Shown here: positions 1 through 49,691 of the stretch, piece after piece
Layout: each line of letters opens with the position of its first letter
Numbering within the stretch: the first letter of the stretch is position 1
Notes under the pieces: model-generated
The model's database searches: none
What the model saw: only the letters and a program-made list of their open reading frames with translations
What the model was told of the DNA's origin: nothing
From: Chitinophagales bacterium
GTDB taxonomy: Bacteria > Bacteroidota > Bacteroidia > Chitinophagales > Chitinophagaceae
DNA length: 49,691 nt
Reading direction: 5' to 3'
NCBI GenBank assembly: GCA_038257235.1
Contig: JBBSJN010000001.1
Span: 1-49,691 of the forward strand
Made by a program: the position numbers and the translations under genes

Positions 1-230
1 GAACCGCCTACAGCAAAGGCGCTGATGTCGAGACCGAGAATTCCTAAAAAGGCCTCCCCGATAAACATAAAAAGGATCATCAATGCACCAGAGATCAATG
101 TGGCTTTAAATTCATTAATGCCACCCATTTTCTGTTTCAGCGTAATTAAAATAGGCACCGAGCCAACTATATCTATTACGGCAAATAAGGTGAATGTTAC
201 AGTAAGCAGTTTGTTGAAATCTATCGCCAT
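1..230 (-). CDS. MarC family inner-membrane protein (runs off window start)
   Basis: Manual translation from ATG at 230: MAIDFNKLLTVTFTLFAVIDIVGSVPILITLK...FIGEAFLGILGLDISAFAVGG, typical of MarC; missing from the ORF track because it is truncated. Confidence 0.85.
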   Translation of the reverse strand, partial: MAIDFNKLLTVTFTLFAVIDIVGSVPILITLKQKMGGINEFKATLISGALMILFMFIGEAFLGILGLDISAFAVGG

Positions 231-258
231 AAAAAGATTTTGGCAAAAGTAGGATAAG

Positions 259-298
259 TAAAATAGAAGGGGACAATATTCTGCCACCTTCTATTTTA
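259..298 (-). terminator. Intrinsic terminator-like hairpin after btuB-CWC
   Basis: TAAAATAGAAGG...CCTTCTATTTTA inverted repeat directly after the CWC stop. Confidence 0.6.
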
Positions 299-300
299 AA

Positions 301-516
301 TCAACGGTAAATATATTTTTCTTTAAACAGCTCTATATCATTTTGCAATGTGGTGAGGCAGGTAGTACAAAGACAATCATTATAACGAAGCTCAATAAAA
401 GCCTTTTGCTCATCTGTAAGCTTTATGCCATAGCATTGGCATTGTGCAATGTTGCCAGGTTTGCATTCAAATGGTTCTTTGCACCGTGGGCAGTTTTTTG
501 TTTCCTGTAAGCTCAT
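301..516 (-). CDS. Cysteine-rich CWC family small protein
   Basis: CPRC-x3-FEC-x6-CQC...CLCxxCL pattern; 12 nt downstream of btuB. Confidence 0.8.
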   Translation of the reverse strand: MSLQETKNCPRCKEPFECKPGNIAQCQCYGIKLTDEQKAFIELRYNDCLCTTCLTTLQNDIELFKEKYIYR

Positions 517-528
517 GATACAGATTTA

Positions 529-2508
529 TCAAAATGTAAAACGAATTCCACCACTACCATTAAAGCCAAGTGTATTAAAGCCACTTATTTCAGTGTATTT
601 GCTGCTGGTTATATTTCTAATGTCTGCAAATAGCTTCAGTTTATTTTTCAGCAAACCATACTCAGCATAAACATCCCACAGAACATAATTTTTCAAAGTG
701 GCGTTGACCGTTGCAAAAGTTGTATTGTCAAAGTAAGCATCTTTCCTTTTGCCTACACTCATAAAGTTGCTGCTGATATATAAGTTTTTACAAAGCTGGC
801 TGCCAATGTTGATCCCGATACTTGATTTTGGCCTTCGAAGTAAGTTATTATAAGTAGTGTCCTTCCCGTTTTTCTGTGTAGTTATCTCACCGGTTACATA
901 AGTATAAAATGCTTTGATTGTCGTTCCTTTATTGATCTTGTAACTTGTTTCCAACTCAAACCCGTTATCTTTTTGTTTGTCCTGATTGATGTATTGTGAT
1001 TGGAATGTAACGCTGTTGAAATAAAAGAAGATCACATCATTCACATTGCGGTTGAAAGTAACAGCTCTGCCGGTAAATTTATTATCAGCAGAAAAGTATT
1101 GTAAACCAGCTTCCGTTGTAATGCCTGCTTCAGGTTTTAAATCGGTGTTTCCGTATTCCGAAAAAAGCTGATACAACGAAGGTGTTCTGTAAGCTGATGA
1201 AATATTGGCAAATAATTTTAGTTTTTTATTTATGAAATAAGTAGGATTAATATTAAACACTGCATAACTTCCATATTCGGAATGGAAATTTACACGGCTT
1301 CCCAGCTCAAGATTGAAACCTGATGTAGAATTCCAGTTCATCGCACCATATATACCAAATTGATTTTGATGCAGGCTGTCTTTTGCATAATCAGATTTAT
1401 ATGGTCCAAAAAAGCCAACAGAAGAATATGACTGATCCGACACTGATGACCTGTAATCCACCCCGGCAGTCAGTTTTGTCTGGTTGCTCAATGGAATATG
1501 CATATATGCATCTGCAAAATGTTCTGCTCCTTTATAAATGCCCTGCGACCAAATATCATATCCGTTCCTGCTTTTTACAGAATCATCAGTATAAAGCCGG
1601 TTGATATTATTGTAGTTGTAAAGTATGTTTAGTTTTGATTTTCCAATATTGAATTCATTTCTTACCCCGGCCTGCCAACTTTTTTGTTGATAGGTATAAT
1701 CCAGTTCATCAGTAAAAGCTCCCTGATCAATATCACCTTTTATATTACTATAACGAAAGAATGGCTGTATATAAATTTTATCTGAAGGTTGTATGCCTAA
1801 CCCTAACTGAATACCAGTTTGCTGAAAACCATCTTTGTCTGTTGGAACAGAATTATTATTATCAATCGTTTCATTAATGCCTTTTGTGTTGTGAAAAGAT
1901 AATGCAGCATTATAATCAATCATCCCTGATTTTCCACTGACACCTGCATTGGTCCTGAAAGTTTTATTACTGCCATAGCTAAGTAGTGCATTGCCTGCTA
2001 TTGGCTTGGCAGAAGACCTTTTTGTTATGATATTGATAACTCCTGCAATTGCATCGCTTCCATACAATGTAGATTGACTTCCTTTTAATATTTCAATCCG
2101 TTCAATATTTGCTAAAGGCAGATTACGGATATCAAAATTGCTGCCGATACCAGATGGGTCATAAACCGGAATCCCATCAATAGTTATCAACGTATGCCCA
2201 ACCCCGGCACCACGTAAATAAACACTTTTATCTTTACCTGCATTACTGTTGGCTCCGCCAATAAACACTCCTGCCTGTTCTGTTAGTAATTGTGATAAAT
2301 CTTTGCCACCGCTTCTTTCAAGTTGCTCCCTGGTAATGATACTAACTACTTTACCAGTGAGTGATGTTTTGTTTGGATACTTGTTGGCTGTAAGAACCAC
2401 TTCATCTAATGAAGTACTGGTGGTGTCCCCGCCATTGCGGGGCTGACTCTGAGCTTTTAACTGACTGCTGATAATGACAGCAGCCACTACAAAAAAATGT
2501 TTTTTCAT
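529..2508 (-). CDS. btuB: TonB-dependent cobalamin receptor BtuB (start revised to MKKHFF)
   Basis: Signal peptide, TonB box LDEVVLTA, plug motif IERIEILKGSQSTLYGSDAIAGVINII, C-terminal F; downstream of a cobalamin riboswitch. Confidence 0.88.
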   Translation of the reverse strand: MKKHFFVVAAVIISSQLKAQSQPRNGGDTTSTSLDEVVLTANKYPNKTSLTGKVVSIITREQLERSGGKDLSQLLTEQAGVFIGGANSNAGKDKSVYLRGAGVGHTLITIDGIPVYDPSGIGSNFDIRNLPLANIERIEILKGSQSTLYGSDAIAGVINIITKRSSAKPIAGNALLSYGSNKTFRTNAGVSGKSGMIDYNAALSFHNTKGINETIDNNNSVPTDKDGFQQTGIQLGLGIQPSDKIYIQPFFRYSNIKGDIDQGAFTDELDYTYQQKSWQAGVRNEFNIGKSKLNILYNYNNINRLYTDDSVKSRNGYDIWSQGIYKGAEHFADAYMHIPLSNQTKLTAGVDYRSSVSDQSYSSVGFFGPYKSDYAKDSLHQNQFGIYGAMNWNSTSGFNLELGSRVNFHSEYGSYAVFNINPTYFINKKLKLFANISSAYRTPSLYQLFSEYGNTDLKPEAGITTEAGLQYFSADNKFTGRAVTFNRNVNDVIFFYFNSVTFQSQYINQDKQKDNGFELETSYKINKGTTIKAFYTYVTGEITTQKNGKDTTYNNLLRRPKSSIGINIGSQLCKNLYISSNFMSVGKRKDAYFDNTTFATVNATLKNYVLWDVYAEYGLLKNKLKLFADIRNITSSKYTEISGFNTLGFNGSGGIRFTF

Positions 2509-2625
2509 TATTAATGAATTTTTTGTTGTGACTGCTTCCGTGTAAATAAGAGATAGAAATATAAACGTCCTTCGACTTTTACATCTCATGCCTTTCACCC
2601 GAAAGCTGAATGTTGTTTGCTTGAT

Positions 2626-2826
2626 GTGGCAGGTCTTCTGGCTTACTTCATCAGTTTTACCTTCCCATCCATTTTTTAAAAGGACAGTGGTATGAAGAAA
2701 ACTGATTTTTCCTCCCCCTGTCTGCCAACAGGCAGGCTTCTGGGGGCGGGGAGCTTACAGCTACGGGGATAGCGTCAGATTTTGACTGACTTCCCTTTTA
2801 ATTCCGGTTATTATGCCGGAAACCAA
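2626..2826 (-). ncRNA. Cobalamin riboswitch
   Basis: Minus strand: GGTT-hairpin-AAAAGGGAAGTCAGTCAAAATCTGACGCTATCCCCGTAGCTGTAAG...ACCACTG...GGGAAGG...AGCCAGAAGACCTGCC (B12 box); boundaries approximate. Confidence 0.92.
2717..2736 (+). repeat. Family A mini-palindrome (20 nt) within a host hairpin (2711-2753) inside the riboswitch
   Basis: CCTGTCTGCCAACAGGCAGG; removal leaves CCTCCCCTTCTGGGGGCGGGGAG. Confidence 0.9.
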
Positions 2827-2833
2827 ATCGCTG

Positions 2834-2841
2834 CAAATGTA
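2834..2841 (-). promoter_or_regulatory. Bacteroidota -7 promoter element for the riboswitch-btuB transcript
   Basis: TACATTTG on the minus strand (TAnnTTTG consensus) just 5' of the riboswitch. Confidence 0.7.
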
Positions 2842-3115
2842 GGGAGAGGATATATCTTTTCAGAAATAAATATTTAAATCTGAAATTTTATTCTTTGGAA
2901 TAAACTTTGCAGTATTCATACGGTCAGTCTAAAATCAGGGTTTTATACAGCAATTCTAAAATTTCCTGAATTATTTAACATAGTGGGTAATAATCAAAAT
3001 TAAATTCAGCCGTTTTTTATTTAATCCCGATAATTTATTTTTTCTCGTTTCCAATAACGGCCTGCTTTTATTGTAATAAACAGAGAATGATTCTTTTCTT
3101 TTTGAAACAAAAAAT

Positions 3116-3874
3116 ATGATTATAATAATAAAAAGAAAAATAGTTGCCGTTTTTATTGTTTTTGTTCTGGTGAATGGTAATTATGTCAATGCTCAGCTTG
3201 TGCTTCCACGATTTGAAATAGGAGCTGGCATCAGCAGCACTATTTATCAGGGAGATTTAACACCGAGTAGTTTTGGATCTTATAAAACCATGAAAGCAGG
3301 ATTTCAGTTACATGGAAGCCTTATTTTAAGTCCTTCTTTTTTGGCAAGAACAAACCTGGCTATTGGAGGACTACGGGGCGATGATGCAGCCTACGATAAT
3401 CCTGCATTCAGAAAGCAGCGGAACTTTACTTTCAAATCACCGGTAATCGAATTGTCGGAGCTAGTAGTTTGGAATCCTTTAAGAACAAATTATAAGAACA
3501 TTGGTTTTTCTCCTTATCTGATGGCAGGTGTCGGTATTAGTTTCTTAAACATAAAAAGCGATGCCAGTAATTTTAATCCAGACTATTTTGCTGAAAGTGC
3601 AGAGATATTGCAAAATATAGCAGATGATCAGGAACATGGTACTCCCAATATTATTCCTGTAGTGCCGGTGGGTGCTGGTGTACGGTATGGATTTTCTCCT
3701 ACTCTTGCCGTTTATGCAGAATCAGCCTACAGGCTAATGTTCACCGATTACCTTGATGGTTTTAGTAAGTCCACGAATCCTGATCAAAACGATCACTATC
3801 AGACAATCTCCGTTGGTGTTATATTCAGGCCGGGTAGTAAAGGAAAACTGGCTTGTCCTGCGGTAAGTTATTAA
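3116..3874 (+). CDS. Outer-membrane beta-barrel protein (DUF6089-like)
   Basis: Signal peptide, YQGDL near the N-terminus, YRLMFTDYLDGFS and alternating beta strands. Confidence 0.65.
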   Translation: MIIIIKRKIVAVFIVFVLVNGNYVNAQLVLPRFEIGAGISSTIYQGDLTPSSFGSYKTMKAGFQLHGSLILSPSFLARTNLAIGGLRGDDAAYDNPAFRKQRNFTFKSPVIELSELVVWNPLRTNYKNIGFSPYLMAGVGISFLNIKSDASNFNPDYFAESAEILQNIADDQEHGTPNIIPVVPVGAGVRYGFSPTLAVYAESAYRLMFTDYLDGFSKSTNPDQNDHYQTISVGVIFRPGSKGKLACPAVSY

Positions 3875-3879
3875 TCGGA

Positions 3880-5988
3880 TTATTTAGTTGTTGATTTAAT
3901 CCATTGAAAAGAAATTCCCACATAATAATTTCTTGGCGGAGCAGCATTGTAAAAGCGGTTGGCAGCGGCATTGATATCGTTACCTAAGCTATAGGTTTCA
4001 TTCAACAGGTTATCAACTCCTGCATAAAAATTAAATTTGTATTTGCGCTGCAATGTTTTTTTCCATCCTGCTCTGCAGCCGAGCAGATAATATGGTTCTG
4101 CTGATGCAGTGTTTGCATCATTCAGAAAAATTTTTGAAGCCGAGTAGTAAGTAATATTTGAATAGATACCGTTCTTTAGTTGAACATCAGCTAAGGCTGA
4201 TAATATAGTAGCCGGAACGGATGGAACCGTTTTGCCGGAAAAATCATTAATGCCTTTTATAAAACTGCCGTATCGGAAATGGTTGTAAGTATGTGCAATT
4301 GTTATAGCCAAATAATCTAACAATGAAACGGAGGAAGCCTGGTGTGTATAATGAATCTGTGATTCAATCCCTTTTTGCTTCACATCTCCCGCATTCACAA
4401 AAAAATCAGCACCTGAAAGATCCCTTCGCTGTACCAGTGCATTATTCAGTTTGAAATGGAATCCGGTTACTTCAACATCAAACCTGTGTTTCCATCTTCC
4501 TAAACTATAGTTAAGTCCAAGTTCATAATTCCAGCCATATTCGGCTTCAAGATCTGTGCTGATAACACCTGTTGATGGCAATAACTCACCAACTGTAGGT
4601 GGAGAAAAGCCTCTTGATACAGTTGCTTTCAAGGCAAAATCATTTGCAAATAATTTTTTTAATGAAATCCGTGGAGCCAATTCATTCTTATACCTGCGGG
4701 TTTGTTTTAATACCGGATATTGATTCAGTCTGCTAAAATTTACTTTTGTTTTATTCAGACTGATGCCGGTATTGATAAACCAATTTTTATTAAGACTTAT
4801 ATCTCCCTGCACAAAAAAATTATAAGTAGTATAATCAATATCATCGTTTGTTTGAAGGGTGTCAGGGTTGCCATTCTTGTTTTTTGAAACCTGTGTATTG
4901 AAATATCCTTGTTGAAATTCGCTGCCGGCTACCAATTGCAATTCATTGGCATTTTCATCTTTCTTTTTATAAGTGAAAAAAGTACGTCCGCCAAAACCGG
5001 GTTCATTCCTTCTTTCATAATTACGAATGGCCGGATTTTTTATTTGTGAAAAAGCACCGTATAAAGTCGTTGAATTTTTGAACGAATTAGTGATGTGATA
5101 AACGTTTGTAAATCCTGCTGTAATATTTTTCTGATAAATGGCTGCTTTTGCGTTTACTGCCGAAGGGAAAGCACCTGCGGCTGGCCTCGCTGCTTTTGGA
5201 TCAGCAGTAAACTCGGCCAATGTTAATGCGCCGGGAGTTTCATAAAATAAGTCGGTAAATAAAACAGCTGCTGATAGTTGCTGTTTGTCTGATAGTTTTA
5301 GTTGCGATTGCCAGGAAAAATTATCTCTCCGCATTTTAGTTTGTAGTCTATAGCCATCAGTTTCATTGTGGGCATAGGTAATCTGATTTTTATTCTCCTG
5401 CCCGACAACGTCATTCAGGCGGGCTTTTTTGCCAAATGCAACAGAAGTAAAGATGTTTTGCAGATTGTAGCTGCCTGTAACATATTCAAGACTTGCTCCG
5501 GGTTTCCAGGTATCGAAATTATTGACGAGGATTAAACCGCCGGTACCGGCTCCGTACATACTTCCTGCTGGTCCTTTAAAAATTTCGATGGAAGAAAAAT
5601 TATTCCATGCCAGTTGGTTAAAATAAGTATTGCCGCCCGGATCCGTTAATGGAATATTGTTCCAATAAACTTTTACGTTTCTTACGCCAAATGGGGAACG
5701 GAGAGAACTGCCTCTTATATTAATACGATAGCTACCGGGGCTTCTCTCTTCCATTCTTACACCGGCTATTGTATTAAATCCATTTACCAATGATGTTTTG
5801 TTATTCCGGTCACCATTATTGAATTCTATGATTTTTACCGTAGCAGTAGAATTCCTTATGCTCATGTTTTGCTCAAAAGCTTTTATAGTTACCTCGTCAA
5901 GAATTTTCGTAGAATCATTTATTGTTTCCTGGCTATAGCTTATAGAAATAATAAGAGAAAAGAAAACAAAAAGTATAATTTTTTTCAT
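3880..5988 (-). CDS. TonB-dependent receptor (YncD-like)
   Basis: LDEVTIKA TonB box; MEERSPGSYRINIRGSSLRSPFGVRNVK plug; YNAAPPRNYYVG C-terminus. Confidence 0.85.
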   Translation of the reverse strand: MKKIILFVFFSLIISISYSQETINDSTKILDEVTIKAFEQNMSIRNSTATVKIIEFNNGDRNNKTSLVNGFNTIAGVRMEERSPGSYRINIRGSSLRSPFGVRNVKVYWNNIPLTDPGGNTYFNQLAWNNFSSIEIFKGPAGSMYGAGTGGLILVNNFDTWKPGASLEYVTGSYNLQNIFTSVAFGKKARLNDVVGQENKNQITYAHNETDGYRLQTKMRRDNFSWQSQLKLSDKQQLSAAVLFTDLFYETPGALTLAEFTADPKAARPAAGAFPSAVNAKAAIYQKNITAGFTNVYHITNSFKNSTTLYGAFSQIKNPAIRNYERRNEPGFGGRTFFTYKKKDENANELQLVAGSEFQQGYFNTQVSKNKNGNPDTLQTNDDIDYTTYNFFVQGDISLNKNWFINTGISLNKTKVNFSRLNQYPVLKQTRRYKNELAPRISLKKLFANDFALKATVSRGFSPPTVGELLPSTGVISTDLEAEYGWNYELGLNYSLGRWKHRFDVEVTGFHFKLNNALVQRRDLSGADFFVNAGDVKQKGIESQIHYTHQASSVSLLDYLAITIAHTYNHFRYGSFIKGINDFSGKTVPSVPATILSALADVQLKNGIYSNITYYSASKIFLNDANTASAEPYYLLGCRAGWKKTLQRKYKFNFYAGVDNLLNETYSLGNDINAAANRFYNAAPPRNYYVGISFQWIKSTTK
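5397..5423 (-). repeat. Family B mini-palindrome (27 nt), in frame within the TonB-dependent receptor
   Basis: Minus strand CCCGCCTGAATGACGTTGTCGGGCAGG, 19/27 identical to the 35740-35766 copy. Confidence 0.75.
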
Positions 5989-6044
5989 GGAAAATGGAAT
6001 TAGATGGCGGTAAAATTAGGGTGTTTTCTCTGTATCTTCAAGCC

Positions 6045-7370
6045 ATGATTGCAAAGAACAAGTTGGGTCTCTTTTCCCTTACAATGATCGTTATAGGACT
6101 CGTAATTGGTACTGGTATTTTCCGTACTTCGAAAGATGCAGCGCAGGCAGCAGCTACACCCACCATCTTCTTTGCGGCTTGGGTTGTTGCTGGCCTTGTT
6201 GCCATTTGCGGAGCATTAACCTATGCTGAGATTGGTAGCCGCTATCCTGTTACAGGTGGCTATTACAAAATATTTTCTTATGCCTATCATCCCTCATTGG
6301 CATTTGGTATCAATGCAATTATTCTGATTTCAAATGCAGCATCTTTATCTGGTGTTGCTTTAATTGGCAGCGAATATATTTCTCCTTTACTTTTTGAAGC
6401 AGCCAATGTGGAAAAGTGGAAGCCATTTGTAGCCATGTTTGCCATTATTCTTTTTTATGGCGTTAATCTACTGGGGCTAAGAATGAGTTCGCAGACACAA
6501 AATGTGCTGATGGTTATTAAAATCGCAATGTTGTTGGTGATCATCGCTGCTTTATTTTTTCCTGAAGTGCATAGCATTGCACCTGTTGTTGTTGATGAAA
6601 GTAAAACCTCAGCTGCAGCTTTATTGCTTTCTTTTGGCGTAGCGTTGAAAGCCACTTCATTTACGTATGGTGGTTATCAGCAAACCATCAATTTTGGTGA
6701 AGAAGTGGTGAATCCGCAAAAGAATATTCCCAAAGGAATTTTTACCGGTATCATCATTATTATCGGTCTTTACTTATTAGTAAGTTATGCGTATGTAAAA
6801 GTGATTGGGTTTAATGAACTTAAAGAAACATCGGGTATAGCTTCTGTGGTTGCCGAAAAAATGTTTGGCACTGCGGGAAAGTATGCTTCTTCTATTTTAT
6901 TATTCCTGGCGGTGCTGGCTTATGTAAATGTTTTATTGCTCAGCAATCCAAGAGTTATGTATGCCATGAGTACTGACGGTATTTTACCAAAGATTTTTCA
7001 AAAGAAAGATAAAAAGAAAGATGTAATGACAGTAAGCCTAACAGTTTTTGCTGCCATGTGTGTGGTTGTTTTGTTTTTTGCAGACAAGTTTGAAAAGATT
7101 CTGAGTTTTACCATTTTCCTTGATTCTATTGGAATGGCCACTTCCGCTGCTACTATTTTTGTACTTCGCAAAAAAACAGCACATTTAAATGGAACGGGCA
7201 TCTATTCTATGAAACTATACCCGCTGCTGCCAATATTATTTATCATAGCTTACATATTTGTGGGAACAATGATTGCCATAAATGAACCTCAATTGGCATT
7301 AACAAGTATCAGTGTGCTGGCAGGGTTTATTGCTTTGTATTTTGTAATACGTAACTTTAAGGTGAAATGA
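6045..7370 (+). CDS. APC family amino acid permease
   Basis: LGLFSLTMIVIGLVIGTGIF, ALTYAEIGSRYPVTGGYY, about 12 TM helices; start revised to MIAKNK. Confidence 0.88.
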   Translation: MIAKNKLGLFSLTMIVIGLVIGTGIFRTSKDAAQAAATPTIFFAAWVVAGLVAICGALTYAEIGSRYPVTGGYYKIFSYAYHPSLAFGINAIILISNAASLSGVALIGSEYISPLLFEAANVEKWKPFVAMFAIILFYGVNLLGLRMSSQTQNVLMVIKIAMLLVIIAALFFPEVHSIAPVVVDESKTSAAALLLSFGVALKATSFTYGGYQQTINFGEEVVNPQKNIPKGIFTGIIIIIGLYLLVSYAYVKVIGFNELKETSGIASVVAEKMFGTAGKYASSILLFLAVLAYVNVLLLSNPRVMYAMSTDGILPKIFQKKDKKKDVMTVSLTVFAAMCVVVLFFADKFEKILSFTIFLDSIGMATSAATIFVLRKKTAHLNGTGIYSMKLYPLLPILFIIAYIFVGTMIAINEPQLALTSISVLAGFIALYFVIRNFKVK

Positions 7371-7903
7371 GCGGAGTTGTAAAAATATTGCCACATTATA
7401 CTTACGATGATTATGTTCATTGGGAAGGTAAATGGGAGCTTATTGATGGGGTTCCTTATGCAATGAGCCCGGCACCGGTGCCTAAGCACCAAACGCTGGC
7501 AGGTAACATACATGCAGAGTTTAGGATGAAATTAAAAAATTGCAAAAAATGTAAAGTTTATCAGCCCATTGATTACAAGGTGGAAGATGATACAATTTTT
7601 CAACCCGATATGCTGATTGTGTGCGGAGAGATTTCAAAAAAATATTTAGATTTTCCTCCGGCATTAGTTGTTGAAATTTTATCGCCTGCTACTGCGGCCA
7701 AAGACAGGTTTACCAAATTTCCTGTTTATCAAGCTAAAGGAATACCTTATTATATAATAGTTGATCCTGATCTTGAGGAAGTAGAAGTATATGAGCTTAT
7801 AAAAGAACAATATAAAATGACGGCAAGGGGGAAGGATATTCAGCATTTGTTTACTATTGACGATTGCATGGCTGATATTGATTTTAAAGAAATCTGGGAT
7901 TAG
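7367..7903 (+). CDS. Uma2 (DUF820) family PD-(D/E)XK endonuclease-like protein
   Basis: ELIDG..MSPAP..HQ, QPD, VVEILSP.T...D...K...Y...GI..Y.IVDP; ATGA overlap with the permease stop. Confidence 0.88.
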   Translation: MSGVVKILPHYTYDDYVHWEGKWELIDGVPYAMSPAPVPKHQTLAGNIHAEFRMKLKNCKKCKVYQPIDYKVEDDTIFQPDMLIVCGEISKKYLDFPPALVVEILSPATAAKDRFTKFPVYQAKGIPYYIIVDPDLEEVEVYELIKEQYKMTARGKDIQHLFTIDDCMADIDFKEIWD

Positions 7904-8015
7904 TTATTCTAATATTCATTATAAGCTACAATTTACAAAAGAGCCACACCGTCCATTACTCCCACTTATAAAAAATCATCAATCAGGCAGCTCAATTCAA
8001 TTATTTTTGCTGAAT

Positions 8016-9461
8016 ATGAAACTGGGTACATTATTATTTACATTATTGGTAATCAATAGTTCAATTACGGCGCAGGAAACACCTGCGGTTGTTGAAAAAT
8101 GGGATCTTCAAAAATGCGTGGAATATGCCATGCAGAATAATATCTCTGTTCGTCAGGCTGATCTGCAAATCAGGTTTGCAGAGCTTGACCTTTATCAGAG
8201 TATACAATCGCAATATCCCGGGTTGAATTTTAGCAGTAATCTTAGCTACAGTTCAGGACGTAATCAGGATCCAACTTCTTTTAGTTTAATAACAGCCGGT
8301 TATTTAAATAATGGCTACTCATTGCAAACTGGAGTTGATGTATTTAACTGGTTTACAAAAAGGAATACAATTGCAATGAATGACCTTACCATGAAAGCAA
8401 GGCAAGAAGGACTTGAAAAAGCAAAGAATGATGTTGCGTTGAATGTAGCCGTAGCTTATTTACAAGCTTTACTTGCAAAGGAGCAAATTACATTGGCAAA
8501 GTCAAGAGTAGAACAGACCAAAGCACAATTAGAAAGTACCAGAAAACAGGTTGATGCGGGGAAGCTTCCTGAATTGAATGCGGTAAATTTAGAATCGGTT
8601 TTAGCCAGTGATAGTTCTGCATTGATTAGTGCACAGATTACTGCCAGTCAGGCTTTATTGCAAATGAAAGCATTGTTGAATCTGGATGCGGCAACAGCGT
8701 TTGATATAGTTACGCCGCCAGTTGATTTGATTCCCATTGAATCTCTTGGGGATTTACAACCGAATGCAGTATATCAGCTGGCAATAAATAGTTTACCCCA
8801 GCAAAAAGTTGATATCCTAAATGTGATGGCTGCAAAAAAAGGGGTGGAAGTTTCCAGAGGCTCAATGTATCCTACATTTTCATTGTTCGGAAGTTTGGGT
8901 ACTACTTTTAACAGCAGGGCATCTGAAATAAAATCCAGCACCAAAATAAATGCGCCAGTAGGTACTGTTTCTGTTAGCGGAACACCTTATCAGGTATTTC
9001 CATTATCTCCATTTGACTTGTATTCATATGGAAATGTGAGTTATTTTGATCAATTTACTAGAAACTTCAGACAATCTGTTGGCTTGTCGCTAAGCGTTCC
9101 GATTTTTAATGGCAGCAGTTTACGTACACAATGGAATCGTTCAAAACTACAGCTAAGGCAGACCGAATTACAGAAAGAGCAAAATAGTTTTACCTTAAAA
9201 CAAGATATTTATAAAGCATATAATGATGCTGTGGCTGCGTTACAGTCATTCAATGCAAATAAAAAAACGGTTGAGTTTTCTGCCAAGGCATATGATTTTG
9301 CATCAAAGCGATATGAATTGGGCCTGCTTTCAACGTATGATTTAATTACTTCTCAAAACACATTGCAACAGGCAAAGATTCAACTTTTATATTCACAATA
9401 CGATTATGTGTTTAAAATGAAGTTGCTTGAATTTTATAAAGGCCAGGGTTTGAAACTTTAA
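8016..9461 (+). CDS. TolC family outer-membrane efflux protein
   Basis: WDLQKCVEYAMQNNISV, LSLSVPIFNG, RYELGL; start revised to MKLGTLL. Confidence 0.88.
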   Translation: MKLGTLLFTLLVINSSITAQETPAVVEKWDLQKCVEYAMQNNISVRQADLQIRFAELDLYQSIQSQYPGLNFSSNLSYSSGRNQDPTSFSLITAGYLNNGYSLQTGVDVFNWFTKRNTIAMNDLTMKARQEGLEKAKNDVALNVAVAYLQALLAKEQITLAKSRVEQTKAQLESTRKQVDAGKLPELNAVNLESVLASDSSALISAQITASQALLQMKALLNLDAATAFDIVTPPVDLIPIESLGDLQPNAVYQLAINSLPQQKVDILNVMAAKKGVEVSRGSMYPTFSLFGSLGTTFNSRASEIKSSTKINAPVGTVSVSGTPYQVFPLSPFDLYSYGNVSYFDQFTRNFRQSVGLSLSVPIFNGSSLRTQWNRSKLQLRQTELQKEQNSFTLKQDIYKAYNDAVAALQSFNANKKTVEFSAKAYDFASKRYELGLLSTYDLITSQNTLQQAKIQLLYSQYDYVFKMKLLEFYKGQGLKL

Positions 9462-9506
9462 TGTATTCTCACATTTCCACATCTTCTAATTTTCTAATTT
9501 GCGTTT

Positions 9507-10853
9507 ATGAATAAAAGATTAAAATGGATTTTAATAATTGTAGCAGTACTTGCAGTAATATTTTTTGCTGTTAAAAGGTTTTGGGGTGGTAAGAAAGAAG
9601 AAAAGGTAGCGATTGAAAAAGTAACTAAGAGAACTATTGTCGAATCTGTAAATGCCAGTGGTAAAATTTATCCTGAAACGGAAGTAAAAATCAGCCCAGA
9701 TATTTCCGGACAGATTACAGAGTTATATGTGCAAGAAGGCGATAGTGTTAAAAAGGGAACTGTACTAGCCCGTATTTATGCAGACATATATTCCTTGCAA
9801 AGAGACGAGGCAGCGTCAAGAGTAAATCAATCTGTTGCTACGGTTGATAATAGTAAAGCTTCTATTGAGGCCTTAAAATCAAATCTTGATCTTGCTAAGC
9901 AAGCTTTAGATCGTAATCAGACATTATATAATCAGAAAGTAATTTCAAAAGCGGAATTGGAGCAGTTTGAAGGTTCTTATCGGTCAGCTTTAGCTAATTA
10001 CAATGCTGCATTGCAGACTATTAAAAGTTTACAGGCAGGCGTCCAATCTACTCAAACAGGTTTAAGCAAGGCTAATAAAGACTTAAGCAGGACTACCATT
10101 GTTGCTCCAATGAATGGTGTTATTTCATCACTAAAAATAAAAAAAGGTGAAAGTGTGGCAGGAAGCAGTTTTAATGTAGGAACTGAAATGATGACTGTGG
10201 CAGATATGTCTGTGCTGGAAGTAAGAGTAGATGTAGGGGAAAATGATATTGTGAAAATCAATATCGGCGATTCTGCCGATGTGGAAGTGGATGCTTATAA
10301 TAATAGAAAATTCAGAGGCGTAGTTACAAAAATTGCCAGCAGCACCAAAACTTCATTAGGTGCAATGACGTCAAACGATGTAACTAATTATGAAGTGCGG
10401 ATTCGTCTTGATAAAAATTCGTATAGTGATCTTGCAGGTAAGACGTTTCCTTTCCGTCCTGGCATGAATGCAAGTGCTGATATTAAAACGAAAAGAGTGG
10501 ATAATGTGCTGGCTGTTCCCATTACTGCCGTTAATGCAAGAGTAAAAGGAAGTGATCAGAGCATGGCCGACAAGAAGAAAGAGGAAAAAGAAGTGAAGGG
10601 TGAAAATGAAAACGATTTATCATTAATAGTGTCAGATGAACTGGAAGAAGTAGTTTTTGTACTGGATAAAGATGGCATAGTTAGAAAGGCTGTTGTACGA
10701 TCAGGCATTCAGGATATAAATTATATTGAAATACTGGGTGGGTTAAAAGAAGGAGATGAAGTGGTAATTGGCCCGTATAATGCTATTAGTAAAACATTGA
10801 AGAATGGAATGAAAGTGAATGTAGTTCCAAAAGATAAATTGTTTGAAAAATAA
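9507..10853 (+). CDS. Efflux periplasmic adaptor (MacA/HlyD-like)
   Basis: N-terminal TM, VNASGKIYP..EVKISPDISGQI.ELYVQEGD.V, coiled coil, RPGMNASADI. Confidence 0.88.
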   Translation: MNKRLKWILIIVAVLAVIFFAVKRFWGGKKEEKVAIEKVTKRTIVESVNASGKIYPETEVKISPDISGQITELYVQEGDSVKKGTVLARIYADIYSLQRDEAASRVNQSVATVDNSKASIEALKSNLDLAKQALDRNQTLYNQKVISKAELEQFEGSYRSALANYNAALQTIKSLQAGVQSTQTGLSKANKDLSRTTIVAPMNGVISSLKIKKGESVAGSSFNVGTEMMTVADMSVLEVRVDVGENDIVKINIGDSADVEVDAYNNRKFRGVVTKIASSTKTSLGAMTSNDVTNYEVRIRLDKNSYSDLAGKTFPFRPGMNASADIKTKRVDNVLAVPITAVNARVKGSDQSMADKKKEEKEVKGENENDLSLIVSDELEEVVFVLDKDGIVRKAVVRSGIQDINYIEILGGLKEGDEVVIGPYNAISKTLKNGMKVNVVPKDKLFEK

Positions 10854-10961
10854 AAAATTCTTTCGTTGTAAATCTCTTTGTATTGAAATAGGGTAACTAG
10901 TTGCTACTAAGTATCTGCAAATCATAGCTGGCGGCTAATTTTTATTTAATTAAGTTTGGGT

Positions 10962-12002
10962 ATGACATTTGGAATTATTGGCAGTGGTAGTTGGGCAACA
11001 GCATTAACAAAAATGCTGACGGATAATAACCATACCGTTAACTGGTGGGTAAGAAAGCAGGACACAGCTCAGCATATAAAAGAACAAGGCTTTAATCCGC
11101 ATTATCTCTCTGCAGCAAAATTTGATACTTCACTATTGGTAATATCTTCTGATATAAAAGAAGTCATTAAAAATTCTGATGCATTAGTAATAGCAGTGCC
11201 ATCGGCGTATGCTGCAGCTGCATTTGAAAAATTAGAAGCTAAAGATTGGGAAGGTAAAAAAGTGATTTCAGCCATTAAAGGATTATTACCTGGCAAGGAC
11301 ATATTATTAAATTATTATTTGCAGCAGGAATTTGATTTTCCGTTAGATAATTATTTTGCAGTGCTTGGGCCTTGTCATGCTGAAGAAGTTGCCCAGGAGA
11401 AATTGTCGTACCTCACTTTTTCAGGTAATGATGTTGTTGCTGCATCAGAAATTGCTTCGCATTTTACCACACCTTATTTAAGTACAATTGTTAACCATGA
11501 TATTCTTGGAGTTCAATATGCGGCGGTATTAAAAAACATTTATGCCTTAGGTGCTGGAATAGCTCATGGGTTGGATTATGGCGATAATTTTTTAAGTGTT
11601 TACATCGCTAATGCGGCAGATGAAATGGCAGGCTTTCTTAAAAAATTCGGTGTAGAACATATCACAGTAGGAGAGCATGACAGCGAAGAAGATCCGATCA
11701 CACATCGAAAAACTCCCAATTATGCTGCCTCCGTATATCTTGGTGATCTGCTTGTAACCTGTTATTCACTATACAGCCGTAACCGTTCTTTTGGAGCTTT
11801 AATTGGTAAAGGCAAATCAGTAGAAACTATTATTAAAGAAACGAATATGGTGGCTGAGGGATATAATGCGACAAAATGCATCTATAATATAAACAAGTCC
11901 GTAGATGCAGTAATACCAATAGCTGAAACTGTCTATAAGATATTATGGGAAAATGTTAAACCGCAGGAAGGGTTTAAACGTATAGAAGAGGTATTAGTCT
12001 GA
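10962..12002 (+). CDS. gpsA: NAD(P)H-dependent glycerol-3-phosphate dehydrogenase
   Basis: GIIGSGSWATAL, GPCHAEEV, LKNIYA, GDLLVTCYS..SRNR..G, VAEG. Confidence 0.93.
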   Translation: MTFGIIGSGSWATALTKMLTDNNHTVNWWVRKQDTAQHIKEQGFNPHYLSAAKFDTSLLVISSDIKEVIKNSDALVIAVPSAYAAAAFEKLEAKDWEGKKVISAIKGLLPGKDILLNYYLQQEFDFPLDNYFAVLGPCHAEEVAQEKLSYLTFSGNDVVAASEIASHFTTPYLSTIVNHDILGVQYAAVLKNIYALGAGIAHGLDYGDNFLSVYIANAADEMAGFLKKFGVEHITVGEHDSEEDPITHRKTPNYAASVYLGDLLVTCYSLYSRNRSFGALIGKGKSVETIIKETNMVAEGYNATKCIYNINKSVDAVIPIAETVYKILWENVKPQEGFKRIEEVLV

Positions 12003-12055
12003 TGTATAGAACTGTGATTCGGAGTTTGTGAGTTGAAATCTTTAAAACACACCCT

Positions 12056-12172
12056 ATGCCACTTTCTTACCATGGATTTGCTCCCGCCGCCATTTTAATC
12101 ATGGTGCTCTGCCTTGCCGGAAAACAACTTTTTGACTACTGGAAACATACGCATCAGAAAACAAAAATTTAA
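12056..12172 (+). CDS. Candidate 38-aa small membrane protein
   Basis: Manual translation MPLSYHGFAPAAILIMVLCLAGKQLFDYWKHTHQKTKI*; hydrophobic core followed by a basic tail. Confidence 0.4.
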   Translation: MPLSYHGFAPAAILIMVLCLAGKQLFDYWKHTHQKTKI

Positions 12173-12230
12173 AATAATTGATTCGGATAAGTGTTGGTGT
12201 TGCTATTTAATGATTATAGTCAACTAGTAC

Positions 12231-12280
12231 GTCATACCGGACTTGATCCCGTTTCAAGAACGGGACAAACTCCGGTATCT
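12231..12280. repeat. REP-like palindrome GTCATACCGGACTTGA|TCCGGTATCT carrying a 24-nt hairpin insert (12247-12270)
   Basis: Outer arms ATACCGGA/TCCGGTAT; inner TCCCGTT-TCAAG-AACGGGA-CAAAC. Confidence 0.6.
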
Positions 12281-12302
12281 TTTCCAAAAGTTTAAATAGC
12301 CC

Positions 12303-13421
12303 TCAAAAGAATAAGTCAGCCGCAATGCCGTCTGCCAATAGTTTTCCCTCCATCGTCAGTATCAACGTATCGTTTTGAATACGTATTAATCCTGCATTAA
12401 TAAATCGCTGACTTTTTTTATTCAACTCCTCTTTTGTAATAGCTTCAGTAAATAAAATGTTTTCCATTTTCAATCCTTCCATTGTACGAAGCGAAGTCAT
12501 TATATATTCATTTACCCTTTGTGTTTCGGTCAATATTTCTATTTCTGCAGGTATTGTAGTTGAATTGATGGAAGCGATATAAGTATTGTTGTTGGCAATA
12601 TTCCATTGCCGCTCTTTTCCATTGAATGAATGTGCCGAAGGTCCAAGGCCGAGATATTTTTTACCTTGCCAGTAAGATGAGTTGTGCCGGCTTCGCCATC
12701 CTGGTTTGGCAAAATTAGAAATTTCGTAATGCTCATAACCTGCTTCTGACAGCCATTTCATCAACAGTAAAAATTGCTCAGATTGATTGTCAGGATTTAC
12801 ATCTTTACTCTTGTTCAGCTTTATCATTTTGTCCAGCGGTGTTTTAGGTTCCACTGTTAATGCATAACATGATAAGTGCGGAATGTTTAATGCAATTGCT
12901 GTAGCAACATTATGTTTCCATTTTTCATTGGTGAGCTCCGGCTGGCCATAGATCAGGTCGATAGTGATATTGTCAAAATGATCTATAGCTAACTGAAGAC
13001 TTTGCATTGCCTGCTCAGCATTGTGTGCACGGTTCATCCATTTTAAATCTTCTTCAAAAAAACTTTGAACCCCAATGCTTAATCTTGTAATACCTGCTTT
13101 CTTCCAGTTTACTAATTTTTCTTCTGTAATATCATCAGGATTTGTTTCAAATGTTATTTCGGCATTATCTTCTACCTCAAAGGCTTGGTTTATTGTAGAT
13201 AATATCAATATTAATTCTTCAATATTCAATAGCGACGGTGTGCCACCTCCTAAATAAATAGTTTCTACAGTTTCACCATCCAAATAACCTATTTGTAACG
13301 AAATTTCTTTCAGCAAGGCTTTAATAAAATCTTCTTTATAGTGCAACGAAGTGGCGAAGTGGAAATTGCAATAATGGCAAGCCTGTTTACAAAATGGAAT
13401 ATGAATGTATATGCCTGCCAT
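12303..13421 (-). CDS. hemW: Radical SAM heme chaperone HemW
   Basis: YIHIPFCKQACHYCNF, GGGTPS, YEISNFA, HNSSYW, YLGLGPSAHS. Confidence 0.9.
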   Translation of the reverse strand: MAGIYIHIPFCKQACHYCNFHFATSLHYKEDFIKALLKEISLQIGYLDGETVETIYLGGGTPSLLNIEELILILSTINQAFEVEDNAEITFETNPDDITEEKLVNWKKAGITRLSIGVQSFFEEDLKWMNRAHNAEQAMQSLQLAIDHFDNITIDLIYGQPELTNEKWKHNVATAIALNIPHLSCYALTVEPKTPLDKMIKLNKSKDVNPDNQSEQFLLLMKWLSEAGYEHYEISNFAKPGWRSRHNSSYWQGKKYLGLGPSAHSFNGKERQWNIANNNTYIASINSTTIPAEIEILTETQRVNEYIMTSLRTMEGLKMENILFTEAITKEELNKKSQRFINAGLIRIQNDTLILTMEGKLLADGIAADLFF

Positions 13422-13500
13422 CAGGTTAAATTAATAAATGTTTTGCGGCAGGTAAACCTGCCAATTTAATTTGAGATTTAATGAATAATTTAGCACCATT

Positions 13501-13537
13501 CTCCCTTCTCCAACTTGGAGAAGGGCAGGGGATGAGG
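13501..13537 (+). repeat. REP-like host palindrome (empty)
   Basis: CTCCCTTCTCCAACTTGGAGAAGGGCAGGGGATGAGG, 10-bp stem plus G-rich tail, similar in layout to 48827-48864. Confidence 0.7.
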
Positions 13538-15345
13538 TGATAAAATTCAGACTGCAAATATCGGTTCTTGTTCTTTTGCTGCTGTGTGTTTCTGCATCAG
13601 CTCAAAATACTTATAAGTTGTATGTCACCGGAGTGGATAAGGATTCTGCCACTATTGTCGGGATAACAGGACTTCAAACCCGTTTTGACAACAGGTCGCA
13701 ATGCGAAGGCTATATCAATAACCTGCAAAATCAATTACAATCGAAAGGTTATGTTACTGCTTCAGTGGATAGTATAAAGTATCAATCTACCTATGCTGTA
13801 ATCAATTTGTTTATTGGCGAAGCATACAAATGGGCAATTTTAGATGCTAAATACATTCAGCCGGAACTGCTTAATGCAGTAGCCTGGAGAGAAAAAGTGT
13901 TTACCAATACACCGATGGATTTTAGCAAAGTAGCTCAATGGCAGGACAGAATTTTGAATTATCTTGAAAACAACGGATTCCCTTTTGCAAAAGTGTACCT
14001 GGATAGTATCCAGCTAATGGAAGAAAAGGTTTCTGCTTTGCTAAAAGTAAATAAGGGACCATTATATAAAATTGACAGCTTGCGGGTTTATGGTGATGCA
14101 AAAATTGCATCTGGTTATTTGCAACGCTATCTCGATATTCCCAATGGAAGTGTTTACAGCAAAGAAAAATTGCTTCGCATCAGCAAAAAAATTGGAGAAC
14201 TCTCTTATGTAGAAGAAGAACGGCCTGCTGATTTGACAAGATTAGCAACAGGCTCAGTTGTTAATTTGTATCTTAAACAGAAAAAAAGCAGCCAGATAAA
14301 TTTTATAGTTGGGTTTTTACCTAATAACGACCAGCTTTCTTCTAAAAAATTATTGATAACGGGAGAAGGAAATTTGAATCTTAAAAATGCTCTCGGTTCC
14401 GGCGAAACAATAGGGTTGAACTTTCAGGCATTACAAGTAGCATCGCAACGATTGAATTTTGTTTATCAGCATCCTTACCTGTTCAAATCGCCTTTTGGTC
14501 TTGATCTTAGTTTCGATATTTTCCGAAAGGATAGTTCTTTTGTCAACATTAATTTTCAATTGGGAGCACAGTATGTTTTGAATAATAACCAAGCCGGGAA
14601 AGTTTTTTTGCAGCGGTCTCAAACTATTGTAAGCCTGGGCGGTATCAATGCTCCGTTTATTATTCAAAATAGAAGGTTGCCTGAAGCTGCGGATGTAAGT
14701 TCAACAGGAGTGGGGATTGATTATGAGTTTAACAATACTGATTATCGCTTTAATCCGAAAAATGGAAATGAAATAAGAGTTATAACCTCTGTCGGCACAA
14801 AAACTATAAAGAAGAATAATGAAATTACAGAGTTGAAGGACCCGTCTGATCCTGGATTTGATTTTGAAACTTTGTATGATACTTTGAAATTAAAAACCTA
14901 TCAATTTAGGGTGCGGGCAATTGCTTCCCGTTTCTTCCCGTTGGGAAAGCAAAGTACGTTGAAGGCTGCTATCAATGCTGGCCTGTTTCAAAGTGGCAGC
15001 ATTTTCAGGAATGAATTATTTCAGATTGGTGGGTACAAATTATTACGGGGTTTTGATGAAGAAAGCCAATATCTGTCGCAGTTTGCTATTGCTACACTGG
15101 AGTACAGGTTGCTTTACCTGGCAGGTCAGAATTCCTATTTCTATGTATTGGCAGATGGTGGTTGGGGAAGAGATGCAAGTAAGGTCCAGAAATTAAACTA
15201 TACTTATTTTGGAACAGGGCTAGGACTTGCGTTTGAAACAAAAGCAGGGATTTTTAATCTGGCATGGGCAATAGGTAAAAGAAATGACACGGAACTGAAC
15301 TTGCGGCAGTCCAAGATTCACTTCGGCTTTGTCAATTATTTTTAA
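13537..15345 (+). CDS. BamA/TamA-like (Omp85 family) POTRA and beta-barrel protein
   Basis: LQSKGY and LENNGFPFAKV POTRA motifs, FQIGG..LLRGF, C-terminal IHFGFVNYF. Confidence 0.8.
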   Translation: MIKFRLQISVLVLLLLCVSASAQNTYKLYVTGVDKDSATIVGITGLQTRFDNRSQCEGYINNLQNQLQSKGYVTASVDSIKYQSTYAVINLFIGEAYKWAILDAKYIQPELLNAVAWREKVFTNTPMDFSKVAQWQDRILNYLENNGFPFAKVYLDSIQLMEEKVSALLKVNKGPLYKIDSLRVYGDAKIASGYLQRYLDIPNGSVYSKEKLLRISKKIGELSYVEEERPADLTRLATGSVVNLYLKQKKSSQINFIVGFLPNNDQLSSKKLLITGEGNLNLKNALGSGETIGLNFQALQVASQRLNFVYQHPYLFKSPFGLDLSFDIFRKDSSFVNINFQLGAQYVLNNNQAGKVFLQRSQTIVSLGGINAPFIIQNRRLPEAADVSSTGVGIDYEFNNTDYRFNPKNGNEIRVITSVGTKTIKKNNEITELKDPSDPGFDFETLYDTLKLKTYQFRVRAIASRFFPLGKQSTLKAAINAGLFQSGSIFRNELFQIGGYKLLRGFDEESQYLSQFAIATLEYRLLYLAGQNSYFYVLADGGWGRDASKVQKLNYTYFGTGLGLAFETKAGIFNLAWAIGKRNDTELNLRQSKIHFGFVNYF

Positions 15346-15399
15346 AATTCATGAAAGAGTGGCACAGTACTTTAATACATTTGCTGCATAATTTTTTAA

Positions 15400-16374
15400 G
15401 TGAAGAGGTTTCTTTTTCCCATACTCATGTTCTTGTTGACTAATGCTGGTGGTATTGCACAGATTCCTGCAGACACTCTTATTGTTTCCAATGTGGATTC
15501 AACTGTCAAAATCGATTCTTTACTTCGAAAAGATTCAATAAGTGTACAGCCTCAAACAGATTCTGTTTTCAGAAGACAGTTAATTGATAGTAGTTGGTTA
15601 GTTCAGCCGGTTTCAGTTTCTTCTCCGGCTTTCAGCTGGCAGGTTTTAAAAAGGATTACTTATTTTGATTTTAAAACAAAACCAATTACTAAGGAAGGTT
15701 CGTCTATAAAAATATTTAAGGGTAAAGAATTCATTTTTTATCTGCTAACTTTTTTACTGATTGTCTTTGCTGTTCTTCGTCAGTTGTTTCCGAAATACTT
15801 TAGTGATCTGTTCATGGTTTTCTTCAGAACTACATTGAAGCAAACACAAATTCGGGAACAGTTAATGCAAACGCCTTTGCCGTCTTTAATGCTGAATGGT
15901 TTTTTTGTTGTCAGTGGCGGCCTATACATAACGTTCCTGTTAGAGTACTTTAAAATAAATCCGGTTGACAATTTCTGGCGGATGTTTTTTTATTGTTGCC
16001 TAGGTTTGTCAATTGCTTATTTGGTTAAATATTTGGGTTTAAAAATAGCTGGTTGGGTTTTGGGTATTCAAGAAGCAACAGACGCTTATATTTTTATTGT
16101 TTTTATTATTAATAAAATGATTGGAATTTTGCTATTGCCATTTCTGATTTTGCTGGCATTTAGTGAAGGAAGAATTTATTCTGTCAGCCTTACAATCTCA
16201 TGGTGTTTATTGGCAGCAATATATTTATACCGGTTTATTCTTACTTATTCTGTTATTCCTAATCAAATAAAGGTCAACCCATTTCACTTCTTTTTATACT
16301 TCTGTGCATTTGAAATTGCACCTCTATTATTGGTTTACAGGGGTTTGTTGGTATTGTTCGATGTAACTGCTTAA
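15400..16374 (+). CDS. DUF4271 family membrane protein
   Basis: C-terminal HFFLYFCAFEIAP motif, several TMs, usual position before hemD. Confidence 0.8.
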   Translation: MKRFLFPILMFLLTNAGGIAQIPADTLIVSNVDSTVKIDSLLRKDSISVQPQTDSVFRRQLIDSSWLVQPVSVSSPAFSWQVLKRITYFDFKTKPITKEGSSIKIFKGKEFIFYLLTFLLIVFAVLRQLFPKYFSDLFMVFFRTTLKQTQIREQLMQTPLPSLMLNGFFVVSGGLYITFLLEYFKINPVDNFWRMFFYCCLGLSIAYLVKYLGLKIAGWVLGIQEATDAYIFIVFIINKMIGILLLPFLILLAFSEGRIYSVSLTISWCLLAAIYLYRFILTYSVIPNQIKVNPFHFFLYFCAFEIAPLLLVYRGLLVLFDVTA

Positions 16375-16404
16375 CTTTGCACTTTAAATTCAGAGGGAAT
16401 ACCA

Positions 16405-17205
16405 ATGACTAAAAACGGAGCATCAAAGACCGATTTACAAGCCATGACAATTCAAAAAATCCTGATTACCCAGCCCAAGCCCGAAAGTGACAAGTCACCT
16501 TACTTTGAACTTTCGAAAAAGTTTGATGTAGAGCTTGATTTTCACCCATTTATAAGATTAGAAGGTATTCATGCAAGGGATTTTCGCAAGCAGAAAATTG
16601 ACATACAGAATTATACAGCGGTAATATTCACCAGTCGGAATGCAATTGACCATTTTTTCCGTGTATGTGAAGAAATGAAAATTAGTGTGTCTCAGGACAC
16701 CAAATATTTTTGTATAACCGAAGCAGTAGCGTTATATCTTCAAAAATTTATTCTTTATAGGAAAAGAAAGGTTTTTTACGGAGCAGATAGCACCAACAAG
16801 AGTTTGTTTGAAGTGTTTGCCAAACATAAAGCAAATGAGAAATTCCTGTATGTATGTTCCGAAAATCAGCAGGACAACGAAATAGTAAACTGGCTAAAGA
16901 CAAACGATTGTGGATTTACACTTGCATTTATGTATCGCAGTGTAAGTAGCGATGTAAAAGAAATTCTTTCTAAAAAGAATTATGATATGATCTGTTTCTT
17001 TACTCCAAGCGGCATTAAGAGCTTGTACGATAATGTGCCAAAATTCAAGCAGAATGGTACTGTGATTGGAGTATTTGGTAGCAATACAACCAGAGCGGCA
17101 GAAGATGCCGGATTAAAACTTGACATAAAAGCACCACAACCGCATATGCCAAGTATGGTTGCCGCTCTTGATATTTATCTTTCTGGAATTACTAAGAATA
17201 AATAA
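16405..17205 (+). CDS. hemD: Uroporphyrinogen-III synthase (Bacteroidota HemD-like)
   Basis: ILITQPKP..KSPY, FTSRNAIDHFF, EAVALYLQKFILYRKRK, FFTPSGI. Confidence 0.85.
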   Translation: MTKNGASKTDLQAMTIQKILITQPKPESDKSPYFELSKKFDVELDFHPFIRLEGIHARDFRKQKIDIQNYTAVIFTSRNAIDHFFRVCEEMKISVSQDTKYFCITEAVALYLQKFILYRKRKVFYGADSTNKSLFEVFAKHKANEKFLYVCSENQQDNEIVNWLKTNDCGFTLAFMYRSVSSDVKEILSKKNYDMICFFTPSGIKSLYDNVPKFKQNGTVIGVFGSNTTRAAEDAGLKLDIKAPQPHMPSMVAALDIYLSGITKNK

Positions 17206-17222
17206 GCAAATAATAAAATAGT

Positions 17223-17254
17223 TAAAAGGGCATCAATATTGATGTCTTTTTTTA
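17223..17254 (+). terminator. Probable intrinsic terminator after hemD
   Basis: AAAAGGGCATCAATATTGATGTCTTTTTTT hairpin plus T run. Confidence 0.6.
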
Positions 17255-17295
17255 TTCGTAAAATTTTATCCATCAATTTCAATATCTTATCAGTA

Positions 17296-19350
17296 ATGAA
17301 AAAATTTTCAAATAAACTCATTGATGAAACAAGTCCTTACTTGTTGCAGCATGCACATAACCCTGTAAACTGGTATCCCTGGAGCGATGAGGCTTTGCAA
17401 AAAGCAAAGGATGAAAATATGCCCATCCTGGTTAGTATCGGTTATTCTGCCTGTCATTGGTGTCATGTAATGGAAAGAGAAAGTTTTGAAGATGAGACTA
17501 CGGCCAAGCTAATGAATGAAAACTTTGTCAATATCAAAATTGACAGAGAGGAGAGGCCGGATTTAGATCACATTTATATGGATGCAGTGCAGGCAATGAC
17601 AGGGAGCGGCGGCTGGCCCTTAAATGTATTCCTTACTCCGGATGCAAAGCCTTTTTACGGAGGCACTTATTTCCCACCGCAAAGAGCTTATAATCGTCCC
17701 TCATGGCAGGAAACATTGCTTAGCGTAAGTCAGGCCTTTAAAGAAAGAAGACATGAAATAGATGCACAGTCAGAGAATCTAACAGAGCATTTATTAAAGG
17801 CAAATAGTTTTGGTTTTCAAAAAACAGATAATGCTTTTACAAAAGAAAATTGCACTGAAACGTTTCTAAATATTATAAAGAATGCTGATAAAGAATGGGG
17901 TGGGTTTGGCAAGGCTCCAAAATTTCCGCAGACTTTTTCTATTCAGTTCCTCTTAGGATATTATCATGTTACGAAAAATGAAGAAGCATTGACGCAGGCA
18001 TTACTTTCTCTGGATAAAATGATAGAAGGGGGAATTTATGATCAGATTGGAGGTGGCTTTGCCCGTTATTCTACCGATACAGAATGGCTGGCTCCTCATT
18101 TTGAAAAAATGCTTTATGATAATGCGTTGCTTGTATCCGTATTAAGCGAAGCTTTTCAATTAACCAGGAAAATAAGATATAAAGAGGTGATTGAAGAAAC
18201 GATGGAGTTTATTCAAAGAGAATTGTTGCCCGAAAAACAAAAGGGTTTTTATGCAGCTTTAGATGCAGATAGCGAAGGAGTAGAAGGAAAGTTTTATGTA
18301 TGGAGTTTTGAAGAGGTAAAGAAGGTTTTAGGTGAAGATGCTGAGCTGTATTGTGCTTACTATGATGTTTCTGAAAACGGTAATTGGGAACACACAAATA
18401 TTCTTCGGGCAAAAAAAGCTGTTGAAGAATTTGCTGCCGGAAAAAATAGGCCTGTTAATGAATTGAAGAAATTGCTGATTAACGGCAATAAAAAACTCTT
18501 GCAGGAAAGAAATAAAAGAATTCGTCCATTGCTTGACGATAAAATTATTCTGGGATGGAACGCTTTGATGAATACTGCTTGTTGCAAAGCATACAGTGCA
18601 ACGGGAAAAGAAGAGTACAAGCAACTGGCAATTGATAATATGAATTTCCTGTTGTCAAATTTTAAAGGTAAAGGCGCTGATGAGTATCACCATACATTCA
18701 AAGAGGGCAAGGCAAAGTTTCCAGCCTTCTTAGATGATTATGCTTTTCTGATTGAGGCCTTGATTTACCTACAGGAAATCACAGCAGAAACACAGTGGAT
18801 TGAAAAAGCAAAGTCGTTGGCGGAGAATGTTATTCAGAACTTTACAGAGGAAGAAACCGGCTTCTTTTTTTATACTCCTGCAGACCAGAAGGATATAATT
18901 GTTAGAAAAAAGGAAATGTATGATGGTGCTGTGCCATCTGGTAATTCAGTAATGGCTTATAACCTTTGGAAGCTAGGCCTGCTATTTGATAAAAAAGAAT
19001 GGAGCGAACAATGTTTGAAAATGACTTCGTCATTAAGCAATGCAATCAGTAAGTATCCTGTTTCGTTTGGTAATTGGGCTAGTTTATTACTTGAAATAAC
19101 CGATGGAACGCAGGAAATAGCAATTGTTGGAACTGAAACGACGGCCATTTTAAAAGAAGTATTAGCAGAATATATCCCTCATCGGGTAATAATGACTACA
19201 AAAAAAGAAGAATCTGGTTATCCTTTGTTGGCAAACAAACAAGTGTTAGCGAAAGCTTCCATTTTTTTATGTCGTAATTACACTTGCCTTAACCCGGTAT
19301 TTTCCGCAAAAGAGCTTATGTTACTGATAAACAAGGCTCAAAAGCAGTAA
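17296..19350 (+). CDS. YyaL/SPATA20-like thioredoxin-domain protein (DUF255)
   Basis: [57 protein letters not shown]. Confidence 0.92.
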
Positions 19351-19471
19351 TTAATTTTAAGTTAATACAATAAAACGAACATGTACACCGTTTGAAAATT
19401 TACCTCGTATAAGTCACTTTTAAATTAAAAAAATAAACTTTAACGTTGTGTCAGGAAATAACTCAAAACAT

Positions 19472-19479
19472 TATATTTG
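19472..19479 (+). promoter_or_regulatory. -7 promoter element for gldKLMN
   Basis: TATATTTG about 20 nt upstream of ATG 19499. Confidence 0.6.
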
Positions 19480-19498
19480 CCCAACACCCCTTAAGTGT

Positions 19499-20812
19499 AT
19501 GAAAATGAAAAACCTTTACTACTCCCTATTTGCGGCTACCTGCATGTTAATGTTGGCTAGTTGTGGCATTCTGGGAAAGAAAAACAGCAAAGGCGGAAGC
19601 CTGCCTAACGATGGAATGGTGCATGGTGTTGATCCTGGTGGTAAGTACAGCCTTCCCCGGCCTCCGGGTATGGTGTATGTGCCGCAGGGTACTTTCCATA
19701 TGGGTCCTAGTGATGAGGATCCTGCTTATGCATTCAGCGCAAGAAATCGTTCTGTATCAATCAGTGGCTTCTGGATGGATGCTACTGAAATTACCAACAA
19801 CGAGTATCGTCAGTTCGTTCAGTGGGTTCGTGACTCTGTAGTAGCCCGGAAAATGGGTTATGTAAAGTCTGGTTCCGATGGCAACGAATATGTTGATTGG
19901 GCTAAAATGAAAACCATGAAATGGAGTGATCCAAAAGTAATGGAGCAACTTAGCAGTACAGATGTTATCCTTCCTCCTGATGACAGAATTTTTGGTAAAA
20001 AAGAAATTGACCCTACTAAAATTGCTTTTCATTCTGAAATATTTGACCTTAAAGAAGCGGCAAAAAGAGAAAATGCCGGCAAACCTCGGTCAAAATTTAT
20101 TGTAAAGAAAGATGTTCAGATATATCCGGACACATTGGCCTGGATCCGTGACTTCGCTTATTCTTACAATGAACCAATGACAAAAAGATATTTCTCGCAT
20201 CCTGCATTTGGTAATTATCCTGTTGTTGGTATAAACTGGAAACAGGCTAATGCTTTTTGTGAGTGGAGAACTCATTTATTAAATTCTTTCCTTGATTCTA
20301 AGAAACGTACTCAAGAGTCTGATTTCCGCCTGCCTACAGAAGCGCAGTGGGAATATGCGGCTCGTGGCGGTCGTTCTCAATCAATGTTTCCTTGGGGTAA
20401 TTATTACCTGCGAAATAAGAAAGGATGCTTAATGGCAAACTTTAAACCAGGTCGTGGTAACTATCCGGAAGATGGTGGTTTCTATACTGTCCGTGCAGAT
20501 TCATACTGGCCGAATGATTATGGTCTTTATTGTATGAGTGGAAACGTAGCAGAATGGACTTCTTCTATTTTTTATGAGGGACGTAATAACTTTCAGCATG
20601 ACATGAACCCGGATGTTCGTTGGAATGCAAAAGATGATGATCCTCCCCTTATGAAGCGTAAAATAATCCGTGGTGGTAGTTGGAAAGATGTTGGTTATTA
20701 CCTGCAGACAGGAACCAGCACTTATGAGTATCAGGATTCAACCAAATCTTACATTGGCTTCCGTTGTGTGATTGATTTGCCGGCAGCTCCTGCTAAAGGC
20801 CGTAAAAAATAA
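19499..20812 (+). CDS. gldK: Gliding motility/T9SS lipoprotein GldK (start 19499 or 19505)
   Basis: Lipobox LASC, FGE-sulfatase/SUMF1 motifs (EITNNEYRQFV.WVRDS, FRLPTEAQWEYAARGG), first gene of KLMN. Confidence 0.93.
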   Translation: MKMKNLYYSLFAATCMLMLASCGILGKKNSKGGSLPNDGMVHGVDPGGKYSLPRPPGMVYVPQGTFHMGPSDEDPAYAFSARNRSVSISGFWMDATEITNNEYRQFVQWVRDSVVARKMGYVKSGSDGNEYVDWAKMKTMKWSDPKVMEQLSSTDVILPPDDRIFGKKEIDPTKIAFHSEIFDLKEAAKRENAGKPRSKFIVKKDVQIYPDTLAWIRDFAYSYNEPMTKRYFSHPAFGNYPVVGINWKQANAFCEWRTHLLNSFLDSKKRTQESDFRLPTEAQWEYAARGGRSQSMFPWGNYYLRNKKGCLMANFKPGRGNYPEDGGFYTVRADSYWPNDYGLYCMSGNVAEWTSSIFYEGRNNFQHDMNPDVRWNAKDDDPPLMKRKIIRGGSWKDVGYYLQTGTSTYEYQDSTKSYIGFRCVIDLPAAPAKGRKK

Positions 20813-20838
20813 TTTAAAGCTATTTATAATAATATATT

Positions 20839-20880
20839 GAGAGGACAGTTATTAGCCTGTCCTCTCTTATTCTCTTTTTT
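20839..20880 (+). terminator. Intra-operon hairpin between gldK and gldL
   Basis: GAGAGGACAG-N8-CTGTCCTCTC followed by a T-rich tract. Confidence 0.55.
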
Positions 20881-20919
20881 ATTTTAATATCAAATTAAAA
20901 CCTTTTAAAAAATCCGATT

Positions 20920-21693
20920 ATGGCAGCAGCTATTCCTTCCAAAATAAGTAAATGGGTAGACGTAGGCGTATCTTTTGGCGCCGCATTAGTTATCTGGGGT
21001 GCCCTCAGAAAAATCACTCATGCCGCAGACGCAGACATGTGGCTGTGGATCGGTTTAACAACTGAAGCAATCATCTTCTCTGTGTATGGTATTTTATATG
21101 CCATTTACCCTCCAGTTAAAGACGCTTCGCATGATGAAGAGCAGTTTTCTGTTGCAGGAGCTCAATCAAGAGCTGGATTTGTCGCAATGGATAAGATGAT
21201 GCTTGAAGCTGATATTACACCTGATACAATGAAAAAATTAGGTGAAGGTTTTAAGCAATTAAATACAACTGTAATTGGTTTGGGCGGTATTACCGATACG
21301 GTAGCTGCTACAGGTGAGTTTGCTGCAAAAACAAGAGAAGTAACCGGTACTTTAGATAAAGTAAAAGATGCTTACACTACTGCAGCCTCTTCGGTAGGAG
21401 CTTTTAATACTGCTACTGAGGGTGCTAAGCAATTCCATGATCAGATACAGGTATTGACAAAGAATTTGTCTTCTTTAAATACTATTTATGAATTAGAGTT
21501 ACAGGAAAGTAATAACCATTTGAAAGCGTTGAATGCATTCTATGGTAAGCTTTCTGAAACATCTGCTACTATGCTTAACAGCGCTGAAGATGCTAAAAAA
21601 GTACAAGAGCAGATCGGTAGCCTTGCTACTAACTTAGGCCGCCTTAACAGTATTTATGGCAACATGATTACAGCCATGCAGGGTCGCAACTAA
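20920..21693 (+). CDS. gldL: T9SS/gliding motor subunit GldL
   Basis: GAALVIWGAL.KI.H, IGLTTEA.IF, NLSSLNTIYELELQ, LNSIYGNM..AM. Confidence 0.93.
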   Translation: MAAAIPSKISKWVDVGVSFGAALVIWGALRKITHAADADMWLWIGLTTEAIIFSVYGILYAIYPPVKDASHDEEQFSVAGAQSRAGFVAMDKMMLEADITPDTMKKLGEGFKQLNTTVIGLGGITDTVAATGEFAAKTREVTGTLDKVKDAYTTAASSVGAFNTATEGAKQFHDQIQVLTKNLSSLNTIYELELQESNNHLKALNAFYGKLSETSATMLNSAEDAKKVQEQIGSLATNLGRLNSIYGNMITAMQGRN

Positions 21694-21779
21694 AACAAAA
21701 TTAATAGTATGCAAGAGAACAGAAAGTCTCTTTCATAAAGTAAAAGCCACTATTCTAATAAAATTAAACGTAAGAAGAC

Positions 21780-23318
21780 ATGTCATTACCTAAAGAGCCC
21801 CGGCAAAAGATGATCAATATCATGTACCTGGTGCTTACAGCACTGTTGGCTCTGAACGTATCATCCGAAATCCTCAACGCTTTTAGAACTGTAAATAGAA
21901 GTCTTGAAAATACCAACACAACAGTTAACAGATCTACAGAAACGATTATGAAATCGTTGAAAGAGAAAACAACTAAACCTGAAACTGCTGAAAGAGCCAA
22001 TATCTGGCTGCCGAAGGCGGACAGTGTTGTTGCCTTATCTAAAAATGTGTATGATTATATCACCAGCCTGAAAGCCCAGATTCTGGAGAGAGCTGGTGGA
22101 AGTATTTCGGATCCTACTAAAGAGTTTAAAGAAGATAATCTTGATATAGTTACCAAATTGATGGTAGCTGGAGGGGAAGGAAAGAAGTTGTTAAAAATGC
22201 TGGGAGATTATAAAACCAATGTATTGGGGATTAATCCAGAAATAAAAGCTGAGTTCGAAAATTCGTTACAAATTGATCTATCAAACCCTCCGGGCCGTGA
22301 TGGCAAAACGAAAGATTGGGATATTTCATATTTTAACATGGTGCCAACTGTTGCTGGTCTTACTATCTTAAGTAAGTTCCAAAATGACATCAAAACTGCT
22401 GAAAATAAGGTAGTTGCGTTCTGTCATAACAAAGTTGGTTCTGTTGAAGTTGTGTTTGATTCTTACGCTGCTATTGTGGGTCAAAATTCAAATTATTTGA
22501 TGCCAGGCCAAAAGCTTGAAATAAAAGCTGGTGTTGGAGCGTTTAGTAAATCAGCAAAGCCTACTATTTCGATTGGTGGAGCTGTAGTTCCAATTGGTGA
22601 AGAAGGATTTGCGCTGAAAGAATTTGTAGCTGAAGGAATTGGAGCCAAAAGTATTCCTGTAACGATTAAATATTTTAATCAGACAACCGGACAAGAAGAA
22701 ACAAAAGAAGTAAAAGTAGAGTATGAAGTGGGTTCTTCTAATGCTTCAATAGCTCTTGATAAAATGAATGTTCTTTATATAGGTGTAGATAACCCGGTTA
22801 CTATTGCAGCCAGCGGAGCTGGAGATGACAAAGTGAATGTAAGTATCAGTGGTGGGGGAGGTAGTATCAGCCGAATAGGTAAAGGAAAATACAATGTCAG
22901 AGTAGGTCAGCAAAGTGATGATTGCAAAATTACTGTGTCTGTTGATGGCAAAGTAGCTGGTGTATCACAATTCAGAGTTCGTCAGATACCCGGAGCACAG
23001 GCAACGGTTGGCGGATTTATCAGTGGAGAAAATGTTTCGGCTGGTACGTTCAGAGCTCAGGGGGGTGTGGCTGCTTGGATTAAAGATTTTCCTTTCGATC
23101 TGAAATATACGGTTACTCAGTTTACTATAAGTACTGATAGTGATGACGGAGATATTGTAGAGGCAGTTTGTACAGGAAATGCATTTAGCCCAAATGCGAT
23201 GAACATTATCAAAACTCAGGTAAAAGCAGGCAAAACAGTTTATATTGATAATATCAGAGTTCAAGGCGAAGATGGTCAAAATAAAAAAGCAGCTTCTTTG
23301 GTGTATTATATCAAGTAA
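21780..23318 (+). CDS. gldM: T9SS/gliding motor subunit GldM
   Basis: PRQKMINIMYLVLTALLALNVS, KMNVLYIGVDNP. Confidence 0.95.
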   Translation: MSLPKEPRQKMINIMYLVLTALLALNVSSEILNAFRTVNRSLENTNTTVNRSTETIMKSLKEKTTKPETAERANIWLPKADSVVALSKNVYDYITSLKAQILERAGGSISDPTKEFKEDNLDIVTKLMVAGGEGKKLLKMLGDYKTNVLGINPEIKAEFENSLQIDLSNPPGRDGKTKDWDISYFNMVPTVAGLTILSKFQNDIKTAENKVVAFCHNKVGSVEVVFDSYAAIVGQNSNYLMPGQKLEIKAGVGAFSKSAKPTISIGGAVVPIGEEGFALKEFVAEGIGAKSIPVTIKYFNQTTGQEETKEVKVEYEVGSSNASIALDKMNVLYIGVDNPVTIAASGAGDDKVNVSISGGGGSISRIGKGKYNVRVGQQSDDCKITVSVDGKVAGVSQFRVRQIPGAQATVGGFISGENVSAGTFRAQGGVAAWIKDFPFDLKYTVTQFTISTDSDDGDIVEAVCTGNAFSPNAMNIIKTQVKAGKTVYIDNIRVQGEDGQNKKAASLVYYIK

Positions 23319-23333
23319 ATACAATTTTAACGT

Positions 23334-24356
23334 ATGAAAAAATTTATTGTAAAAACAGGGTTATGTGTGTTGTTGGTATCTGCAATAGCTATCAATGCTG
23401 ATGCACAACGTACAAAGAGGAGAACAGGGAATAATCCTACAAATCCGACCAACCCTACTAACCCAGGCGAGGAGGTAACAAATAATAATAATACTGCTCC
23501 TACTTATAATCCTAATGTAAGTATCCCACTTACTTATGACACCTCTGGTGCAGGAAGTGGGGCGGCGAAGCCATCATTAAGAAATGATAATGCTTTTGAT
23601 AAGGGTAATTTAATGGGCCGTACACCATTGCCATATGAGCATTTACGTTGGGACGATGCCTTATTCGCAGAAAAAGTATGGCGGGAACTGGATCTTAGAG
23701 AAAAAATGAATCAGACTTTCCGCTACCAGGCAGAAGATGATAACGGAAGCCAGATTTTTTTGAATATTCTTTTAAAGGCGGTTCAGAATGGTGATGTTAC
23801 TGCGTGGACTGACGACCGATTTACCACCCCGCTATCACTTGATGAATTAACGCAAAAAACTTCAGGTGGATTTGATACCGCCGACAGGGTTGATATTAAC
23901 GATCCAAGTAAAATTGTTGCAAGAGTGGTTACTCTAAAATCTTTTGATCCTAACAGTGTTATCAAATTAAGAGTAAAGGAAGAGTGGGTATTTGACAGAG
24001 AATCGAGCAGAATGTTTTGCCGTATTCTTGGAATTGCTCCTATTGAAACCAAGTATAATGAGAATGGGCAGGAAAGAGGCTCCAGCGTAATGTTTTGGAT
24101 TTACTATCCGGATTTGCGCCCTACTTTAGCCAAATATGAGGTGTATAACCCCAAAAATATGGGACAAAGCCGGATGACTTGGGAAGAATTATTTGAAAGC
24201 CGTATGTTTAGTAGCTATATCCTTAAATCAACAATGGATAATGCAGCTAACAAGAACATCAAGCAATACATTAAGGACCCGATTCTTGCTCTTTTAGAGG
24301 GTGACAATATCAAAGAGAAAATATTCAATTTTGAACAGGATCTTTGGTCATATTAA
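23334..24356 (+). CDS. gldN: Gliding motility/T9SS protein GldN
   Basis: VWRELDLREKMNQ, KEEWVFDRESS....RILGIAP, FWIYYP, FEQDLWSY. Confidence 0.93.
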   Translation: MKKFIVKTGLCVLLVSAIAINADAQRTKRRTGNNPTNPTNPTNPGEEVTNNNNTAPTYNPNVSIPLTYDTSGAGSGAAKPSLRNDNAFDKGNLMGRTPLPYEHLRWDDALFAEKVWRELDLREKMNQTFRYQAEDDNGSQIFLNILLKAVQNGDVTAWTDDRFTTPLSLDELTQKTSGGFDTADRVDINDPSKIVARVVTLKSFDPNSVIKLRVKEEWVFDRESSRMFCRILGIAPIETKYNENGQERGSSVMFWIYYPDLRPTLAKYEVYNPKNMGQSRMTWEELFESRMFSSYILKSTMDNAANKNIKQYIKDPILALLEGDNIKEKIFNFEQDLWSY

Positions 24357-24380
24357 CAAAACCTCGAAATTCTACGATAT

Positions 24381-24410
24381 TTAAAAAGCCCCTCTAAGGG
24401 GCTTTTTAAA
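24381..24410 (+). terminator. Intrinsic terminator of gldKLMN
   Basis: TTAAAAAGCCCCT-CTA-AGGGGCTTTTTAA perfect hairpin with T tract. Confidence 0.8.
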
Positions 24411-24502
24411 TATCCAAGCTTTCCCGGCAAAAAATTAAAAAAATTATTCGAAAATCGTAAAAGTCCTATAGGATAGTTGGATTATTGTTGTATTTTCGTC
24501 TC

Positions 24503-24567
24503 GGTTTTTCATAGGATATTGGATTTTAAAAACGGGGCTGAATTTCTATTCCGGCCCCATTTTTTTT
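24503..24567 (+). ncRNA. Candidate small RNA of about 65 nt
   Basis: TATTTTCG -7-like box (24491-24498), short single-stranded 5' part, own GC hairpin plus T8; lies downstream of the gld terminator. Confidence 0.4.
24533..24567. terminator. Bidirectional terminator hairpin
   Basis: GGGGCTGAAT-TTCT-ATTCCGGCCCC with T tracts on both strands; uvrC ends at 24605. Confidence 0.7.
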
Positions 24568-24604
24568 GTACTTACCTCAATATTTTTTTTGGGAGAAGAA
24601 AATT

Positions 24605-26422
24605 TTAGTTTTGGCTGAAATGCTTCACCACCATTTTTGCTCTCGATACTCCAATCACTTTGCCTATTTCAACTTCTCCTTTTCCTGTTCTAATTACTTC
24701 ACGGATGTTTTTAACTGATTTAAAAGCTTTTAGCAATTCATTGGCTGTTTGTTTACCAATTCCCGGAATTTCTTCTAACTCGTTTTTAAATGTGCCTTTA
24801 CTTCTTTTATTACGATGAAATGTAATACCAAACCGATGTACTTCATCCCTGATACGACGAATGAAATGCAAGCTGTTACTGTTATAGGCCAGTTTTACAG
24901 AAGCAGAATCTCCTGCAAAGAATATTTCTTCAATATTTTTTGCCAGACCAATAACTGTTGACCGGCCTTCTACACCCAGTTCATTCAAAGCTTCGATGGC
25001 AGAGCTTAGCTGGCCTTTTCCTCCGTCTATAATTATTAACTGAGGAAAATCTTGCTTTTCCTCCTTAAGCCTCTTATAACGTCTGAGAACAGCCTCTTTC
25101 ATGCTGGCAAAGTCGTTAATGCCTTCAACTGTTTTAATATTGAAATGCCGGTAGTCTTTTTTACTTGCTTCGCCATTCTTAAAACATACCATTGCTGACA
25201 CCGGATAGCTGCCCTGGAAATTTGAATTATCAAAACATTCTATATAAAGAGGCAATTCCTGCAACTGCAAATCAGTTTGTAATTGTTCTAACAGCTTTAG
25301 CTTATCTGGATTTTTTGAACTTAACCGCAATCTTTCTTTATGCTTTAATTCTTCGATAAAATAATTGACGTTTTTAGCAGATAACTCCAACAGTTTTTTT
25401 CTATCACCACCTCTCGGAACTTTTACTATAACAGCTGATTGCGGATACTCAATAGCAAAAGGAACCACAATTTCAGCAGCATCACTATTGAAGGTGGTTC
25501 TGAGTTGCGCAATTGTATAAACCAGTATTTCTTCTGGTGTTTCTTCCAGATGTGTTTCTACTTTAGTCGTATGTGTTTGAATGATTGCCCCATTCCGTAC
25601 CATCAAAAAATTGATATAGCCGATTTCTTTATCCTGCTGAAAGTTGAAAACATCAACATTAATTGATTTGGCATTGGCTACAACAGAACGGGATTGATAC
25701 TTCTCAAGGAACTCGATTTTTTGCTTTAGTAATCCTGCTTTTTCAAAATTTAGTGCTGCTGCATTGGTCTTCATTTCATCTTTATAATGGCGGATAACTG
25801 GTGCAAGATTTCCCTTTAGCAAGTTTTTCATTTGAACAAGACCTTCCCGGTAATCTTCAGCCGTTTGCAAGCCTTCACAGGGTCCTTTACAATTTCCAAG
25901 ATGGTATTCAAGGCAGACCTTGAATTTCTTTTTTTTGATATTATTGTCAGTGAGATTAAGTGAGCAGTTTCTGAGTGGGATTGTTTGCCTGATGAATTCA
26001 AGCAACTCTCTTACTTTTTTTACGGAAGTATAAGGTCCAAGATATTCGGAACCATCATCAATTTTATTTCGTGTAAAAAATATTCTTGGGAATGGTTCTT
26101 TTTTTATTACGAGAAAAGGATAGCTCTTATCATCCTTCAGATTAATATTATACTTCGGCTGAAATTGTTTGATTAGCGTATTCTCTAATAAGAAAGCATC
26201 TTGTTCGGAATTAACAATGGTGAAGTCTATCCTGTTAATACGTTGTACCAGTTCATATGTTTTATAGCTGGTTAATGTTTTGATGAAGTAAGAACTTACT
26301 CTTTTCCGAAGATGTTTTGCCTTGCCAACATATAATAGTTCATTTTCAGCGTTATAGTATTTGTAAATACCAGGAAGCTTTGGAATACCAGAAACAATAT
26401 GTTGGAATTCGTGGGCTGTCAT
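24605..26422 (-). CDS. uvrC: Excinuclease ABC subunit C
   Basis: GIY...YVGKAK.LRKRVSSYF, PKYNINLKDDKSYP, IECFDNS, IIDGGKGQL, RDEVHRFGI.FHR, HhH. Confidence 0.96.
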   Translation of the reverse strand: MTAHEFQHIVSGIPKLPGIYKYYNAENELLYVGKAKHLRKRVSSYFIKTLTSYKTYELVQRINRIDFTIVNSEQDAFLLENTLIKQFQPKYNINLKDDKSYPFLVIKKEPFPRIFFTRNKIDDGSEYLGPYTSVKKVRELLEFIRQTIPLRNCSLNLTDNNIKKKKFKVCLEYHLGNCKGPCEGLQTAEDYREGLVQMKNLLKGNLAPVIRHYKDEMKTNAAALNFEKAGLLKQKIEFLEKYQSRSVVANAKSINVDVFNFQQDKEIGYINFLMVRNGAIIQTHTTKVETHLEETPEEILVYTIAQLRTTFNSDAAEIVVPFAIEYPQSAVIVKVPRGGDRKKLLELSAKNVNYFIEELKHKERLRLSSKNPDKLKLLEQLQTDLQLQELPLYIECFDNSNFQGSYPVSAMVCFKNGEASKKDYRHFNIKTVEGINDFASMKEAVLRRYKRLKEEKQDFPQLIIIDGGKGQLSSAIEALNELGVEGRSTVIGLAKNIEEIFFAGDSASVKLAYNSNSLHFIRRIRDEVHRFGITFHRNKRSKGTFKNELEEIPGIGKQTANELLKAFKSVKNIREVIRTGKGEVEIGKVIGVSRAKMVVKHFSQN

Positions 26423-26994
26423 CAGTTTTTATCTTCATTCCAGCTTACTTTCATAATTGTAGTTTGTTCAGGCTTCCCCTTTTTTTGGCTGGTGGTAACT
26501 ACCTGAAAATATTTATCCAGTTGCCAGAGCATTTTCTTTTGCAGAAAACTATCCCGGTTACTTATTTCTCTGATAACAATAATATTGTTTACTTTATCAC
26601 CGGCCGGGCTTGGTGTAACCAGCATTTCCTGTTTTTTTGTTTCCTCTTCGTCAGGATTAATGGGGGTATAAGTGATTATTACACGATTTAATAATTCGTC
26701 ATAACGGGGTGCCTCTTCTTTAAATTTTTTAGCAACTTTTTGGTCTGAAAGATCCGGGATGTTCAAAAAATCTTTTGCAATGGAAGCAAATTCTTCTCTT
26801 GGGATATAAACCGTATCGCTATTAGCACTGTCTTTTATCATTATTTTCATAATAGGATATAAAGAAGTGTCTACATGTGCTACCTGCTTTTTAATAAGCG
26901 AAACAATGGAGATGAATTTCTTGTCCTCTTGTTTTTGTTTACAGGAGAGCAGAAAAATAAACAAAAAGAAAAATGCCGTTAAACTGGTTTTCAT
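26422..26994 (-). CDS. Hypothetical lipoprotein
   Basis: Lipobox LLSC; stop overlaps the uvrC start. Confidence 0.7.
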   Translation of the reverse strand: MKTSLTAFFFLFIFLLSCKQKQEDKKFISIVSLIKKQVAHVDTSLYPIMKIMIKDSANSDTVYIPREEFASIAKDFLNIPDLSDQKVAKKFKEEAPRYDELLNRVIITYTPINPDEEETKKQEMLVTPSPAGDKVNNIIVIREISNRDSFLQKKMLWQLDKYFQVVTTSQKKGKPEQTTIMKVSWNEDKN

Positions 26995-27054
26995 GGGTTA
27001 AAATTAACGCAAAGTAAGATTGAAATAAAGCTTAGACACATTTGAGTAAACAAT

Positions 27055-27089
27055 AAAAAAATCCCATTGCCAATAACAATGGGAATTTT
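27055..27089 (-). terminator. Terminator after the ECF sigma/partner operon
   Basis: TCCCATTG...CAATGGGA with a T tract on the minus strand. Confidence 0.6.
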
Positions 27090-27113
27090 AAAGCAGAGCA
27101 GTTAGTATTGATC

Positions 27114-28571
27114 CTATTTCAGCGTTACACCTAGTTTTACGCCAAAATCAAAAAGATGTTCTTTAATCGGATAGGTATCATAAAAGCTGGAAAAAAGCTG
27201 GTAACGAACATGTGGCCCGATTCTCCAATCAATTTTTCCTGTGTTATATCCGGCAAAAAGTTCGAATCCGGTATTAATATTCCATTTACGGGTTAATGAA
27301 GGAACTATTGCATAGTTTTTTAAATCGGTAGAAAGAAGGTAGGCCCTGTTTCCCAGAATATAAGTCGGCTGCACAGTTGCTCCAACGCCTATAATTGTTT
27401 TGCTTTTTCCAGACAGCTTAACTTCTGCACCAACAGGTAAAGATGTGGAAACATATTTATTATGTAACCAGGAAGCTCTGTAGCCTCCCACATTTCTTAA
27501 ATTTGTGACGGTTGAAAGAGTACTCGAGCCACCGGAAGAATTAGTTAATGCAATAGTGGCAATCTCGCTACTATGGTTCGAAGCCTGAATGTTATACTTG
27601 CTAACATTGAACTGGAGCCCGGCTGTTAAAGTAATGACTTTCGAAACAGGAAATCCGGCTGAAACACCCAATTGTATGCCCATATCTGGTTTATGTGTTA
27701 CTACTTTATTAATATCCGAAAATGAATAGACAGGAGGAGCACCAGAAGAAGAACGGGCAGCATCAAGAAAAGGTCTGTTTTCATTCAGCTTACGATAGGT
27801 AATTGACGGAATGACATGCATCTGCCAAATTACTTTTTTGGAAGGTTTGTTATTCTTGTATGCATTTACTACACTTTCTATCGTCATCGGGTACAGATCT
27901 TTTTCTTGTGTGGCAGTGTTTTCAGCAGATGCTGCGAGTTCTTCTGTAGGAGAATCAGCAATTATTGTTTCTGTTGGAACACTCTTAAGGTTGGTTATAT
28001 CAACATATGCTATTGGTGTAATGTCTTTCTTATTGATAGTATAAACTGTTTCGGTTTTTATCGGCTGTTTAGTATAAGTAACTATCGGTTTTGTTAATAA
28101 GGCGATTTCAGATTCCCGAAAATCATCAGGCTTTTCATTTTCGATAATTGCTGTAGTTACCGGTGCTGTACTATTTGTTGTTATACTCTTTTCTGCTATT
28201 GTTGTAGTAGCAAAAAGTACTTTCTGTGTATTGTCTGGAGATATAGGAGGTGTATTTTTTTTGTTGTTTGCTTTTACCGGTGTGATTATAATTTCCGATT
28301 CAGGACTTTCAGGTTGAGTGTTTTTAAGCGAAACCAAATTGGACTTGTCGGAAAGGGTCTGTTGTTGTTTATTTGTAGGGCTAAGCATTATGCCGGTTAC
28401 CGCAGCGGTTGAGAGTAAAAGAAGTGCTAAACCTATTCCGTACCAGCGTCTACGGGTATGCAATGTATTATTGATGCCCTTCCAAACCCTTTCAGATGGA
28501 AACATCCGGTATTGATCTGCATTTTGTTTTACAAAGTGCTCAAAATCTCTATTTTCAAAATTTTTGTTCAT
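27114..28571 (-). CDS. Putative anti-sigma partner: N-terminal domain, TM, low-complexity linker, C-terminal beta-barrel
   Basis: PSERVWKGI N-terminus, TM WYGIGLALLLLSTAAVTGIML, T/P/K-rich linker, amphipathic beta strands; directly after the ECF sigma. Confidence 0.6.
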   Translation of the reverse strand: MNKNFENRDFEHFVKQNADQYRMFPSERVWKGINNTLHTRRRWYGIGLALLLLSTAAVTGIMLSPTNKQQQTLSDKSNLVSLKNTQPESPESEIIITPVKANNKKNTPPISPDNTQKVLFATTTIAEKSITTNSTAPVTTAIIENEKPDDFRESEIALLTKPIVTYTKQPIKTETVYTINKKDITPIAYVDITNLKSVPTETIIADSPTEELAASAENTATQEKDLYPMTIESVVNAYKNNKPSKKVIWQMHVIPSITYRKLNENRPFLDAARSSSGAPPVYSFSDINKVVTHKPDMGIQLGVSAGFPVSKVITLTAGLQFNVSKYNIQASNHSSEIATIALTNSSGGSSTLSTVTNLRNVGGYRASWLHNKYVSTSLPVGAEVKLSGKSKTIIGVGATVQPTYILGNRAYLLSTDLKNYAIVPSLTRKWNINTGFELFAGYNTGKIDWRIGPHVRYQLFSSFYDTYPIKEHLFDFGVKLGVTLK

Positions 28572-28601
28572 AACGAGTACTCACTAAATAGGTACTTCTT
28601 T

Positions 28602-29183
28602 TTATCTCTGGTTAACAGCGGCAAGCCAATTAGCTTCCTGTTTTGGTTTTTGTAAAATTCTTCTTCTTATCAAAATATTTTCAAGCATTGCTTTAGCCCT
28701 TGTATACTGACTTCGGCTGGTACTTTCTTCTATTCCTAATATATTGGCTATTTCCCGATGACTATAACCTTCAATTGCGTAAAGGTTAAGCACTGTTCTG
28801 TAGCCGATCGGTAACATTCTGATACATTCAACAACTTGTTTTGCCTGAATTATGGCAGGGACACTTTCTTCTCTTATTTGTACTCCCGTTGCATGAATGA
28901 TGTCTACACTTTCATTAAACTTCTTGTTCTTTTTGAGAATATTAATACAAGTGTGAACAATTATCCGCCTAATCCATCCTTCAAAAGAGCCGCGGTTTTC
29001 AAAACTGTGCATTTGCAAGAACACCTTAATGAAACCTTCCTGAAGCATATCTTCAGCATCTTCACGGTTATGAGCAAAACGATAGCAGACAGCCAGCATT
29101 TTAGGGCTGTACTTATTGTACAATTCCCGCTGGGCAACAGCATCGCTGTTCAAACAACCTTTTAAAAGGGCTTCCTCTGTCAT
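28602..29183 (-). CDS. ECF RNA polymerase sigma-70 factor
   Basis: DAEDMLQEGFIKVF, SFEGWIRRI, LPIGYRTVLNLYAIEGYSHREIA..LGI.ESTSRSQ. Confidence 0.93.
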   Translation of the reverse strand: MTEEALLKGCLNSDAVAQRELYNKYSPKMLAVCYRFAHNREDAEDMLQEGFIKVFLQMHSFENRGSFEGWIRRIIVHTCINILKKNKKFNESVDIIHATGVQIREESVPAIIQAKQVVECIRMLPIGYRTVLNLYAIEGYSHREIANILGIEESTSRSQYTRAKAMLENILIRRRILQKPKQEANWLAAVNQR

Positions 29184-29321
29184 AACTTACTTTGGTTGCC
29201 TGTAATTTAGACAAAATTTCGGAACAAATGCTGCACAACAATGTAAAAATTAAGGGTATTACGGAAATTATAAAGGTAAAAGCCAGCGCCTTGACCTATA
29301 TACCGGATATAGAAGAAGAAA

Positions 29322-31547
29322 TCAAAGGGTTGCCCTAAATGCCACAATAAAGTTTCTGCCTGGTGCAGAAAACCCCGAAGCAAAATATCTGTAGTTTCTA
29401 TCTGTTATATTTTCTATCCCTGCTTGTAACATAAAGTTTTTTGTAATTGTATAGCTGCTCCTCAAGTTCAATGTTATCCAGGAGGGCATCCCATCCTGCG
29501 TTGCATATTGGCCGTTGTCTTCTCCATCTGGATTATAGTCTGCAATTTTTTTCCAACCATTATACTGACAATAGAATTCAGCACTGAATTTATTTTTTGA
29601 ATAGATCAGATTACTCTTGCCAAATAAAGGGGGTACATGGTCGAGTGGCTTCTTTGTTCCATCAGGATTTTTGTACCTGCCATAGGTAAAACTTAAAGTA
29701 TTATCCCATGAAAGATCTTTAGTAAGATCAATTTGTAGCCGGGTATTAAAACCATATAAAAATGCTTTGTTGATATTCTGACTCGCATACAATGCGCTCA
29801 TTACACCATTGTAAACAACAGAATCCTGCCCGTTTAATTGGAAGGGTGCAGTAGCAATGGCATTTCTAAAGAGTGTATAAAAACCAGTCAACTCAAATCT
29901 TGCTTTTCCCTCAATATTGGTAGAAACCCCCAGGTCAAAATTATAAGTGTATTCAGGACCAAGATCAGGATTGGGAATTATTAGCCGTTTATTGGCAGTA
30001 GTTGATTCAAAAATTTTAGTTACATCATCAATATTCGGAGCTCTGAAACCTGAAGATAGATTACCTGTAAACCGCCAGGCTTTAACAGGCATATATACTA
30101 AGCCGAGATTGCCGGTAACAGCAAAAGAAGTTAGTTTGGTTTCAGTAAAGGGAAAATTGAAGAAGGCATTATCAACTATAGTTGAATGTAAATCGACCAG
30201 CTGAAAGCGAATACCATCATTCAACACTAATTTCCCTTCTTTCATTTTGGAAATATGCTGTGCATAAAGACCAAAGTAATTCATGCTGTTTTCGCCATCA
30301 GGGTAACGGGTGTCAAGTTTTGTAACTGCTCCGGTAATAAGGTTTGTTCGATCTGCAACAGAAGTAACGTCATTAAGTTGACCATCGAAACCAATATTGA
30401 TTTCATTGTTGCCCCAGGATTTCCGTCCATCCACAATAAATCCGGCAACTTTTACTTCTTCCCTGCGGCTATCAAACCTGTCATATCTTCTGTATTCTCT
30501 TTCCTGACGACTTTCTTTTACAACTTGATAATTAAGATTGACTTTTAGGCCATCAAAAAAACCGGTATTTGTGATGTACAAATCATAAGCGGCTAAAAAT
30601 CTGGTTTGGGGCCCATAATACCATTCTGCAAATCGTAATGTAGTACCAATGGTGCCACCGAAATTTTTTGTATCCTGCAGCCGGTCATACCTGGGTACAT
30701 CTGATGAACTGGAATACTGAAAATTTAATTGATGACTCACTTTTTCGTTCTGTTGGAAAAGTATTTTTTGAAGAATATCCCATTGAGTATATCCGGAATT
30801 TCTTTGTACTCTGTCATCGTCATTTGTTATAACGGAATCAATTCCGTTTATTGTTTTAATATAATTCGAACGACGGCCAAAGTTTGGGTATTTGTCTTTA
30901 TAATTATTACCCATTTTCATATTACCAAAATCGCTGATGGTATAAGATTGTAACCAAGCAATTTTTTTACCTCCCAGACTAACGTCGGCATGGGTCGTAA
31001 CTTCGTTGTTTACACTACTATACCTTGCGAAACCTGTACCATTTACTCGTACCTCTTTATTTGTCGAGAGTATTGGTGACTTGGTACGCATATGCACCAA
31101 TCCGCCCAAGGCGTCACTGCCATATAGCGTAGAGGAAGGGCCATACATCACTTCAACTCTATCCAGCATATTCTGGTCAATTGTAACTGCATTTTGTAAA
31201 TGTCCAGAACGATAAATAGCATTGTTCATACGGATGCCATCAACAACTAAAAGGACACGACTGGCTTCAAATCCACGTAGTACAGGGCTACTGCCGCCTT
31301 GCTGGCTTTTTTGAACAAAAATATTTCCGGTACTGATTAAAAGGTCACCTGTATTCTGGCTATTAAAATTTGCAATACTTCGTGAGCTTACAATATCAAT
31401 TTTCTGTGCCAGATTTTTTTTCTTTTCTACAAACTTGTTTGAATATATTATTGCTTCCTCCAAATCTTTTTCATTCGTACTGTCTGTTTGTGCAGTTACA
31501 AATACAGACGTATAAAGCAACGCTGAAAGCATCACTAACTTTTTCAT
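29322..31547 (-). CDS. TonB-dependent receptor (hemoglobin/heme receptor-like)
   Basis: QKSQQGGSSPVLRGFEASRVLLVVDG.RMNNAIYR.GHLQN, GFRAPN, NPDL.PE, C-terminal SAPGRNF. Confidence 0.82.
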   Translation of the reverse strand: MKKLVMLSALLYTSVFVTAQTDSTNEKDLEEAIIYSNKFVEKKKNLAQKIDIVSSRSIANFNSQNTGDLLISTGNIFVQKSQQGGSSPVLRGFEASRVLLVVDGIRMNNAIYRSGHLQNAVTIDQNMLDRVEVMYGPSSTLYGSDALGGLVHMRTKSPILSTNKEVRVNGTGFARYSSVNNEVTTHADVSLGGKKIAWLQSYTISDFGNMKMGNNYKDKYPNFGRRSNYIKTINGIDSVITNDDDRVQRNSGYTQWDILQKILFQQNEKVSHQLNFQYSSSSDVPRYDRLQDTKNFGGTIGTTLRFAEWYYGPQTRFLAAYDLYITNTGFFDGLKVNLNYQVVKESRQEREYRRYDRFDSRREEVKVAGFIVDGRKSWGNNEINIGFDGQLNDVTSVADRTNLITGAVTKLDTRYPDGENSMNYFGLYAQHISKMKEGKLVLNDGIRFQLVDLHSTIVDNAFFNFPFTETKLTSFAVTGNLGLVYMPVKAWRFTGNLSSGFRAPNIDDVTKIFESTTANKRLIIPNPDLGPEYTYNFDLGVSTNIEGKARFELTGFYTLFRNAIATAPFQLNGQDSVVYNGVMSALYASQNINKAFLYGFNTRLQIDLTKDLSWDNTLSFTYGRYKNPDGTKKPLDHVPPLFGKSNLIYSKNKFSAEFYCQYNGWKKIADYNPDGEDNGQYATQDGMPSWITLNLRSSYTITKNFMLQAGIENITDRNYRYFASGFSAPGRNFIVAFRATL

Positions 31548-31593
31548 CTTTTATTTTTTTGATTACTAAATTATTTTATCAATAAGAGAGTAA

Positions 31594-32097
31594 TCAAGAA
31601 AGGGGTGGAGGCGTCGGAATTTCTAATATATTAAATAGTAAACGGGATGAGAAACTCGGAAAATTATTGTTTGGATTATTTATTGCAAAAGAATTTGTAT
31701 CTCCCCAATCGAAATAAATTCCTTGCAAGTTTTGAAAAAACTGACCAAAAAGCTGATTATGAGTATTTTGATTTTTTTTCCAATTTGTACTAAAATTTTG
31801 TTTTAGTACTGTTTCTTCAAGGTCGAAAAGGCCTTTGAAAATTGTGCTATCACCTTTGTGTGCAATTGACTTAATATCAAACATTTTACCATCAACCCAA
31901 ATTTCTTTGCCGGTTTTTGCCCATTGAATTTCGGCATCGGCCAAAACAATGGAATGTAATTGCTCCCTTTCCAACTTTTCTATCATCTGGTGGCGAATAG
32001 CTTGTTGGCGTACTGAAAATACAAGTATCGTCAACACAGGAACCAATCCTAAAAGGATAAATAAAAAGCTAGTAATATTTCTGAACGCCGGTTTCAA
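31594..32097 (-). CDS. Hypothetical protein with N-terminal TM and C-terminal PTPPP
   Basis: KEIWVDGKMFDI motif; between the heme-binding protein and the TBDR. Confidence 0.65.
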   Translation of the reverse strand: MKPAFRNITSFLFILLGLVPVLTILVFSVRQQAIRHQMIEKLEREQLHSIVLADAEIQWAKTGKEIWVDGKMFDIKSIAHKGDSTIFKGLFDLEETVLKQNFSTNWKKNQNTHNQLFGQFFQNLQGIYFDWGDTNSFAINNPNNNFPSFSSRLLFNILEIPTPPPLS

Positions 32098-32110
32098 TTT
32101 ATATTTATTC

Positions 32111-32599
32111 TTACGATTTTTTTCTTACCAGACTGTCAATAGGATATTTTGCTTTCATTGTATCCATAACAGCATTTGCCCAGCCAATTATTTTACTTTT
32201 TTCTTCATCTGTTAGCCTTGCATCTCCATGTGTCCATTTGTATTCTTTTATAGGCATTTTACCTTCTTTCACCATTTCAATGACTTCTTCCATTTTATGG
32301 AATTGAGTGCGGAGTGATTTGTGTATGTATTCGTCTAAATTCAGATTTTTTTTTCCATCCTTTATATGTCCATTCAGCCACCAGTGTACCGGCTGTAAGT
32401 TTGCATACCAGGGATATTTTGAATTATTACTATGGCAATCATTACAGGCTTTTGCCAAAATTGTTTTTACATCATCGGGAATAGCGAAAGAATTACCAAT
32501 GAAATTGGGTTGCGGGCCTTCAGCTTTATTTTTCTTTGGATGAATAAACTGGATTACGATTAGGCCAGCTAACAGCACCAGTAATATTTTTTTAATCAT
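32111..32599 (-). CDS. Haem-binding domain (c-type cytochrome-like) protein
   Basis: ACNDCHSN (CxxCH), YPWY...QPV.WWL..HI..GK..LN, MP..Y...H..A.L. Confidence 0.85.
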   Translation of the reverse strand: MIKKILLVLLAGLIVIQFIHPKKNKAEGPQPNFIGNSFAIPDDVKTILAKACNDCHSNNSKYPWYANLQPVHWWLNGHIKDGKKNLNLDEYIHKSLRTQFHKMEEVIEMVKEGKMPIKEYKWTHGDARLTDEEKSKIIGWANAVMDTMKAKYPIDSLVRKKS

Positions 32600-32617
32600 T
32601 ATAGCGTTTTAATAAAG

Positions 32618-34150
32618 TTATTTAGTTGCAATCAAAACTTCGCCAGTCATTTCTTTTGGAATTGGTATTTCCATCATGGTAAGAATTGTTGGGGCGATAT
32701 CGGCTAGTTTACCTGGTTTTATAGTCCCTTTCCAATCATTATCAATTATAAAAAAAGGAACAGGGTTTAAAGTATGTGCTGTGTTGGGTGAGCCGTCTTC
32801 ATTAATCAGGTAATCGGAGTTGCCATGATCTGCTGTCAGGAAAATTGTGTACTCGTTTTTCAGTCCGGCAGTTACAATTTTTTCAACGCATTTGTCAACT
32901 GTTTCCGCTGCTTTGATAGCGGCTTCCCATATACCAGTGTGTCCAACCATATCGGTGTTGGCATAGTTAAGACAAATAAAGTTGGCCTCACCATTTTCTA
33001 TTTCCGGAAGTAATAAATCTGTCAATTCATATGCACTCATTTCAGGTTGCAAGTCGTAAGTAGCTACTTTGGGCGATTGGGCCATTATCCTTTTTTCTCC
33101 TTCAAATTCTTTTTCCCTACCGCCGCTAAAAAAGAAAGTGACATGCGGATATTTTTCAGTTTCCGCTGCACGGATTTGTTTTAAACCATTAACCTGAAGT
33201 ATTTCGCCCAGTGTATTATTCAGGTTGTCTTTTTCAAACATCACATGAACATTGTTGTATGTCTGATCATACTCTGTCATTGTGGTGTAATGCAGATTGA
33301 GTTTTTCCATTTGAAATTCAGGAAAATCTGATTGCGATAAAACCTGGGTTATTTCCCTGGATCTGTCAGTCCTGAAGTTGAAACAAATGGCAACATCTCC
33401 GTTTTTTATTGTTGTTAAAGGCTGTTGTCCTTCGTTAAGAATAACTGTTGGTAAAATGAATTCGTCAGTTATATTATTGGCATAAGAATTTTCAACTGCT
33501 GCAATGGCATCTGTAGCTTTTTCTCCTGTGCCGTTTACCAATGCATCATAAGCCAGCTTGACACGTTCCCAACGTTTATCACGGTCCATTGCAAAATAGC
33601 GACCACTTACGGTGGCAATTTTTCCAACACTTGTATTTAGATGCTTTTGAAGATCTGTAATAAAACCTAAACCGCTTTTTGGGTCACAATCCCGGCCATC
33701 TGTAAAGGCATGAATGAAAACATTCGCCAATCCTTCCGATTTACAAGTGTCTACAATTGCCTTAATATGATTGATATGAGAGTGAACGCCGCCATCACTT
33801 ACTAATCCTAAAAGATGCAATGCCTTGTTTTGATTTTTTGCAAACCGGACAGCACTGAGCAATGTTTCATTTTTTGCAAATGAACCATCTCTTACTGCTA
33901 CATTTATTCTTTGTAATTCCTGATACACTACCCGGCCTGCACCTAAATTAAGATGGCCGACCTCAGAATTACCCATCTGCCCATCTGGCAGTCCGACGGC
34001 TTCACCGCAGGTTATTAATGTAGTAGTTGGAAATTTTGAATAAAGCGATTTTGTAAAAGGAACATTTGCATTTTGAATGGCATCAGCAGAAGCAACTTTT
34101 CCCAATCCCCAGCCGTCCATGATAACCAGAATGACTTTTTTTTTCGACAT
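32618..34150 (-). CDS. gpmI: 2,3-bisphosphoglycerate-independent phosphoglycerate mutase
   Basis: MDGWG, GQMGNSEVGH, SDGGVHSH, GRYFAMDRD, AETEKYPHVTFFF, DMVGHTG, ADHGN. Confidence 0.97.
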   Translation of the reverse strand: MSKKKVILVIMDGWGLGKVASADAIQNANVPFTKSLYSKFPTTTLITCGEAVGLPDGQMGNSEVGHLNLGAGRVVYQELQRINVAVRDGSFAKNETLLSAVRFAKNQNKALHLLGLVSDGGVHSHINHIKAIVDTCKSEGLANVFIHAFTDGRDCDPKSGLGFITDLQKHLNTSVGKIATVSGRYFAMDRDKRWERVKLAYDALVNGTGEKATDAIAAVENSYANNITDEFILPTVILNEGQQPLTTIKNGDVAICFNFRTDRSREITQVLSQSDFPEFQMEKLNLHYTTMTEYDQTYNNVHVMFEKDNLNNTLGEILQVNGLKQIRAAETEKYPHVTFFFSGGREKEFEGEKRIMAQSPKVATYDLQPEMSAYELTDLLLPEIENGEANFICLNYANTDMVGHTGIWEAAIKAAETVDKCVEKIVTAGLKNEYTIFLTADHGNSDYLINEDGSPNTAHTLNPVPFFIIDNDWKGTIKPGKLADIAPTILTMMEIPIPKEMTGEVLIATK

Positions 34151-34357
34151 TTTTAATAATACATTTTTTTAGTACAAATACATTCATTCTCAAGGGCCAA
34201 TGCCCGTCCGTACCCTGTAAAACTACATTCAAATCCTTTATAAGTCAGTAAAAAACTTGAAAAACTGCTGATTTTTAGTACTTTAGTACCCTCTGAGAAC
34301 ACCCTTTATTATATGGCATGTTTTTAGATTATTAGACCTGTGAAAACCTTTTTTATT

Positions 34358-34753
34358 ATGAAACACTTATTTACATCTTTATTATTTGGGTCAGTTATGT
34401 TACTTTCTTCATTTACTCTGCAGAGCAGCAGTATTGATGAAGTAATTGCAGCTTTGCGTTCGGGCAATGCGTCACAACTTTCAAGTTATTTTGATGAGAA
34501 TGTGGGGCTAACATTACCAGATAAAAGTGATAGTTACAGCAAAGCACAAGCTCAGCTTATTGTAAGAGATTTTTTTAACAATAATGGAGTAAAAGGCTTT
34601 GAATTAAAGCATAAAGGCGATGGGACTGGGGGCAGTCAGTACTGTGTCGGCACATTGCAAACAAATGCAGGTAACTATCGTACCAACGTTTTTATGAAAC
34701 TTAAAAACGGAAAAGAAGTAGTAAAAGAAATACGATTCCAGTCAATGGATTAA
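34358..34753 (+). CDS. DUF4783 family exported protein
   Basis: ALRSGNA..LS.YF, YSKAQA..IV.DFF, F...H.G pattern. Confidence 0.75.
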   Translation: MKHLFTSLLFGSVMLLSSFTLQSSSIDEVIAALRSGNASQLSSYFDENVGLTLPDKSDSYSKAQAQLIVRDFFNNNGVKGFELKHKGDGTGGSQYCVGTLQTNAGNYRTNVFMKLKNGKEVVKEIRFQSMD

Positions 34754-34773
34754 AATAACAGTAACTAAATTTT

Positions 34774-34811
34774 AAAGTCCTGTTTCGTTCTAAACGAGAG
34801 AGGACTTTTTG
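34774..34811 (+). terminator. Terminator after DUF4783
   Basis: AAAGTCCT...AGGACTTTTT. Confidence 0.6.
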
Positions 34812-34850
34812 TTTGAAATAAGCTTGGTATGAAACATTATTTTTGCAGTT

Positions 34851-35705
34851 ATGACTTATGAAGAACAACTAGAGCATCTTATCGACGAAGCCCTGAAAGA
34901 AGATATTGGTGATGGAGATCATTCTACTTTATCCGTCATTGATGCCGAAGCAAAAGGTAAGGCAGTTTTGAAAATAAAACAGGATGGTATTCTTGCAGGA
35001 ATGGAAGTAGCTGAAAAAATATTCAACTATAAAGACTCGATTTCGGTATTTACTGCATTTAAAAAAGATGGTGATGCAATGAAAGCCGGAGAAAAGGCTT
35101 TTGAAGTAGAAGCGTCAGTGCATACTATTTTACAATGTGAAAGATTGGTGCTGAACTGTATGCAAAGAATGAGCGGCATTGCTACGTTGACAAAAGAATA
35201 TACAGACAAACTTAAAGGCTCGAAGACAAAACTATTAGACACAAGAAAAACAACACCTAATTTCCGGTTGCTGGAAAAAGAAGCGGTGCGGATTGGCGGA
35301 GGCGTTAATCATCGTTTTGGACTTTATGATATGATAATGCTGAAGGACAATCATATTGATTATTGTAGCGGTATAGAAAATGCGATTGAGAAAGCAGCAG
35401 CGTATGTAAAAACGAAAAAGCCAGAAATAAAAATTGAAGTGGAGACAAGAAGCCTTGAAGATGTGAAAAAAGTAATGGCCGTTGGAAAAGGAAAAGTATT
35501 TCGCATAATGCTGGATAATTTTACACCAGAACAGATCAAAGAGGCCGTTGCAATAATAGGCGACGACTTCGAAACAGAAGCAAGCGGCGGTATTAATTTA
35601 GAAAATATAGCAGCATATGCAAATGCTGGTGTTGATTTTGTAAGTGTAGGTGCATTGATTCATCAGGCGAAGAGTTTGGATTTAAGTTTGAAGGCCTCTC
35701 TTTGA
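34851..35705 (+). CDS. nadC: Nicotinate-nucleotide diphosphorylase (quinolinate phosphoribosyltransferase)
   Basis: ERLVLNCMQRMSGIAT, DTRKTTP, HRFGLYD..MLKDNH, IMLDNF, EASGGI. Confidence 0.96.
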   Translation: MTYEEQLEHLIDEALKEDIGDGDHSTLSVIDAEAKGKAVLKIKQDGILAGMEVAEKIFNYKDSISVFTAFKKDGDAMKAGEKAFEVEASVHTILQCERLVLNCMQRMSGIATLTKEYTDKLKGSKTKLLDTRKTTPNFRLLEKEAVRIGGGVNHRFGLYDMIMLKDNHIDYCSGIENAIEKAAAYVKTKKPEIKIEVETRSLEDVKKVMAVGKGKVFRIMLDNFTPEQIKEAVAIIGDDFETEASGGINLENIAAYANAGVDFVSVGALIHQAKSLDLSLKASL

Positions 35706-35739
35706 ACTGCGTTCATTCCCTTTCAGGGAACCTCCGAAG

Positions 35740-35766
35740 CCCGCCCGGCCAAGCCGTTCGGACGGG
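35740..35766 (-). repeat. Family B mini-palindrome (27 nt) in host CCTCCGAAG|GAGGGACTT (35731-35775)
   Basis: Minus strand CCCGTCCGAACGGCTTGGCCGGGCGGG; removal restores the hairpin CCTCC-GAA-GGAGG. Confidence 0.85.
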
Positions 35767-35800
35767 GAGGGACTTGATAACCCTAAATTCAGAAAGACTT

Positions 35801-36145
35801 ATGAGTAGTAAGAAAAACAAACCAGATATAAAAGGTTTTGTGTATAGTACCGACCCCAATTTTTCTTTCGAACCGGAACAGGATAATGCAGAAACTTTGC
35901 CGCCTGCAAAGCAGAAATTAAAAATAAGGTTGGATACCAAACACCGGGCGGGAAAAGCTGTAACTCTTGTCGAAGGATTTATTGGAAATGTTGAAGACCT
36001 GGAAGATTTGGGGAAGAAATTAAAATCATTTTGTGGAACCGGCGGCTCGGCAAAGAATGGAAAAATAATTGTGCAGGGAGATCAAAGGGAAAAACTGTTG
36101 CAATGGTTGGCGAAGAATGGGTTTAAGCAAACGAGAAAAATTTAA
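35801..36145 (+). CDS. Translation initiation factor SUI1/YciH family
   Basis: VYSTDP, R.GK.VTLV.GF, LGKKLKSFCGTGGSAK.G.I.VQGD; start revised to MSSKKNK. Confidence 0.9.
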   Translation: MSSKKNKPDIKGFVYSTDPNFSFEPEQDNAETLPPAKQKLKIRLDTKHRAGKAVTLVEGFIGNVEDLEDLGKKLKSFCGTGGSAKNGKIIVQGDQREKLLQWLAKNGFKQTRKI

Positions 36146-36155
36146 TAATCCGGTT

Positions 36156-36353
36156 ATGTTTGTTTTTTATTTCATATTCTTTATTCCGGCCACGATACTT
36201 TTTCTGAGCATAGTTGTATTAGGGTTAGTTTATTTTTATATTGGGCTTTTACAGTTGATAAATTCTTGGAAAGTTTCTCCTTCTTTTGCTTTAAAACAAG
36301 TTAGATTAAATAAAGACATTTTGAAAATGCTCAGTAGATTACAGAACGATTAA
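36156..36353 (+). CDS. Candidate 65-aa small membrane protein
   Basis: MFVFYFIFFIPATILFLSIVVLGLVYFYIGLLQLINSWK..., ATG 10 nt after the SUI1 stop. Confidence 0.4.
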   Translation: MFVFYFIFFIPATILFLSIVVLGLVYFYIGLLQLINSWKVSPSFALKQVRLNKDILKMLSRLQND

Positions 36354-36386
36354 GTGAGTGACACAACGGAAGATGCTAATAGCACT

Positions 36387-36422
36387 AAAGCCTAGAACAA
36401 TATAAAAGCCTAGAACAATATA
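36387..36422. repeat. Perfect 18-bp tandem duplication
   Basis: AAAGCCTAGAACAATATA x2. Confidence 0.9.
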
Positions 36423-36470
36423 AAAACAAACTGCTTTAGAAAATTAAAAATAAAGTAATGAATATGAGTC

Positions 36471-36516
36471 CTAAGTTCCCCCTGTCTGCCGACAGCCAGG
36501 CTTTAGGGGACTGGGG
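36471..36516 (+). repeat. Host REP-like element filled with a family A copy (36481-36500)
   Basis: CTAAGTTCCC[CCTGTCTGCCGACAGCCAGG]CTTTAGGGGACTGGGG. Confidence 0.9.
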
Positions 36517-36529
36517 TTTACAGGGGACA

Positions 36530-37981
36530 TTACTGTCCCTGCGCCAGACTATAGGATTTTATATCGCCCCATTTATTCAAGAGTTCAAAAGAACAAACTT
36601 TAAAGTTGCCACTCATACTTACATAGAGGCCGATAACATCCTGTTGGTTCAGCGGCACATCATCAATACTTTCAAATCGAACATTGTATTGATTGACAAG
36701 ATTGGTATAAACAGAACCAGTAGGCCAAACCTGTGTGCCACGGTTGCTGATATTGATCAGGTTGAATTTTACTCCTGCATGTCGCTGGCATTTGGCAGCA
36801 ATAGCAATCGGCTGCTCTTCACTTTCAATAAACAGGTCAACGCCAACGATTGTTTCCACCACATCATCTTTAGATATCATCATAGAATTGGATTCTAATT
36901 TCAATGGAGTTGGTGTACCCGGTTTATTCGGTATTATTTTTCTTGCACCTATTTCAGGAATTTTACCAAAGTTGCTGATGATAGCATCGGCAAATTCAGT
37001 GGTATTTACAGCAGGAATATTTTTATCACCAAAATCACCGGTGTGTATTCCTTTTTCTAACGTATATAATAATGCATTTTCAATGATGGCTGCATTTTCT
37101 GTAAGACCTAAATGGCGAAGCATGGCAATGCCACTCAGTAATAATGCCGTTGGATTTGCAATATTTTTTCCAGCAATATCCGGCGCTGTTCCATGTACAG
37201 CTTCAAAGATTGCAATATGATCACCAATATTGGCAGACGGTGCAAACCCTAATCCGCCAACTAATCCGGCACACAAATCCGAAACGATATCACCTTGCAG
37301 GTTAGTCAATACAACTACATCAAAAAGGTCAGGCCGTGTAACTAATTTCATACAGAGGTCATCAACAATTACATCATCAGCATTCAATTCCGGATATTCT
37401 TTCGCTACATCATAAAAACATTCAAGGAATAAACCGTCAGTGATCTTCATGATATTGGCCTTGTGACCACAAGTGATGCGGCGGGCATTTTTTTGCTTCG
37501 CCATTTCAAATGCATAGCGTATCACTTGCATACTTCCTGGACGGGTAATGAACCTGCGGCTCAGTGCTACATCATGTGTAAGCATATGTTCGATGCCGCC
37601 ATACGTATCTTCAATATTTTCCCGTACAACTGTAATGTCAATAGGTATTCCGGCTTTGCTGAAAACTGTATCAACGCCATGCAGTGTTCTGAAATCTCTT
37701 TTATTGCCGTAAGTGTTCCATGTCTTTCTTGCCGTTACGTTGATGCTTTTTACACCTTTTCCTTTTGGTGTTTCCATCGGACCTTTAAAAAGCAAACCCA
37801 AAGCTTCAATGGATTGTTTGGCCTCTGGTGTCATACCGTTGTTAAAACCTTTATCAAACACCCATTTGCCCATATCCACAAATTCATACTCCAGCGGAAC
37901 CTTGTTCGCTTTAAAAATTTTCAATACAGCATCCATTATTTCCGGGCCTATTCCATCACCATTTGCTACTGCTATCTTCAT
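36530..37981 (-). CDS. icd: NADP-dependent isocitrate dehydrogenase with C-terminal extension
   Basis: GDGIGPEI, KGP.ETP.GKG.KSINV, RENIEDTY.GIEH, HKANIMK.TDG, NLQGDIVSD, FEAVHGTAPDIAG, ISNRG..VWP C-terminal domain. Confidence 0.92.
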   Translation of the reverse strand: MKIAVANGDGIGPEIMDAVLKIFKANKVPLEYEFVDMGKWVFDKGFNNGMTPEAKQSIEALGLLFKGPMETPKGKGVKSINVTARKTWNTYGNKRDFRTLHGVDTVFSKAGIPIDITVVRENIEDTYGGIEHMLTHDVALSRRFITRPGSMQVIRYAFEMAKQKNARRITCGHKANIMKITDGLFLECFYDVAKEYPELNADDVIVDDLCMKLVTRPDLFDVVVLTNLQGDIVSDLCAGLVGGLGFAPSANIGDHIAIFEAVHGTAPDIAGKNIANPTALLLSGIAMLRHLGLTENAAIIENALLYTLEKGIHTGDFGDKNIPAVNTTEFADAIISNFGKIPEIGARKIIPNKPGTPTPLKLESNSMMISKDDVVETIVGVDLFIESEEQPIAIAAKCQRHAGVKFNLINISNRGTQVWPTGSVYTNLVNQYNVRFESIDDVPLNQQDVIGLYVSMSGNFKVCSFELLNKWGDIKSYSLAQGQ

Positions 37982-37995
37982 ATTTTCTTATATTT

Positions 37996-38039
37996 TGTCA
38001 CCCTGAGAATCCTGTCGAAGACTGGTAATCGAAGGGTGC
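37996..38039. repeat. REP-like palindrome upstream of icd
   Basis: TGTCACCCTGAG...TCGAAGGGTG with CACCCT/AGGGTG arms. Confidence 0.45.
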
Positions 38040-38122
38040 CGCAAAATTAAGCCGCTTCAGGGGATTTATACATTAAATAACCTGCAAGTTTGATTTGATG
38101 GTAATTTGTTTATTTTTACTTC

Positions 38123-38509
38123 ATGACCAGCATGATATCCGAAGGAGTGAAAGTAAGCGTAGAAACTTTCTACCAGGCCGATTACAGCAACCCGCTGCAG
38201 TCGGAATTCATGTTTGCATACCGCATTTCTTTAGAAAATCACAACGCATTTCCTGTAAAACTGCACCGCCGCCATTGGTATATTTTTGACAGTAATGGCA
38301 GCCACCGCGAAGTGGAAGGAGAAGGTGTGGTGGGCATTCAACCTACCTTACAACCCGGCGAAAATTATCAATACGTAAGCGGTTGCAACCTCCGCACCGA
38401 AATGGGAAAAATGCATGGCACTTACCAGATGGAAAATCTGCACAGCAAACAAATGTTTGACGTAAGTATTCCTTCCTTTGAGATGATTGTGCCGATGAAG
38501 AATAATTAA
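38123..38509 (+). CDS. apaG: ApaG protein
   Basis: FAYRI...N, RHWYI.D, VEGEGVVG.QP.L.PG..YQY.SGC.L....G.M.G.Y. Confidence 0.95.
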   Translation: MTSMISEGVKVSVETFYQADYSNPLQSEFMFAYRISLENHNAFPVKLHRRHWYIFDSNGSHREVEGEGVVGIQPTLQPGENYQYVSGCNLRTEMGKMHGTYQMENLHSKQMFDVSIPSFEMIVPMKNN

Positions 38510-38516
38510 GGCCCGT

Positions 38517-38566
38517 CTAGCCCCTGTCCCCTAAAGCCTGCCTGTCGGCAGACAGGGGGAACTTAG
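38517..38566 (-). repeat. Host REP-like element filled with a family A copy (38537-38556)
   Basis: Minus strand CTAAGTTCCC[CCTGTCTGCCGACAGGCAGG]CTTTAGGGGACAGGGGCTAG. Confidence 0.92.
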
Positions 38567-38653
38567 GTTTGGTCAACTCTCCAATTTTTATATTCGCTTA
38601 AAGATTTTTTTTATTTGGTTCCCAACACCTGTTTTACATAGGATCGTCTCTTG

Positions 38654-38679
38654 CCCGTCCGAACGGTTGGCCGGGCGGA
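38654..38679 (+). repeat. Family B mini-palindrome (26 nt)
   Basis: CCCGTCCGAACGGTTGGCCGGGCGGA, one deletion and one substitution relative to the 35740-35766 copy. Confidence 0.85.
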
Positions 38680-38843
38680 CGTCGCACATTTCAGGGTTCT
38701 GTTCGTTGCTCAGCTTTTATTTTCACATTGGTAATTTCCCAATGGAATCTAAGCCTTATCAAAGTAGATTAGACTTTTGAAATCCGAGCATCTCAATTCC
38801 TTTTCTTTATAACAAAACTCCAAGAGATGAATGAATCATCGAT

Positions 38844-38873
38844 CTAAGTTCCCCTTTAGGGGACAGGGGCTAG
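38844..38873 (+). repeat. Empty host REP-like element
   Basis: CTAAGTTCCCCTTTAGGGGACAGGGGCTAG, identical to 38517-38566 minus the 20-nt insert. Confidence 0.92.
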
Positions 38874-39923
38874 GTTGGGGTTAATCTTCCTCGTCCTTTC
38901 CTTCATCAATGCAATAGCTTCTTCCTTTGAATTAAAGATTGCTCCATTGATGTTGACTAAGTTTTCTGCCAGTTTATCGTAGCGTTTTGTCAACAGCCAT
39001 GTAAATATGTGTAGATAGTGTATGCCATCGAAAACGATTGCTTTATTAGCTGCAAATTCATCTTTTCGTTTTAAGAATTCACCGGGCATTTCGGTGTAGT
39101 GCATTCCCGGGCGAAGATGATGGATGATATGATAACCATCATTCCAGCATTTTTTATTGTAAACGGTGTTGATGCAATTGATGGAACTTGTATATAAGTT
39201 TTCCGGATCTTTTGCATCAATAAAAGAATGTTGTGTCCAGTTGCCTAGCATCATCACCAGCCTTGCAAATACCAAGGGAATAATAAATATGACTAGTGTT
39301 GCTTTTAGATTTACAAAACACATTGCAATGCAAAATGCCAGATAGACATATTCGCCGGCAGTAAGCCGCTGTCCTAATTTTTTTCTTTTTTTACTAAATA
39401 GATACCTGATTGTATTAATTACGCCAACAAAAATGAATTTGAAAAAATAGGTAAGAAATCCTCTCAAACTATCCCGCTGATAAGGCATAGTGCTGCTGGT
39501 ATCGTCAAGCATATTATTTTCAATATGGTGCATACCCATGTGATGGCTGAAATAACCTTCCGGTGCATGACCAAATAATGGACAGATAATCCAGGAAGTG
39601 TATGTAAAGAAAGGTTTTTGCCAAGGTGCTTTCAATGTTTTACGATGGCAAAAACAATGAAACATTAATCCGAAACTTCCTTTAAAGTAAAGTTGTGATA
39701 AATAAAAGTATGGAACAGCCAATGCCCACCACCACCAACCGGTAAGCAGCGGAGTGTACAACAAAATAGCAACTGGTAAAATAATCAGATGAATAGTGGT
39801 TAATAAATAAATAAAAGGAAGATCCCTTTTATCAGTCATAATGCGTAACCATAATTTATCGTAAAATGAAAATTTTTCCTTTGGAGTGTAAACAGGATCA
39901 GTAAGGGTGTGTAAAGACTTCAT
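38856..39923 (-). CDS. Membrane fatty acid desaturase family protein
   Basis: His boxes HCFCH, HHMGMHH, HIIHH with TM segments. Confidence 0.85.
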   Translation of the reverse strand: MKSLHTLTDPVYTPKEKFSFYDKLWLRIMTDKRDLPFIYLLTTIHLIILPVAILLYTPLLTGWWWWALAVPYFYLSQLYFKGSFGLMFHCFCHRKTLKAPWQKPFFTYTSWIICPLFGHAPEGYFSHHMGMHHIENNMLDDTSSTMPYQRDSLRGFLTYFFKFIFVGVINTIRYLFSKKRKKLGQRLTAGEYVYLAFCIAMCFVNLKATLVIFIIPLVFARLVMMLGNWTQHSFIDAKDPENLYTSSINCINTVYNKKCWNDGYHIIHHLRPGMHYTEMPGEFLKRKDEFAANKAIVFDGIHYLHIFTWLLTKRYDKLAENLVNINGAIFNSKEEAIALMKERTRKINPNLAPVP

Positions 39924-40023
39924 GATTCCTGTAAATGTAGGAAAATAATGCTGCCTCTGGAGAGGATGTTTGTCAGATAATTGAAAAATTTAGTTGGAGT
40001 CGCTAACAGTTGTTAAAGGGTTG

Positions 40024-41055
40024 CTATTTCGGCTTGTATTTGGCTTGAGTAATAATTGCAACAGCATCAGTTTGCATAATTTCTTCTGGCGTCAGATTCG
40101 GGTTCTTCTCCGCAAATTTTTTAATGAATTGCCAGCCGATCCACTGTCCGATATTTCCGGGAGAATAATCTGGCGGAAACCCTTGTGTAAAAGGGCTTTC
40201 GCCAATATAAACCTGCAAAACAGAGGGGTTTAGCGATTGCAAGTCTTCATTTTTTACAATATAAGTCCATATCATGCCTTCGTTGTCTTTGCACCAGTCT
40301 AATTGTTGTTGAGTATAGCCGATCTTTATGGAGTCAGGTGTTGTGGGAAGAAACTTATCCAGCAAATACCATTGTTTTCCTTTTTCCACCATTTGTTCGA
40401 TCAATGGTTTGCCGCTGCTTTTATCGGGAAACATATCCGAGACAACCAATTGTATCGCATCAGCAATAATATATTCTTTACTGAAACGGCGACTCCGGTA
40501 TCTGGGTGCTACACTTTCTATAAAAAAAGGGTCGTTGTAAACAGAAAAGTCTTTTCCCAGATAAAATTGCAGACTTATGCCTAATAGTCCGGGACGAATA
40601 AAATCAGGAGTAGGTCCATTATCCGATTGAGCCAGTGCATCCACTGGTCCGGCAATAGTTGCAATTGTAGGAACCGGGTATTTCGGGAAATAATATTTTA
40701 CATATTGAAATGCCTTTTTAAAATCTTTCTCCAAACCGTCAGTAGTTTTAAAAACTGTATTCACAGTGTCATATAAATCATTACTCAGGCTGATAAAATT
40801 TTTAACACCTGCAATTGTTTTTGCACTATCCAGTCCCAACACATATTGGAGAAAGATGGGAGTAACAACCGGATATTTTGCATTTAGTTGATTAAGGTAG
40901 GGTAATACATTATTGGTATCAATTGCAAAAAAATCCCTGTCAAACCGTTCCAGGTTTATATCAACATTGATATTGGAAACATCAGGAGCATTTTTGTTGC
41001 TTTTGCAGGAAAATAGCAACAGGCCAATTGAGAAAACCAGTATGAAATTTTTCAT
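40024..41055 (-). CDS. gldB: Gliding motility lipoprotein GldB-like
   Basis: Lipobox LFSC, ERFDRDFF, LIEQMV..GK..YL, GYT.QQL.WC..NE..IW, PG.IG.WIGWQ; divergent from nadE; start revised to MKNFILV. Confidence 0.85.
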   Translation of the reverse strand: MKNFILVFSIGLLLFSCKSNKNAPDVSNINVDINLERFDRDFFAIDTNNVLPYLNQLNAKYPVVTPIFLQYVLGLDSAKTIAGVKNFISLSNDLYDTVNTVFKTTDGLEKDFKKAFQYVKYYFPKYPVPTIATIAGPVDALAQSDNGPTPDFIRPGLLGISLQFYLGKDFSVYNDPFFIESVAPRYRSRRFSKEYIIADAIQLVVSDMFPDKSSGKPLIEQMVEKGKQWYLLDKFLPTTPDSIKIGYTQQQLDWCKDNEGMIWTYIVKNEDLQSLNPSVLQVYIGESPFTQGFPPDYSPGNIGQWIGWQFIKKFAEKNPNLTPEEIMQTDAVAIITQAKYKPK

Positions 41056-41259
41056 AGTTCTTATAAACGTAGCTGTATTAAAAATGTTGTTTGCCAATGT
41101 TACGAGAAATAGGCGATAAGCTATTTCGAGTGTTACAGTGGTCAATGCCGATATCAAAGATATTTAGACCAATCAGACAAAGAGAGTTGATCTAATCTAT
41201 AAATTTAATCGGCATGACTGCTAAATTAAGCTAATCCAACATTTCTGTAGATTTGCATT

Positions 41260-42942
41260 ATGAAAATTGCGTTGGCACAACAGAACTATCACATTGGCAA
41301 CTTTGAAGAAAATACCCGTAAGATCATTGAGGGGATTGATTGGGCGAAAAAACAAGGCGCAGACATTGTTATATTTTCAGAGCTATGTGTCTGCGGTTAT
41401 CCGCCAAGAGATTTTTTGGAATTCGAAGACTTTATCAGCAAATGTTATCAGGCAATAGATACAATTAAACAACATGCAGATTCAATAGCTGTAATTGTTG
41501 GGGCACCGGATATTAATCCTGTAAAGGAAGGGAAAGACTTGTTCAATGGAGCTTTCTTTCTATATGACAAGGAAGTGAAGGCTGTTGCGCATAAAACCTG
41601 TTTGCCTAATTATGATGTGTTTGATGAGTGCCGTTATTTTGAACCGGCGTATAATTGGAACATTATTGAATTCAAAGGAAAGAAACTGGCAATAACGATT
41701 TGTGAAGATATCTGGAACCTGGGTGATAACCCTTTGTACCGGAATTGTCCGATGGATGAATTGATGAAAGGGCAACCGGATGTGATGCTTAATATTTCTG
41801 CTTCGCCATTTGATTACACACATGTGGAAGACCGGAAAGCAATAGTGAAATTGAATGTGTCCAAGTATAAATTACCCATGCTTTATTGCAACGGAGTGGG
41901 CAGCCAAACGGAAATTGTTTTTGATGGCGGCTCGTTAGTATTTGATAAGAATGCAAATCTTATAAAGCAATTGCCGTTGTTTGAAGAAGCTTTTGACATT
42001 TTTGAATTGAATGATGATGGAACCTTTATGGAACCCATAAAAGTGAAAGCTGAAAATTTACCCGATGCAGAATTAGATCCGGTTGTGTTGGATCATAATT
42101 TATGTACTGCTGAAATCTACGAAGCCATTGTAATGGGGATTAAAGATTATTTCAGTAAAATGGGTTTCGCCAAAGCTATTCTGGGAAGTAGTGGCGGAAT
42201 TGATAGTGCAGTAACATTGGCATTGGCCTGTGAAGCATTAGGTAGTGAAAATGTAAAAGCTGTATTGATGCCTTCACAGTATTCTTCTGATCATTCTGTT
42301 GCGGATGCAGAAGAATTAAGTAAGAATCTTGATAATCCTTACGAAATAATCCCGATTAAAAATATTTATGAAAGCTTTCTTACAGAACTGAAACCTGTTT
42401 ATAAAGATTTGCCTTTTGGTGTGGCCGAAGAAAACATACAATCAAGAACAAGAGGAAATTTATTGATGGCAATTGCCAATAAGTTTGGTTATATATTATT
42501 AAATACATCGAATAAAAGTGAATTGGCAACCGGTTATGGCACATTATATGGAGATATGGCAGGTGGGTTAGGTGTATTGGGGGATTGTTATAAAATGCAG
42601 GTATATGCTTTAGCAAAACATATCAACCGAAATAAGGAAATCATTCCCAATAATATAATTACGAAGTCGCCATCGGCAGAGCTAAGACCCGGACAAAAGG
42701 ATTCTGATTCTTTACCCGAATATGAAATTCTTGATAGGGTCTTATATCAATACATTGAACGAAGAAAAGGCCCGAATGACATAAAGGAACAGGGATTTGA
42801 TGCGCCGCTGGTTGACCGTGTATTAAAAATGGTTAACATAAATGAATATAAACGTAACCAGTTTTGTCCCATTATCCGCATTTCACCAAAAGCATTTGGT
42901 GTGGGCAGAAGAGTTCCGATTGTAGGAAAATATCTTTCCTGA
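41260..42942 (+). CDS. nadE: Glutamine-dependent NAD+ synthetase
   Basis: N-terminal nitrilase domain (ELC..GYPPRD, K..LP.YDVFDE.RYF, ICEDIW), SGGIDS, ENIQSR.RG, NKSE...GY.TLYGD, PSAELRPGQ.D. Confidence 0.95.
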   Translation: MKIALAQQNYHIGNFEENTRKIIEGIDWAKKQGADIVIFSELCVCGYPPRDFLEFEDFISKCYQAIDTIKQHADSIAVIVGAPDINPVKEGKDLFNGAFFLYDKEVKAVAHKTCLPNYDVFDECRYFEPAYNWNIIEFKGKKLAITICEDIWNLGDNPLYRNCPMDELMKGQPDVMLNISASPFDYTHVEDRKAIVKLNVSKYKLPMLYCNGVGSQTEIVFDGGSLVFDKNANLIKQLPLFEEAFDIFELNDDGTFMEPIKVKAENLPDAELDPVVLDHNLCTAEIYEAIVMGIKDYFSKMGFAKAILGSSGGIDSAVTLALACEALGSENVKAVLMPSQYSSDHSVADAEELSKNLDNPYEIIPIKNIYESFLTELKPVYKDLPFGVAEENIQSRTRGNLLMAIANKFGYILLNTSNKSELATGYGTLYGDMAGGLGVLGDCYKMQVYALAKHINRNKEIIPNNIITKSPSAELRPGQKDSDSLPEYEILDRVLYQYIERRKGPNDIKEQGFDAPLVDRVLKMVNINEYKRNQFCPIIRISPKAFGVGRRVPIVGKYLS

Positions 42943-42944
42943 AA

Positions 42945-43397
42945 TTAATGAATATAAGTTGCTGTTACCAATATTGATGTGGGCGAAGGCGGAATAAATA
43001 CATCCTGAGAAACTACTAATGTAGTCTCGCTTAAGCTAACTATAGTAAAAGTTCCTGAGCCTCCAGGGAACAGGCCGATAGACATTACAAGTTGTGTTTC
43101 ATTATTTTGTAATGTCCAGGTAAAATTTCCAGCAGTTGTTGGGTTACAAATATTAGAGCCCTCAGTAACATTGCCACTACCATTAGCTTGAAAAGTAACT
43201 GCATCATCTTTTATGCAAGCTATTTGCGGATTGTTTGAAATATCAGTTCCCCCGGCAGTAGCGGAAGAAAATTTCCAACTGCTTCTCGATAAATTTTCTG
43301 ATTTGGTGGGAGCATTTCCTTCTTCTTTTGTACAGGATGATAATCCAAGAAATAATACAAGAAGACCCGTAAAAACAACTTTATTTTCTTTTTTCAT
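42945..43397 (-). CDS. Lipocalin-like lipoprotein
   Basis: Lipobox LSSC, W near the N-terminus, C..DD...F...G, C, W pattern. Confidence 0.7.
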   Translation of the reverse strand: MKKENKVVFTGLLVLFLGLSSCTKEEGNAPTKSENLSRSSWKFSSATAGGTDISNNPQIACIKDDAVTFQANGSGNVTEGSNICNPTTAGNFTWTLQNNETQLVMSIGLFPGGSGTFTIVSLSETTLVVSQDVFIPPSPTSILVTATYIH

Positions 43398-43551
43398 AGC
43401 AAAAATGGTTATTGCCCCAAAATAAGTAATCTTTTCTGTTCAAAAAAGATAAAATCACTTAATATCATAGCGAAATTCATGCCGTTCATAATTACGGCAA
43501 ATTATTTGCTTAATGCACGTTCGTATTTTGTGACACATTAATTCAATCAGC

Positions 43552-44550
43552 ATGTTAAAGACAGCAGAAGATATCAGGTTATTAAATGAAAAGATCGGCC
43601 ATGCAGGCCAATTTACCGATAAACTAAGAGAAGAGATCGGCCATGTCATTATTGGTCAGAGCCATATGCTCGACAGGTTATTGATTGGGCTTTTAAGTAA
43701 TGGACATGTATTATTAGAAGGAGTGCCGGGACTTGCAAAAACGCTGACAATAAAATCCCTTGCACAAGCTATACATGCACAATTCAGCCGTATCCAATTT
43801 ACTCCTGATTTGTTACCTGCAGATGTTATCGGAACATTGATCTATAATCAGCAGAAAAGTGAATTTATAGTTCGCAAGGGACCCATCTTTGCCAATTTTA
43901 TTCTGGCAGATGAAATAAACAGGGCGCCGGCCAAAGTACAAAGTGCATTGCTGGAGGCTATGCAGGAGCGGCAAGTAACGATTGGCGACAGCACTTATAA
44001 ACTGGATGAACCATTTTTAGTATTGGCAACTCAGAATCCATTGGAACAGGAAGGGACTTATCCGCTACCTGAAGCACAGGTTGACCGCTTCATCATGAAA
44101 GTGATTGTTGATTATCCTAAAATGGTGGAGGAGCAGATCATTCTCCGGAAAAGTGTCCAGGGAGAATTTCCGAAAATAAATCAAGTCGTTTCTATTACTG
44201 AAGTGATAAATGCAAGAAATCTCACAAAGCAGATTTATATGGATGAGAAAATAGAGCAATACATTCTTGATATTGTCTTTGCAACAAGAAAACCGGGAGA
44301 TTATAAATTAGAAAAACTTCAACCATTAATATCGTACGGTGCTTCTCCACGGGGAAGTATCAACTTGGGCCTCGCAGCTAAATCTCAGGCATTTTTAAAT
44401 AAAAGAGGTTTTGTAATTCCGGAAGATGTGAGAAGTATTTGTAAAGATGTGCTGCGTCATCGTATCGGCCTGACTTATGAAGCAGAAGCGGAAAATGTGA
44501 AAGTAGAAGATGTGATTGAAGATGTGTTAAGACAGATAAATGTTCCTTAA
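43552..44550 (+). CDS. MoxR family AAA ATPase
   Basis: HVLLEGVPGLAKT, RIQFTPDLLPAD, DEINRAPAKVQSALLEAMQE, YPLPEAQVDRF. Confidence 0.95.
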   Translation: MLKTAEDIRLLNEKIGHAGQFTDKLREEIGHVIIGQSHMLDRLLIGLLSNGHVLLEGVPGLAKTLTIKSLAQAIHAQFSRIQFTPDLLPADVIGTLIYNQQKSEFIVRKGPIFANFILADEINRAPAKVQSALLEAMQERQVTIGDSTYKLDEPFLVLATQNPLEQEGTYPLPEAQVDRFIMKVIVDYPKMVEEQIILRKSVQGEFPKINQVVSITEVINARNLTKQIYMDEKIEQYILDIVFATRKPGDYKLEKLQPLISYGASPRGSINLGLAAKSQAFLNKRGFVIPEDVRSICKDVLRHRIGLTYEAEAENVKVEDVIEDVLRQINVP

Positions 44551-44552
44551 TA

Positions 44553-44580
44553 GCCTCTAAGTTCCTCCAAGGGGGACTTA
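44553..44580. repeat. Empty host-type REP variant after moxR
   Basis: GCCTCTAAGTTCCTCCAAGGGGGACTTA, shares the TAAGTTCC/GGGACTT arms of the other hosts. Confidence 0.6.
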
Positions 44581-44617
44581 AGATTCTAAAAAAATAAATT
44601 TTCATACTAATGGCTGA

Positions 44618-45496
44618 ATGTTAACTACAGCAGAAATAATAAAAAAGGTTCGGGAGCTTGAAATTAAAAGCAAGAAACTTACCAGTGATCTTTTTACTGG
44701 TGAATATCATAGTGCTTTTAAGGGAAAAGGGATGTCGTTCAAAGAAGTGAGGGAATATGCTGCGGGAGATGATATACGTTTTATTGACTGGAATGTATCG
44801 GCAAGATTTGGTCATCCTTATAGCAAAATATTTGAAGAAGAAAGGGAGTTGACAGTGATGCTGTTAGTTGATATCAGTTCAAGTTCATTATTCGGAACAG
44901 AAGCTGCCAGAAAGAAAGATATAATTACAGAAATTGCAGCTGTTCTTAGTTTTTCAGCGGTTAATAATGCAGATAAGATAGGTGTGATTTTTTACAGCGA
45001 CCAGGTTGAAGCATTTATACCACCGAAGAAAGGAAAACAACATGCTTTATATATAGTACGGGAATTGTTGAGCAAAGAACCCAAAGGAAAAGGAACAGCG
45101 GTAAGTAAAGCACTCCGGTATTTTAATAATTCAACCAAGCAAAAAAGTATTGCTTTTGTGCTGAGTGATTTTATTGACGCCAATTATGAAGATGCATTAA
45201 GAATTGCCGGAAAGAAACATGATGTGATAGGTGTCAAAATTTATGACAAAATGGATAAGCAGTTACCTGATGCAGGATTACTTCAGGTAAAAGACGCAGA
45301 ATCCGGTGCCACAAAATGGGTGGACAGCAGTAATGCATTTGTAAGATATAGTTATGAGCAGGAGTTTTTCAGAATAACTGAATACAGCACACAAACTTTT
45401 AAAAAAGCAGGATGCGACCTGCTGCATGTGAAAACCGGTGAGGATTATGTAAGAGTGTTACAACGATTCTTTCTCAGCCGGAACAAACAAAAATGA
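44618..45496 (+). CDS. DUF58 domain protein
   Basis: GEY.SAFKG.GM.F.EVREY..GDDIR.IDWNVSAR, FEEERELT. Confidence 0.93.
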   Translation: MLTTAEIIKKVRELEIKSKKLTSDLFTGEYHSAFKGKGMSFKEVREYAAGDDIRFIDWNVSARFGHPYSKIFEEERELTVMLLVDISSSSLFGTEAARKKDIITEIAAVLSFSAVNNADKIGVIFYSDQVEAFIPPKKGKQHALYIVRELLSKEPKGKGTAVSKALRYFNNSTKQKSIAFVLSDFIDANYEDALRIAGKKHDVIGVKIYDKMDKQLPDAGLLQVKDAESGATKWVDSSNAFVRYSYEQEFFRITEYSTQTFKKAGCDLLHVKTGEDYVRVLQRFFLSRNKQK

Positions 45497-46371
45497 TTAC
45501 CAGGAAACAAATACTCTTTATATTCTCTGTTCTTTTCACAAATCTGGTGATAGCACAAGGCAATGCTTCTATTAAAGCATCTGTCAATAAGAATAAGATA
45601 CTTTTGGGTGAGCCATTGGAGCTAACGATAGAAACCTATTTGCCTTCAGCAAGTAAAATAAAATTTGAACAATTAGATACAATAGCTCATTTTGAATTTT
45701 TAGAAAAGTCTGGTATTGATAGTTCGGTAACTAATGATGGTATAAAGTTTATGGTGAAATATACAATCACCAGTTTTGATTCGGGTCATTGGGTGATGCC
45801 ATCATTTAGTTTATCAAAAGGAATTAAAACAGATACTATTCCAGTTGATGTTGTGTTTTCCGATTTTAATCCAGAGCAAGATTATCATGATATAAAAGAT
45901 ATAATTGAAATAGAAACCAACAAGGATGCTGTTCCCTGGTGGATTTATGTAGTCGGAGCAGTTTTGCTGGTTTTGATGATTATAGTTTTTGCCCGAAGAA
46001 AAAAGAAACCAGTGCCAGTCGTAAAAGAGAAAGCTATTGCAAATCCTTATAAAGAAGCAATGCAACAACTGGCGGCATTGCAAAAGAAGAATGTTGATGC
46101 TAAAGTATATTATGCTGAACTAATCAATATTTTTAGATTATACATTTTTAGAAAAAAAGGAATTCTTTCGTTACAAAAGACAACTGACGATCTTATACTG
46201 CAAGTAAAGGATGTGGTAAATGAAAAAGAGCATTTTGAAAAGTTATCTCAAGCTTTACGTTTGAGTGATTTTGTAAAGTTTGCAAAATATATTCCTGCTG
46301 AAGAGGAGAAAAGGACATCATGTTCAGATATTTTAAATTCAATAAAGCTGATTGAAGGATCAGGTGCTTAA
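45493..46371 (+). CDS. Bat-locus membrane-anchored protein (BatD-like N-terminus)
   Basis: Signal peptide, ITSFDSG, DIK.I, TM, QKTTD, DFVKFAK; between DUF58 and batA. Confidence 0.7.
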   Translation: MITRKQILFIFSVLFTNLVIAQGNASIKASVNKNKILLGEPLELTIETYLPSASKIKFEQLDTIAHFEFLEKSGIDSSVTNDGIKFMVKYTITSFDSGHWVMPSFSLSKGIKTDTIPVDVVFSDFNPEQDYHDIKDIIEIETNKDAVPWWIYVVGAVLLVLMIIVFARRKKKPVPVVKEKAIANPYKEAMQQLAALQKKNVDAKVYYAELINIFRLYIFRKKGILSLQKTTDDLILQVKDVVNEKEHFEKLSQALRLSDFVKFAKYIPAEEEKRTSCSDILNSIKLIEGSGA

Positions 46372-46418
46372 GCCCCTCCTGTCTGCCGACAGGCAGGCCT
46401 CGGAGGTGTTGGGGAGGC
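46372..46418 (+). repeat. Host REP-like element filled with a family A copy (46378-46397)
   Basis: GCCCCT[CCTGTCTGCCGACAGGCAGG]CCTCGGAGGTGTTGGGGAGG. Confidence 0.9.
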
Positions 46419-46422
46419 TGTT

Positions 46423-47436
46423 ATGTTATACGACTGGATCAAAAATATGCATTTTGTTTACCCGATATTCTTCGGGTTGTTTGCATTATTACCATTGCTG
46501 ATATGGTGGTATGTAAAAAAGAATGACCAGCAAAAAGCAACAATAACTGTTTCCACGGCACATGCATTTGCTGTTACTTCCTGGAAGAACAGGGTTCGTC
46601 ATCTTCCTTTTGTATTTCGATTGCTGACATTAAGTTGTTTAATAATTGCCTTAGCCCAACCGCAAAAAAGAAATGAAGAGCAACGGTCAGAGGGAGAAGG
46701 AATTGATATTGTGTTGTGCATGGATGTAAGTGGTAGTATGGGTTCGCAGGATATTCCACCATCGAGAATGGAAGTGGCAAAGGAAGTAGCGGAAGAATTT
46801 GTCCGCAGCCGGCCGGTTGATAGAATCGGGCTCGTTATTTTCTCCGGAGAAAGTTTTACGCAGTGTCCGATAACGAATGACAGAAATACACTGATTACAC
46901 AAATTCAAAAATTAGAAAGCAGAACCTTGCTGAAAGACGGCACCGTAATCGGTGAGGGATTGGCAACAGCGGTTGACAGGCTGGTACAAAGCAAATCGAA
47001 AAGCAAAGTCATTATTCTTATTACAGATGGAAAGGAAGATGCGCCGGATACAAGATTGATTGATCCGTTAACGGCATTGGAAATTGCAAAATCACAAGGA
47101 GTTAAAGTATATACGATTGGCATGGGGGCAATTCCATCAAACATAATTGAAGTAACAGGTAATAAACCCAAAAATCGCAATCCTGAGATTGGGTTTATTG
47201 ATGTGGAACTGCTGAAAAAAATTGCTGATGAAACAGGCGGTCAATACTTCCGGGCTAAGGATAAAGAAGCATTGAAAGAAACTTATAAGCAGATTGACAT
47301 TTTGGAAAAATCTAAAGTTGATATCATTTCTTTTAACCTTGTGGAAGAAAGGTTTATTCCTTTTGTACTGGTAGCTTTGGTTTTTCTCTTTCTGGAAATG
47401 CTTTTAAGGTTTACGGTTCTTAGAAAATTTCCTTGA
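46423..47436 (+). CDS. batA: BatA-type VWA domain protein
   Basis: N-terminal BatA TMs, ALA.P, DVSGSM MIDAS, DRIGLV.F.GE...QCP.T, TDG, IA..TGG.YFRA. Confidence 0.88.
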   Translation: MLYDWIKNMHFVYPIFFGLFALLPLLIWWYVKKNDQQKATITVSTAHAFAVTSWKNRVRHLPFVFRLLTLSCLIIALAQPQKRNEEQRSEGEGIDIVLCMDVSGSMGSQDIPPSRMEVAKEVAEEFVRSRPVDRIGLVIFSGESFTQCPITNDRNTLITQIQKLESRTLLKDGTVIGEGLATAVDRLVQSKSKSKVIILITDGKEDAPDTRLIDPLTALEIAKSQGVKVYTIGMGAIPSNIIEVTGNKPKNRNPEIGFIDVELLKKIADETGGQYFRAKDKEALKETYKQIDILEKSKVDIISFNLVEERFIPFVLVALVFLFLEMLLRFTVLRKFP

Positions 47437-47462
47437 TTTGAGTATGAGCTAATGAATAGATA

Positions 47463-47552
47463 TGAGCCACATAGGCAGATAGTGCACAGTAGGAATTCAC
47501 ACATAGAATTTGCTCTATGTGGTAGACTATGTTACTAATGTTATGTGGTTCA
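47463..47552. repeat. Imperfect palindrome of about 90 bp built from CATAG/CTATG units
   Basis: TGAGCCACATAG...CACATAG-N8-CTATGTG...TATGTGGTTCA. Confidence 0.6.
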
Positions 47553-47593
47553 ATACGGATATTGGAGAGTTGAAAACATTATCTTGCAAGCCA

Positions 47594-48541
47594 ATGAAAG
47601 CAACAGTTTATAAATCCACCGGAAGCTGGTATATTATTAAAGATGAGAACGACAAATTCTGGAATGCCCGGATGAAAGGGGTGATGAAGATTGATGATAT
47701 TACTTCTACCAATCCTGTGGCAGTCGGTGATGATGTGGAATTTGAAATAGAGAATGAACTGGATGGTACTGCCATGATTGATGAGATTCATCGACGTAAC
47801 AATTATATTAACCGGCAATCGCCACGCAATAAATACCAGCATCATATTGTAGCTGCCAATCTTGACCAGTCAATGCTGGTGGCAACGCTGAAAGAACCTA
47901 AAACTTCACAAGGGTTTATTGACCGTTTTCTGGTTGCTTCCGAAATGTATCATGTGAAACCATTTATTGTTTTAAATAAATCTGATTTATACAAAGCAAA
48001 AGAAATGCAAAAATATCAGGACTGGAAAGCAATGTATGAAGCAGTTGGTTACAAAGTATTTTTAGTAAGTGCTGAAAAAAAGGAGGGTGTTGAAGGGGTT
48101 TTGGAAATGCTGAAAAATAAAACAACACTCATCAGCGGACATAGTGGTGTAGGCAAATCATCTTTTTTGAATGTCATATTTCCTGATAAAATTTTAAAGA
48201 CCCAGGAAGTAAGTGGCTGGAGTGGCAAAGGGCAGCATACAACTACGTTTGCTGAAATGTATGATCTTCCCCTGCCTGCCGGACAGGCAGGTTTTGGAGG
48301 ACGCATTATTGATACACCTGGAATGAGGGAATTTGGCTTGGTGGATATTGACAAACAGGAAGTATCTCATTATTTTCCTGAAATGAGAGATAGATTAAAT
48401 AATTGCCAGTTCAATAATTGCCTCCATTTTAGTGAACCTGGCTGTGCTATTAAAGAAGCAACTGTTAATGGTGAAATACATGAAAACCGATATGTGAGTT
48501 ATGTGAATATTATGGAAAGTATTGAGCAAAGAAGTTATTAA
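47594..48541 (+). CDS. rsgA: Small ribosomal subunit-dependent GTPase RsgA (start revised to MKATVYKSTGSWY)
   Basis: VAVGD.V, AANLD, NKSD (G4), GHSGVGKSS (G1), G.HTTT, DTPG, CQFNNCLH..EPGC zinc finger. Confidence 0.96.
   Translation: MKATVYKSTGSWYIIKDENDKFWNARMKGVMKIDDITSTNPVAVGDDVEFEIENELDGTAMIDEIHRRNNYINRQSPRNKYQHHIVAANLDQSMLVATLKEPKTSQGFIDRFLVASEMYHVKPFIVLNKSDLYKAKEMQKYQDWKAMYEAVGYKVFLVSAEKKEGVEGVLEMLKNKTTLISGHSGVGKSSFLNVIFPDKILKTQEVSGWSGKGQHTTTFAEMYDLPLPAGQAGFGGRIIDTPGMREFGLVDIDKQEVSHYFPEMRDRLNNCQFNNCLHFSEPGCAIKEATVNGEIHENRYVSYVNIMESIEQRSY
48271..48291 (+). repeat. Family A mini-palindrome (21 nt), in frame in rsgA
   Basis: CCTGCCTGCCGGACAGGCAGG; removal gives MYDLPFGGRIIDTPG. Confidence 0.9.
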
Positions 48542-48569
48542 CCCCCTGTTCCCCTAAAGGAGAGACTTA
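48542..48569 (-). repeat. Empty host-type REP variant directly after the rsgA stop
   Basis: CCCCCTGTTCCCCTAAAGGAGAGACTTA versus host reverse complement CCCCTGTCCCCTAAAGGGGAACTTA. Confidence 0.7.
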
Positions 48570-48826
48570 AAGATAATTTGCATTTTAGCTTTATTAATTC
48601 ACTCAGAATAAAATTGATGAAATTATTTTGCTCTGAATATGGGCCTTTTGTAGTGAAGAGAAAAAAACTTGCTGAGTAATTACCCCGGAGGGGTAAAAAT
48701 ATTAATAGAAAAGAAATAAAGAGAAACAGCAAAACCCTGTAAGGGTTCAATATGTTTTAGGAATTTGCACTTTTGACCGGGTAAATATTTTCAATCCCTT
48801 TAAAACCCATAATAGGAAAGGGTTCT

Positions 48827-48864
48827 AAGCCCCCTCTTTTTTGGAGAGAGGGTTGGGGGAGAGG
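48827..48864 (+). repeat. Empty REP-like host palindrome after porP
   Basis: AAGCCCCCTCTTTTTTGGAGAGAGGGTTGGGGGAGAGG, same layout as the 46372 and 13501 elements. Confidence 0.65.
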
Positions 48865-48881
48865 TCTTGAAAGAAAAAATA

Positions 48882-49691
48882 TTAGAAACGGGGGCAGTTT
48901 AATTTTCTTAAACTCCTGTCAACAGGCTTCTTAATATAGATAAGAGAGATTTCCATTCCGCCTCTTGTATTACTGGCTGGTTTCAGGCTTGATGTATTGG
49001 CATCGTACGTAGCGCCAATCTGTATGCCTGAAAACTCAATACCGATATATGGAATGGCAGCATCATTAAATCTGTACCATGCGCCCAAATAAACATTAAC
49101 CGGATCGTCTTCATCTCTGTTTACACTATAAGAAAAAGCACCGCCTACAATGGTGTTATGAGCTTTTGCCTGTATGCTATGGTTGGCAGACACATGTAAA
49201 GAATTATAACTGCCTACCGGAATTTTTCCTCCTGCCTGCAATGTTGTTCTTGGCGATAGTATAAATTGCCCACCTTGAAAACTTTCTTTGGGCCTGTTGA
49301 TATGATACATGGAGGCACCGATATAGAAATTATTATAACCATTTGTTGTACCCGAATATAAAAGCCCTGCGTTTATATCTGCATAGCTTACGTTGATCTG
49401 TTGGTTCAAAAATATTTCACCTGTTGTGCCGGGCACAAAGCCAAGTGGTGTTAACTCATCTTCAAAGTAAACTTTTTGAAGATCAAGTCGCTTATTAAGA
49501 TAAGCCCCCTGAAAACCAGCACTGATTGAGTGATAACCATTTTCATCCAATCCTTTATGATAGGCAAGTGATAATCCGGCTCCGTTTGTAACCAATACAC
49601 CATCACCGGCCCGGTCGGTATAACCTAAAATACCAACTCCCATCTGATCAATATCTGGTAATTTATCTTTTAGGATGCCAAAATCTACAGA
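48882..49691 (-). CDS. PorP/SprF family T9SS membrane protein (5' end beyond window)
   Basis: Frame stays open to the window end; D.NAGLLY, G.SMYHINRP, GAWYR..DA, G.TYD..TS.L......GG.EISL.Y. Confidence 0.85.
   Translation of the reverse strand, partial: SVDFGILKDKLPDIDQMGVGILGYTDRAGDGVLVTNGAGLSLAYHKGLDENGYHSISAGFQGAYLNKRLDLQKVYFEDELTPLGFVPGTTGEIFLNQQINVSYADINAGLLYSGTTNGYNNFYIGASMYHINRPKESFQGGQFILSPRTTLQAGGKIPVGSYNSLHVSANHSIQAKAHNTIVGGAFSYSVNRDEDDPVNVYLGAWYRFNDAAIPYIGIEFSGIQIGATYDANTSSLKPASNTRGGMEISLIYIKKPVDRSLRKLNCPRF

What the first reader, a model, noticed from the sequence alone, without database searches (positions are those of the whole stretch)
2717..48291. Ultra-short (20-27 nt) palindromic elements that insert into other REP-like repeats, a riboswitch and proteins
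Seen: five family A copies (2717, 36481, 38537, 46378, 48271) and three family B copies (5397, 35740, 38654) in 50 kb. Excising a copy cleanly restores a host hairpin or a plausible reading frame in at least seven of eight cases, with no evident target duplication. The family A junctions share a pyrimidine context in one orientation (TCCC^CTT x3, CCCT^CCT, TTCC^TTT), 0-2 nt before the loop of a small C-run/G-run hairpin; the family B copy at 35740 fits too (CCTC^CTT). Non-coding copies are 20, 20, 20, 20, 26 and 27 nt, while both coding copies are multiples of 3 (21, 27). Known analogues are REP/REPINs mobilised by RAYT HUH transposases and Rickettsia palindromic elements inserted in frame in proteins, but those units are larger. 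Inference: a non-autonomous, target-selective micro-element parasitising other repeats and mobilised in trans. No mobiliser is encoded in this window.
Basis: partly seen in the sequence, partly recalled or inferred. Interest (0 to 1): 0.85.

Follow-up and report, generated by a model that had tools for sequence, protein, structure and literature searches.

The report
Tiny jumping palindromes with tRNA-parked nuclease
This bacterium carries about 200 copies of two 20-28-base hairpin sequences inserted cleanly into genes, a riboswitch and other repeats, and each type also sits beside its own tiny DNA-cutting-enzyme gene at tRNA genes, which likely spreads it, an arrangement I found in no paper.

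Summary
Real. All eight copies are at the stated coordinates. The 3.2-Mb Bacteroidota genome holds 202 copies; 9-14 are expected by chance. In the closest relative, 38 of 53 alignable sites are empty by exactly the element's length, with no target duplication. Copies nest in DUF559-end repeats and in each other. Frame selection is strong: 2 of 48 20-mers but 26 of 34 21-mers are coding. The likely mobiliser is a 78-aa stand-alone Slx1/UPF0213-like GIY-YIG gene at tRNA genes, with the palindrome in a loop of a duplicated tRNA fragment: 27 of 30 genus loci and 63 of 80 GTDB loci, versus 0 of 30 for Y1/HUH and 0 of 30 for DUF559. Family A and family B go with two different nuclease clades. Mobilisation is inferred from association only; no activity was tested. 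Nearest known systems are Ssn/SRM, REP/RAYT and Rickettsia palindromic elements; it fails or cannot be confirmed in each membership test. Nine literature searches found no description. This scan has already noted the same palindrome-nuclease-tRNA pairing on other genomes.

The parts
2717..2736 (+). Family A element, 20 nt, inside a C-run/G-run host hairpin within the cobalamin riboswitch
   Evidence: host hairpin without the element in G031
2611..2842 (-). Cobalamin riboswitch upstream of a TonB receptor gene; the element and its host repeat sit in the variable region
   Evidence: Rfam RF00174, 82.8 bits
5397..5423 (+). Family B (B2 type) element, 27 nt, in frame in the TonB receptor gene 3880-5988 (-); adds 9 residues
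   Evidence: net 27-nt gap in all five relatives aligned; frame open with and without it
35740..35766 (-). Family B (B1 type) element, 27 nt, in a CCTCCGAAGGAGG-type host hairpin between nadC and the SUI1 gene
   Evidence: exact 27-nt gap in G031
36481..36500 (+). Family A element, 20 nt, in the host repeat 36470-36516 at the 3' end of the isocitrate dehydrogenase gene
   Evidence: the whole host repeat is absent in the five relatives aligned
38537..38556 (-). Family A element, 20 nt, in the host repeat 38521-38567 downstream of apaG
   Evidence: host repeat without the element in G031, G016, G013
38654..38679 (+). Family B (B1 type) element, 26 nt, in a TTG^CGTCGCAC repeat
   Evidence: exact 26-nt gap in G031 and G013
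38843..38885 (.). Empty copy of the same host repeat that is filled at 36481 and 38537 (DUF559-end type); ends approximate
   Evidence: (I8); the same repeat type bounds DUF559 genes at C149, C130 and C176
46378..46397 (+). Family A element, 20 nt, in an AAGCCCCTCCTTCGGAGG-type host hairpin upstream of batA
   Evidence: empty host hairpin at the same place in G001
48271..48291 (+). Family A element, 21-nt variant, in frame in rsgA (47510-48541); adds 7 residues
   Evidence: absent in 28 of 29 relatives' loci, identical in G027; 21 nt left out in a contig of run X5

Best explanation
These are two families of 20-28-nt palindromic insertions, absent from relatives' orthologous sites and without target duplication, that are likely copied around the genome in trans by a cognate 78-80-aa GIY-YIG nuclease whose gene sits at a tRNA gene next to a master copy. 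Shown: the whole element is one 8-bp-armed hairpin (CCYGYCYG...CRGRCRGG). It inserts with exact boundaries, prefers family-specific motifs (B1 C^CNT, B2 ^GNT, family A weakly (A/C)^(T/C)T), and nests in tRNA-gene loops, DUF559-end repeats, CGTC-tagged repeats and other copies. Only net multiples of 3 persist in genes. Family A goes with one nuclease clade (mostly tRNA-Leu/Arg) and family B with a sister clade (mostly tRNA-Arg). Inferred: the Slx1-like nuclease recognises the hairpin in single-stranded DNA, cuts at the base of the stem and at a target site, and the ends are joined by strand transfer or ligation; this would give exact insertion with no duplication. Also inferred: the nuclease-tRNA-fragment cassette is the autonomous partner, using the tRNA promoter and rebuilding an intact tRNA beside itself.
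For: Mobility: 38 exact-length empty sites, 4 near, 3 shared, 8 unclear of 53 alignable in G031; 5 exact and 2 near of 30 G031 copies are empty in G000. Frame selection. Oriented logos hold in coding sites too: B1 -1C 85%, +1C 80%, +3T 85%. T at +3 on at least one strand at 169 of 201 sites versus 52% random. Linkage: element within 150 nt at 27 of 30 P0001-like genes, 0 of 30 Y1 and 0 of 30 DUF559 loci. Within 200 nt at 63 of 80 GTDB loci across Bacteroidota, Ignavibacteriota, Patescibacteria and others, 45 of 80 metagenome loci of the B clade, 16 of 29 family loci. Many of the misses hold degenerate or longer copies. Tree of 168 proteins: 74 of 76 A-labelled on one side, 31 of 32 B-labelled on the other. 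Genomes over 2.5 Mb: median B copies 13 with a B-clade gene (n=8) versus 1 without (n=87); an A-clade gene does not predict B copies (P=0.27). Other tRNA-parked GIY-YIG clades carry other inserts. Fold: UPF0213 and Slx1 are the best matches. Invariant Y5, Y16, G18, R26, H30, E62. Precedent: SsnA cuts ssDNA next to its own hairpin (PMC11893778).
Against: No activity was tested, and I know no GIY-YIG enzyme that joins DNA (recall). 6 of 13 genomes with 9 or more B copies had no B-clade gene found. G000's only assembled B-clade gene (C131) is broken by a frameshift and a stop. Genomes without a detected A-clade gene still have a median of 8 short copies. Only 1 of 40 viral-contig copies has the nuclease within 500 nt. 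No replication-strand bias was seen, though the skew proxy was weak. Coding target sites are not significantly more structured than random (P=0.16). Family B copies fold no better than their shuffles (z -0.6 to -1.2). The tree is a quick one on 78 columns, SH-aLRT 85, and the loci were sampled around two query proteins; related genomes are not independent.
Confidence: 0.5

Rival explanations
1. The cognate GIY-YIG only nicks the target. Host repair (template switching or gene conversion) then copies the hairpin in from another copy or from incoming DNA, as in homing.
For: All linkage data fit equally well. Known GIY-YIG enzymes hydrolyse DNA (PMC1564403 passages). G000 and G027 share the rsgA insertion with locally identical flanks, while the closer G031 is empty, which could be co-conversion.
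Against: Insertions at unrelated sites are exact to the base with no flanking homology (38 of 53). Ku was not found in G000, which is 90% complete. The rsgA identity peak is one 30-nt bin and could reflect target preference.
Confidence: 0.28
2. Another enzyme, such as an HUH/RAYT transposase, moves the elements, and they merely pile up in dead tRNA fragments next to the nuclease gene because these are safe, structured targets.
For: HUH enzymes insert without target duplication (recalled). G000 has 7 Y1 matches. Several B-rich genomes lack a detected B-clade gene. Fragments often hold 2-3 different inserts.
Against: 0 of 30 Y1 loci have an element within 150 nt. The insert type follows the nuclease clade across phyla. 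The link holds in genomes with only 6-16 copies. In G000, two other tRNA-parked GIY-YIG cassettes carry different inserts despite 202 A/B copies. The Y1 control used the 30 best PF01797 hits, so RAYT-like weak hits were under-sampled.
Confidence: 0.12
3. The palindromes are footprints: the joined ends left when a larger gene-bearing element is excised or internally deleted.
For: Longer forms (55-64 nt) with the same B ends and a variable interior occur next to B-clade genes.
Against: In 0 of 219 nuclease loci does the gene lie between a lone left arm and a lone right arm. Master copies beside the gene are whole palindromes.
Confidence: 0.06
4. They are host regulatory hairpins (terminators, RNA stabilisers) or assembly artefacts.
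For: Most 20-mers are intergenic.
Against: Lineage-specific presence, nesting inside other repeats, insertion into rsgA and a riboswitch, absence or near absence (0-5 copies) from 26 streamlined genomes, and filled alleles in public runs.
Confidence: 0.02

Closest known systems
Ssn nucleases with NTS/SRM hairpin repeats (Chenal et al. 2025, PMC11893778; read: abstract, Results part 1 of 4, sections 10, 12, 17)
   Same: Small single-domain GIY-YIG gene linked to its own dispersed hairpin repeat; enzyme-repeat pairs co-vary; the authors raise a mobile-element origin.
   Different: SRMs are about 30 nt with an unpaired CGTC-type 5' tag and flank the gene in clusters; NTS are rarely in genes (2%). 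Here the element is the bare hairpin, inserts exactly into genes and into other repeats, and the gene sits in a tRNA duplication. P0001 is 25-38% identical to the two GIY-YIG proteins of G000 that have CGTC-tagged flanks. Insertion was not shown for SRMs in the parts I read.
REP/REPIN with RAYT HUH transposases (Di Nocera et al. 2013, PMC3733652; read: passages)
   Same: 20-40-nt palindromes in high copy, some intragenic, thought to be mobilised in trans by an enzyme whose gene they accompany.
   Different: No GTAG or CGTC tag (1 of 202), no Y1 gene nearby (0 of 30), mostly single copies and not dimers, and the partner is a GIY-YIG protein.
Rickettsia palindromic elements (Minnick 2024, PMC10969869; read: passages)
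   Same: Palindromic insertions kept in frame in unrelated housekeeping genes.
   Different: RPEs are about 150 bp there; these add 7-10 codons, come in frame-keeping and frame-breaking lengths, and have a linked candidate mobiliser.
MITEs (PMC10969869; read: passages)
   Same: Non-autonomous, inverted ends, mobilised in trans.
   Different: MITEs are 50-500 bp with target duplications; these are 20-30 nt with none.
GIY-YIG homing endonucleases and prokaryotic Slx1-like/UPF0213 proteins (PMC1564403; read: passages)
   Same: Same fold; the gene sits in a conserved host gene whose target copy is interrupted.
   Different: No DNA-binding extension and no intron; the passages I read mention no link to tRNA-gene duplications or palindromes.

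Membership tests
REP/RAYT | GTAG (or CGTC) tag at one end of the palindrome | tested here: not met
   1 of 202 copies has either tag within 5 nt of an end
REP/RAYT | Y1/HUH (RAYT) gene flanked by the repeat | tested here: not met
   0 of 30 best PF01797 loci from 41 genomes. In G000, copies interrupt two weak Y1 hits (C108, C126) and lie in other repeats near two more
REP/RAYT | 20-40-nt palindrome in high copy number | tested here: met
   202 copies of 20-30 nt
Ssn/SRM | Single-domain GIY-YIG protein linked to a hairpin repeat | tested here: met
   PF01541; 27 of 30 and 63 of 80 loci
Ssn/SRM | Repeat matches the SRM consensus | tested here: inconclusive
   0 of 202 overlap an SRM match, but the pattern also missed the CGTC-tagged repeats at C48 and C239 meant as positive control
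Ssn/SRM | Protein in CDD cd10448 (Ssn clade) | not testable with these tools
   No CDD library. Best PDB matches are UPF0213 and Slx1; 25-38% identity to G000's two CGTC-flanked GIY-YIG proteins
Ssn/SRM | Sequence-specific cutting of single-stranded DNA | not testable with these tools
   needs a biochemical assay
MITE | Target-site duplication | tested here: not met
   gap equals element length at 38 of 53 alignable sites; 1-2 nt flank matches come from the C^C motif, present in empty alleles
MITE | 50-500 bp with terminal inverted repeats | tested here: not met
   inverted ends yes, but length 20-30 nt; rare 55-64-nt forms
Rickettsia palindromic elements | In-frame insertion in housekeeping genes | tested here: met
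   56 coding copies with length a multiple of 3
Rickettsia palindromic elements | About 150 bp; sequence relation to RPE families | tested here: not met
   size 20-30 nt; sequence not compared directly with RPE families
DUF559-bounded elements | Repeat forms the ends of the DUF559 gene | tested here: not met
   0 of 30 DUF559 loci have A or B within 150 nt; the DUF559-end repeats are the hosts that A and B invade

The most novel reading that the evidence does not exclude
A 78-residue GIY-YIG protein acts alone as a transposase for a 20-nt hairpin, cutting it out of single-stranded DNA and joining it into a new site without duplication. This would be a new transposition chemistry and about the smallest mobile element and mobiliser pair known. 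It would also be a large family of orthogonal enzyme-hairpin pairs, parked in tRNA genes across phyla, whose lengths evolve toward multiples of three as they colonise genes.
Probability: 0.35. Interest if true: 0.95.

Novelty: new variant of a known kind. Interest (0 to 1): 0.8.

Why it matters
It gives a testable candidate answer to how very short palindromic repeats without a RAYT transposase spread, and how in-frame palindromic inserts get into housekeeping proteins. Here at least 56 coding sites of one genome gained 7-10 residues this way. It also assigns a likely role to a widespread uncharacterised group of Slx1/UPF0213-like bacterial proteins. Both partners are tiny (78 aa, 20 nt), the target rules are mapped, and two orthogonal pairs (A and B) control for each other, so the test needs only oligonucleotides and two small proteins. 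If the enzyme joins as well as cuts, it would be a scarless micro-integrase. The inserts also explain recurring spurious peptides and broken annotations in these genomes.

Tried and rejected
Y1/HUH and DUF559 as mobilisers: 0 of 30 loci each. Joined-ends model: 0 of 219 loci. General pyrimidine target rule: 11 of 72. Hairpin targets in coding DNA: not significant. Replication-strand bias: none seen, but per-contig skew was not bimodal, so the test is weak; B1 orientation in genes (4 sense, 16 antisense) leans the same way as motif availability (37:63) and was not tested further. Ku not found in G000. The SRM pattern test lacked a working positive control. NCBIfam gave no family above cut-off for P0001. 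The Atlas look-up gave no answer. A profile-based locus search had no conserved seed, so single proteins were used. Sequencing runs: no RNA holder listed; only contigs could be laid, and no filled/empty polymorphism within a near-identical strain appeared in the rows shown. My first guess that the B-clade contig C131 adjoins the window was wrong: it matches only the gene and tRNA of the G031 locus. Pairs of copies in G069, G227 and G534 were not ends of a composite element, except where they belonged to tRNA cassettes. The careful tree did not finish; the quick tree is reported. No complex prediction was run. Literature searches with no description of this system.
Full report
Observation. The window comes from a 3.2-Mb, 37.6% GC genome in 382 contigs, 90% complete. 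GldB and PorP genes point to Bacteroidota, and the nearest titled relatives of its nuclease are Chitinophagaceae; that assignment is an inference. All eight copies are present as described. Both families fit one pattern, CCYGYCYG-loop-CRGRCRGG. It has 125 exact and 206 one-mismatch matches, against 0-1 and 9-14 in two Markov genomes. A non-overlapping set of 202 has length peaks at 20 (48), 21 (34), 27 (78) and 28 (15); about ten of these may be chance matches. G000 has the highest exact count (124) of 121 same-genus genomes; 103 have at least one. Family A occurs in 73 of 301 genomes drawn from the phylum.

They are insertions. I fetched 1.9 Mb of the closest relative, G031, about half its genome. 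Of 202 sites, 115 had a hit, 109 were aligned and 53 had both flanks at least 60% identical. Of these 53, 38 are empty by exactly the element's length, 4 within 3 nt, 3 shared (one looks like a chance coding match) and 8 unclear. In reverse, of 30 G031 copies, 5 are exactly and 2 nearly empty in G000, 4 shared, 4 unclear and 15 not alignable. A gap equal to the element means no target duplication. For A^T and ^G sites the boundaries are the hairpin ends; for C^C sites the register is ambiguous by one or two bases. In the window, seven of eight sites have an empty or near-empty ortholog; 36481 has none because its host repeat is missing. The rsgA copy is shared with G027 but not with the closer G031. 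That means repeated insertion, local transfer or exact loss; I could not tell which.

Frame selection. Sites were called coding if, after excision, they lay in an ORF of at least 120 codons; 80% of random positions pass this rule. Coding copies: 2 of 48 20-mers, 26 of 34 21-mers (P=3e-12), 26 of 78 27-mers and 2 of 23 26/28-mers. Overall 56 of 123 multiples of 3 versus 6 of 79 others. No in-frame copy adds a stop. Nine 20-mers lie in frames open only when filled. Several are spurious upstream extensions, but C6:28115 and C58:5059 have a net 21-nt gain against G031, so a flanking indel rescued the frame. The 21-mers are mostly 20-mers with one extra base near the loop. Beside nuclease genes, 0 of 72 pattern-matched copies in the GTDB set are 21 nt (one degenerate 21-mer was found by alignment), and B masters are mostly 28 nt, while dispersed B copies in G000 are mostly 27 nt. 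This suggests that dispersed copies themselves propagate and drift toward multiples of three (inference).

Targets. Non-coding empty sites fold better than random (P=1e-5); coding ones do not (P=0.16). The C-run/G-run host hairpins are the inverted repeats that bound DUF559 genes at C149, C130 and C176; one such motif is filled 17 times and empty 68 times. Copies also nest in each other: one B2 variant sits seven times at the same position of B1-type copies with differing interiors. In G180, family A sits in seven copies of a CGTC-tagged repeat.

Mobiliser. G000 has 6 GIY-YIG, 7 Y1 and 8 DUF559 matches. One 78-aa GIY-YIG gene (P0001, C293) lies directly before tRNA-Leu, preceded by a duplicated 5' tRNA fragment with a perfect family A copy in its D-loop, 38 nt upstream. 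Of the 30 best loci of this protein in the genus, 27 have an element within 150 nt, and the other three hold a truncated, cut-off or nested copy. The 30 best Y1 and 30 best DUF559 loci have none. In GTDB, 63 of the best 80 loci (of 393 confirmed) have one within 200 nt, all of A type, across Bacteroidota, Ignavibacteriota, Balneolota, Patescibacteria and others; 69 have a tRNA within 300 nt. A sister clade, sampled with L160 and L157, carries 25-30-nt B elements in tRNA-Arg fragments at G^GAT and C^GAT sites, matching the dispersed B motif: 45 of 80 and 16 of 29 loci have an element of either type. Many misses hold degenerate or 55-64-nt forms, and more distant clades hold unrelated inserts. 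In a quick tree of 168 distinct proteins, 74 of 76 A-labelled rows fall on one side and 31 of 32 B-labelled rows on the other (SH-aLRT 85; 51 shorter, stop-containing or duplicate rows of 219 were left out). Among 95 genomes over 2.5 Mb, B copies have a median of 13 with a B-clade gene and 1 without, and an A-clade gene does not predict B copies. Short copies have medians of 17 and 8 with and without an A-clade gene (numbers; kin are not independent). Against this, 6 of 13 B-rich genomes had no B-clade gene found, and G000's assembled B-clade gene (C131, next to a B master) is broken. In G031 an intact B-clade cassette at tRNA-Arg(CCG) lies 420-850 bp left of the position matching window base 1, and G000's assembly lacks that tRNA, so an intact gene may lie just outside the window. 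The model of P0001 (pLDDT 92) matches UPF0213 proteins and Slx1 best.

Mechanism. Shown: exact, duplication-free, motif-selective insertion, and a clade-specific link to a tRNA-parked nuclease. Inferred: the nuclease is the mobiliser (about 0.8). Exact ends at the base of a hairpin, a frequent T-G pair at stem position 5 that folds fully on one strand only in family A, targets in tRNA loops, and the Slx1 and Ssn precedents point to action on single-stranded DNA. I favour cutting at the stem base and target with direct rejoining (0.5) over nick-and-repair copying (0.28). Ku was not found, no strand bias was detectable, and no gene lies between split arms (0 of 219). How the cassette itself moves is open; tandem arrays occur.

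Known systems and novelty. It works like REP/RAYT and Ssn/SRM, a hairpin repeat with a dedicated small nuclease, and like RPEs in entering proteins in frame. It fails the REP, MITE and RPE tests, and Ssn membership could not be settled. Papers seen: PMC11893778 (abstract, Results part 1 of 4, sections 10, 12, 17), PMC3733652, PMC1564403 and PMC10969869 (passages). No supplements were read; those of PMC11893778 may bear on the clade. HUH insertion without duplication and the gene names atpG and ribD are recalled. Nine searches found no description; subscription journals are largely outside that library. This scan has noted the palindrome-nuclease-tRNA pairing several times on other genomes. Those notes are leads, not support; the counts above are my own.

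Verdict. A real, widespread family of mobile micro-palindromes with a strong but untested candidate mobiliser. New variant of a known kind; categorically new if the nuclease proves to join DNA. Interest 0.8.

Noticed in passing
G000 C20:10742-11062, C87:3422-3742, C244:1-270: DUF559 domains bounded by C-run/G-run repeats sit in frame inside long housekeeping ORFs (methionine synthase-, chorismate synthase- and CinA-like by recall); many genus relatives show DUF559 in frames of 400-1180 aa. It looks like a second mobile nuclease system, which A and B parasitise.
   Followed up: partly
G031:C8:30302-30737 (L118), left of the position matching window base 1: Intact B-clade nuclease cassette at tRNA-Arg(CCG) with four B-type inserts; G000's contig breaks in the adjacent gene and lacks this tRNA.
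   Followed up: partly
G000 C48:3230-3529 and C239:2390-2660: Two GIY-YIG genes flanked by clusters of CGTC-tagged hairpins, probably Ssn/SRM systems, though the published SRM pattern misses them.
   Followed up: partly
G000 C30:15600-16000 and C91:10230-10774: Two more tRNA-parked GIY-YIG genes (tRNA-Ser, tRNA-Ala) with other inserts in their tRNA copies; the CCCGA..TCGGG type has 76 pattern matches in the genome (no chance control) and may be a third micro-element family.
   Followed up: partly
G000 C6:28115-28134: A 20-nt copy in an ATP synthase gamma-like gene (name recalled) with a nearby compensating indel, net 21 nt against G031.
   Followed up: partly
G000 C222:4372-4425; L547; G088 C66:4319-4402: Two or three elements inserted head to tail at one site, suggesting that the junction stays a target after insertion.
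   Followed up: no
G139:C6:1174374-1177356 (L534); L549; L113: Tandem arrays of tRNA-nuclease units (347-bp period, nine GIY-YIG hits in G139) and of tRNA-Leu copies each carrying family A in the D-loop.
   Followed up: no
L118:13756-13775 (G031), matching about window 2590-2625: G031 has its own family A copy next to the 3' end of the same cobalamin riboswitch, at a site that is empty in G000.
   Followed up: no
G000 C215:3847, C253:3004, C334:507: IS200-like Y1 genes with their own imperfect hairpin repeats on both sides, unrelated to A and B.
   Followed up: no
L528, L529: A different GIY-YIG domain fused in frame to the start of a longer ORF of about 370 aa in two genus genomes.
   Followed up: no

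What the first reader, a model, noticed from the sequence alone, without database searches (positions are those of the whole stretch)
5397..5423. 27-nt family B element adds 9 residues to a TonB-dependent receptor
The protein reads FGKK-ARLNDVVGQ-ENKNQ. Removing the element joins G|AG to give FGKKENKNQ in frame. The insert lies between predicted early barrel strands, a plausible tolerant turn.
Basis: partly seen in the sequence, partly recalled or inferred. Interest (0 to 1): 0.7.

Follow-up and report, generated by a model that had tools for sequence, protein, structure and literature searches.

The report
Nine-codon hairpin repeatedly hits one site
A 27-base DNA hairpin repeat, present in about a hundred copies in this bacterium, sits in frame inside an outer-membrane transporter gene and adds nine amino acids to a predicted surface turn; scattered relatives carry versions of it at exactly the same codon, likely through repeated, scar-free insertions by an enzyme that is still unidentified.

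Summary
Confirmed. Bases 5397-5423 are one of about 110 genomic copies of a 26-29-nt imperfect palindrome. This copy adds ARLNDVVGQ (residues 189-197) to an intact TonB-dependent receptor.

Orthologs show an exact gap: 108 of 120 close ones, and none of 147 distant ones carries the insert. There is no target duplication. The insert lies in the predicted turn between barrel strands 2 and 3.

The element is 25/27 identical between genes whose silent sites match only 28-40%. etfA shows the same one-site pattern (28 of 121).

Best reading: a scar-free mobile mini-element with a weak target motif, filtered by frame and fold tolerance. That only partly explains the hot spot, and no mobilising enzyme was identified.

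It works like Rickettsia palindromic elements and intragenic REPs but lacks their tested hallmarks. This scan noted related in-frame Bacteroidota palindromes on other DNA.

The parts
5397..5423 (-). 27-nt imperfect palindromic element, subfamily called B1 here (gene strand CCCGCCTGAATGAC-NNN-GTCGGGCAGG); boundary can slide one base to 5398-5424
   Evidence: filled/empty DNA comparison
5398..5424 (-). nine inserted codons, ARLNDVVGQ = residues 189-197, in the turn between barrel strands 2 and 3 (first periplasmic turn by the usual strand alternation of these barrels, inferred)
3880..5988 (-). host gene: intact 702-aa TonB-dependent receptor (plug 44-151, barrel 165-661); nearest solved folds PqqU and YncD, below the PqqU family cut-off; substrate unknown
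5424..5427 (-). left flank of the target on the gene strand (AAAG); fits the weak family preference A at -3, G/C at -1
5392..5396 (-). right flank of the target on the gene strand (AGAAT); not a copy of the left flank, so no target-site duplication
35740..35766 (+). second 27-nt family member in the window (B2-type variant), nested in another G/C repeat
38654..38679 (-). 26-nt degenerate member of the same family

Best explanation
The 27 bases are a copy of a dispersed Bacteroidota hairpin repeat that sits in frame, without a target duplication, in a predicted surface turn of an intact TonB-dependent receptor, and that likely landed at this codon several times independently in different lineages through a trans-acting, likely single-strand cut-and-join enzyme. 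Shown: repeat family, exact 27-nt size, empty ancestral state, no duplication, open frame, scattered filled alleles. Inferred model: the element is non-coding selfish DNA with a conserved, asymmetric 9-bp stem that an enzyme encoded elsewhere recognises. It is joined bluntly after a weak A-(A/T)-(G/C) motif. Copies that fall in genes survive only if they are 27 nt long, in a stop-free frame and in a tolerant loop; they are then translated, inherited and decay like ordinary codons, and can be hit again (nested copy in P0002). An HUH/Y1 tyrosine transposase is my preferred enzyme class by analogy to IS200/IS605 and REP systems (about 0.35), but no call identifies it. Motif, frame and tolerance explain only part of why one site per gene takes all the hits.
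For: Empty state ancestral: 0 of 147 distant homologs filled; 108 of 120 close ones empty. Recurrence: 12 of 120 filled at the same codon with 7 different peptides, at least 10 changes on a tree built without the insert columns, several filled rows sister to empty rows with starred support. A DNA tree of 19 orthologs needs 4 changes for 6 filled alleles, and the AU test rejects one clade (p 1e-54). Element-only movement: the element is 25/27 identical between the window and L032, L033, L034 while 30-nt flanks are 20-24/30 and fourfold silent sites are 84/208, 83/205, 85/214 (44/155 for L042). The window's sister gene L031 carries a different subfamily plus a nested second copy. G063 and G064 hold only 4 and 3 pattern matches, and one of each is this site. 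With an empty, 65%-identical query, 6 of 120 are filled at this site and none elsewhere. etfA: 28 of 121 filled, all at one site, at least 12 changes. Frame filter: 22 of 81 27-nt copies but 0 of 25 copies of 26, 28 or 29 nt interrupt a long ORF when removed (p 0.0016); 49 of 70 coding copies use one frame. Conserved asymmetry in 155 variants: B1 has C.A at pair 3/25 and T.G at 7/21, B2 has C.A at 5/23 and G.T at 9/19. Same 27-mer in 13 of 300 genomes across the phylum; head-to-tail copies in G176.
Against: No enzyme found: no gene-containing element with these ends was seen in this genome; 0 of 30 Y1 loci and 0 of 30 RAYT-like loci carry a 27-mer; the RAYT-like query found nothing in 4 of 16 element-bearing relatives, including complete G059 and copy-rich G062. 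Y1_Tnp is in 12 of 12 element-bearing but also 29 of 48 other relatives. The target motif is only about 4 bits and ranks this site 12th-14th of about 690 in-frame positions (1.3-1.9% of predicted rate), and an equally ranked, length-variable turn near residue 344-347 is never hit. Empty sites show no hairpin signal. The inserted loop variant matches other copies in the same genome only in G062 (3 of 5), not in G000 or G063. A second AU test (5 filled rows) returned p 0.355 despite a 462-unit likelihood loss, and label shuffles on that small tree were as low in 66 of 500. The lone 27-mer folds no better than shuffles (z about -1). Trees cannot tell gain from loss.
Confidence: 0.74

Rival explanations
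1. One or a few old insertions at this codon, followed by many precise 27-nt excisions, with the surviving copies kept near consensus by conversion or by DNA-level selection.
For: Parsimony counts do not give direction. Five of the filled alleles lie in one 19-row clade and four (P0012, 13, 14, 16) in one poorly resolved clade, so some may share an origin. Degenerate inserts (NGTDESSGQ, AVQDDKDGK) show that some are old.
Against: Distant homologs are all empty. Old and near-consensus inserts coexist at the site, and sister genes carry different subfamilies. Silent sites are near saturation while the element is 25/27 identical. Only one base of repeat flanks the element, too little for ordinary slippage deletion (own knowledge). 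No deletion allele appeared in four laid runs, which are contigs and cannot show absence.
Confidence: 0.12
2. A filled allele spreads between species by homologous recombination of a short gene segment, so the apparent hot spot is one event copied sideways.
For: ARLNDAVGQ recurs in five separate tips of the protein tree plus L042; L032 and L034 have identical elements.
Against: Flanks next to the element are no more alike among filled alleles (20-24 of 30) than between filled and empty ones (mostly 20-28 of 30). Two subfamilies and a nested form occupy the site. The same loop variant occurs at unrelated sites in G062, G031 and G013.
Confidence: 0.06
3. The insert is kept because the peptide or the mRNA hairpin is useful (for example tuning TonB contact, folding or mRNA stability), so selection concentrates it at this turn.
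For: All hits fall at one periplasmic-side turn, which the DNA motif alone does not predict.
Against: 90% of close homologs lack it; the peptide differs between lineages and decays; the same peptides occur in unrelated enzymes such as DapA, EtfA, RNase R and MnmA; most copies are intergenic or nested in other repeats.
Confidence: 0.05
4. The element is an intron-like unit removed from the RNA, or an assembly artefact.
For: It can fold back on itself, and family members interrupt tRNA-Arg-like fragments.
Against: No frame-shifting copy lies in a long ORF (0 of 25), as expected if copies are translated. No Rfam match. Five other assemblies carry a filled allele and a contig of run X1 bridges it.
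Confidence: 0.03

Closest known systems
Rickettsia palindromic elements (RPE; as summarised in PMC10969869 and PMC3733652, passages read)
   Same: Dispersed palindromic repeat, many copies in frame in unrelated, apparently functional genes, translated as a recurring peptide; no known own transposase.
   Different: 27 nt against about 150 nt for RPEs as first reported; no NCBIfam palindromic-element model hit the protein; free-living Bacteroidota; repeated use of one codon per gene across lineages was not in the passages read.
GTAG- and CGTC-tagged REPs, including intragenic ones (Di Nocera et al. 2013, PMC3733652; passages and first quarter of Results read)
   Same: 20-40-bp stem-loops, tens to hundreds of copies, patchy across species, some inside ORFs in loops.
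   Different: No terminal GTAG or CGTC tag; 9-bp imperfect stem with a 9-nt loop. That paper reports REPs in same-function genes mostly at different sites (one case, recB, 'about the same site'), whereas here orthologs are hit at the identical codon.
REPtrons / TnpA-REP (RAYT) and IS200/IS605 Y1 transposases (PMC6006769, PMC8266576; passages read)
   Same: Strand-asymmetric hairpin with conserved mismatches, no target duplication, short motif left of the insertion; subclass 2.4 REPs insert in frame into their own transposase genes, and Bacteroidetes subclass 2.6 genes are flanked by 'atypical' structures. In this genome one RAYT-like gene has a B1 copy at its 5' end.
   Different: No consistent flanking of Y1 or RAYT genes by this element (0 of 60 loci), no fixed tetranucleotide target, and the RAYT-like query was not found in a complete, copy-rich genome.
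MITEs
   Same: Non-autonomous, inverted ends; longer 40-43-nt members share the ends around an A/T-rich filler.
   Different: No target-site duplication, far below the 70-300 bp given in PMC3733652, and no autonomous partner with these ends seen.

Membership tests
RPE-like intragenic palindromic element (works like) | dispersed multi-copy palindromic repeat | tested here: met
   112 copies of 26-29 nt; 0 in shuffles; paired stem positions in 155 variants
RPE-like intragenic palindromic element (works like) | in-frame insertion in unrelated intact genes, absent from orthologs | tested here: met
RPE-like intragenic palindromic element (works like) | insert lies in a surface loop and leaves the fold intact | tested here: met
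   predicted only: loop 188-197 in a model with mean pLDDT 87, TM 0.83 to PqqU
RPE (Rickettsia families proper) | sequence and size (about 150 nt) of an RPE family | tested here: not met
   27 nt; no such NCBIfam model listed for P0001 or P0002 at E up to 1, though nine residues may be too short to score
GTAG/CGTC REP | terminal GTAG or CGTC tetranucleotide | tested here: not met
   flank and body profiles show no such tag at either end
GTAG/CGTC REP | 20-40-nt stem-loop in many copies | tested here: met
REPtron / RAYT-mobilised REP | cognate Y1 transposase gene flanked by the repeat | tested here: inconclusive
   one RAYT-like gene in this genome has a B1 copy at its start, but 0 of 60 Y1/RAYT loci examined carry the 27-mer
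REPtron / RAYT-mobilised REP | binding and cleavage of the single-stranded hairpin by the transposase | not testable with these tools
   needs biochemistry
MITE | target-site duplication | tested here: not met
   filled minus empty = exactly 27 nt with at most one ambiguous base
MITE | autonomous element sharing the ends | tested here: inconclusive
   none seen in this 90%-complete, 382-contig assembly
TonB-dependent receptor (host protein) | plug plus beta-barrel domains | tested here: met
   PF07715 and PF00593 over cut-off; fold matches

The most novel reading that the evidence does not exclude
Bacteroidota carry an undescribed, phylum-wide class of 18-43-nt mobile hairpins, the commonest exactly nine codons long, that an unknown enzyme writes into DNA without a scar and with a site choice sharper than its short motif explains. 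The same codons of core genes are filled, refilled and perhaps emptied again and again, giving reversible peptide-tag alleles and a natural map of insertion-tolerant sites.
Probability: 0.3. Interest if true: 0.8.

Novelty: new variant of a known kind. Interest (0 to 1): 0.58.

Why it matters
How REP- and RPE-type palindromes spread is an open question, largely because clean filled/empty pairs are rare. This family gives many: exact 27-nt boundaries, no duplication, two subfamilies, nested and tandem copies, and the same codon filled in separate lineages. That makes the mechanism testable (defined donor, defined target, candidate enzymes) and warns that shared insertions of this kind are not reliable phylogenetic markers. 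If the enzyme were found, it would be a scar-free in-frame tagging activity. The receptor itself is ordinary.

Tried and rejected
Single-sequence AlphaFold failed (pLDDT 28); the 96-sequence alignment worked. First metagenome pattern scan found nothing; the second found one filled allele. Search for a gene-carrying element with the same ends: none seen. Y1/RAYT as a dedicated partner: flanking not seen in 60 loci, co-occurrence uninformative or against. Hairpin structure at empty targets: no signal, 96 real against 288 decoy windows. Longer target motif: widening from 8 to 28 positions did not improve ranking. Rfam: 0 matches. Sequencing runs: no RNA holder listed; contigs only, so excision alleles could not be tested. 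Removing elements did not restore any full tRNA among 112 sites. Viral contigs: 2 exact matches, both outside long ORFs, no mobility gene recognised by eye. DUF559, GIY-YIG, GxxExxY and four-helix-bundle genes were considered as mobilisers but not tested. Literature searches gave no description of this family; PMC3372372 and PMC4898810 (passages) held nothing relevant. The repeat consensus figures of PMC3733652 (Fig. 2) and PMC6006769 (Fig. 7) and their supplements were not seen and could bear on novelty.

Full report
Observation. The 27 bases at 5397-5423 lie inside a 702-codon minus-strand ORF (3880-5988) that reads FGKK-ARLNDVVGQ-ENKNQ. The protein has Plug and TonB-barrel domains. Its fold is closest to PqqU and YncD, but it scores far below the PqqU family cut-off, so the substrate is unknown. 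Homolog names point to Chitinophagaceae.

A repeat family. The window's genome (3.2 Mb, 382 contigs, 37.6% GC) has 24 copies within 6 mismatches. Under a two-subfamily consensus there are 112 copies: 85 of 27 nt, 18 of 28, 7 of 26 and 2 of 29. A looser pattern gives 134 matches against 0 in three shuffles. Relatives with the same ends measure 20-21 nt (85 copies) and 40-43 nt (12 copies). In 155 distinct 27-nt variants the first nine bases pair with the last nine except at fixed, subfamily-specific positions: C.A at 3/25 and T.G at 7/21 in B1 (this copy), C.A at 5/23 and G.T at 9/19 in B2. The lone 27-mer is not unusually stable (z about -1). The pattern is found in 12 of 60 drawn relatives and in 13 of 300 genomes across the phylum, with zero control matches; palindromic copies can be counted on both strands in those tallies. 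Many copies are nested in other G/C hairpin repeats, and G176 has head-to-tail copies.

It is an insertion. Of 120 close homologs (67-100% identity, query included) 108 have a clean gap. Of 150 distant representatives, 147 cover the site; none has the insert and 124 have exactly the empty length. At DNA level, filled minus empty is 27 nt with one ambiguous G and no duplication. The AlphaFold model from a 96-sequence alignment (mean pLDDT 87, pTM 0.88) places 188-197 between strands 176-187 and 198-210; the ten-residue block at the insert is locally less confident (68). By the usual alternation of short and long loops this is the first periplasmic turn (inference).

The same codon is hit repeatedly. 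Twelve of the 120 homologs are filled, all at this position, with seven different peptides, including an 18-residue nested one; no element-like insert occurs elsewhere in the alignment. A tree built without the insert columns needs at least 10 changes (FastTree). With an empty query at 65% identity, 6 of 120 are filled, again only here (95 of these proteins overlap the first set). DNA for five other filled alleles shows the element 25/27 identical to the window's in L032, L033 and L034, while fourfold silent sites agree at only 84/208, 83/205 and 85/214, and 44/155 for L042. The sister gene L031 has a B2-like element with a second copy nested inside. On a 19-row DNA tree the six filled alleles need 4 changes and the AU test rejects one clade (p 1e-54). 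A second test on five of them gave an anomalous p of 0.355 at a larger likelihood loss, and 66 of 500 label shuffles were as low, so that tree shows scatter rather than clustering. Some filled alleles may share an origin, and trees do not give direction.

This is general. In-frame copies sit in ORFs with Pfam matches to DHDPS, ETF alpha, RNase R, tRNA methyltransferase, GcpE, pseudouridine synthase, GH3 and GH20 families, among others. For etfA, 28 of 121 sequences are filled, all at one site, with at least 12 changes; this count is inflated by a filled query. Of 216 distinct 27-nt contexts, 70 are coding and 49 of those use the same frame. Of this genome's copies, 22 of 81 27-mers but 0 of 25 other lengths interrupt a long ORF (p 0.0016), which points to translation rather than splicing.

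Target choice. Ninety-nine non-nested, non-orthologous sites give a weak motif: A at -3 (77%), G/C at -1 (93%), G/C at +1 (79%), C-poor at +2 and +3; about 4 bits after bias. Left out in turn, 38 coding sites rank at a median 6.5, the top 1.6% of in-frame positions, so motif plus frame explains much of the clustering in general. For this receptor the site ranks only 12th-14th with 1.3-1.9% of the predicted rate. Several higher sites are in strands, the plug or outer loops, but a similarly ranked turn near 344-347 varies in length in 45 of 120 homologs and never holds the element. This excess is unexplained. Empty sites show no hairpin signal.

Enzyme. No gene-carrying element with these ends was seen. 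The genome has seven Y1_Tnp matches; of six scanned, three score as IS200/IS605-type and three best match the REP-associated transposase model, below cut-off on partial sequences. One of the latter has a B1 copy at its 5' end. Against a dedicated link: 0 of 30 and 0 of 30 further loci carry the 27-mer, the RAYT-like query found nothing in 4 of 16 element-bearing relatives including complete G059, and Y1_Tnp is common regardless (12 of 12 against 29 of 48). I prefer an HUH/Y1 enzyme only by analogy: these act on single-stranded hairpins, discriminate strands by mismatches and cut next to short motifs (PMC6006769, PMC8266576, passages read); that they leave no duplication is from my own knowledge.

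Comparison and novelty. It behaves like Rickettsia palindromic elements (PMC10969869, passages) and intragenic REPs (PMC3733652, passages and the first quarter of Results) but has neither their size nor the GTAG/CGTC tag, and no MITE-type duplication. Seven library searches found no description of this family; figures and supplements of the two survey papers were not seen, and most subscription journals are not searched. Earlier notes of this scan describe related in-frame palindromes in other Bacteroidota, one with a similarly reused loop; I did not verify them and do not count them as support.

Verdict. It is a new variant of a known kind, whose notable feature is exact, repeated use of one codon per gene by a scar-free nine-codon element with no identified enzyme. 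Interest 0.58.

Noticed in passing
window 48271-48291 (+), inside ORF 47510-48538: A 21-nt relative of the element sits in frame (LPAGQAG) in an RsgA-family GTPase gene; 20-nt relatives lie at 2717, 36481, 38537 and 46378.
   Followed up: partly
G000 C131:223, C21:24883; L191:1501; L195:1501 and 1811: Family members interrupt the D-loop region of tRNA-Arg(CCT)-like fragments in three genomes of different families; in L191 and L195 each fragment precedes a short ORF that looks GIY-YIG-like by eye, and an intact tRNA-Arg(CCT) lies nearby.
   Followed up: partly
G000 C108:21-483 and C126:2575-2814: RAYT-like genes themselves carry in-frame mini-element insertions (for example ARLTGRAG in C126), recalling the in-frame REPs in subclass 2.4 transposase genes of PMC6006769.
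   Followed up: partly
G000 C6:15503, C73:7221, C93:1188, C133:1375, C236:2183: 40-43-nt members with the same ends around an A/T-rich filler, often next to a 26-28-nt copy in a fixed composite arrangement.
   Followed up: no
L100 (G027) versus G000 C51:13290-14531: An ORF that looks like RibD by eye has a B1 insert in G027 and a different insertion of similar length at the same position in this genome, plus two 20-21-nt elements elsewhere in the gene.
   Followed up: no
G059 (complete genome; loci L093, L270-L292): Here the element is nested almost only inside other hairpin repeats, with flanks that do not fit the A at -3 preference, suggesting target choice differs between hosts.
   Followed up: partly
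window 529-2598 (-): A second, intact TonB-dependent receptor-like ORF lies 1.3 kb from the studied gene (identified by eye, not scanned).
   Followed up: no

What the first reader, a model, noticed from the sequence alone, without database searches (positions are those of the whole stretch)
38517..38873. Filled and empty alleles of the same 30-bp host face each other about 280 bp apart
38844-38873 is base-for-base the reverse complement of 38517-38566 once the 20-nt family A unit is removed, and 36471-36516 is a second filled copy at the same junction. This defines the element ends and shows there is no target duplication. The inverted pair brackets a segment carrying a family B copy, resembling a REPIN/MITE-like unit between convergent apaG and desaturase.
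Basis: seen in the sequence. Interest (0 to 1): 0.75.

Follow-up and report, generated by a model that had tools for sequence, protein, structure and literature searches.

The report
Tiny hairpin pasted into facing repeats
A 20-base DNA hairpin sits in one of two facing copies of a short repeat with no duplicated bases; the same hairpin is present or absent at matching sites in close relatives and occurs letter for letter in many bacterial phyla, and it is likely spread by a miniature nuclease whose gene it almost always accompanies.

Summary
Observation confirmed: 38844-38873 is the exact reverse complement of 38517-38566 minus 20 nt. The locus has three layers. (1) Hairpin A (20 nt) is a mobile micro-element: about 80 copies here in many hosts; 20 of 22 alignable sites are empty in the closest relative, which has its own private copies; 43 of 43 mapped insertions in tRNA copies gain or lose no flanking base. 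The exact sequence occurs in 58 of 301 genomes of the phylum and under about 11 phylum labels. Family B is a longer-loop sister; 21- and 27-nt forms dominate in ORFs. (2) Host H is a REP/triplex-like repeat (143 copies, mostly facing doublets, some around DUF559 genes). (3) The 357-bp unit is not a repeated MITE: the inner segment is unique and differs among relatives. A lies beside 75 of 82 close relatives of a 78-aa tRNA-linked GIY-YIG nuclease, against 3 of 30 DUF559 and 0 of 12 Y1 loci: the likely mover, untested. Not found in print in my searches; this scan noted the hairpin, the tRNA-GIY-YIG cassette and the DUF559 repeats before on other DNA.

The parts
38123..38509 (+). apaG gene
   Evidence: ORF; PF04379 E 6.8e-34
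38517..38566 (+). left host repeat H, filled with hairpin A
   Evidence: orthologous copy empty in G031, G032, G033, G002, G013, G016
38537..38556 (+). family A, 20-nt hairpin micro-element
   Evidence: ends fixed
38567..38843 (.). inner segment, unique in this genome and different in relatives
38605..38718 (-). copy of a third dispersed repeat (K), limits approximate; in G031 and G032 two inverted K copies lie inside the H pair
38654..38679 (+). family B hairpin (26 nt), inserted in K without duplication
   Evidence: absent at the G031 ortholog, 26-nt gap
38844..38873 (-). right host repeat H, empty; supplies the TAA stop (38856-38858) of the desaturase ORF
   Evidence: shared with G031
38856..39923 (-). 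fatty acid desaturase gene
   Evidence: PF00487 E 8e-23
36471..36516 (-). second filled H copy (A at 36481-36500), 14 nt after the isocitrate dehydrogenase stop
   Evidence: H absent at the G031 site
2717..2736 (-). family A copy in an H-like hairpin inside the cobalamin riboswitch (2611-2842)
46378..46397 (-). family A copy in a different palindromic host
48271..48291 (+). 21-nt variant of A, in frame inside rsgA
35740..35766 (+). family B copy (27 nt) in another palindromic host
   Evidence: clean 27-nt gap in G031
5397..5423 (+). 27-nt member of the same stem family inside a long ORF

Best explanation
The filled copy carries a 20-base hairpin that was added to an existing repeat without duplicating or deleting target bases, and this hairpin is likely a non-autonomous micro-element moved in trans by a 78-residue GIY-YIG nuclease that is predicted to recognise it as single-stranded or cruciform DNA. 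Shown: precise presence/absence at orthologous sites, many unrelated hosts, a recurrent junction (AAAG^GG) in H, in-frame length forms in genes, and tight linkage of the hairpin to one GIY-YIG clade beside tRNA genes. Inferred: the enzyme binds the hairpin and nicks near it; the released or copied hairpin is joined into another nick or single-stranded loop, probably with host ligase or repair help; targets are mostly 3' of a purine and often in or next to stem-loops; selection keeps 21- and 27-nt forms in genes. The facing H pair is a separate, older layer: H doublets are likely the non-autonomous form of an H-DUF559-H cassette, and here the doublet has become a slot in which other repeats and cargo turn over.
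For: Orthologs in 2.36 Mb held of the ~4.0-Mb genome G031: of 80 A sites 20 empty, 2 filled (one real, one a chance coding match), 28 not alignable, 30 without ortholog; of 75 B sites 14 empty, 0 filled; reciprocally 7 of G031's 21 A sites are empty here. Left H at apaG is empty in six relatives, so filled is derived. H+A junction in 24 of 147 genus genomes; 29 sites examined fall in 27 locus groups with different host tails and A variants. 43 of 43 mapped insertions in tRNA copies need no flank shift, at 23 position/isoacceptor/side classes in 9 isoacceptors (55 further A matches were not mapped). ORF test: 21+27 nt 40 in/31 out, 20+26+28 nt 9 in/81 out, Fisher p 1.6e-10. A near the gene in 47 of 51 relatives at >=60% identity, 28 of 31 at 50-59%, 1 of 15 below 50%; a branch with SH-aLRT 95 holds 71 A loci of 77 rows (quick tree). 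Controls: 3 of 30 DUF559 loci, 0 of 12 Y1 loci. In genomes with few copies the copy is often the one beside the gene (G098, G114, G232, G270). tRNA homology runs on a median 12 nt (n=18) or 10 nt (n=20) past the hairpin whether it sits at tRNA position 13-16 or >=19. Y5, Y16, G18, R26, H30, E62 are conserved in >=99% of A-linked proteins. Precedent for a single-domain GIY-YIG binding a hairpin repeat and cutting beside it: Ssn (PMC11893778).
Against: No biochemistry. GIY-YIG nucleases are known to hydrolyse, not to join strands (own knowledge), so the pasting step has no precedent. Genome co-occurrence is loose: a clade-level hit (E<=1e-20) in 12 of 30 A-positive against 3 of 30 A-negative genomes (p 0.015, kin not independent), and 4 of 30 positives have no hit at 1e-8. 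Only about 4 of 194 loci fetched by the A sequence show the gene nearby. tRNA-GIY-YIG loci collect several other hairpins too, so they may be hot spots, not sources. The metagenome loci were picked by likeness to one query and are related. No partner for B was established (4 loci, scattered). Several coding sites show 21-nt net gaps around a 20-nt copy (by eye), so insertion is not always exact. All four H+A copies here share one loop variant, which fits conversion or a single burst. No clear replication-strand bias (13 against 8, 10 flat).
Confidence: 0.5

Rival explanations
1. A is mobile but moved by another, unlinked enzyme (an HUH/Y1 transposase such as RAYT, or a reverse transcriptase); the tRNA-GIY-YIG loci only attract it because they are nicked often and tolerate insertions.
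For: No target duplication fits IS200/IS605-type chemistry (PMC3116915 passages). G000 has 7 Y1 matches. A is found in the repeats of several systems, including Ssn-type repeats and itself.
Against: 0 of 12 Y1 loci carry A; two G000 Y1 loci have one nearby, one inside the gene. A pairs with one GIY-YIG clade while more distant tRNA-linked GIY-YIGs in the same kind of site carry other hairpins (1 of 15), which a generic hot spot would not give. No fixed target tetranucleotide.
Confidence: 0.2
2. A is the nuclease's recognition hairpin, used to move or amplify the tRNA-GIY-YIG cassette by nick-stimulated recombination; scattered copies are by-products captured by host break repair, not products of a dedicated pasting reaction.
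For: Near-constant 10-12 nt distance to the cassette junction; tandem cassette arrays in several genomes; needs no new chemistry.
Against: Repair capture would be expected to leave ragged ends and flanking tRNA sequence; dispersed copies are flush 20-mers.
Confidence: 0.17
3. Filled H copies are one composite lineage that spread by copying or gene conversion between H copies.
For: The four G000 copies share one A variant. Composite spread is real elsewhere: in G066 many A copies sit at one junction of an Ssn-type repeat.
Against: Three of three testable H+A sites have an empty H at the G031 ortholog; host tails and A variants vary over 27 locus groups; only 4 of about 80 A copies are in H. Short-patch conversion among the G000 copies is not excluded.
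Confidence: 0.08
4. The 357-bp H-inner-H stretch is itself a MITE/REPIN that inserted as one unit.
For: 28 of 40 close H pairs face each other; 16 of 19 anchored doublets are absent in G031, several leaving 13-33-nt intergenic gaps; apaG and the desaturase overlap by 4 nt with no H in G003 and G007.
Against: Inner segment is unique; G031 keeps both H copies with a different inside; G015 and G027 have only the right copy, G033 and G002 only the left. An ancestral doublet may have arrived as a unit, but not this sequence.
Confidence: 0.05

Closest known systems
Small dispersed repeats (SDR, e.g. SDR5) of Nostocaceae, Elhai et al. 2008 Genome Res 18:1484 (paper not held; seen only through a citing passage in PMC4390886; sizes recalled)
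   Same: Very small structured repeats that insert precisely, also into genes (21-27 nt as recalled).
   Different: SDR5 inserts at a fixed position of HIP1; A has no fixed target, is 20 nt, spans many phyla and has a candidate enzyme. Sequence kinship not tested.
Ssn nucleases with NTS/SRM repeats (PMC11893778; abstract, passages and section 10 read)
   Same: Single-domain GIY-YIG gene physically linked to a cognate hairpin that is dispersed in the genome.
   Different: SRMs flank ssn directly and have an oriented CGTC-type head; A has no head or tail, sits in a broken tRNA copy beside the gene, and inserts into other repeats including SRM-like ones. The paper shows cutting, not mobility. G000's SRM-flanked GIY-YIGs score 53 and 43 bits on the A-clade profile against 136.
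REP/REPIN with RAYT (PMC3116915, PMC3733652; passages read)
   Same: H forms facing doublets that are present or absent as units and flank a nuclease-like gene.
   Different: H has no GTAG/CGTC tag, its spacers are unrelated AT-rich sequences, and the flanked gene is DUF559, not a Y1 transposase. A moves as a singlet, whereas REP singlet excision was not seen in that study.
BoxC/PIT intrastrand triplex motif (PMC4666352; passages read)
   Same: H reads C-tract, G-tract, 3-nt loop, G-tract on one strand (class II layout); intergenic; variable loci. Two A hosts in relatives (L512, L516) resemble the long motif.
   Different: H tracts are 4-5 nt, not 9; the TMECO consensus is not met; triplex formation untested.

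Membership tests
REPIN (for the H doublet) | Inverted doublets over-represented | tested here: met
   28 of 40 close pairs face each other, binomial p 2.8e-9 against 1/4; convergent gene ends could inflate this
REPIN (for the H doublet) | Doublet present or absent as a unit | tested here: met
   16 none, 2 both, 1 scored one of 19 anchored; 7 more had no anchor
REPIN (for the H doublet) | Cognate RAYT flanked by the repeat | tested here: not met
   None of 7 Y1 loci is flanked by the TAAAG-loop H pattern; facing H copies flank DUF559 genes at C149 and C176, a close variant at C130
REP (GTAG/CGTC) | Terminal GTAG or CGTC tag | tested here: not met
   Neither A, B nor H carries the tag
MITE (for the 357-bp unit) | Multiple copies of the whole unit with shared interior | tested here: not met
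   Inner segment single-copy apart from K/B pieces
MITE (for the 357-bp unit) | Target-site duplication | tested here: inconclusive
   No clean pre-insertion allele close enough at this locus
SDR-like very small mobile repeat (for A/B) | Under 30 nt, precise insertion shown by empty alleles | tested here: met
SDR-like very small mobile repeat (for A/B) | Sequence or structure kinship with SDR1-8 | not testable with these tools
   Paper not held
IS200/IS605-type element (for A) | No target duplication | tested here: met
   43 of 43 mapped
IS200/IS605-type element (for A) | Fixed 4-5-nt target and linked TnpA(Y1) | tested here: not met
   12 different junction tetramers; 0 of 12 Y1 loci
Ssn (cd10448) for the C293 protein | Single-domain GIY-YIG with conserved catalytic-type residues | tested here: met
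   PF01541 E 1.1e-18; UPF0213 structures 1ywl and 1zg2; conservation
Ssn (cd10448) for the C293 protein | cd10448 assignment and flanking SRMs | tested here: inconclusive
   CDD not available; gene is flanked by tRNA copies, not SRMs, and is distant from the SRM-flanked GIY-YIGs of G000
Ssn (cd10448) for the C293 protein | Site-specific ssDNA cleavage | not testable with these tools
   needs an assay
BoxC/TMECO triplex motif (for H) | Consensus with 9-nt tracts | tested here: not met
   H sequences against the consensus quoted

The most novel reading that the evidence does not exclude
A is the smallest transposable unit known, a 20-base hairpin, and a 78-residue tRNA-lodged GIY-YIG protein is its transposase: a new class of mobile DNA in which each GIY-YIG subclade pastes its own hairpin into nicked stem-loops across many phyla, hyperparasitising REP-like repeats, tRNA copies, riboswitches and genes.
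Probability: 0.3. Interest if true: 0.9.

Novelty: new variant of a known kind. Interest (0 to 1): 0.7.

Why it matters
How repeats of 20-40 bases spread in bacterial genomes is still open. This case gives exact before/after alleles, a phylum-crossing element of only 20 bases, and one small named candidate enzyme, so the question becomes a simple assay with an oligonucleotide and a 9-kDa protein. The element also adds 7- or 9-residue inserts to many proteins and can confuse annotation. If the enzyme joins as well as cuts, it would be new chemistry for the GIY-YIG fold and a scar-free insertion tool.

Tried and rejected
Within-genome junction test with exact 9+9 flanks was weak (5 of 82 sites at the exact ends); orthologs replaced it. 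The automatic test did not score the apaG site itself (a nearby 9-nt gap); it was aligned directly, where homopolymer differences make the net gap 21 nt, so that site alone cannot fix the ends. Clustering ORFs around 194 A loci gave no obligatory neighbour. Y1/RAYT and DUF559 were tested as partners of A and dropped. Replication-strand bias from contig GC skew was inconclusive. Folding scores of these short strands are weak or not above shuffles (z -0.55 to -2.39). The single-sequence structure model (pLDDT 67, pTM 0.27, all helix) was unusable and not searched. The careful tree did not finish; only the quick tree is cited. The K census regex was noisy (44 matches, many spurious), so no K count is claimed. 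Read laying gave contigs only; one contig of run X2 has 28 gap letters across the left H, compatible with an empty allele in a relative, but single and low-depth. The first mapping of junction distance was biased to >=8 nt and was redone (40 of 48 mapped). Elhai 2008 could not be read. Paper searches without a description of A, of the tRNA-GIY-YIG-hairpin unit or of H-DUF559: (listings only, open-access library only; supplements not searched, and those of PMC11893778 or PMC3733652 could list such repeats). Assembly artefact rejected: decayed copies, one shared ortholog, isolate genomes, contigs.

Full report
Observation. The reverse complement of 38844-38873 equals 38517-38566 once 20 nt are removed; two removals one base apart work, so this site alone leaves a 1-nt slide. 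36471-36516 is a second filled copy at the same junction. The flanking genes are apaG and a fatty acid desaturase; the right copy supplies the desaturase stop codon. The genome (G000, 3.2 Mb, 382 contigs, 37.6% GC) encodes GldB next door, from which I infer a Bacteroidota member.

Layer 1: hairpin A. A degenerate pattern finds 82 copies against 5 in a shuffled genome (80 after merging overlaps), in many unrelated contexts. The base before it is A or G in 57 of 71 oriented copies, with no fixed target. I fetched 2.36 Mb of the closest relative G031 (about 4.0 Mb; about 85% identical over the window). Of 80 A sites 20 are empty there, 2 filled (one real, one a chance coding match), 28 not alignable and 30 without a held ortholog; of 75 B sites 14 are empty and none filled; of G031's 21 A sites 7 are empty in G000. 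One of these is in the window: G031 has a flush 20-nt copy at about 2612, the end of the cobalamin riboswitch. The left H at apaG is empty in G031, G032, G033, G002, G013 and G016, and G004 has a different hairpin there, so the filled state is derived. A and B share an 8-bp stem pattern and differ in loop length; 156 such hairpins occur against 0 in two shuffles. Length tracks coding status: 20 nt 9 in ORFs/63 out, 21 nt 26/10, 27 nt 14/21, 26 and 28 nt 0/18 (p 1.6e-10). Against a strict rule: several coding sites show a 21-nt net gap around a 20-nt copy (by eye).

Independent insertion or composite spread. Of 143 H copies 4 carry A and 21 carry B, at a different junction on the other strand. 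The three testable H+A sites are empty in G031. The same junction is filled in 24 of 147 genus genomes; the 29 sites examined form 27 locus groups with different host tails and A variants. The junction is therefore a recurrent target. Conversion among the four G000 copies, which share one variant, is not excluded, and composite spread does occur elsewhere (G066).

Breadth. The exact pattern is in 58 of 301 genomes of the phylum, with one hit of the reversed control. It is also in 73 viral-contig stretches. Hosts include tRNA copies, Ssn-type repeats and A itself (output partly cut).

Candidate enzyme. G000 C293 has A inside a truncated tRNA-Leu copy 18 nt before a 78-aa GIY-YIG gene that is followed by the intact tRNA. 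The protein matches PF01541 and two UPF0213 structures. Among 97 distinct relatives from 30 genome and 80 metagenome loci, A lies within 300 nt upstream or 450 nt downstream in 47 of 51 at >=60% identity, 28 of 31 at 50-59% and 1 of 15 below 50%, where other hairpins appear. Controls: 3 of 30 DUF559 loci from mostly A-positive genomes and 0 of 12 Y1 loci. All 43 mapped copies fit the neighbouring intact tRNA with no base gained or lost, at 23 classes of position in 9 isoacceptors; 55 matches were not mapped by that strict test. In 40 of 48 upstream-type loci mapped without that bias, tRNA homology continues a median 12 nt (positions 13-16) or 10 nt (positions >=19) past the hairpin and this run does not depend on position (rho -0.23, p 0.16), as if the junction were set relative to the hairpin. 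Genome co-occurrence is weaker: 12 of 30 against 3 of 30 at E<=1e-20, and 4 of 30 A-positive genomes have no hit at 1e-8; some 'negative' genomes have A variants beside their gene. Ssn proteins show that a lone GIY-YIG domain can bind a hairpin repeat and cut beside it (PMC11893778; abstract, passages, section 10). Strand joining by GIY-YIG is unknown to me, so the pasting step is inference.

Layer 2: host H and the facing pair. H copies sit at gene ends; 28 of 40 close pairs face each other, mostly 60-125 nt apart with unrelated AT-rich spacers. H is itself mobile: absent at 67 of 92 anchored G031 sites, and 16 of 19 anchored doublets are wholly absent. Facing copies bracket DUF559 genes at C149 and C176, with a variant at C130; 19 of 30 DUF559 loci elsewhere have an H-like repeat on at least one side and 6 a facing pair (loose pattern, no shuffle control). 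So H doublets work like REPINs with DUF559 likely in the place of RAYT, but fail the RAYT and tag tests. H has the layout of a class II triplex motif without meeting the BoxC consensus (PMC4666352 passages).

Layer 3: this locus. The inner 277 nt is single-copy apart from a K repeat and its B insert. G031 keeps both H copies around two inverted K copies and about 0.5 kb of other, ORF-like sequence; G032 has both H and both K copies but no desaturase next door; G015 and G027 have only the right H, G033 and G002 only the left; G003 and G007 have overlapping genes and no H. The pair is thus an old H doublet used as a slot, not a MITE in its present form.

Known kinds and novelty. Closest are the cyanobacterial SDRs (paper not held; one citing passage read), Ssn/SRM and REPIN/RAYT (PMC3116915 and PMC3733652, passages). 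I found no description of A or of its pairing with this clade in searches of the open library. Earlier notes of this scan report the same hairpins, the tRNA-GIY-YIG cassette and DUF559 repeats on other DNA; they are leads, not support. Verdict: a real nested insertion; a new variant of very small mobile repeat with a specific, untested candidate enzyme. Interest 0.7.

Noticed in passing
window 2611-2842 (-): Cobalamin riboswitch before a TonB-dependent receptor; it holds an H-like hairpin filled with A here, and G031 has a different A insertion at its 3' end.
   Followed up: partly
window 48271-48291, 5397-5423: In-frame 21-nt and 27-nt hairpin inserts in rsgA and in a long ORF at 3880-5988.
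   Followed up: partly
window about 36340-36400: A K-type repeat followed by an 18-nt tandem duplication that one contig of run X2 lacks.
   Followed up: no
G000 C20:10742, C87:3422, C244:1: DUF559 domains inside long open frames (1067, 498 and 287 aa), bounded by H-like palindromes; the host genes look like housekeeping enzymes but were not identified by a call.
   Followed up: no
L347, L348 (G000 C30, C91): Two more tRNA-linked GIY-YIG genes whose broken tRNA-Ser and tRNA-Ala copies carry other hairpins, suggesting further nuclease-hairpin pairs.
   Followed up: partly
G000 C131:223 and C21:24883: B variant in tRNA-Arg copies at contig ends, with a GIY-YIG fragment at C131:2-109; a possible partner for B.
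   Followed up: partly
G130:C2:365048-369130: At least 14 tandem copies of a roughly 300-bp unit with a GIY-YIG gene.
   Followed up: no
L360-L361 (G066 C2): About 15 A copies, most at one junction of an Ssn-type repeat across a polysaccharide gene region: composite spread.
   Followed up: partly
G000 C14:24316, C30:2085, C119:5102, C143:6165 and others: A third 27-nt family member nested inside B, itself often inside H: three-level nesting.
   Followed up: no
L002, L005, L009, L011, L019: The apaG 3' region holds different variable DNA, ORF-like in several, in different relatives: a turnover hot spot.
   Followed up: no
L349, L350, L354-L356: G000 also has GIY-YIG genes flanked by SRM-like repeats and Y1 genes flanked by their own palindromes.
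   Followed up: no

Follow-up and report, generated by a model that had tools for sequence, protein, structure and literature searches.

The rsgA gene of the window contains a 21-nt hairpin insert

The window, i.e., the whole stretch of 49,691 nt that was analysed, carries the gene rsgA with an in-frame 21-nt hairpin of a repeat family designated family A, as well as four 20-nt copies of the same family. Features, with their positions in the window, are as follows.

2717..2736, + strand: 20-nt family A copy, intergenic, within a CCC/GGG hairpin repeat
36481..36500, + strand: 20-nt family A copy, intergenic, within a GTTCCCC-TTTA-GGGGAC repeat
38537..38556, - strand: 20-nt family A copy, intergenic; empty sisters of the host repeat in the genome show a precise 20-nt insertion
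46378..46397, + strand: 20-nt family A copy, just past the stop codon at 46371
47594..48541, + strand: rsgA (ribosome small subunit-dependent GTPase A), 315 aa including the insert, frame intact
48266..48270, + strand: left flank CTTCC, a Leu codon and two Pro bases; 5' arm of a weak 5-bp host stem
48271..48291, + strand: family A 21-nt hairpin insert, following the second base of the Pro226 codon and encoding LPAGQAG (residues 227-233)
48292..48300, + strand: right flank TTTTGGAGG, of which the TTTTGG portion is common to all six intact family A carriers
48311..48322, + strand: DTPG codons, six residues past the insert, invariant in alignment A1

The host gene was assigned to the RsgA GTPases by its match to TIGR00157 (234.4 bits, cut-off 100). 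The top 14 fold matches of the protein model were all RsgA/YjeQ, and RsgA entries of the PDB were matched by sequence as well. The letters at 48271-48291, CCTGCCTGCCGGACAGGCAGG, form an imperfect palindrome of 21 nt within rsgA, and the protein reads MYDLP-LPAGQAG-FGGRIIDTPG at this position, its DTPG being what we take to be the G3 motif. Close matches were named Chitinophagaceae. The four 20-nt copies (2717, 36481, 38537 and 46378) all lie outside annotated-looking ORFs, in agreement with an earlier note on this DNA that had called them intergenic. Of the host hairpins quoted in that note, the second, CCTC^C-TTC-GGAGG, is absent from the window as written; the copy at 46378 is flanked by CCCCT and CCTCGGAGG. 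Two further repeats of the host type, i.e., CCCC/GGGG hairpins, occur without family A directly past the rsgA stop (48542-48566) and ahead of a PorP-family gene (48830-48870).

Comparison with relatives bore out the reading of LPAGQAG as an insertion. A pattern scan of the genus matched 122 of 147 genomes and yielded 123 rsgA sites, 110 of them (hand count) without any insert. The filled sites held family A in five cases, +15 in three, +6 in three and +3 in two, and the family A carriers were G000, G027, G103, G104 and, with a decayed copy, G144. Among the best 120 RsgA protein matches, 99 were empty, five had +7, nine +5 and seven +2 residues. Solved RsgA chains showed a gap of 7-8 residues at the insert position, and those of Salmonella and E. 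coli had the 7-residue gap that the note had predicted for an ortholog alignment. Broad conservation of the seven residues with non-palindromic codons, which would speak against an insertion, was looked for and did not appear. The chance expectation for the exact 21-mer in the genome is 5e-8. An assembly artefact was rejected as the origin of the insert because contigs from three of four public DNA runs, belonging to three studies (one possibly the source sample), span it without a gap. In a structure model of RsgA based on a 43-row alignment (pLDDT 72; a single-sequence AlphaFold model with pLDDT 36 was set aside), the insert was placed between strands 220-224 and 237-240. LPAGQAG is predicted to sit at the tip of a beta-hairpin ahead of DTPG.

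Family A inserts precisely and without target duplication

The source genome contains 29 strict and 102 loose family A copies (about 100 overall), including three identical 21-mers and 28 loose copies of 21 nt. Family A was present in 97 of the 147 genus genomes. In a scan across phyla the exact 21-mer was found in at least 126 copies on at least 122 stretches; the 80 listed titles included Bacteroidota, Patescibacteria, Omnitrophota, Planctomycetota, Nitrospirota, Chloroflexota and one Woesearchaeota assembly. Since the exact 21-mer is spread across phyla, the extra base is a trait of a standing subfamily, and the extra base of the rsgA copy belongs to this pre-existing 21-nt subfamily. The note had set the rsgA copy apart from the four 20-nt intergenic copies by one extra base; the 21-nt form is not peculiar to rsgA, as the 28 loose 21-nt copies and the at least 126 exact copies demonstrate. 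In an assembly of a cyanobacterial relative (L118) the 21-mer lies within an NTS-like hairpin, GTCATTCCCGCG...CGGGAATCCAG. Two other copies (G000:C4:26535 and C248:3463) directly follow a TAnnTTTGC stretch, which resembles the Bacteroidota -7 promoter motif.

Exact +20 junctions were seen in a duplicated tRNA-Leu piece beside the intact tRNA. Eight coding sites were compared with 3-5 relatives each, and a precise +21 was found in six; one site was left undecided, and atpG held a 20-mer with a separate +1. Of 55 near-exact copies, 48 had flanking direct repeats of just 0-1 nt. Family A was thus shown to insert precisely and without target duplication. The search for empty sites inside the source genome gave clear pairs for a few repeats only, most listed matches being due to chance. 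The exact 21-mer was preceded by a purine 5' in 119 of the 126 copies listed, this one purine being the only fixed base at the junction. Among 215 distinct sites, 127 junctions were R^Y, 47 Y^Y, 36 R^R and only five Y^R, so that in nearly every case a purine stands 5' of the junction on one of the two strands; viral scans of 11 and 28 loci entered these flank statistics only. The rsgA junction is Y^Y, and its copy breaks the orientation rule of the 21-mer, with a pyrimidine on the left as in seven of the 126 copies listed.

Copies in coding sequence are sorted by frame

A Pfam scan of 19 ORFs with family A revealed rsgA, atpG (ATP synthase gamma), valS, cysS, pheS, aspS, radA, recN, queA and RibD types. 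Family A has thus been inserted in frame in unrelated conserved genes, empty orthologs having been compared for eight sites. The coding frame was occupied by 20 of 28 copies of 21 nt and by 10 of 74 copies of 20 nt (Fisher p=4e-8). Coding status was assigned by an ORF and codon-usage rule devised for this analysis; some loose matches may be due to chance, and a radA copy counted among those of 20 nt in fact has 21. Among near-exact copies the corresponding counts were 12 of 17 and 4 of 38 (p=1.6e-5). In atpG (G000:C6:28115) the 20-mer is accompanied by a separate +1 about 10 nt further on, and the radA carriers get to +21 via differing extra bases. Selection for frame, as proposed in the note, is supported by the sorting of the two lengths, the atpG +1 and the radA bases. 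At rsgA itself the frame is kept as supposed, although the extra base arrived with a ready-made 21-nt subfamily. Decayed family A copies with amino-acid changes were found in G144, P0007 and P0096.

Several coding copies showed additional features. For atpG (G000:C6:28115 and G114, L346), the 20-nt copy and the separate +1 a few codons further on put six residues into a shifted frame (EKKVNW against KKEGTA). The best cysS matches of G103:C49:5670-7205 and G027:C102:3985-5487 reached only 66-67% identity and contain one TGA each. At G000:C33:8115 and L149 the 21-mer lies at N-R-K-K-x preceding A-x-R-L-T-R in what seems to be the same small gene, a possible recurrent site.

We infer that the LPAGQAG peptide is translated and neutral. 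Removal or skipping of the hairpin in RNA, yielding a protein without the seven residues, is scarcely credible: the insert does form a stable RNA stem, and the filled rsgA site folded as RNA with -24.2 kcal/mol (z -4.05), but the frame sorting and the frame-restoring bases at atpG and radA imply read-through, and an Rfam scan of positions 46200-49000 gave zero matches at E<=0.1.

Probable repeated gain of family A at one bond of rsgA

A DNA tree of rsgA was calculated from 73 rows with the loop excluded (rows were chosen around carriers and eight short rows were dropped). On this tree the seven family A carriers require seven changes and 10 rows with a second family, designated B, require eight, gain and loss not being separable by parsimony. 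The AU test rejected monophyly of the family A carriers, with p-AU 2.3e-4 for the whole set and 9.9e-5 when only the five genomes were considered. The insert is identical in G000, G027, G103, G104 and L200. Five intact carriers have exactly the same 27-nt segment from Pro through the insert to Phe, whereas identity at flanking synonymous codons amounts to 45-62%. In codons 1-3 adjoining the site, carriers do not resemble one another more closely (0.44) than empty alleles do (0.43). Patch transfer by recombination was rejected, as no co-converted flanking bases were found. Identical inserts amid saturated flanks fit recent separate gains rather than one old gain or a patch. The family A carriers at rsgA therefore very probably represent independent gains, and it is likely that family A was gained at exactly the same letter of rsgA about seven separate times.

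The opposite history would be a single old insertion in rsgA that was kept for a function of the RNA hairpin or the loop and was often lost precisely, or that spread as a short recombined patch. The position of all five genus carriers in one genus subclade, the stable RNA fold of the filled site (-24.2 kcal/mol, z -4.05) and the failure of parsimony to polarise the changes are compatible with it. It is nevertheless very improbable in view of the identical inserts amid saturated flanks free of co-converted bases, the lack of a flanking direct repeat that could drive precise slippage, the existence of decayed copies (G144), and the alternation of B with A at the bond, where the distant lineage L179 carries a different family variant.

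The longer-loop sites in metagenomes were more diverse. Of 96 such rsgA sites, three held family A, 11 family B and 82 unrelated letters (+3 to +30 nt). Two of the three A sites use the same bond and the third (L234) lies 6 nt upstream; L179 has another family-wide A variant at the same bond. Family B is a TCCCGAT-N4-ATCGGGA palindrome that shares its left junction with A and replaces three loop bases. The unrelated inserts of +3 to +30 nt indicate that the loop is broadly tolerant. Inserts of +6 nt (PPAGG type) may represent a third hairpin family and were left uncounted because Pro-Pro and Gly-Gly codons are palindromic by chance. In two metagenome sequences (L196 and L260) a second family B copy sits inside an older B copy in the same loop, giving +30 nt. 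Among 401 genomes of the family, 18 had a longer rsgA loop and only G000 held family A, which counts against a universal hot spot. The patchy, precise and recurrent occurrence supports the earlier reading as a mobile insertion.

Recurrence at other genes

The Y-N^Q site of radA carries family A in five of 41 genomes with differing frame-restoring bases, and its tree (26 rows) requires four changes (p-AU 1.7e-53). A site in an asparaginase gene is filled by family A in three of seven. At the F-N^I site of radA family A was found in none of 10 others; of the four sites tested genus-wide, this one showed no recurrence. The asparaginase junction that holds A in G000 carries an unrelated, hairpin-rich 60-nt insert in G027:C342 (L354), and the amidohydrolase loop occupied by A in G000 carries family B in G103:C11 (L371).

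Some local preference is likely, since A and B share a junction and CCT-TTT occurs in six of six intact carriers. On balance, recurrence seems to result mostly from few tolerated positions together with a local, A-rich preference for a 5' purine, a hairpin aiding some sites only. Tolerance alone explains poorly why rsgA, an exception to the orientation rule, was hit again and again.

Proposed hairpin mimicry at the target

The earlier note had suggested that the rsgA site was recognised because it mimics the hairpins hosting the other copies. According to this explanation the mobiliser would pick small stem-loops of the CC-TTTT-GG kind, the insertion point being the 3' loop edge. Empty sites lay in a hairpin in 45 of 190 cases compared with 1224 of 9348 controls (13%; odds ratio 2.1, p=8e-5), but multi-copy hairpin hosts inflate this stem count. 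Insertion 1-2 nt into the 3' arm was seen in seven of 16 strand-resolved cases and in 92 of 870 controls, and the insertions in the tRNA-Leu anticodon and the tRNA-Arg D-arm are at loop 3' edges. Moreover, CCT-TTT was present in six of six intact rsgA carriers compared with 17 of 42 empty Pro-Phe alleles (hand count), and A and B have one left junction in common, B replacing loop bases. Folding energies did not follow this trend: over 170 sites no significant excess was found in the larger classes (p 0.06-0.5), and one class of nine sites folds less than controls. The recurrent radA and asparaginase sites have no hairpin (0 to -1.2 kcal/mol). At rsgA, a 5-bp stem was recognised by eye in only three of seven rebuilt carrier sites, the other four having a 2-bp stem with mismatches. 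The empty site of the window, i.e., its joined flanks folded as DNA, reached -2.1 kcal/mol, a value equalled or beaten by 14% of rsgA positions. Support for mimicry is weak and structure-guided targeting is doubtful; a hairpin at the target is a helper at some sites and not the rule.

Each hairpin family is paired with a GIY-YIG gene at tRNA genes

On contig C293 a gene for a 78-aa GIY-YIG protein (G000:C293:763-999; PF01541, 67.7 bits; weak sub-cut-off match only in NCBIfam) is located between a 5' tRNA-Leu duplicate bearing family A and the intact tRNA. Among the best 30 homolog loci of this protein, G000 included, family A was present within about 110 nt in 24; four of the remaining six had a shortened, split or cut A copy and two a related hairpin. 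At these 30 loci the hairpin always occupies a duplicated piece of tRNA-Leu, -Arg or -Glu, at several tRNA positions, and strict family B was found at none of them. A second GIY-YIG gene (C91:10226-10492, at tRNA-Ala), 28% identical to the first, has B at nine of 11 homologs and A at none of the 11. Hairpins A and B are physically paired with two different GIY-YIG subfamilies.

Further arrangements of this kind were noted. In the tRNA-Ala(GGC) duplicates at G000:C91:10100-10774 (L412) and L413-L422, B takes the place of the anticodon arm, either in part or entirely (9/11). A third GIY-YIG cassette lies past tRNA-Ser(TGA) at G000:C30:15450-16100, where the downstream tRNA duplicate has two other hairpin-like inserts. 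Family A copies in the tRNA duplicates of L401 and L407 are split at their centre by a further hairpin insert.

An alternative mobiliser is an HUH Y1 transposase (RAYT or IS200/IS605-like peel-and-paste), the GIY-YIG cassettes being only favoured landing places. Precise insertion without target duplication, as observed for family A, is typical of HUH enzymes. The source genome has seven Y1_Tnp matches, two of which are accompanied on one side by a single A copy no more than about 300 nt away, an observation from one genome. At G000:C43:2600-3200 a broken Y1-like gene contains two A copies, and a DHIHL (HUH-like) motif adjoins one of them. On the other hand, a GTAG/CGTC tag was found within 6 nt of only two of 102 copies, no target motif of 4-5 nt was seen, and the pairing of A with the nuclease at tRNA-Leu and -Arg and of B with that at tRNA-Ala is not expected of passive landing sites. 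A Y1 enzyme is therefore an unlikely mobiliser. A reverse transcriptase (RVT_1) match was not found in the 90%-complete source genome with the query used.

Proposed mechanism

We consider it fairly probable that the 21-nt insert of rsgA represents one copy of a tiny hairpin element, which was pasted precisely and repeatedly at one bond by repair of GIY-YIG nicks and was kept because it is in frame in a tolerant turn. The tRNA-lodged GIY-YIG nuclease would introduce nicks into single-stranded DNA on the 3' side of a purine, its cognate hairpin would be patched into the nick during repair by the host, and selection would retain in-frame copies at tolerant surface turns. For the part of mobiliser assigned to the GIY-YIG protein, with repair copying or ligating the cognate hairpin into the nicked single strand, the chances appear about even. 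GIY-YIG nucleases hydrolyse DNA and, to our knowledge, none is known to join it, which counts against such a part. Of the 52 genomes that encode the first nuclease, 48 contain family A, compared with about 49 of the 95 (hand count) without a homolog (E<=1e-12), a co-occurrence that is confounded by kinship, size and assembly, tRNA loci often being lost from assemblies. The four genomes with the nuclease that hold no A, and those that hold A without the nuclease, also argue against the model.

In its widest form, this proposal describes hairpin micro-transposons of 16-21 nt, each with its own tRNA-lodged single-domain GIY-YIG nuclease, that spread letter-for-letter across phyla by nick-and-patch, converge on the same bonds in essential genes and write fixed peptides (LPAGQAG, PDSYRD) into core proteins. 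This generalisation is tentative, somewhat less than evenly probable; if true, it would mean transposition without transposase, reverse transcriptase or target duplication. With its dozens of filled/empty pairs at exact junctions, its natural hot sites and a candidate enzyme of 78 aa, family A allows a direct test of the mechanism. Short inserts that are shared between housekeeping proteins and often serve as clade markers can be repeated gains of mobile hairpins. Recurrent sites chart where essential proteins tolerate seven additional residues. An activity that inserts short DNA precisely and without duplication would, if real, be a useful tool.

Comparison with known systems

No description of family A or B was found by sequence, peptide or concept in the main text of the accessible papers. 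MITEs, which are DDE-derived, have terminal inverted repeats enclosing an inner part and cause target-site duplication; family A differs in that it has no inner part, its junctions are precise and its flanking direct repeat is 0-1 nt in 48 of 55 copies. Palindromic elements derived from IS200/IS605 (PATE) cause no duplication and are inserted on the 3' side of a fixed motif of 4-5 nt; family A also inserts without duplication, but only one purine is fixed at its junction.

The Rickettsia palindromic elements (RPE) measure about 150 bp, are confined to Rickettsia and are found in frame in unrelated housekeeping genes (as summarised in PMC10969869). Like the RPE described there, family A is a palindromic mobile repeat that lies in frame in unrelated genes and adds a fixed, seemingly tolerated peptide. 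Unlike these elements, it comprises 20-21 nt in a Chitinophagaceae-like host and is letter-identical in many phyla and one archaeal assembly. Moreover, separate lineages carry it at the same bond, and it is associated with a tRNA-lodged GIY-YIG gene.

REPs tagged with GTAG/CGTC are described as mostly intergenic; some copies lie within genes for DNA repair or tRNA synthetases and preserve the reading frame (Di Nocera et al. 2013, PMC3733652). Family A resembles these intragenic REPs as a short palindrome with some in-frame copies in genes of the same two kinds. It differs in that the GTAG/CGTC tag is lacking (2/102 copies tagged within 6 nt) and that its main partner is GIY-YIG and not RAYT. 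The string 'CCTG' is absent from the text of PMC3733652. The same text offers a precedent in different REPs at about the same recB site, whereas the recurrence of family A is at the same nucleotide and was tested on trees.

A further likeness is to the Ssn proteins. It is established that these single-domain GIY-YIG proteins bind their own hairpin as ssDNA and cleave it (Chenal et al. 2025, PMC11893778), and in the same text each subfamily has its own hairpin and a mobile-element origin is raised by the authors. As with the NTS/SRM hairpins of that system, a small single-domain GIY-YIG gene (78 aa) lies beside its own hairpin repeat, with one hairpin per subfamily (A beside 24 of the best 30 homologs). 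However, none of the 102 A copies matches the SRM consensus, for which the source genome has four matches. The main text on the Ssn system does not contain the word 'tRNA' (PMC11893778), whereas hairpin A is found within a duplicated piece of tRNA, and its dispersed copies are precise insertions of 20/21 nt.
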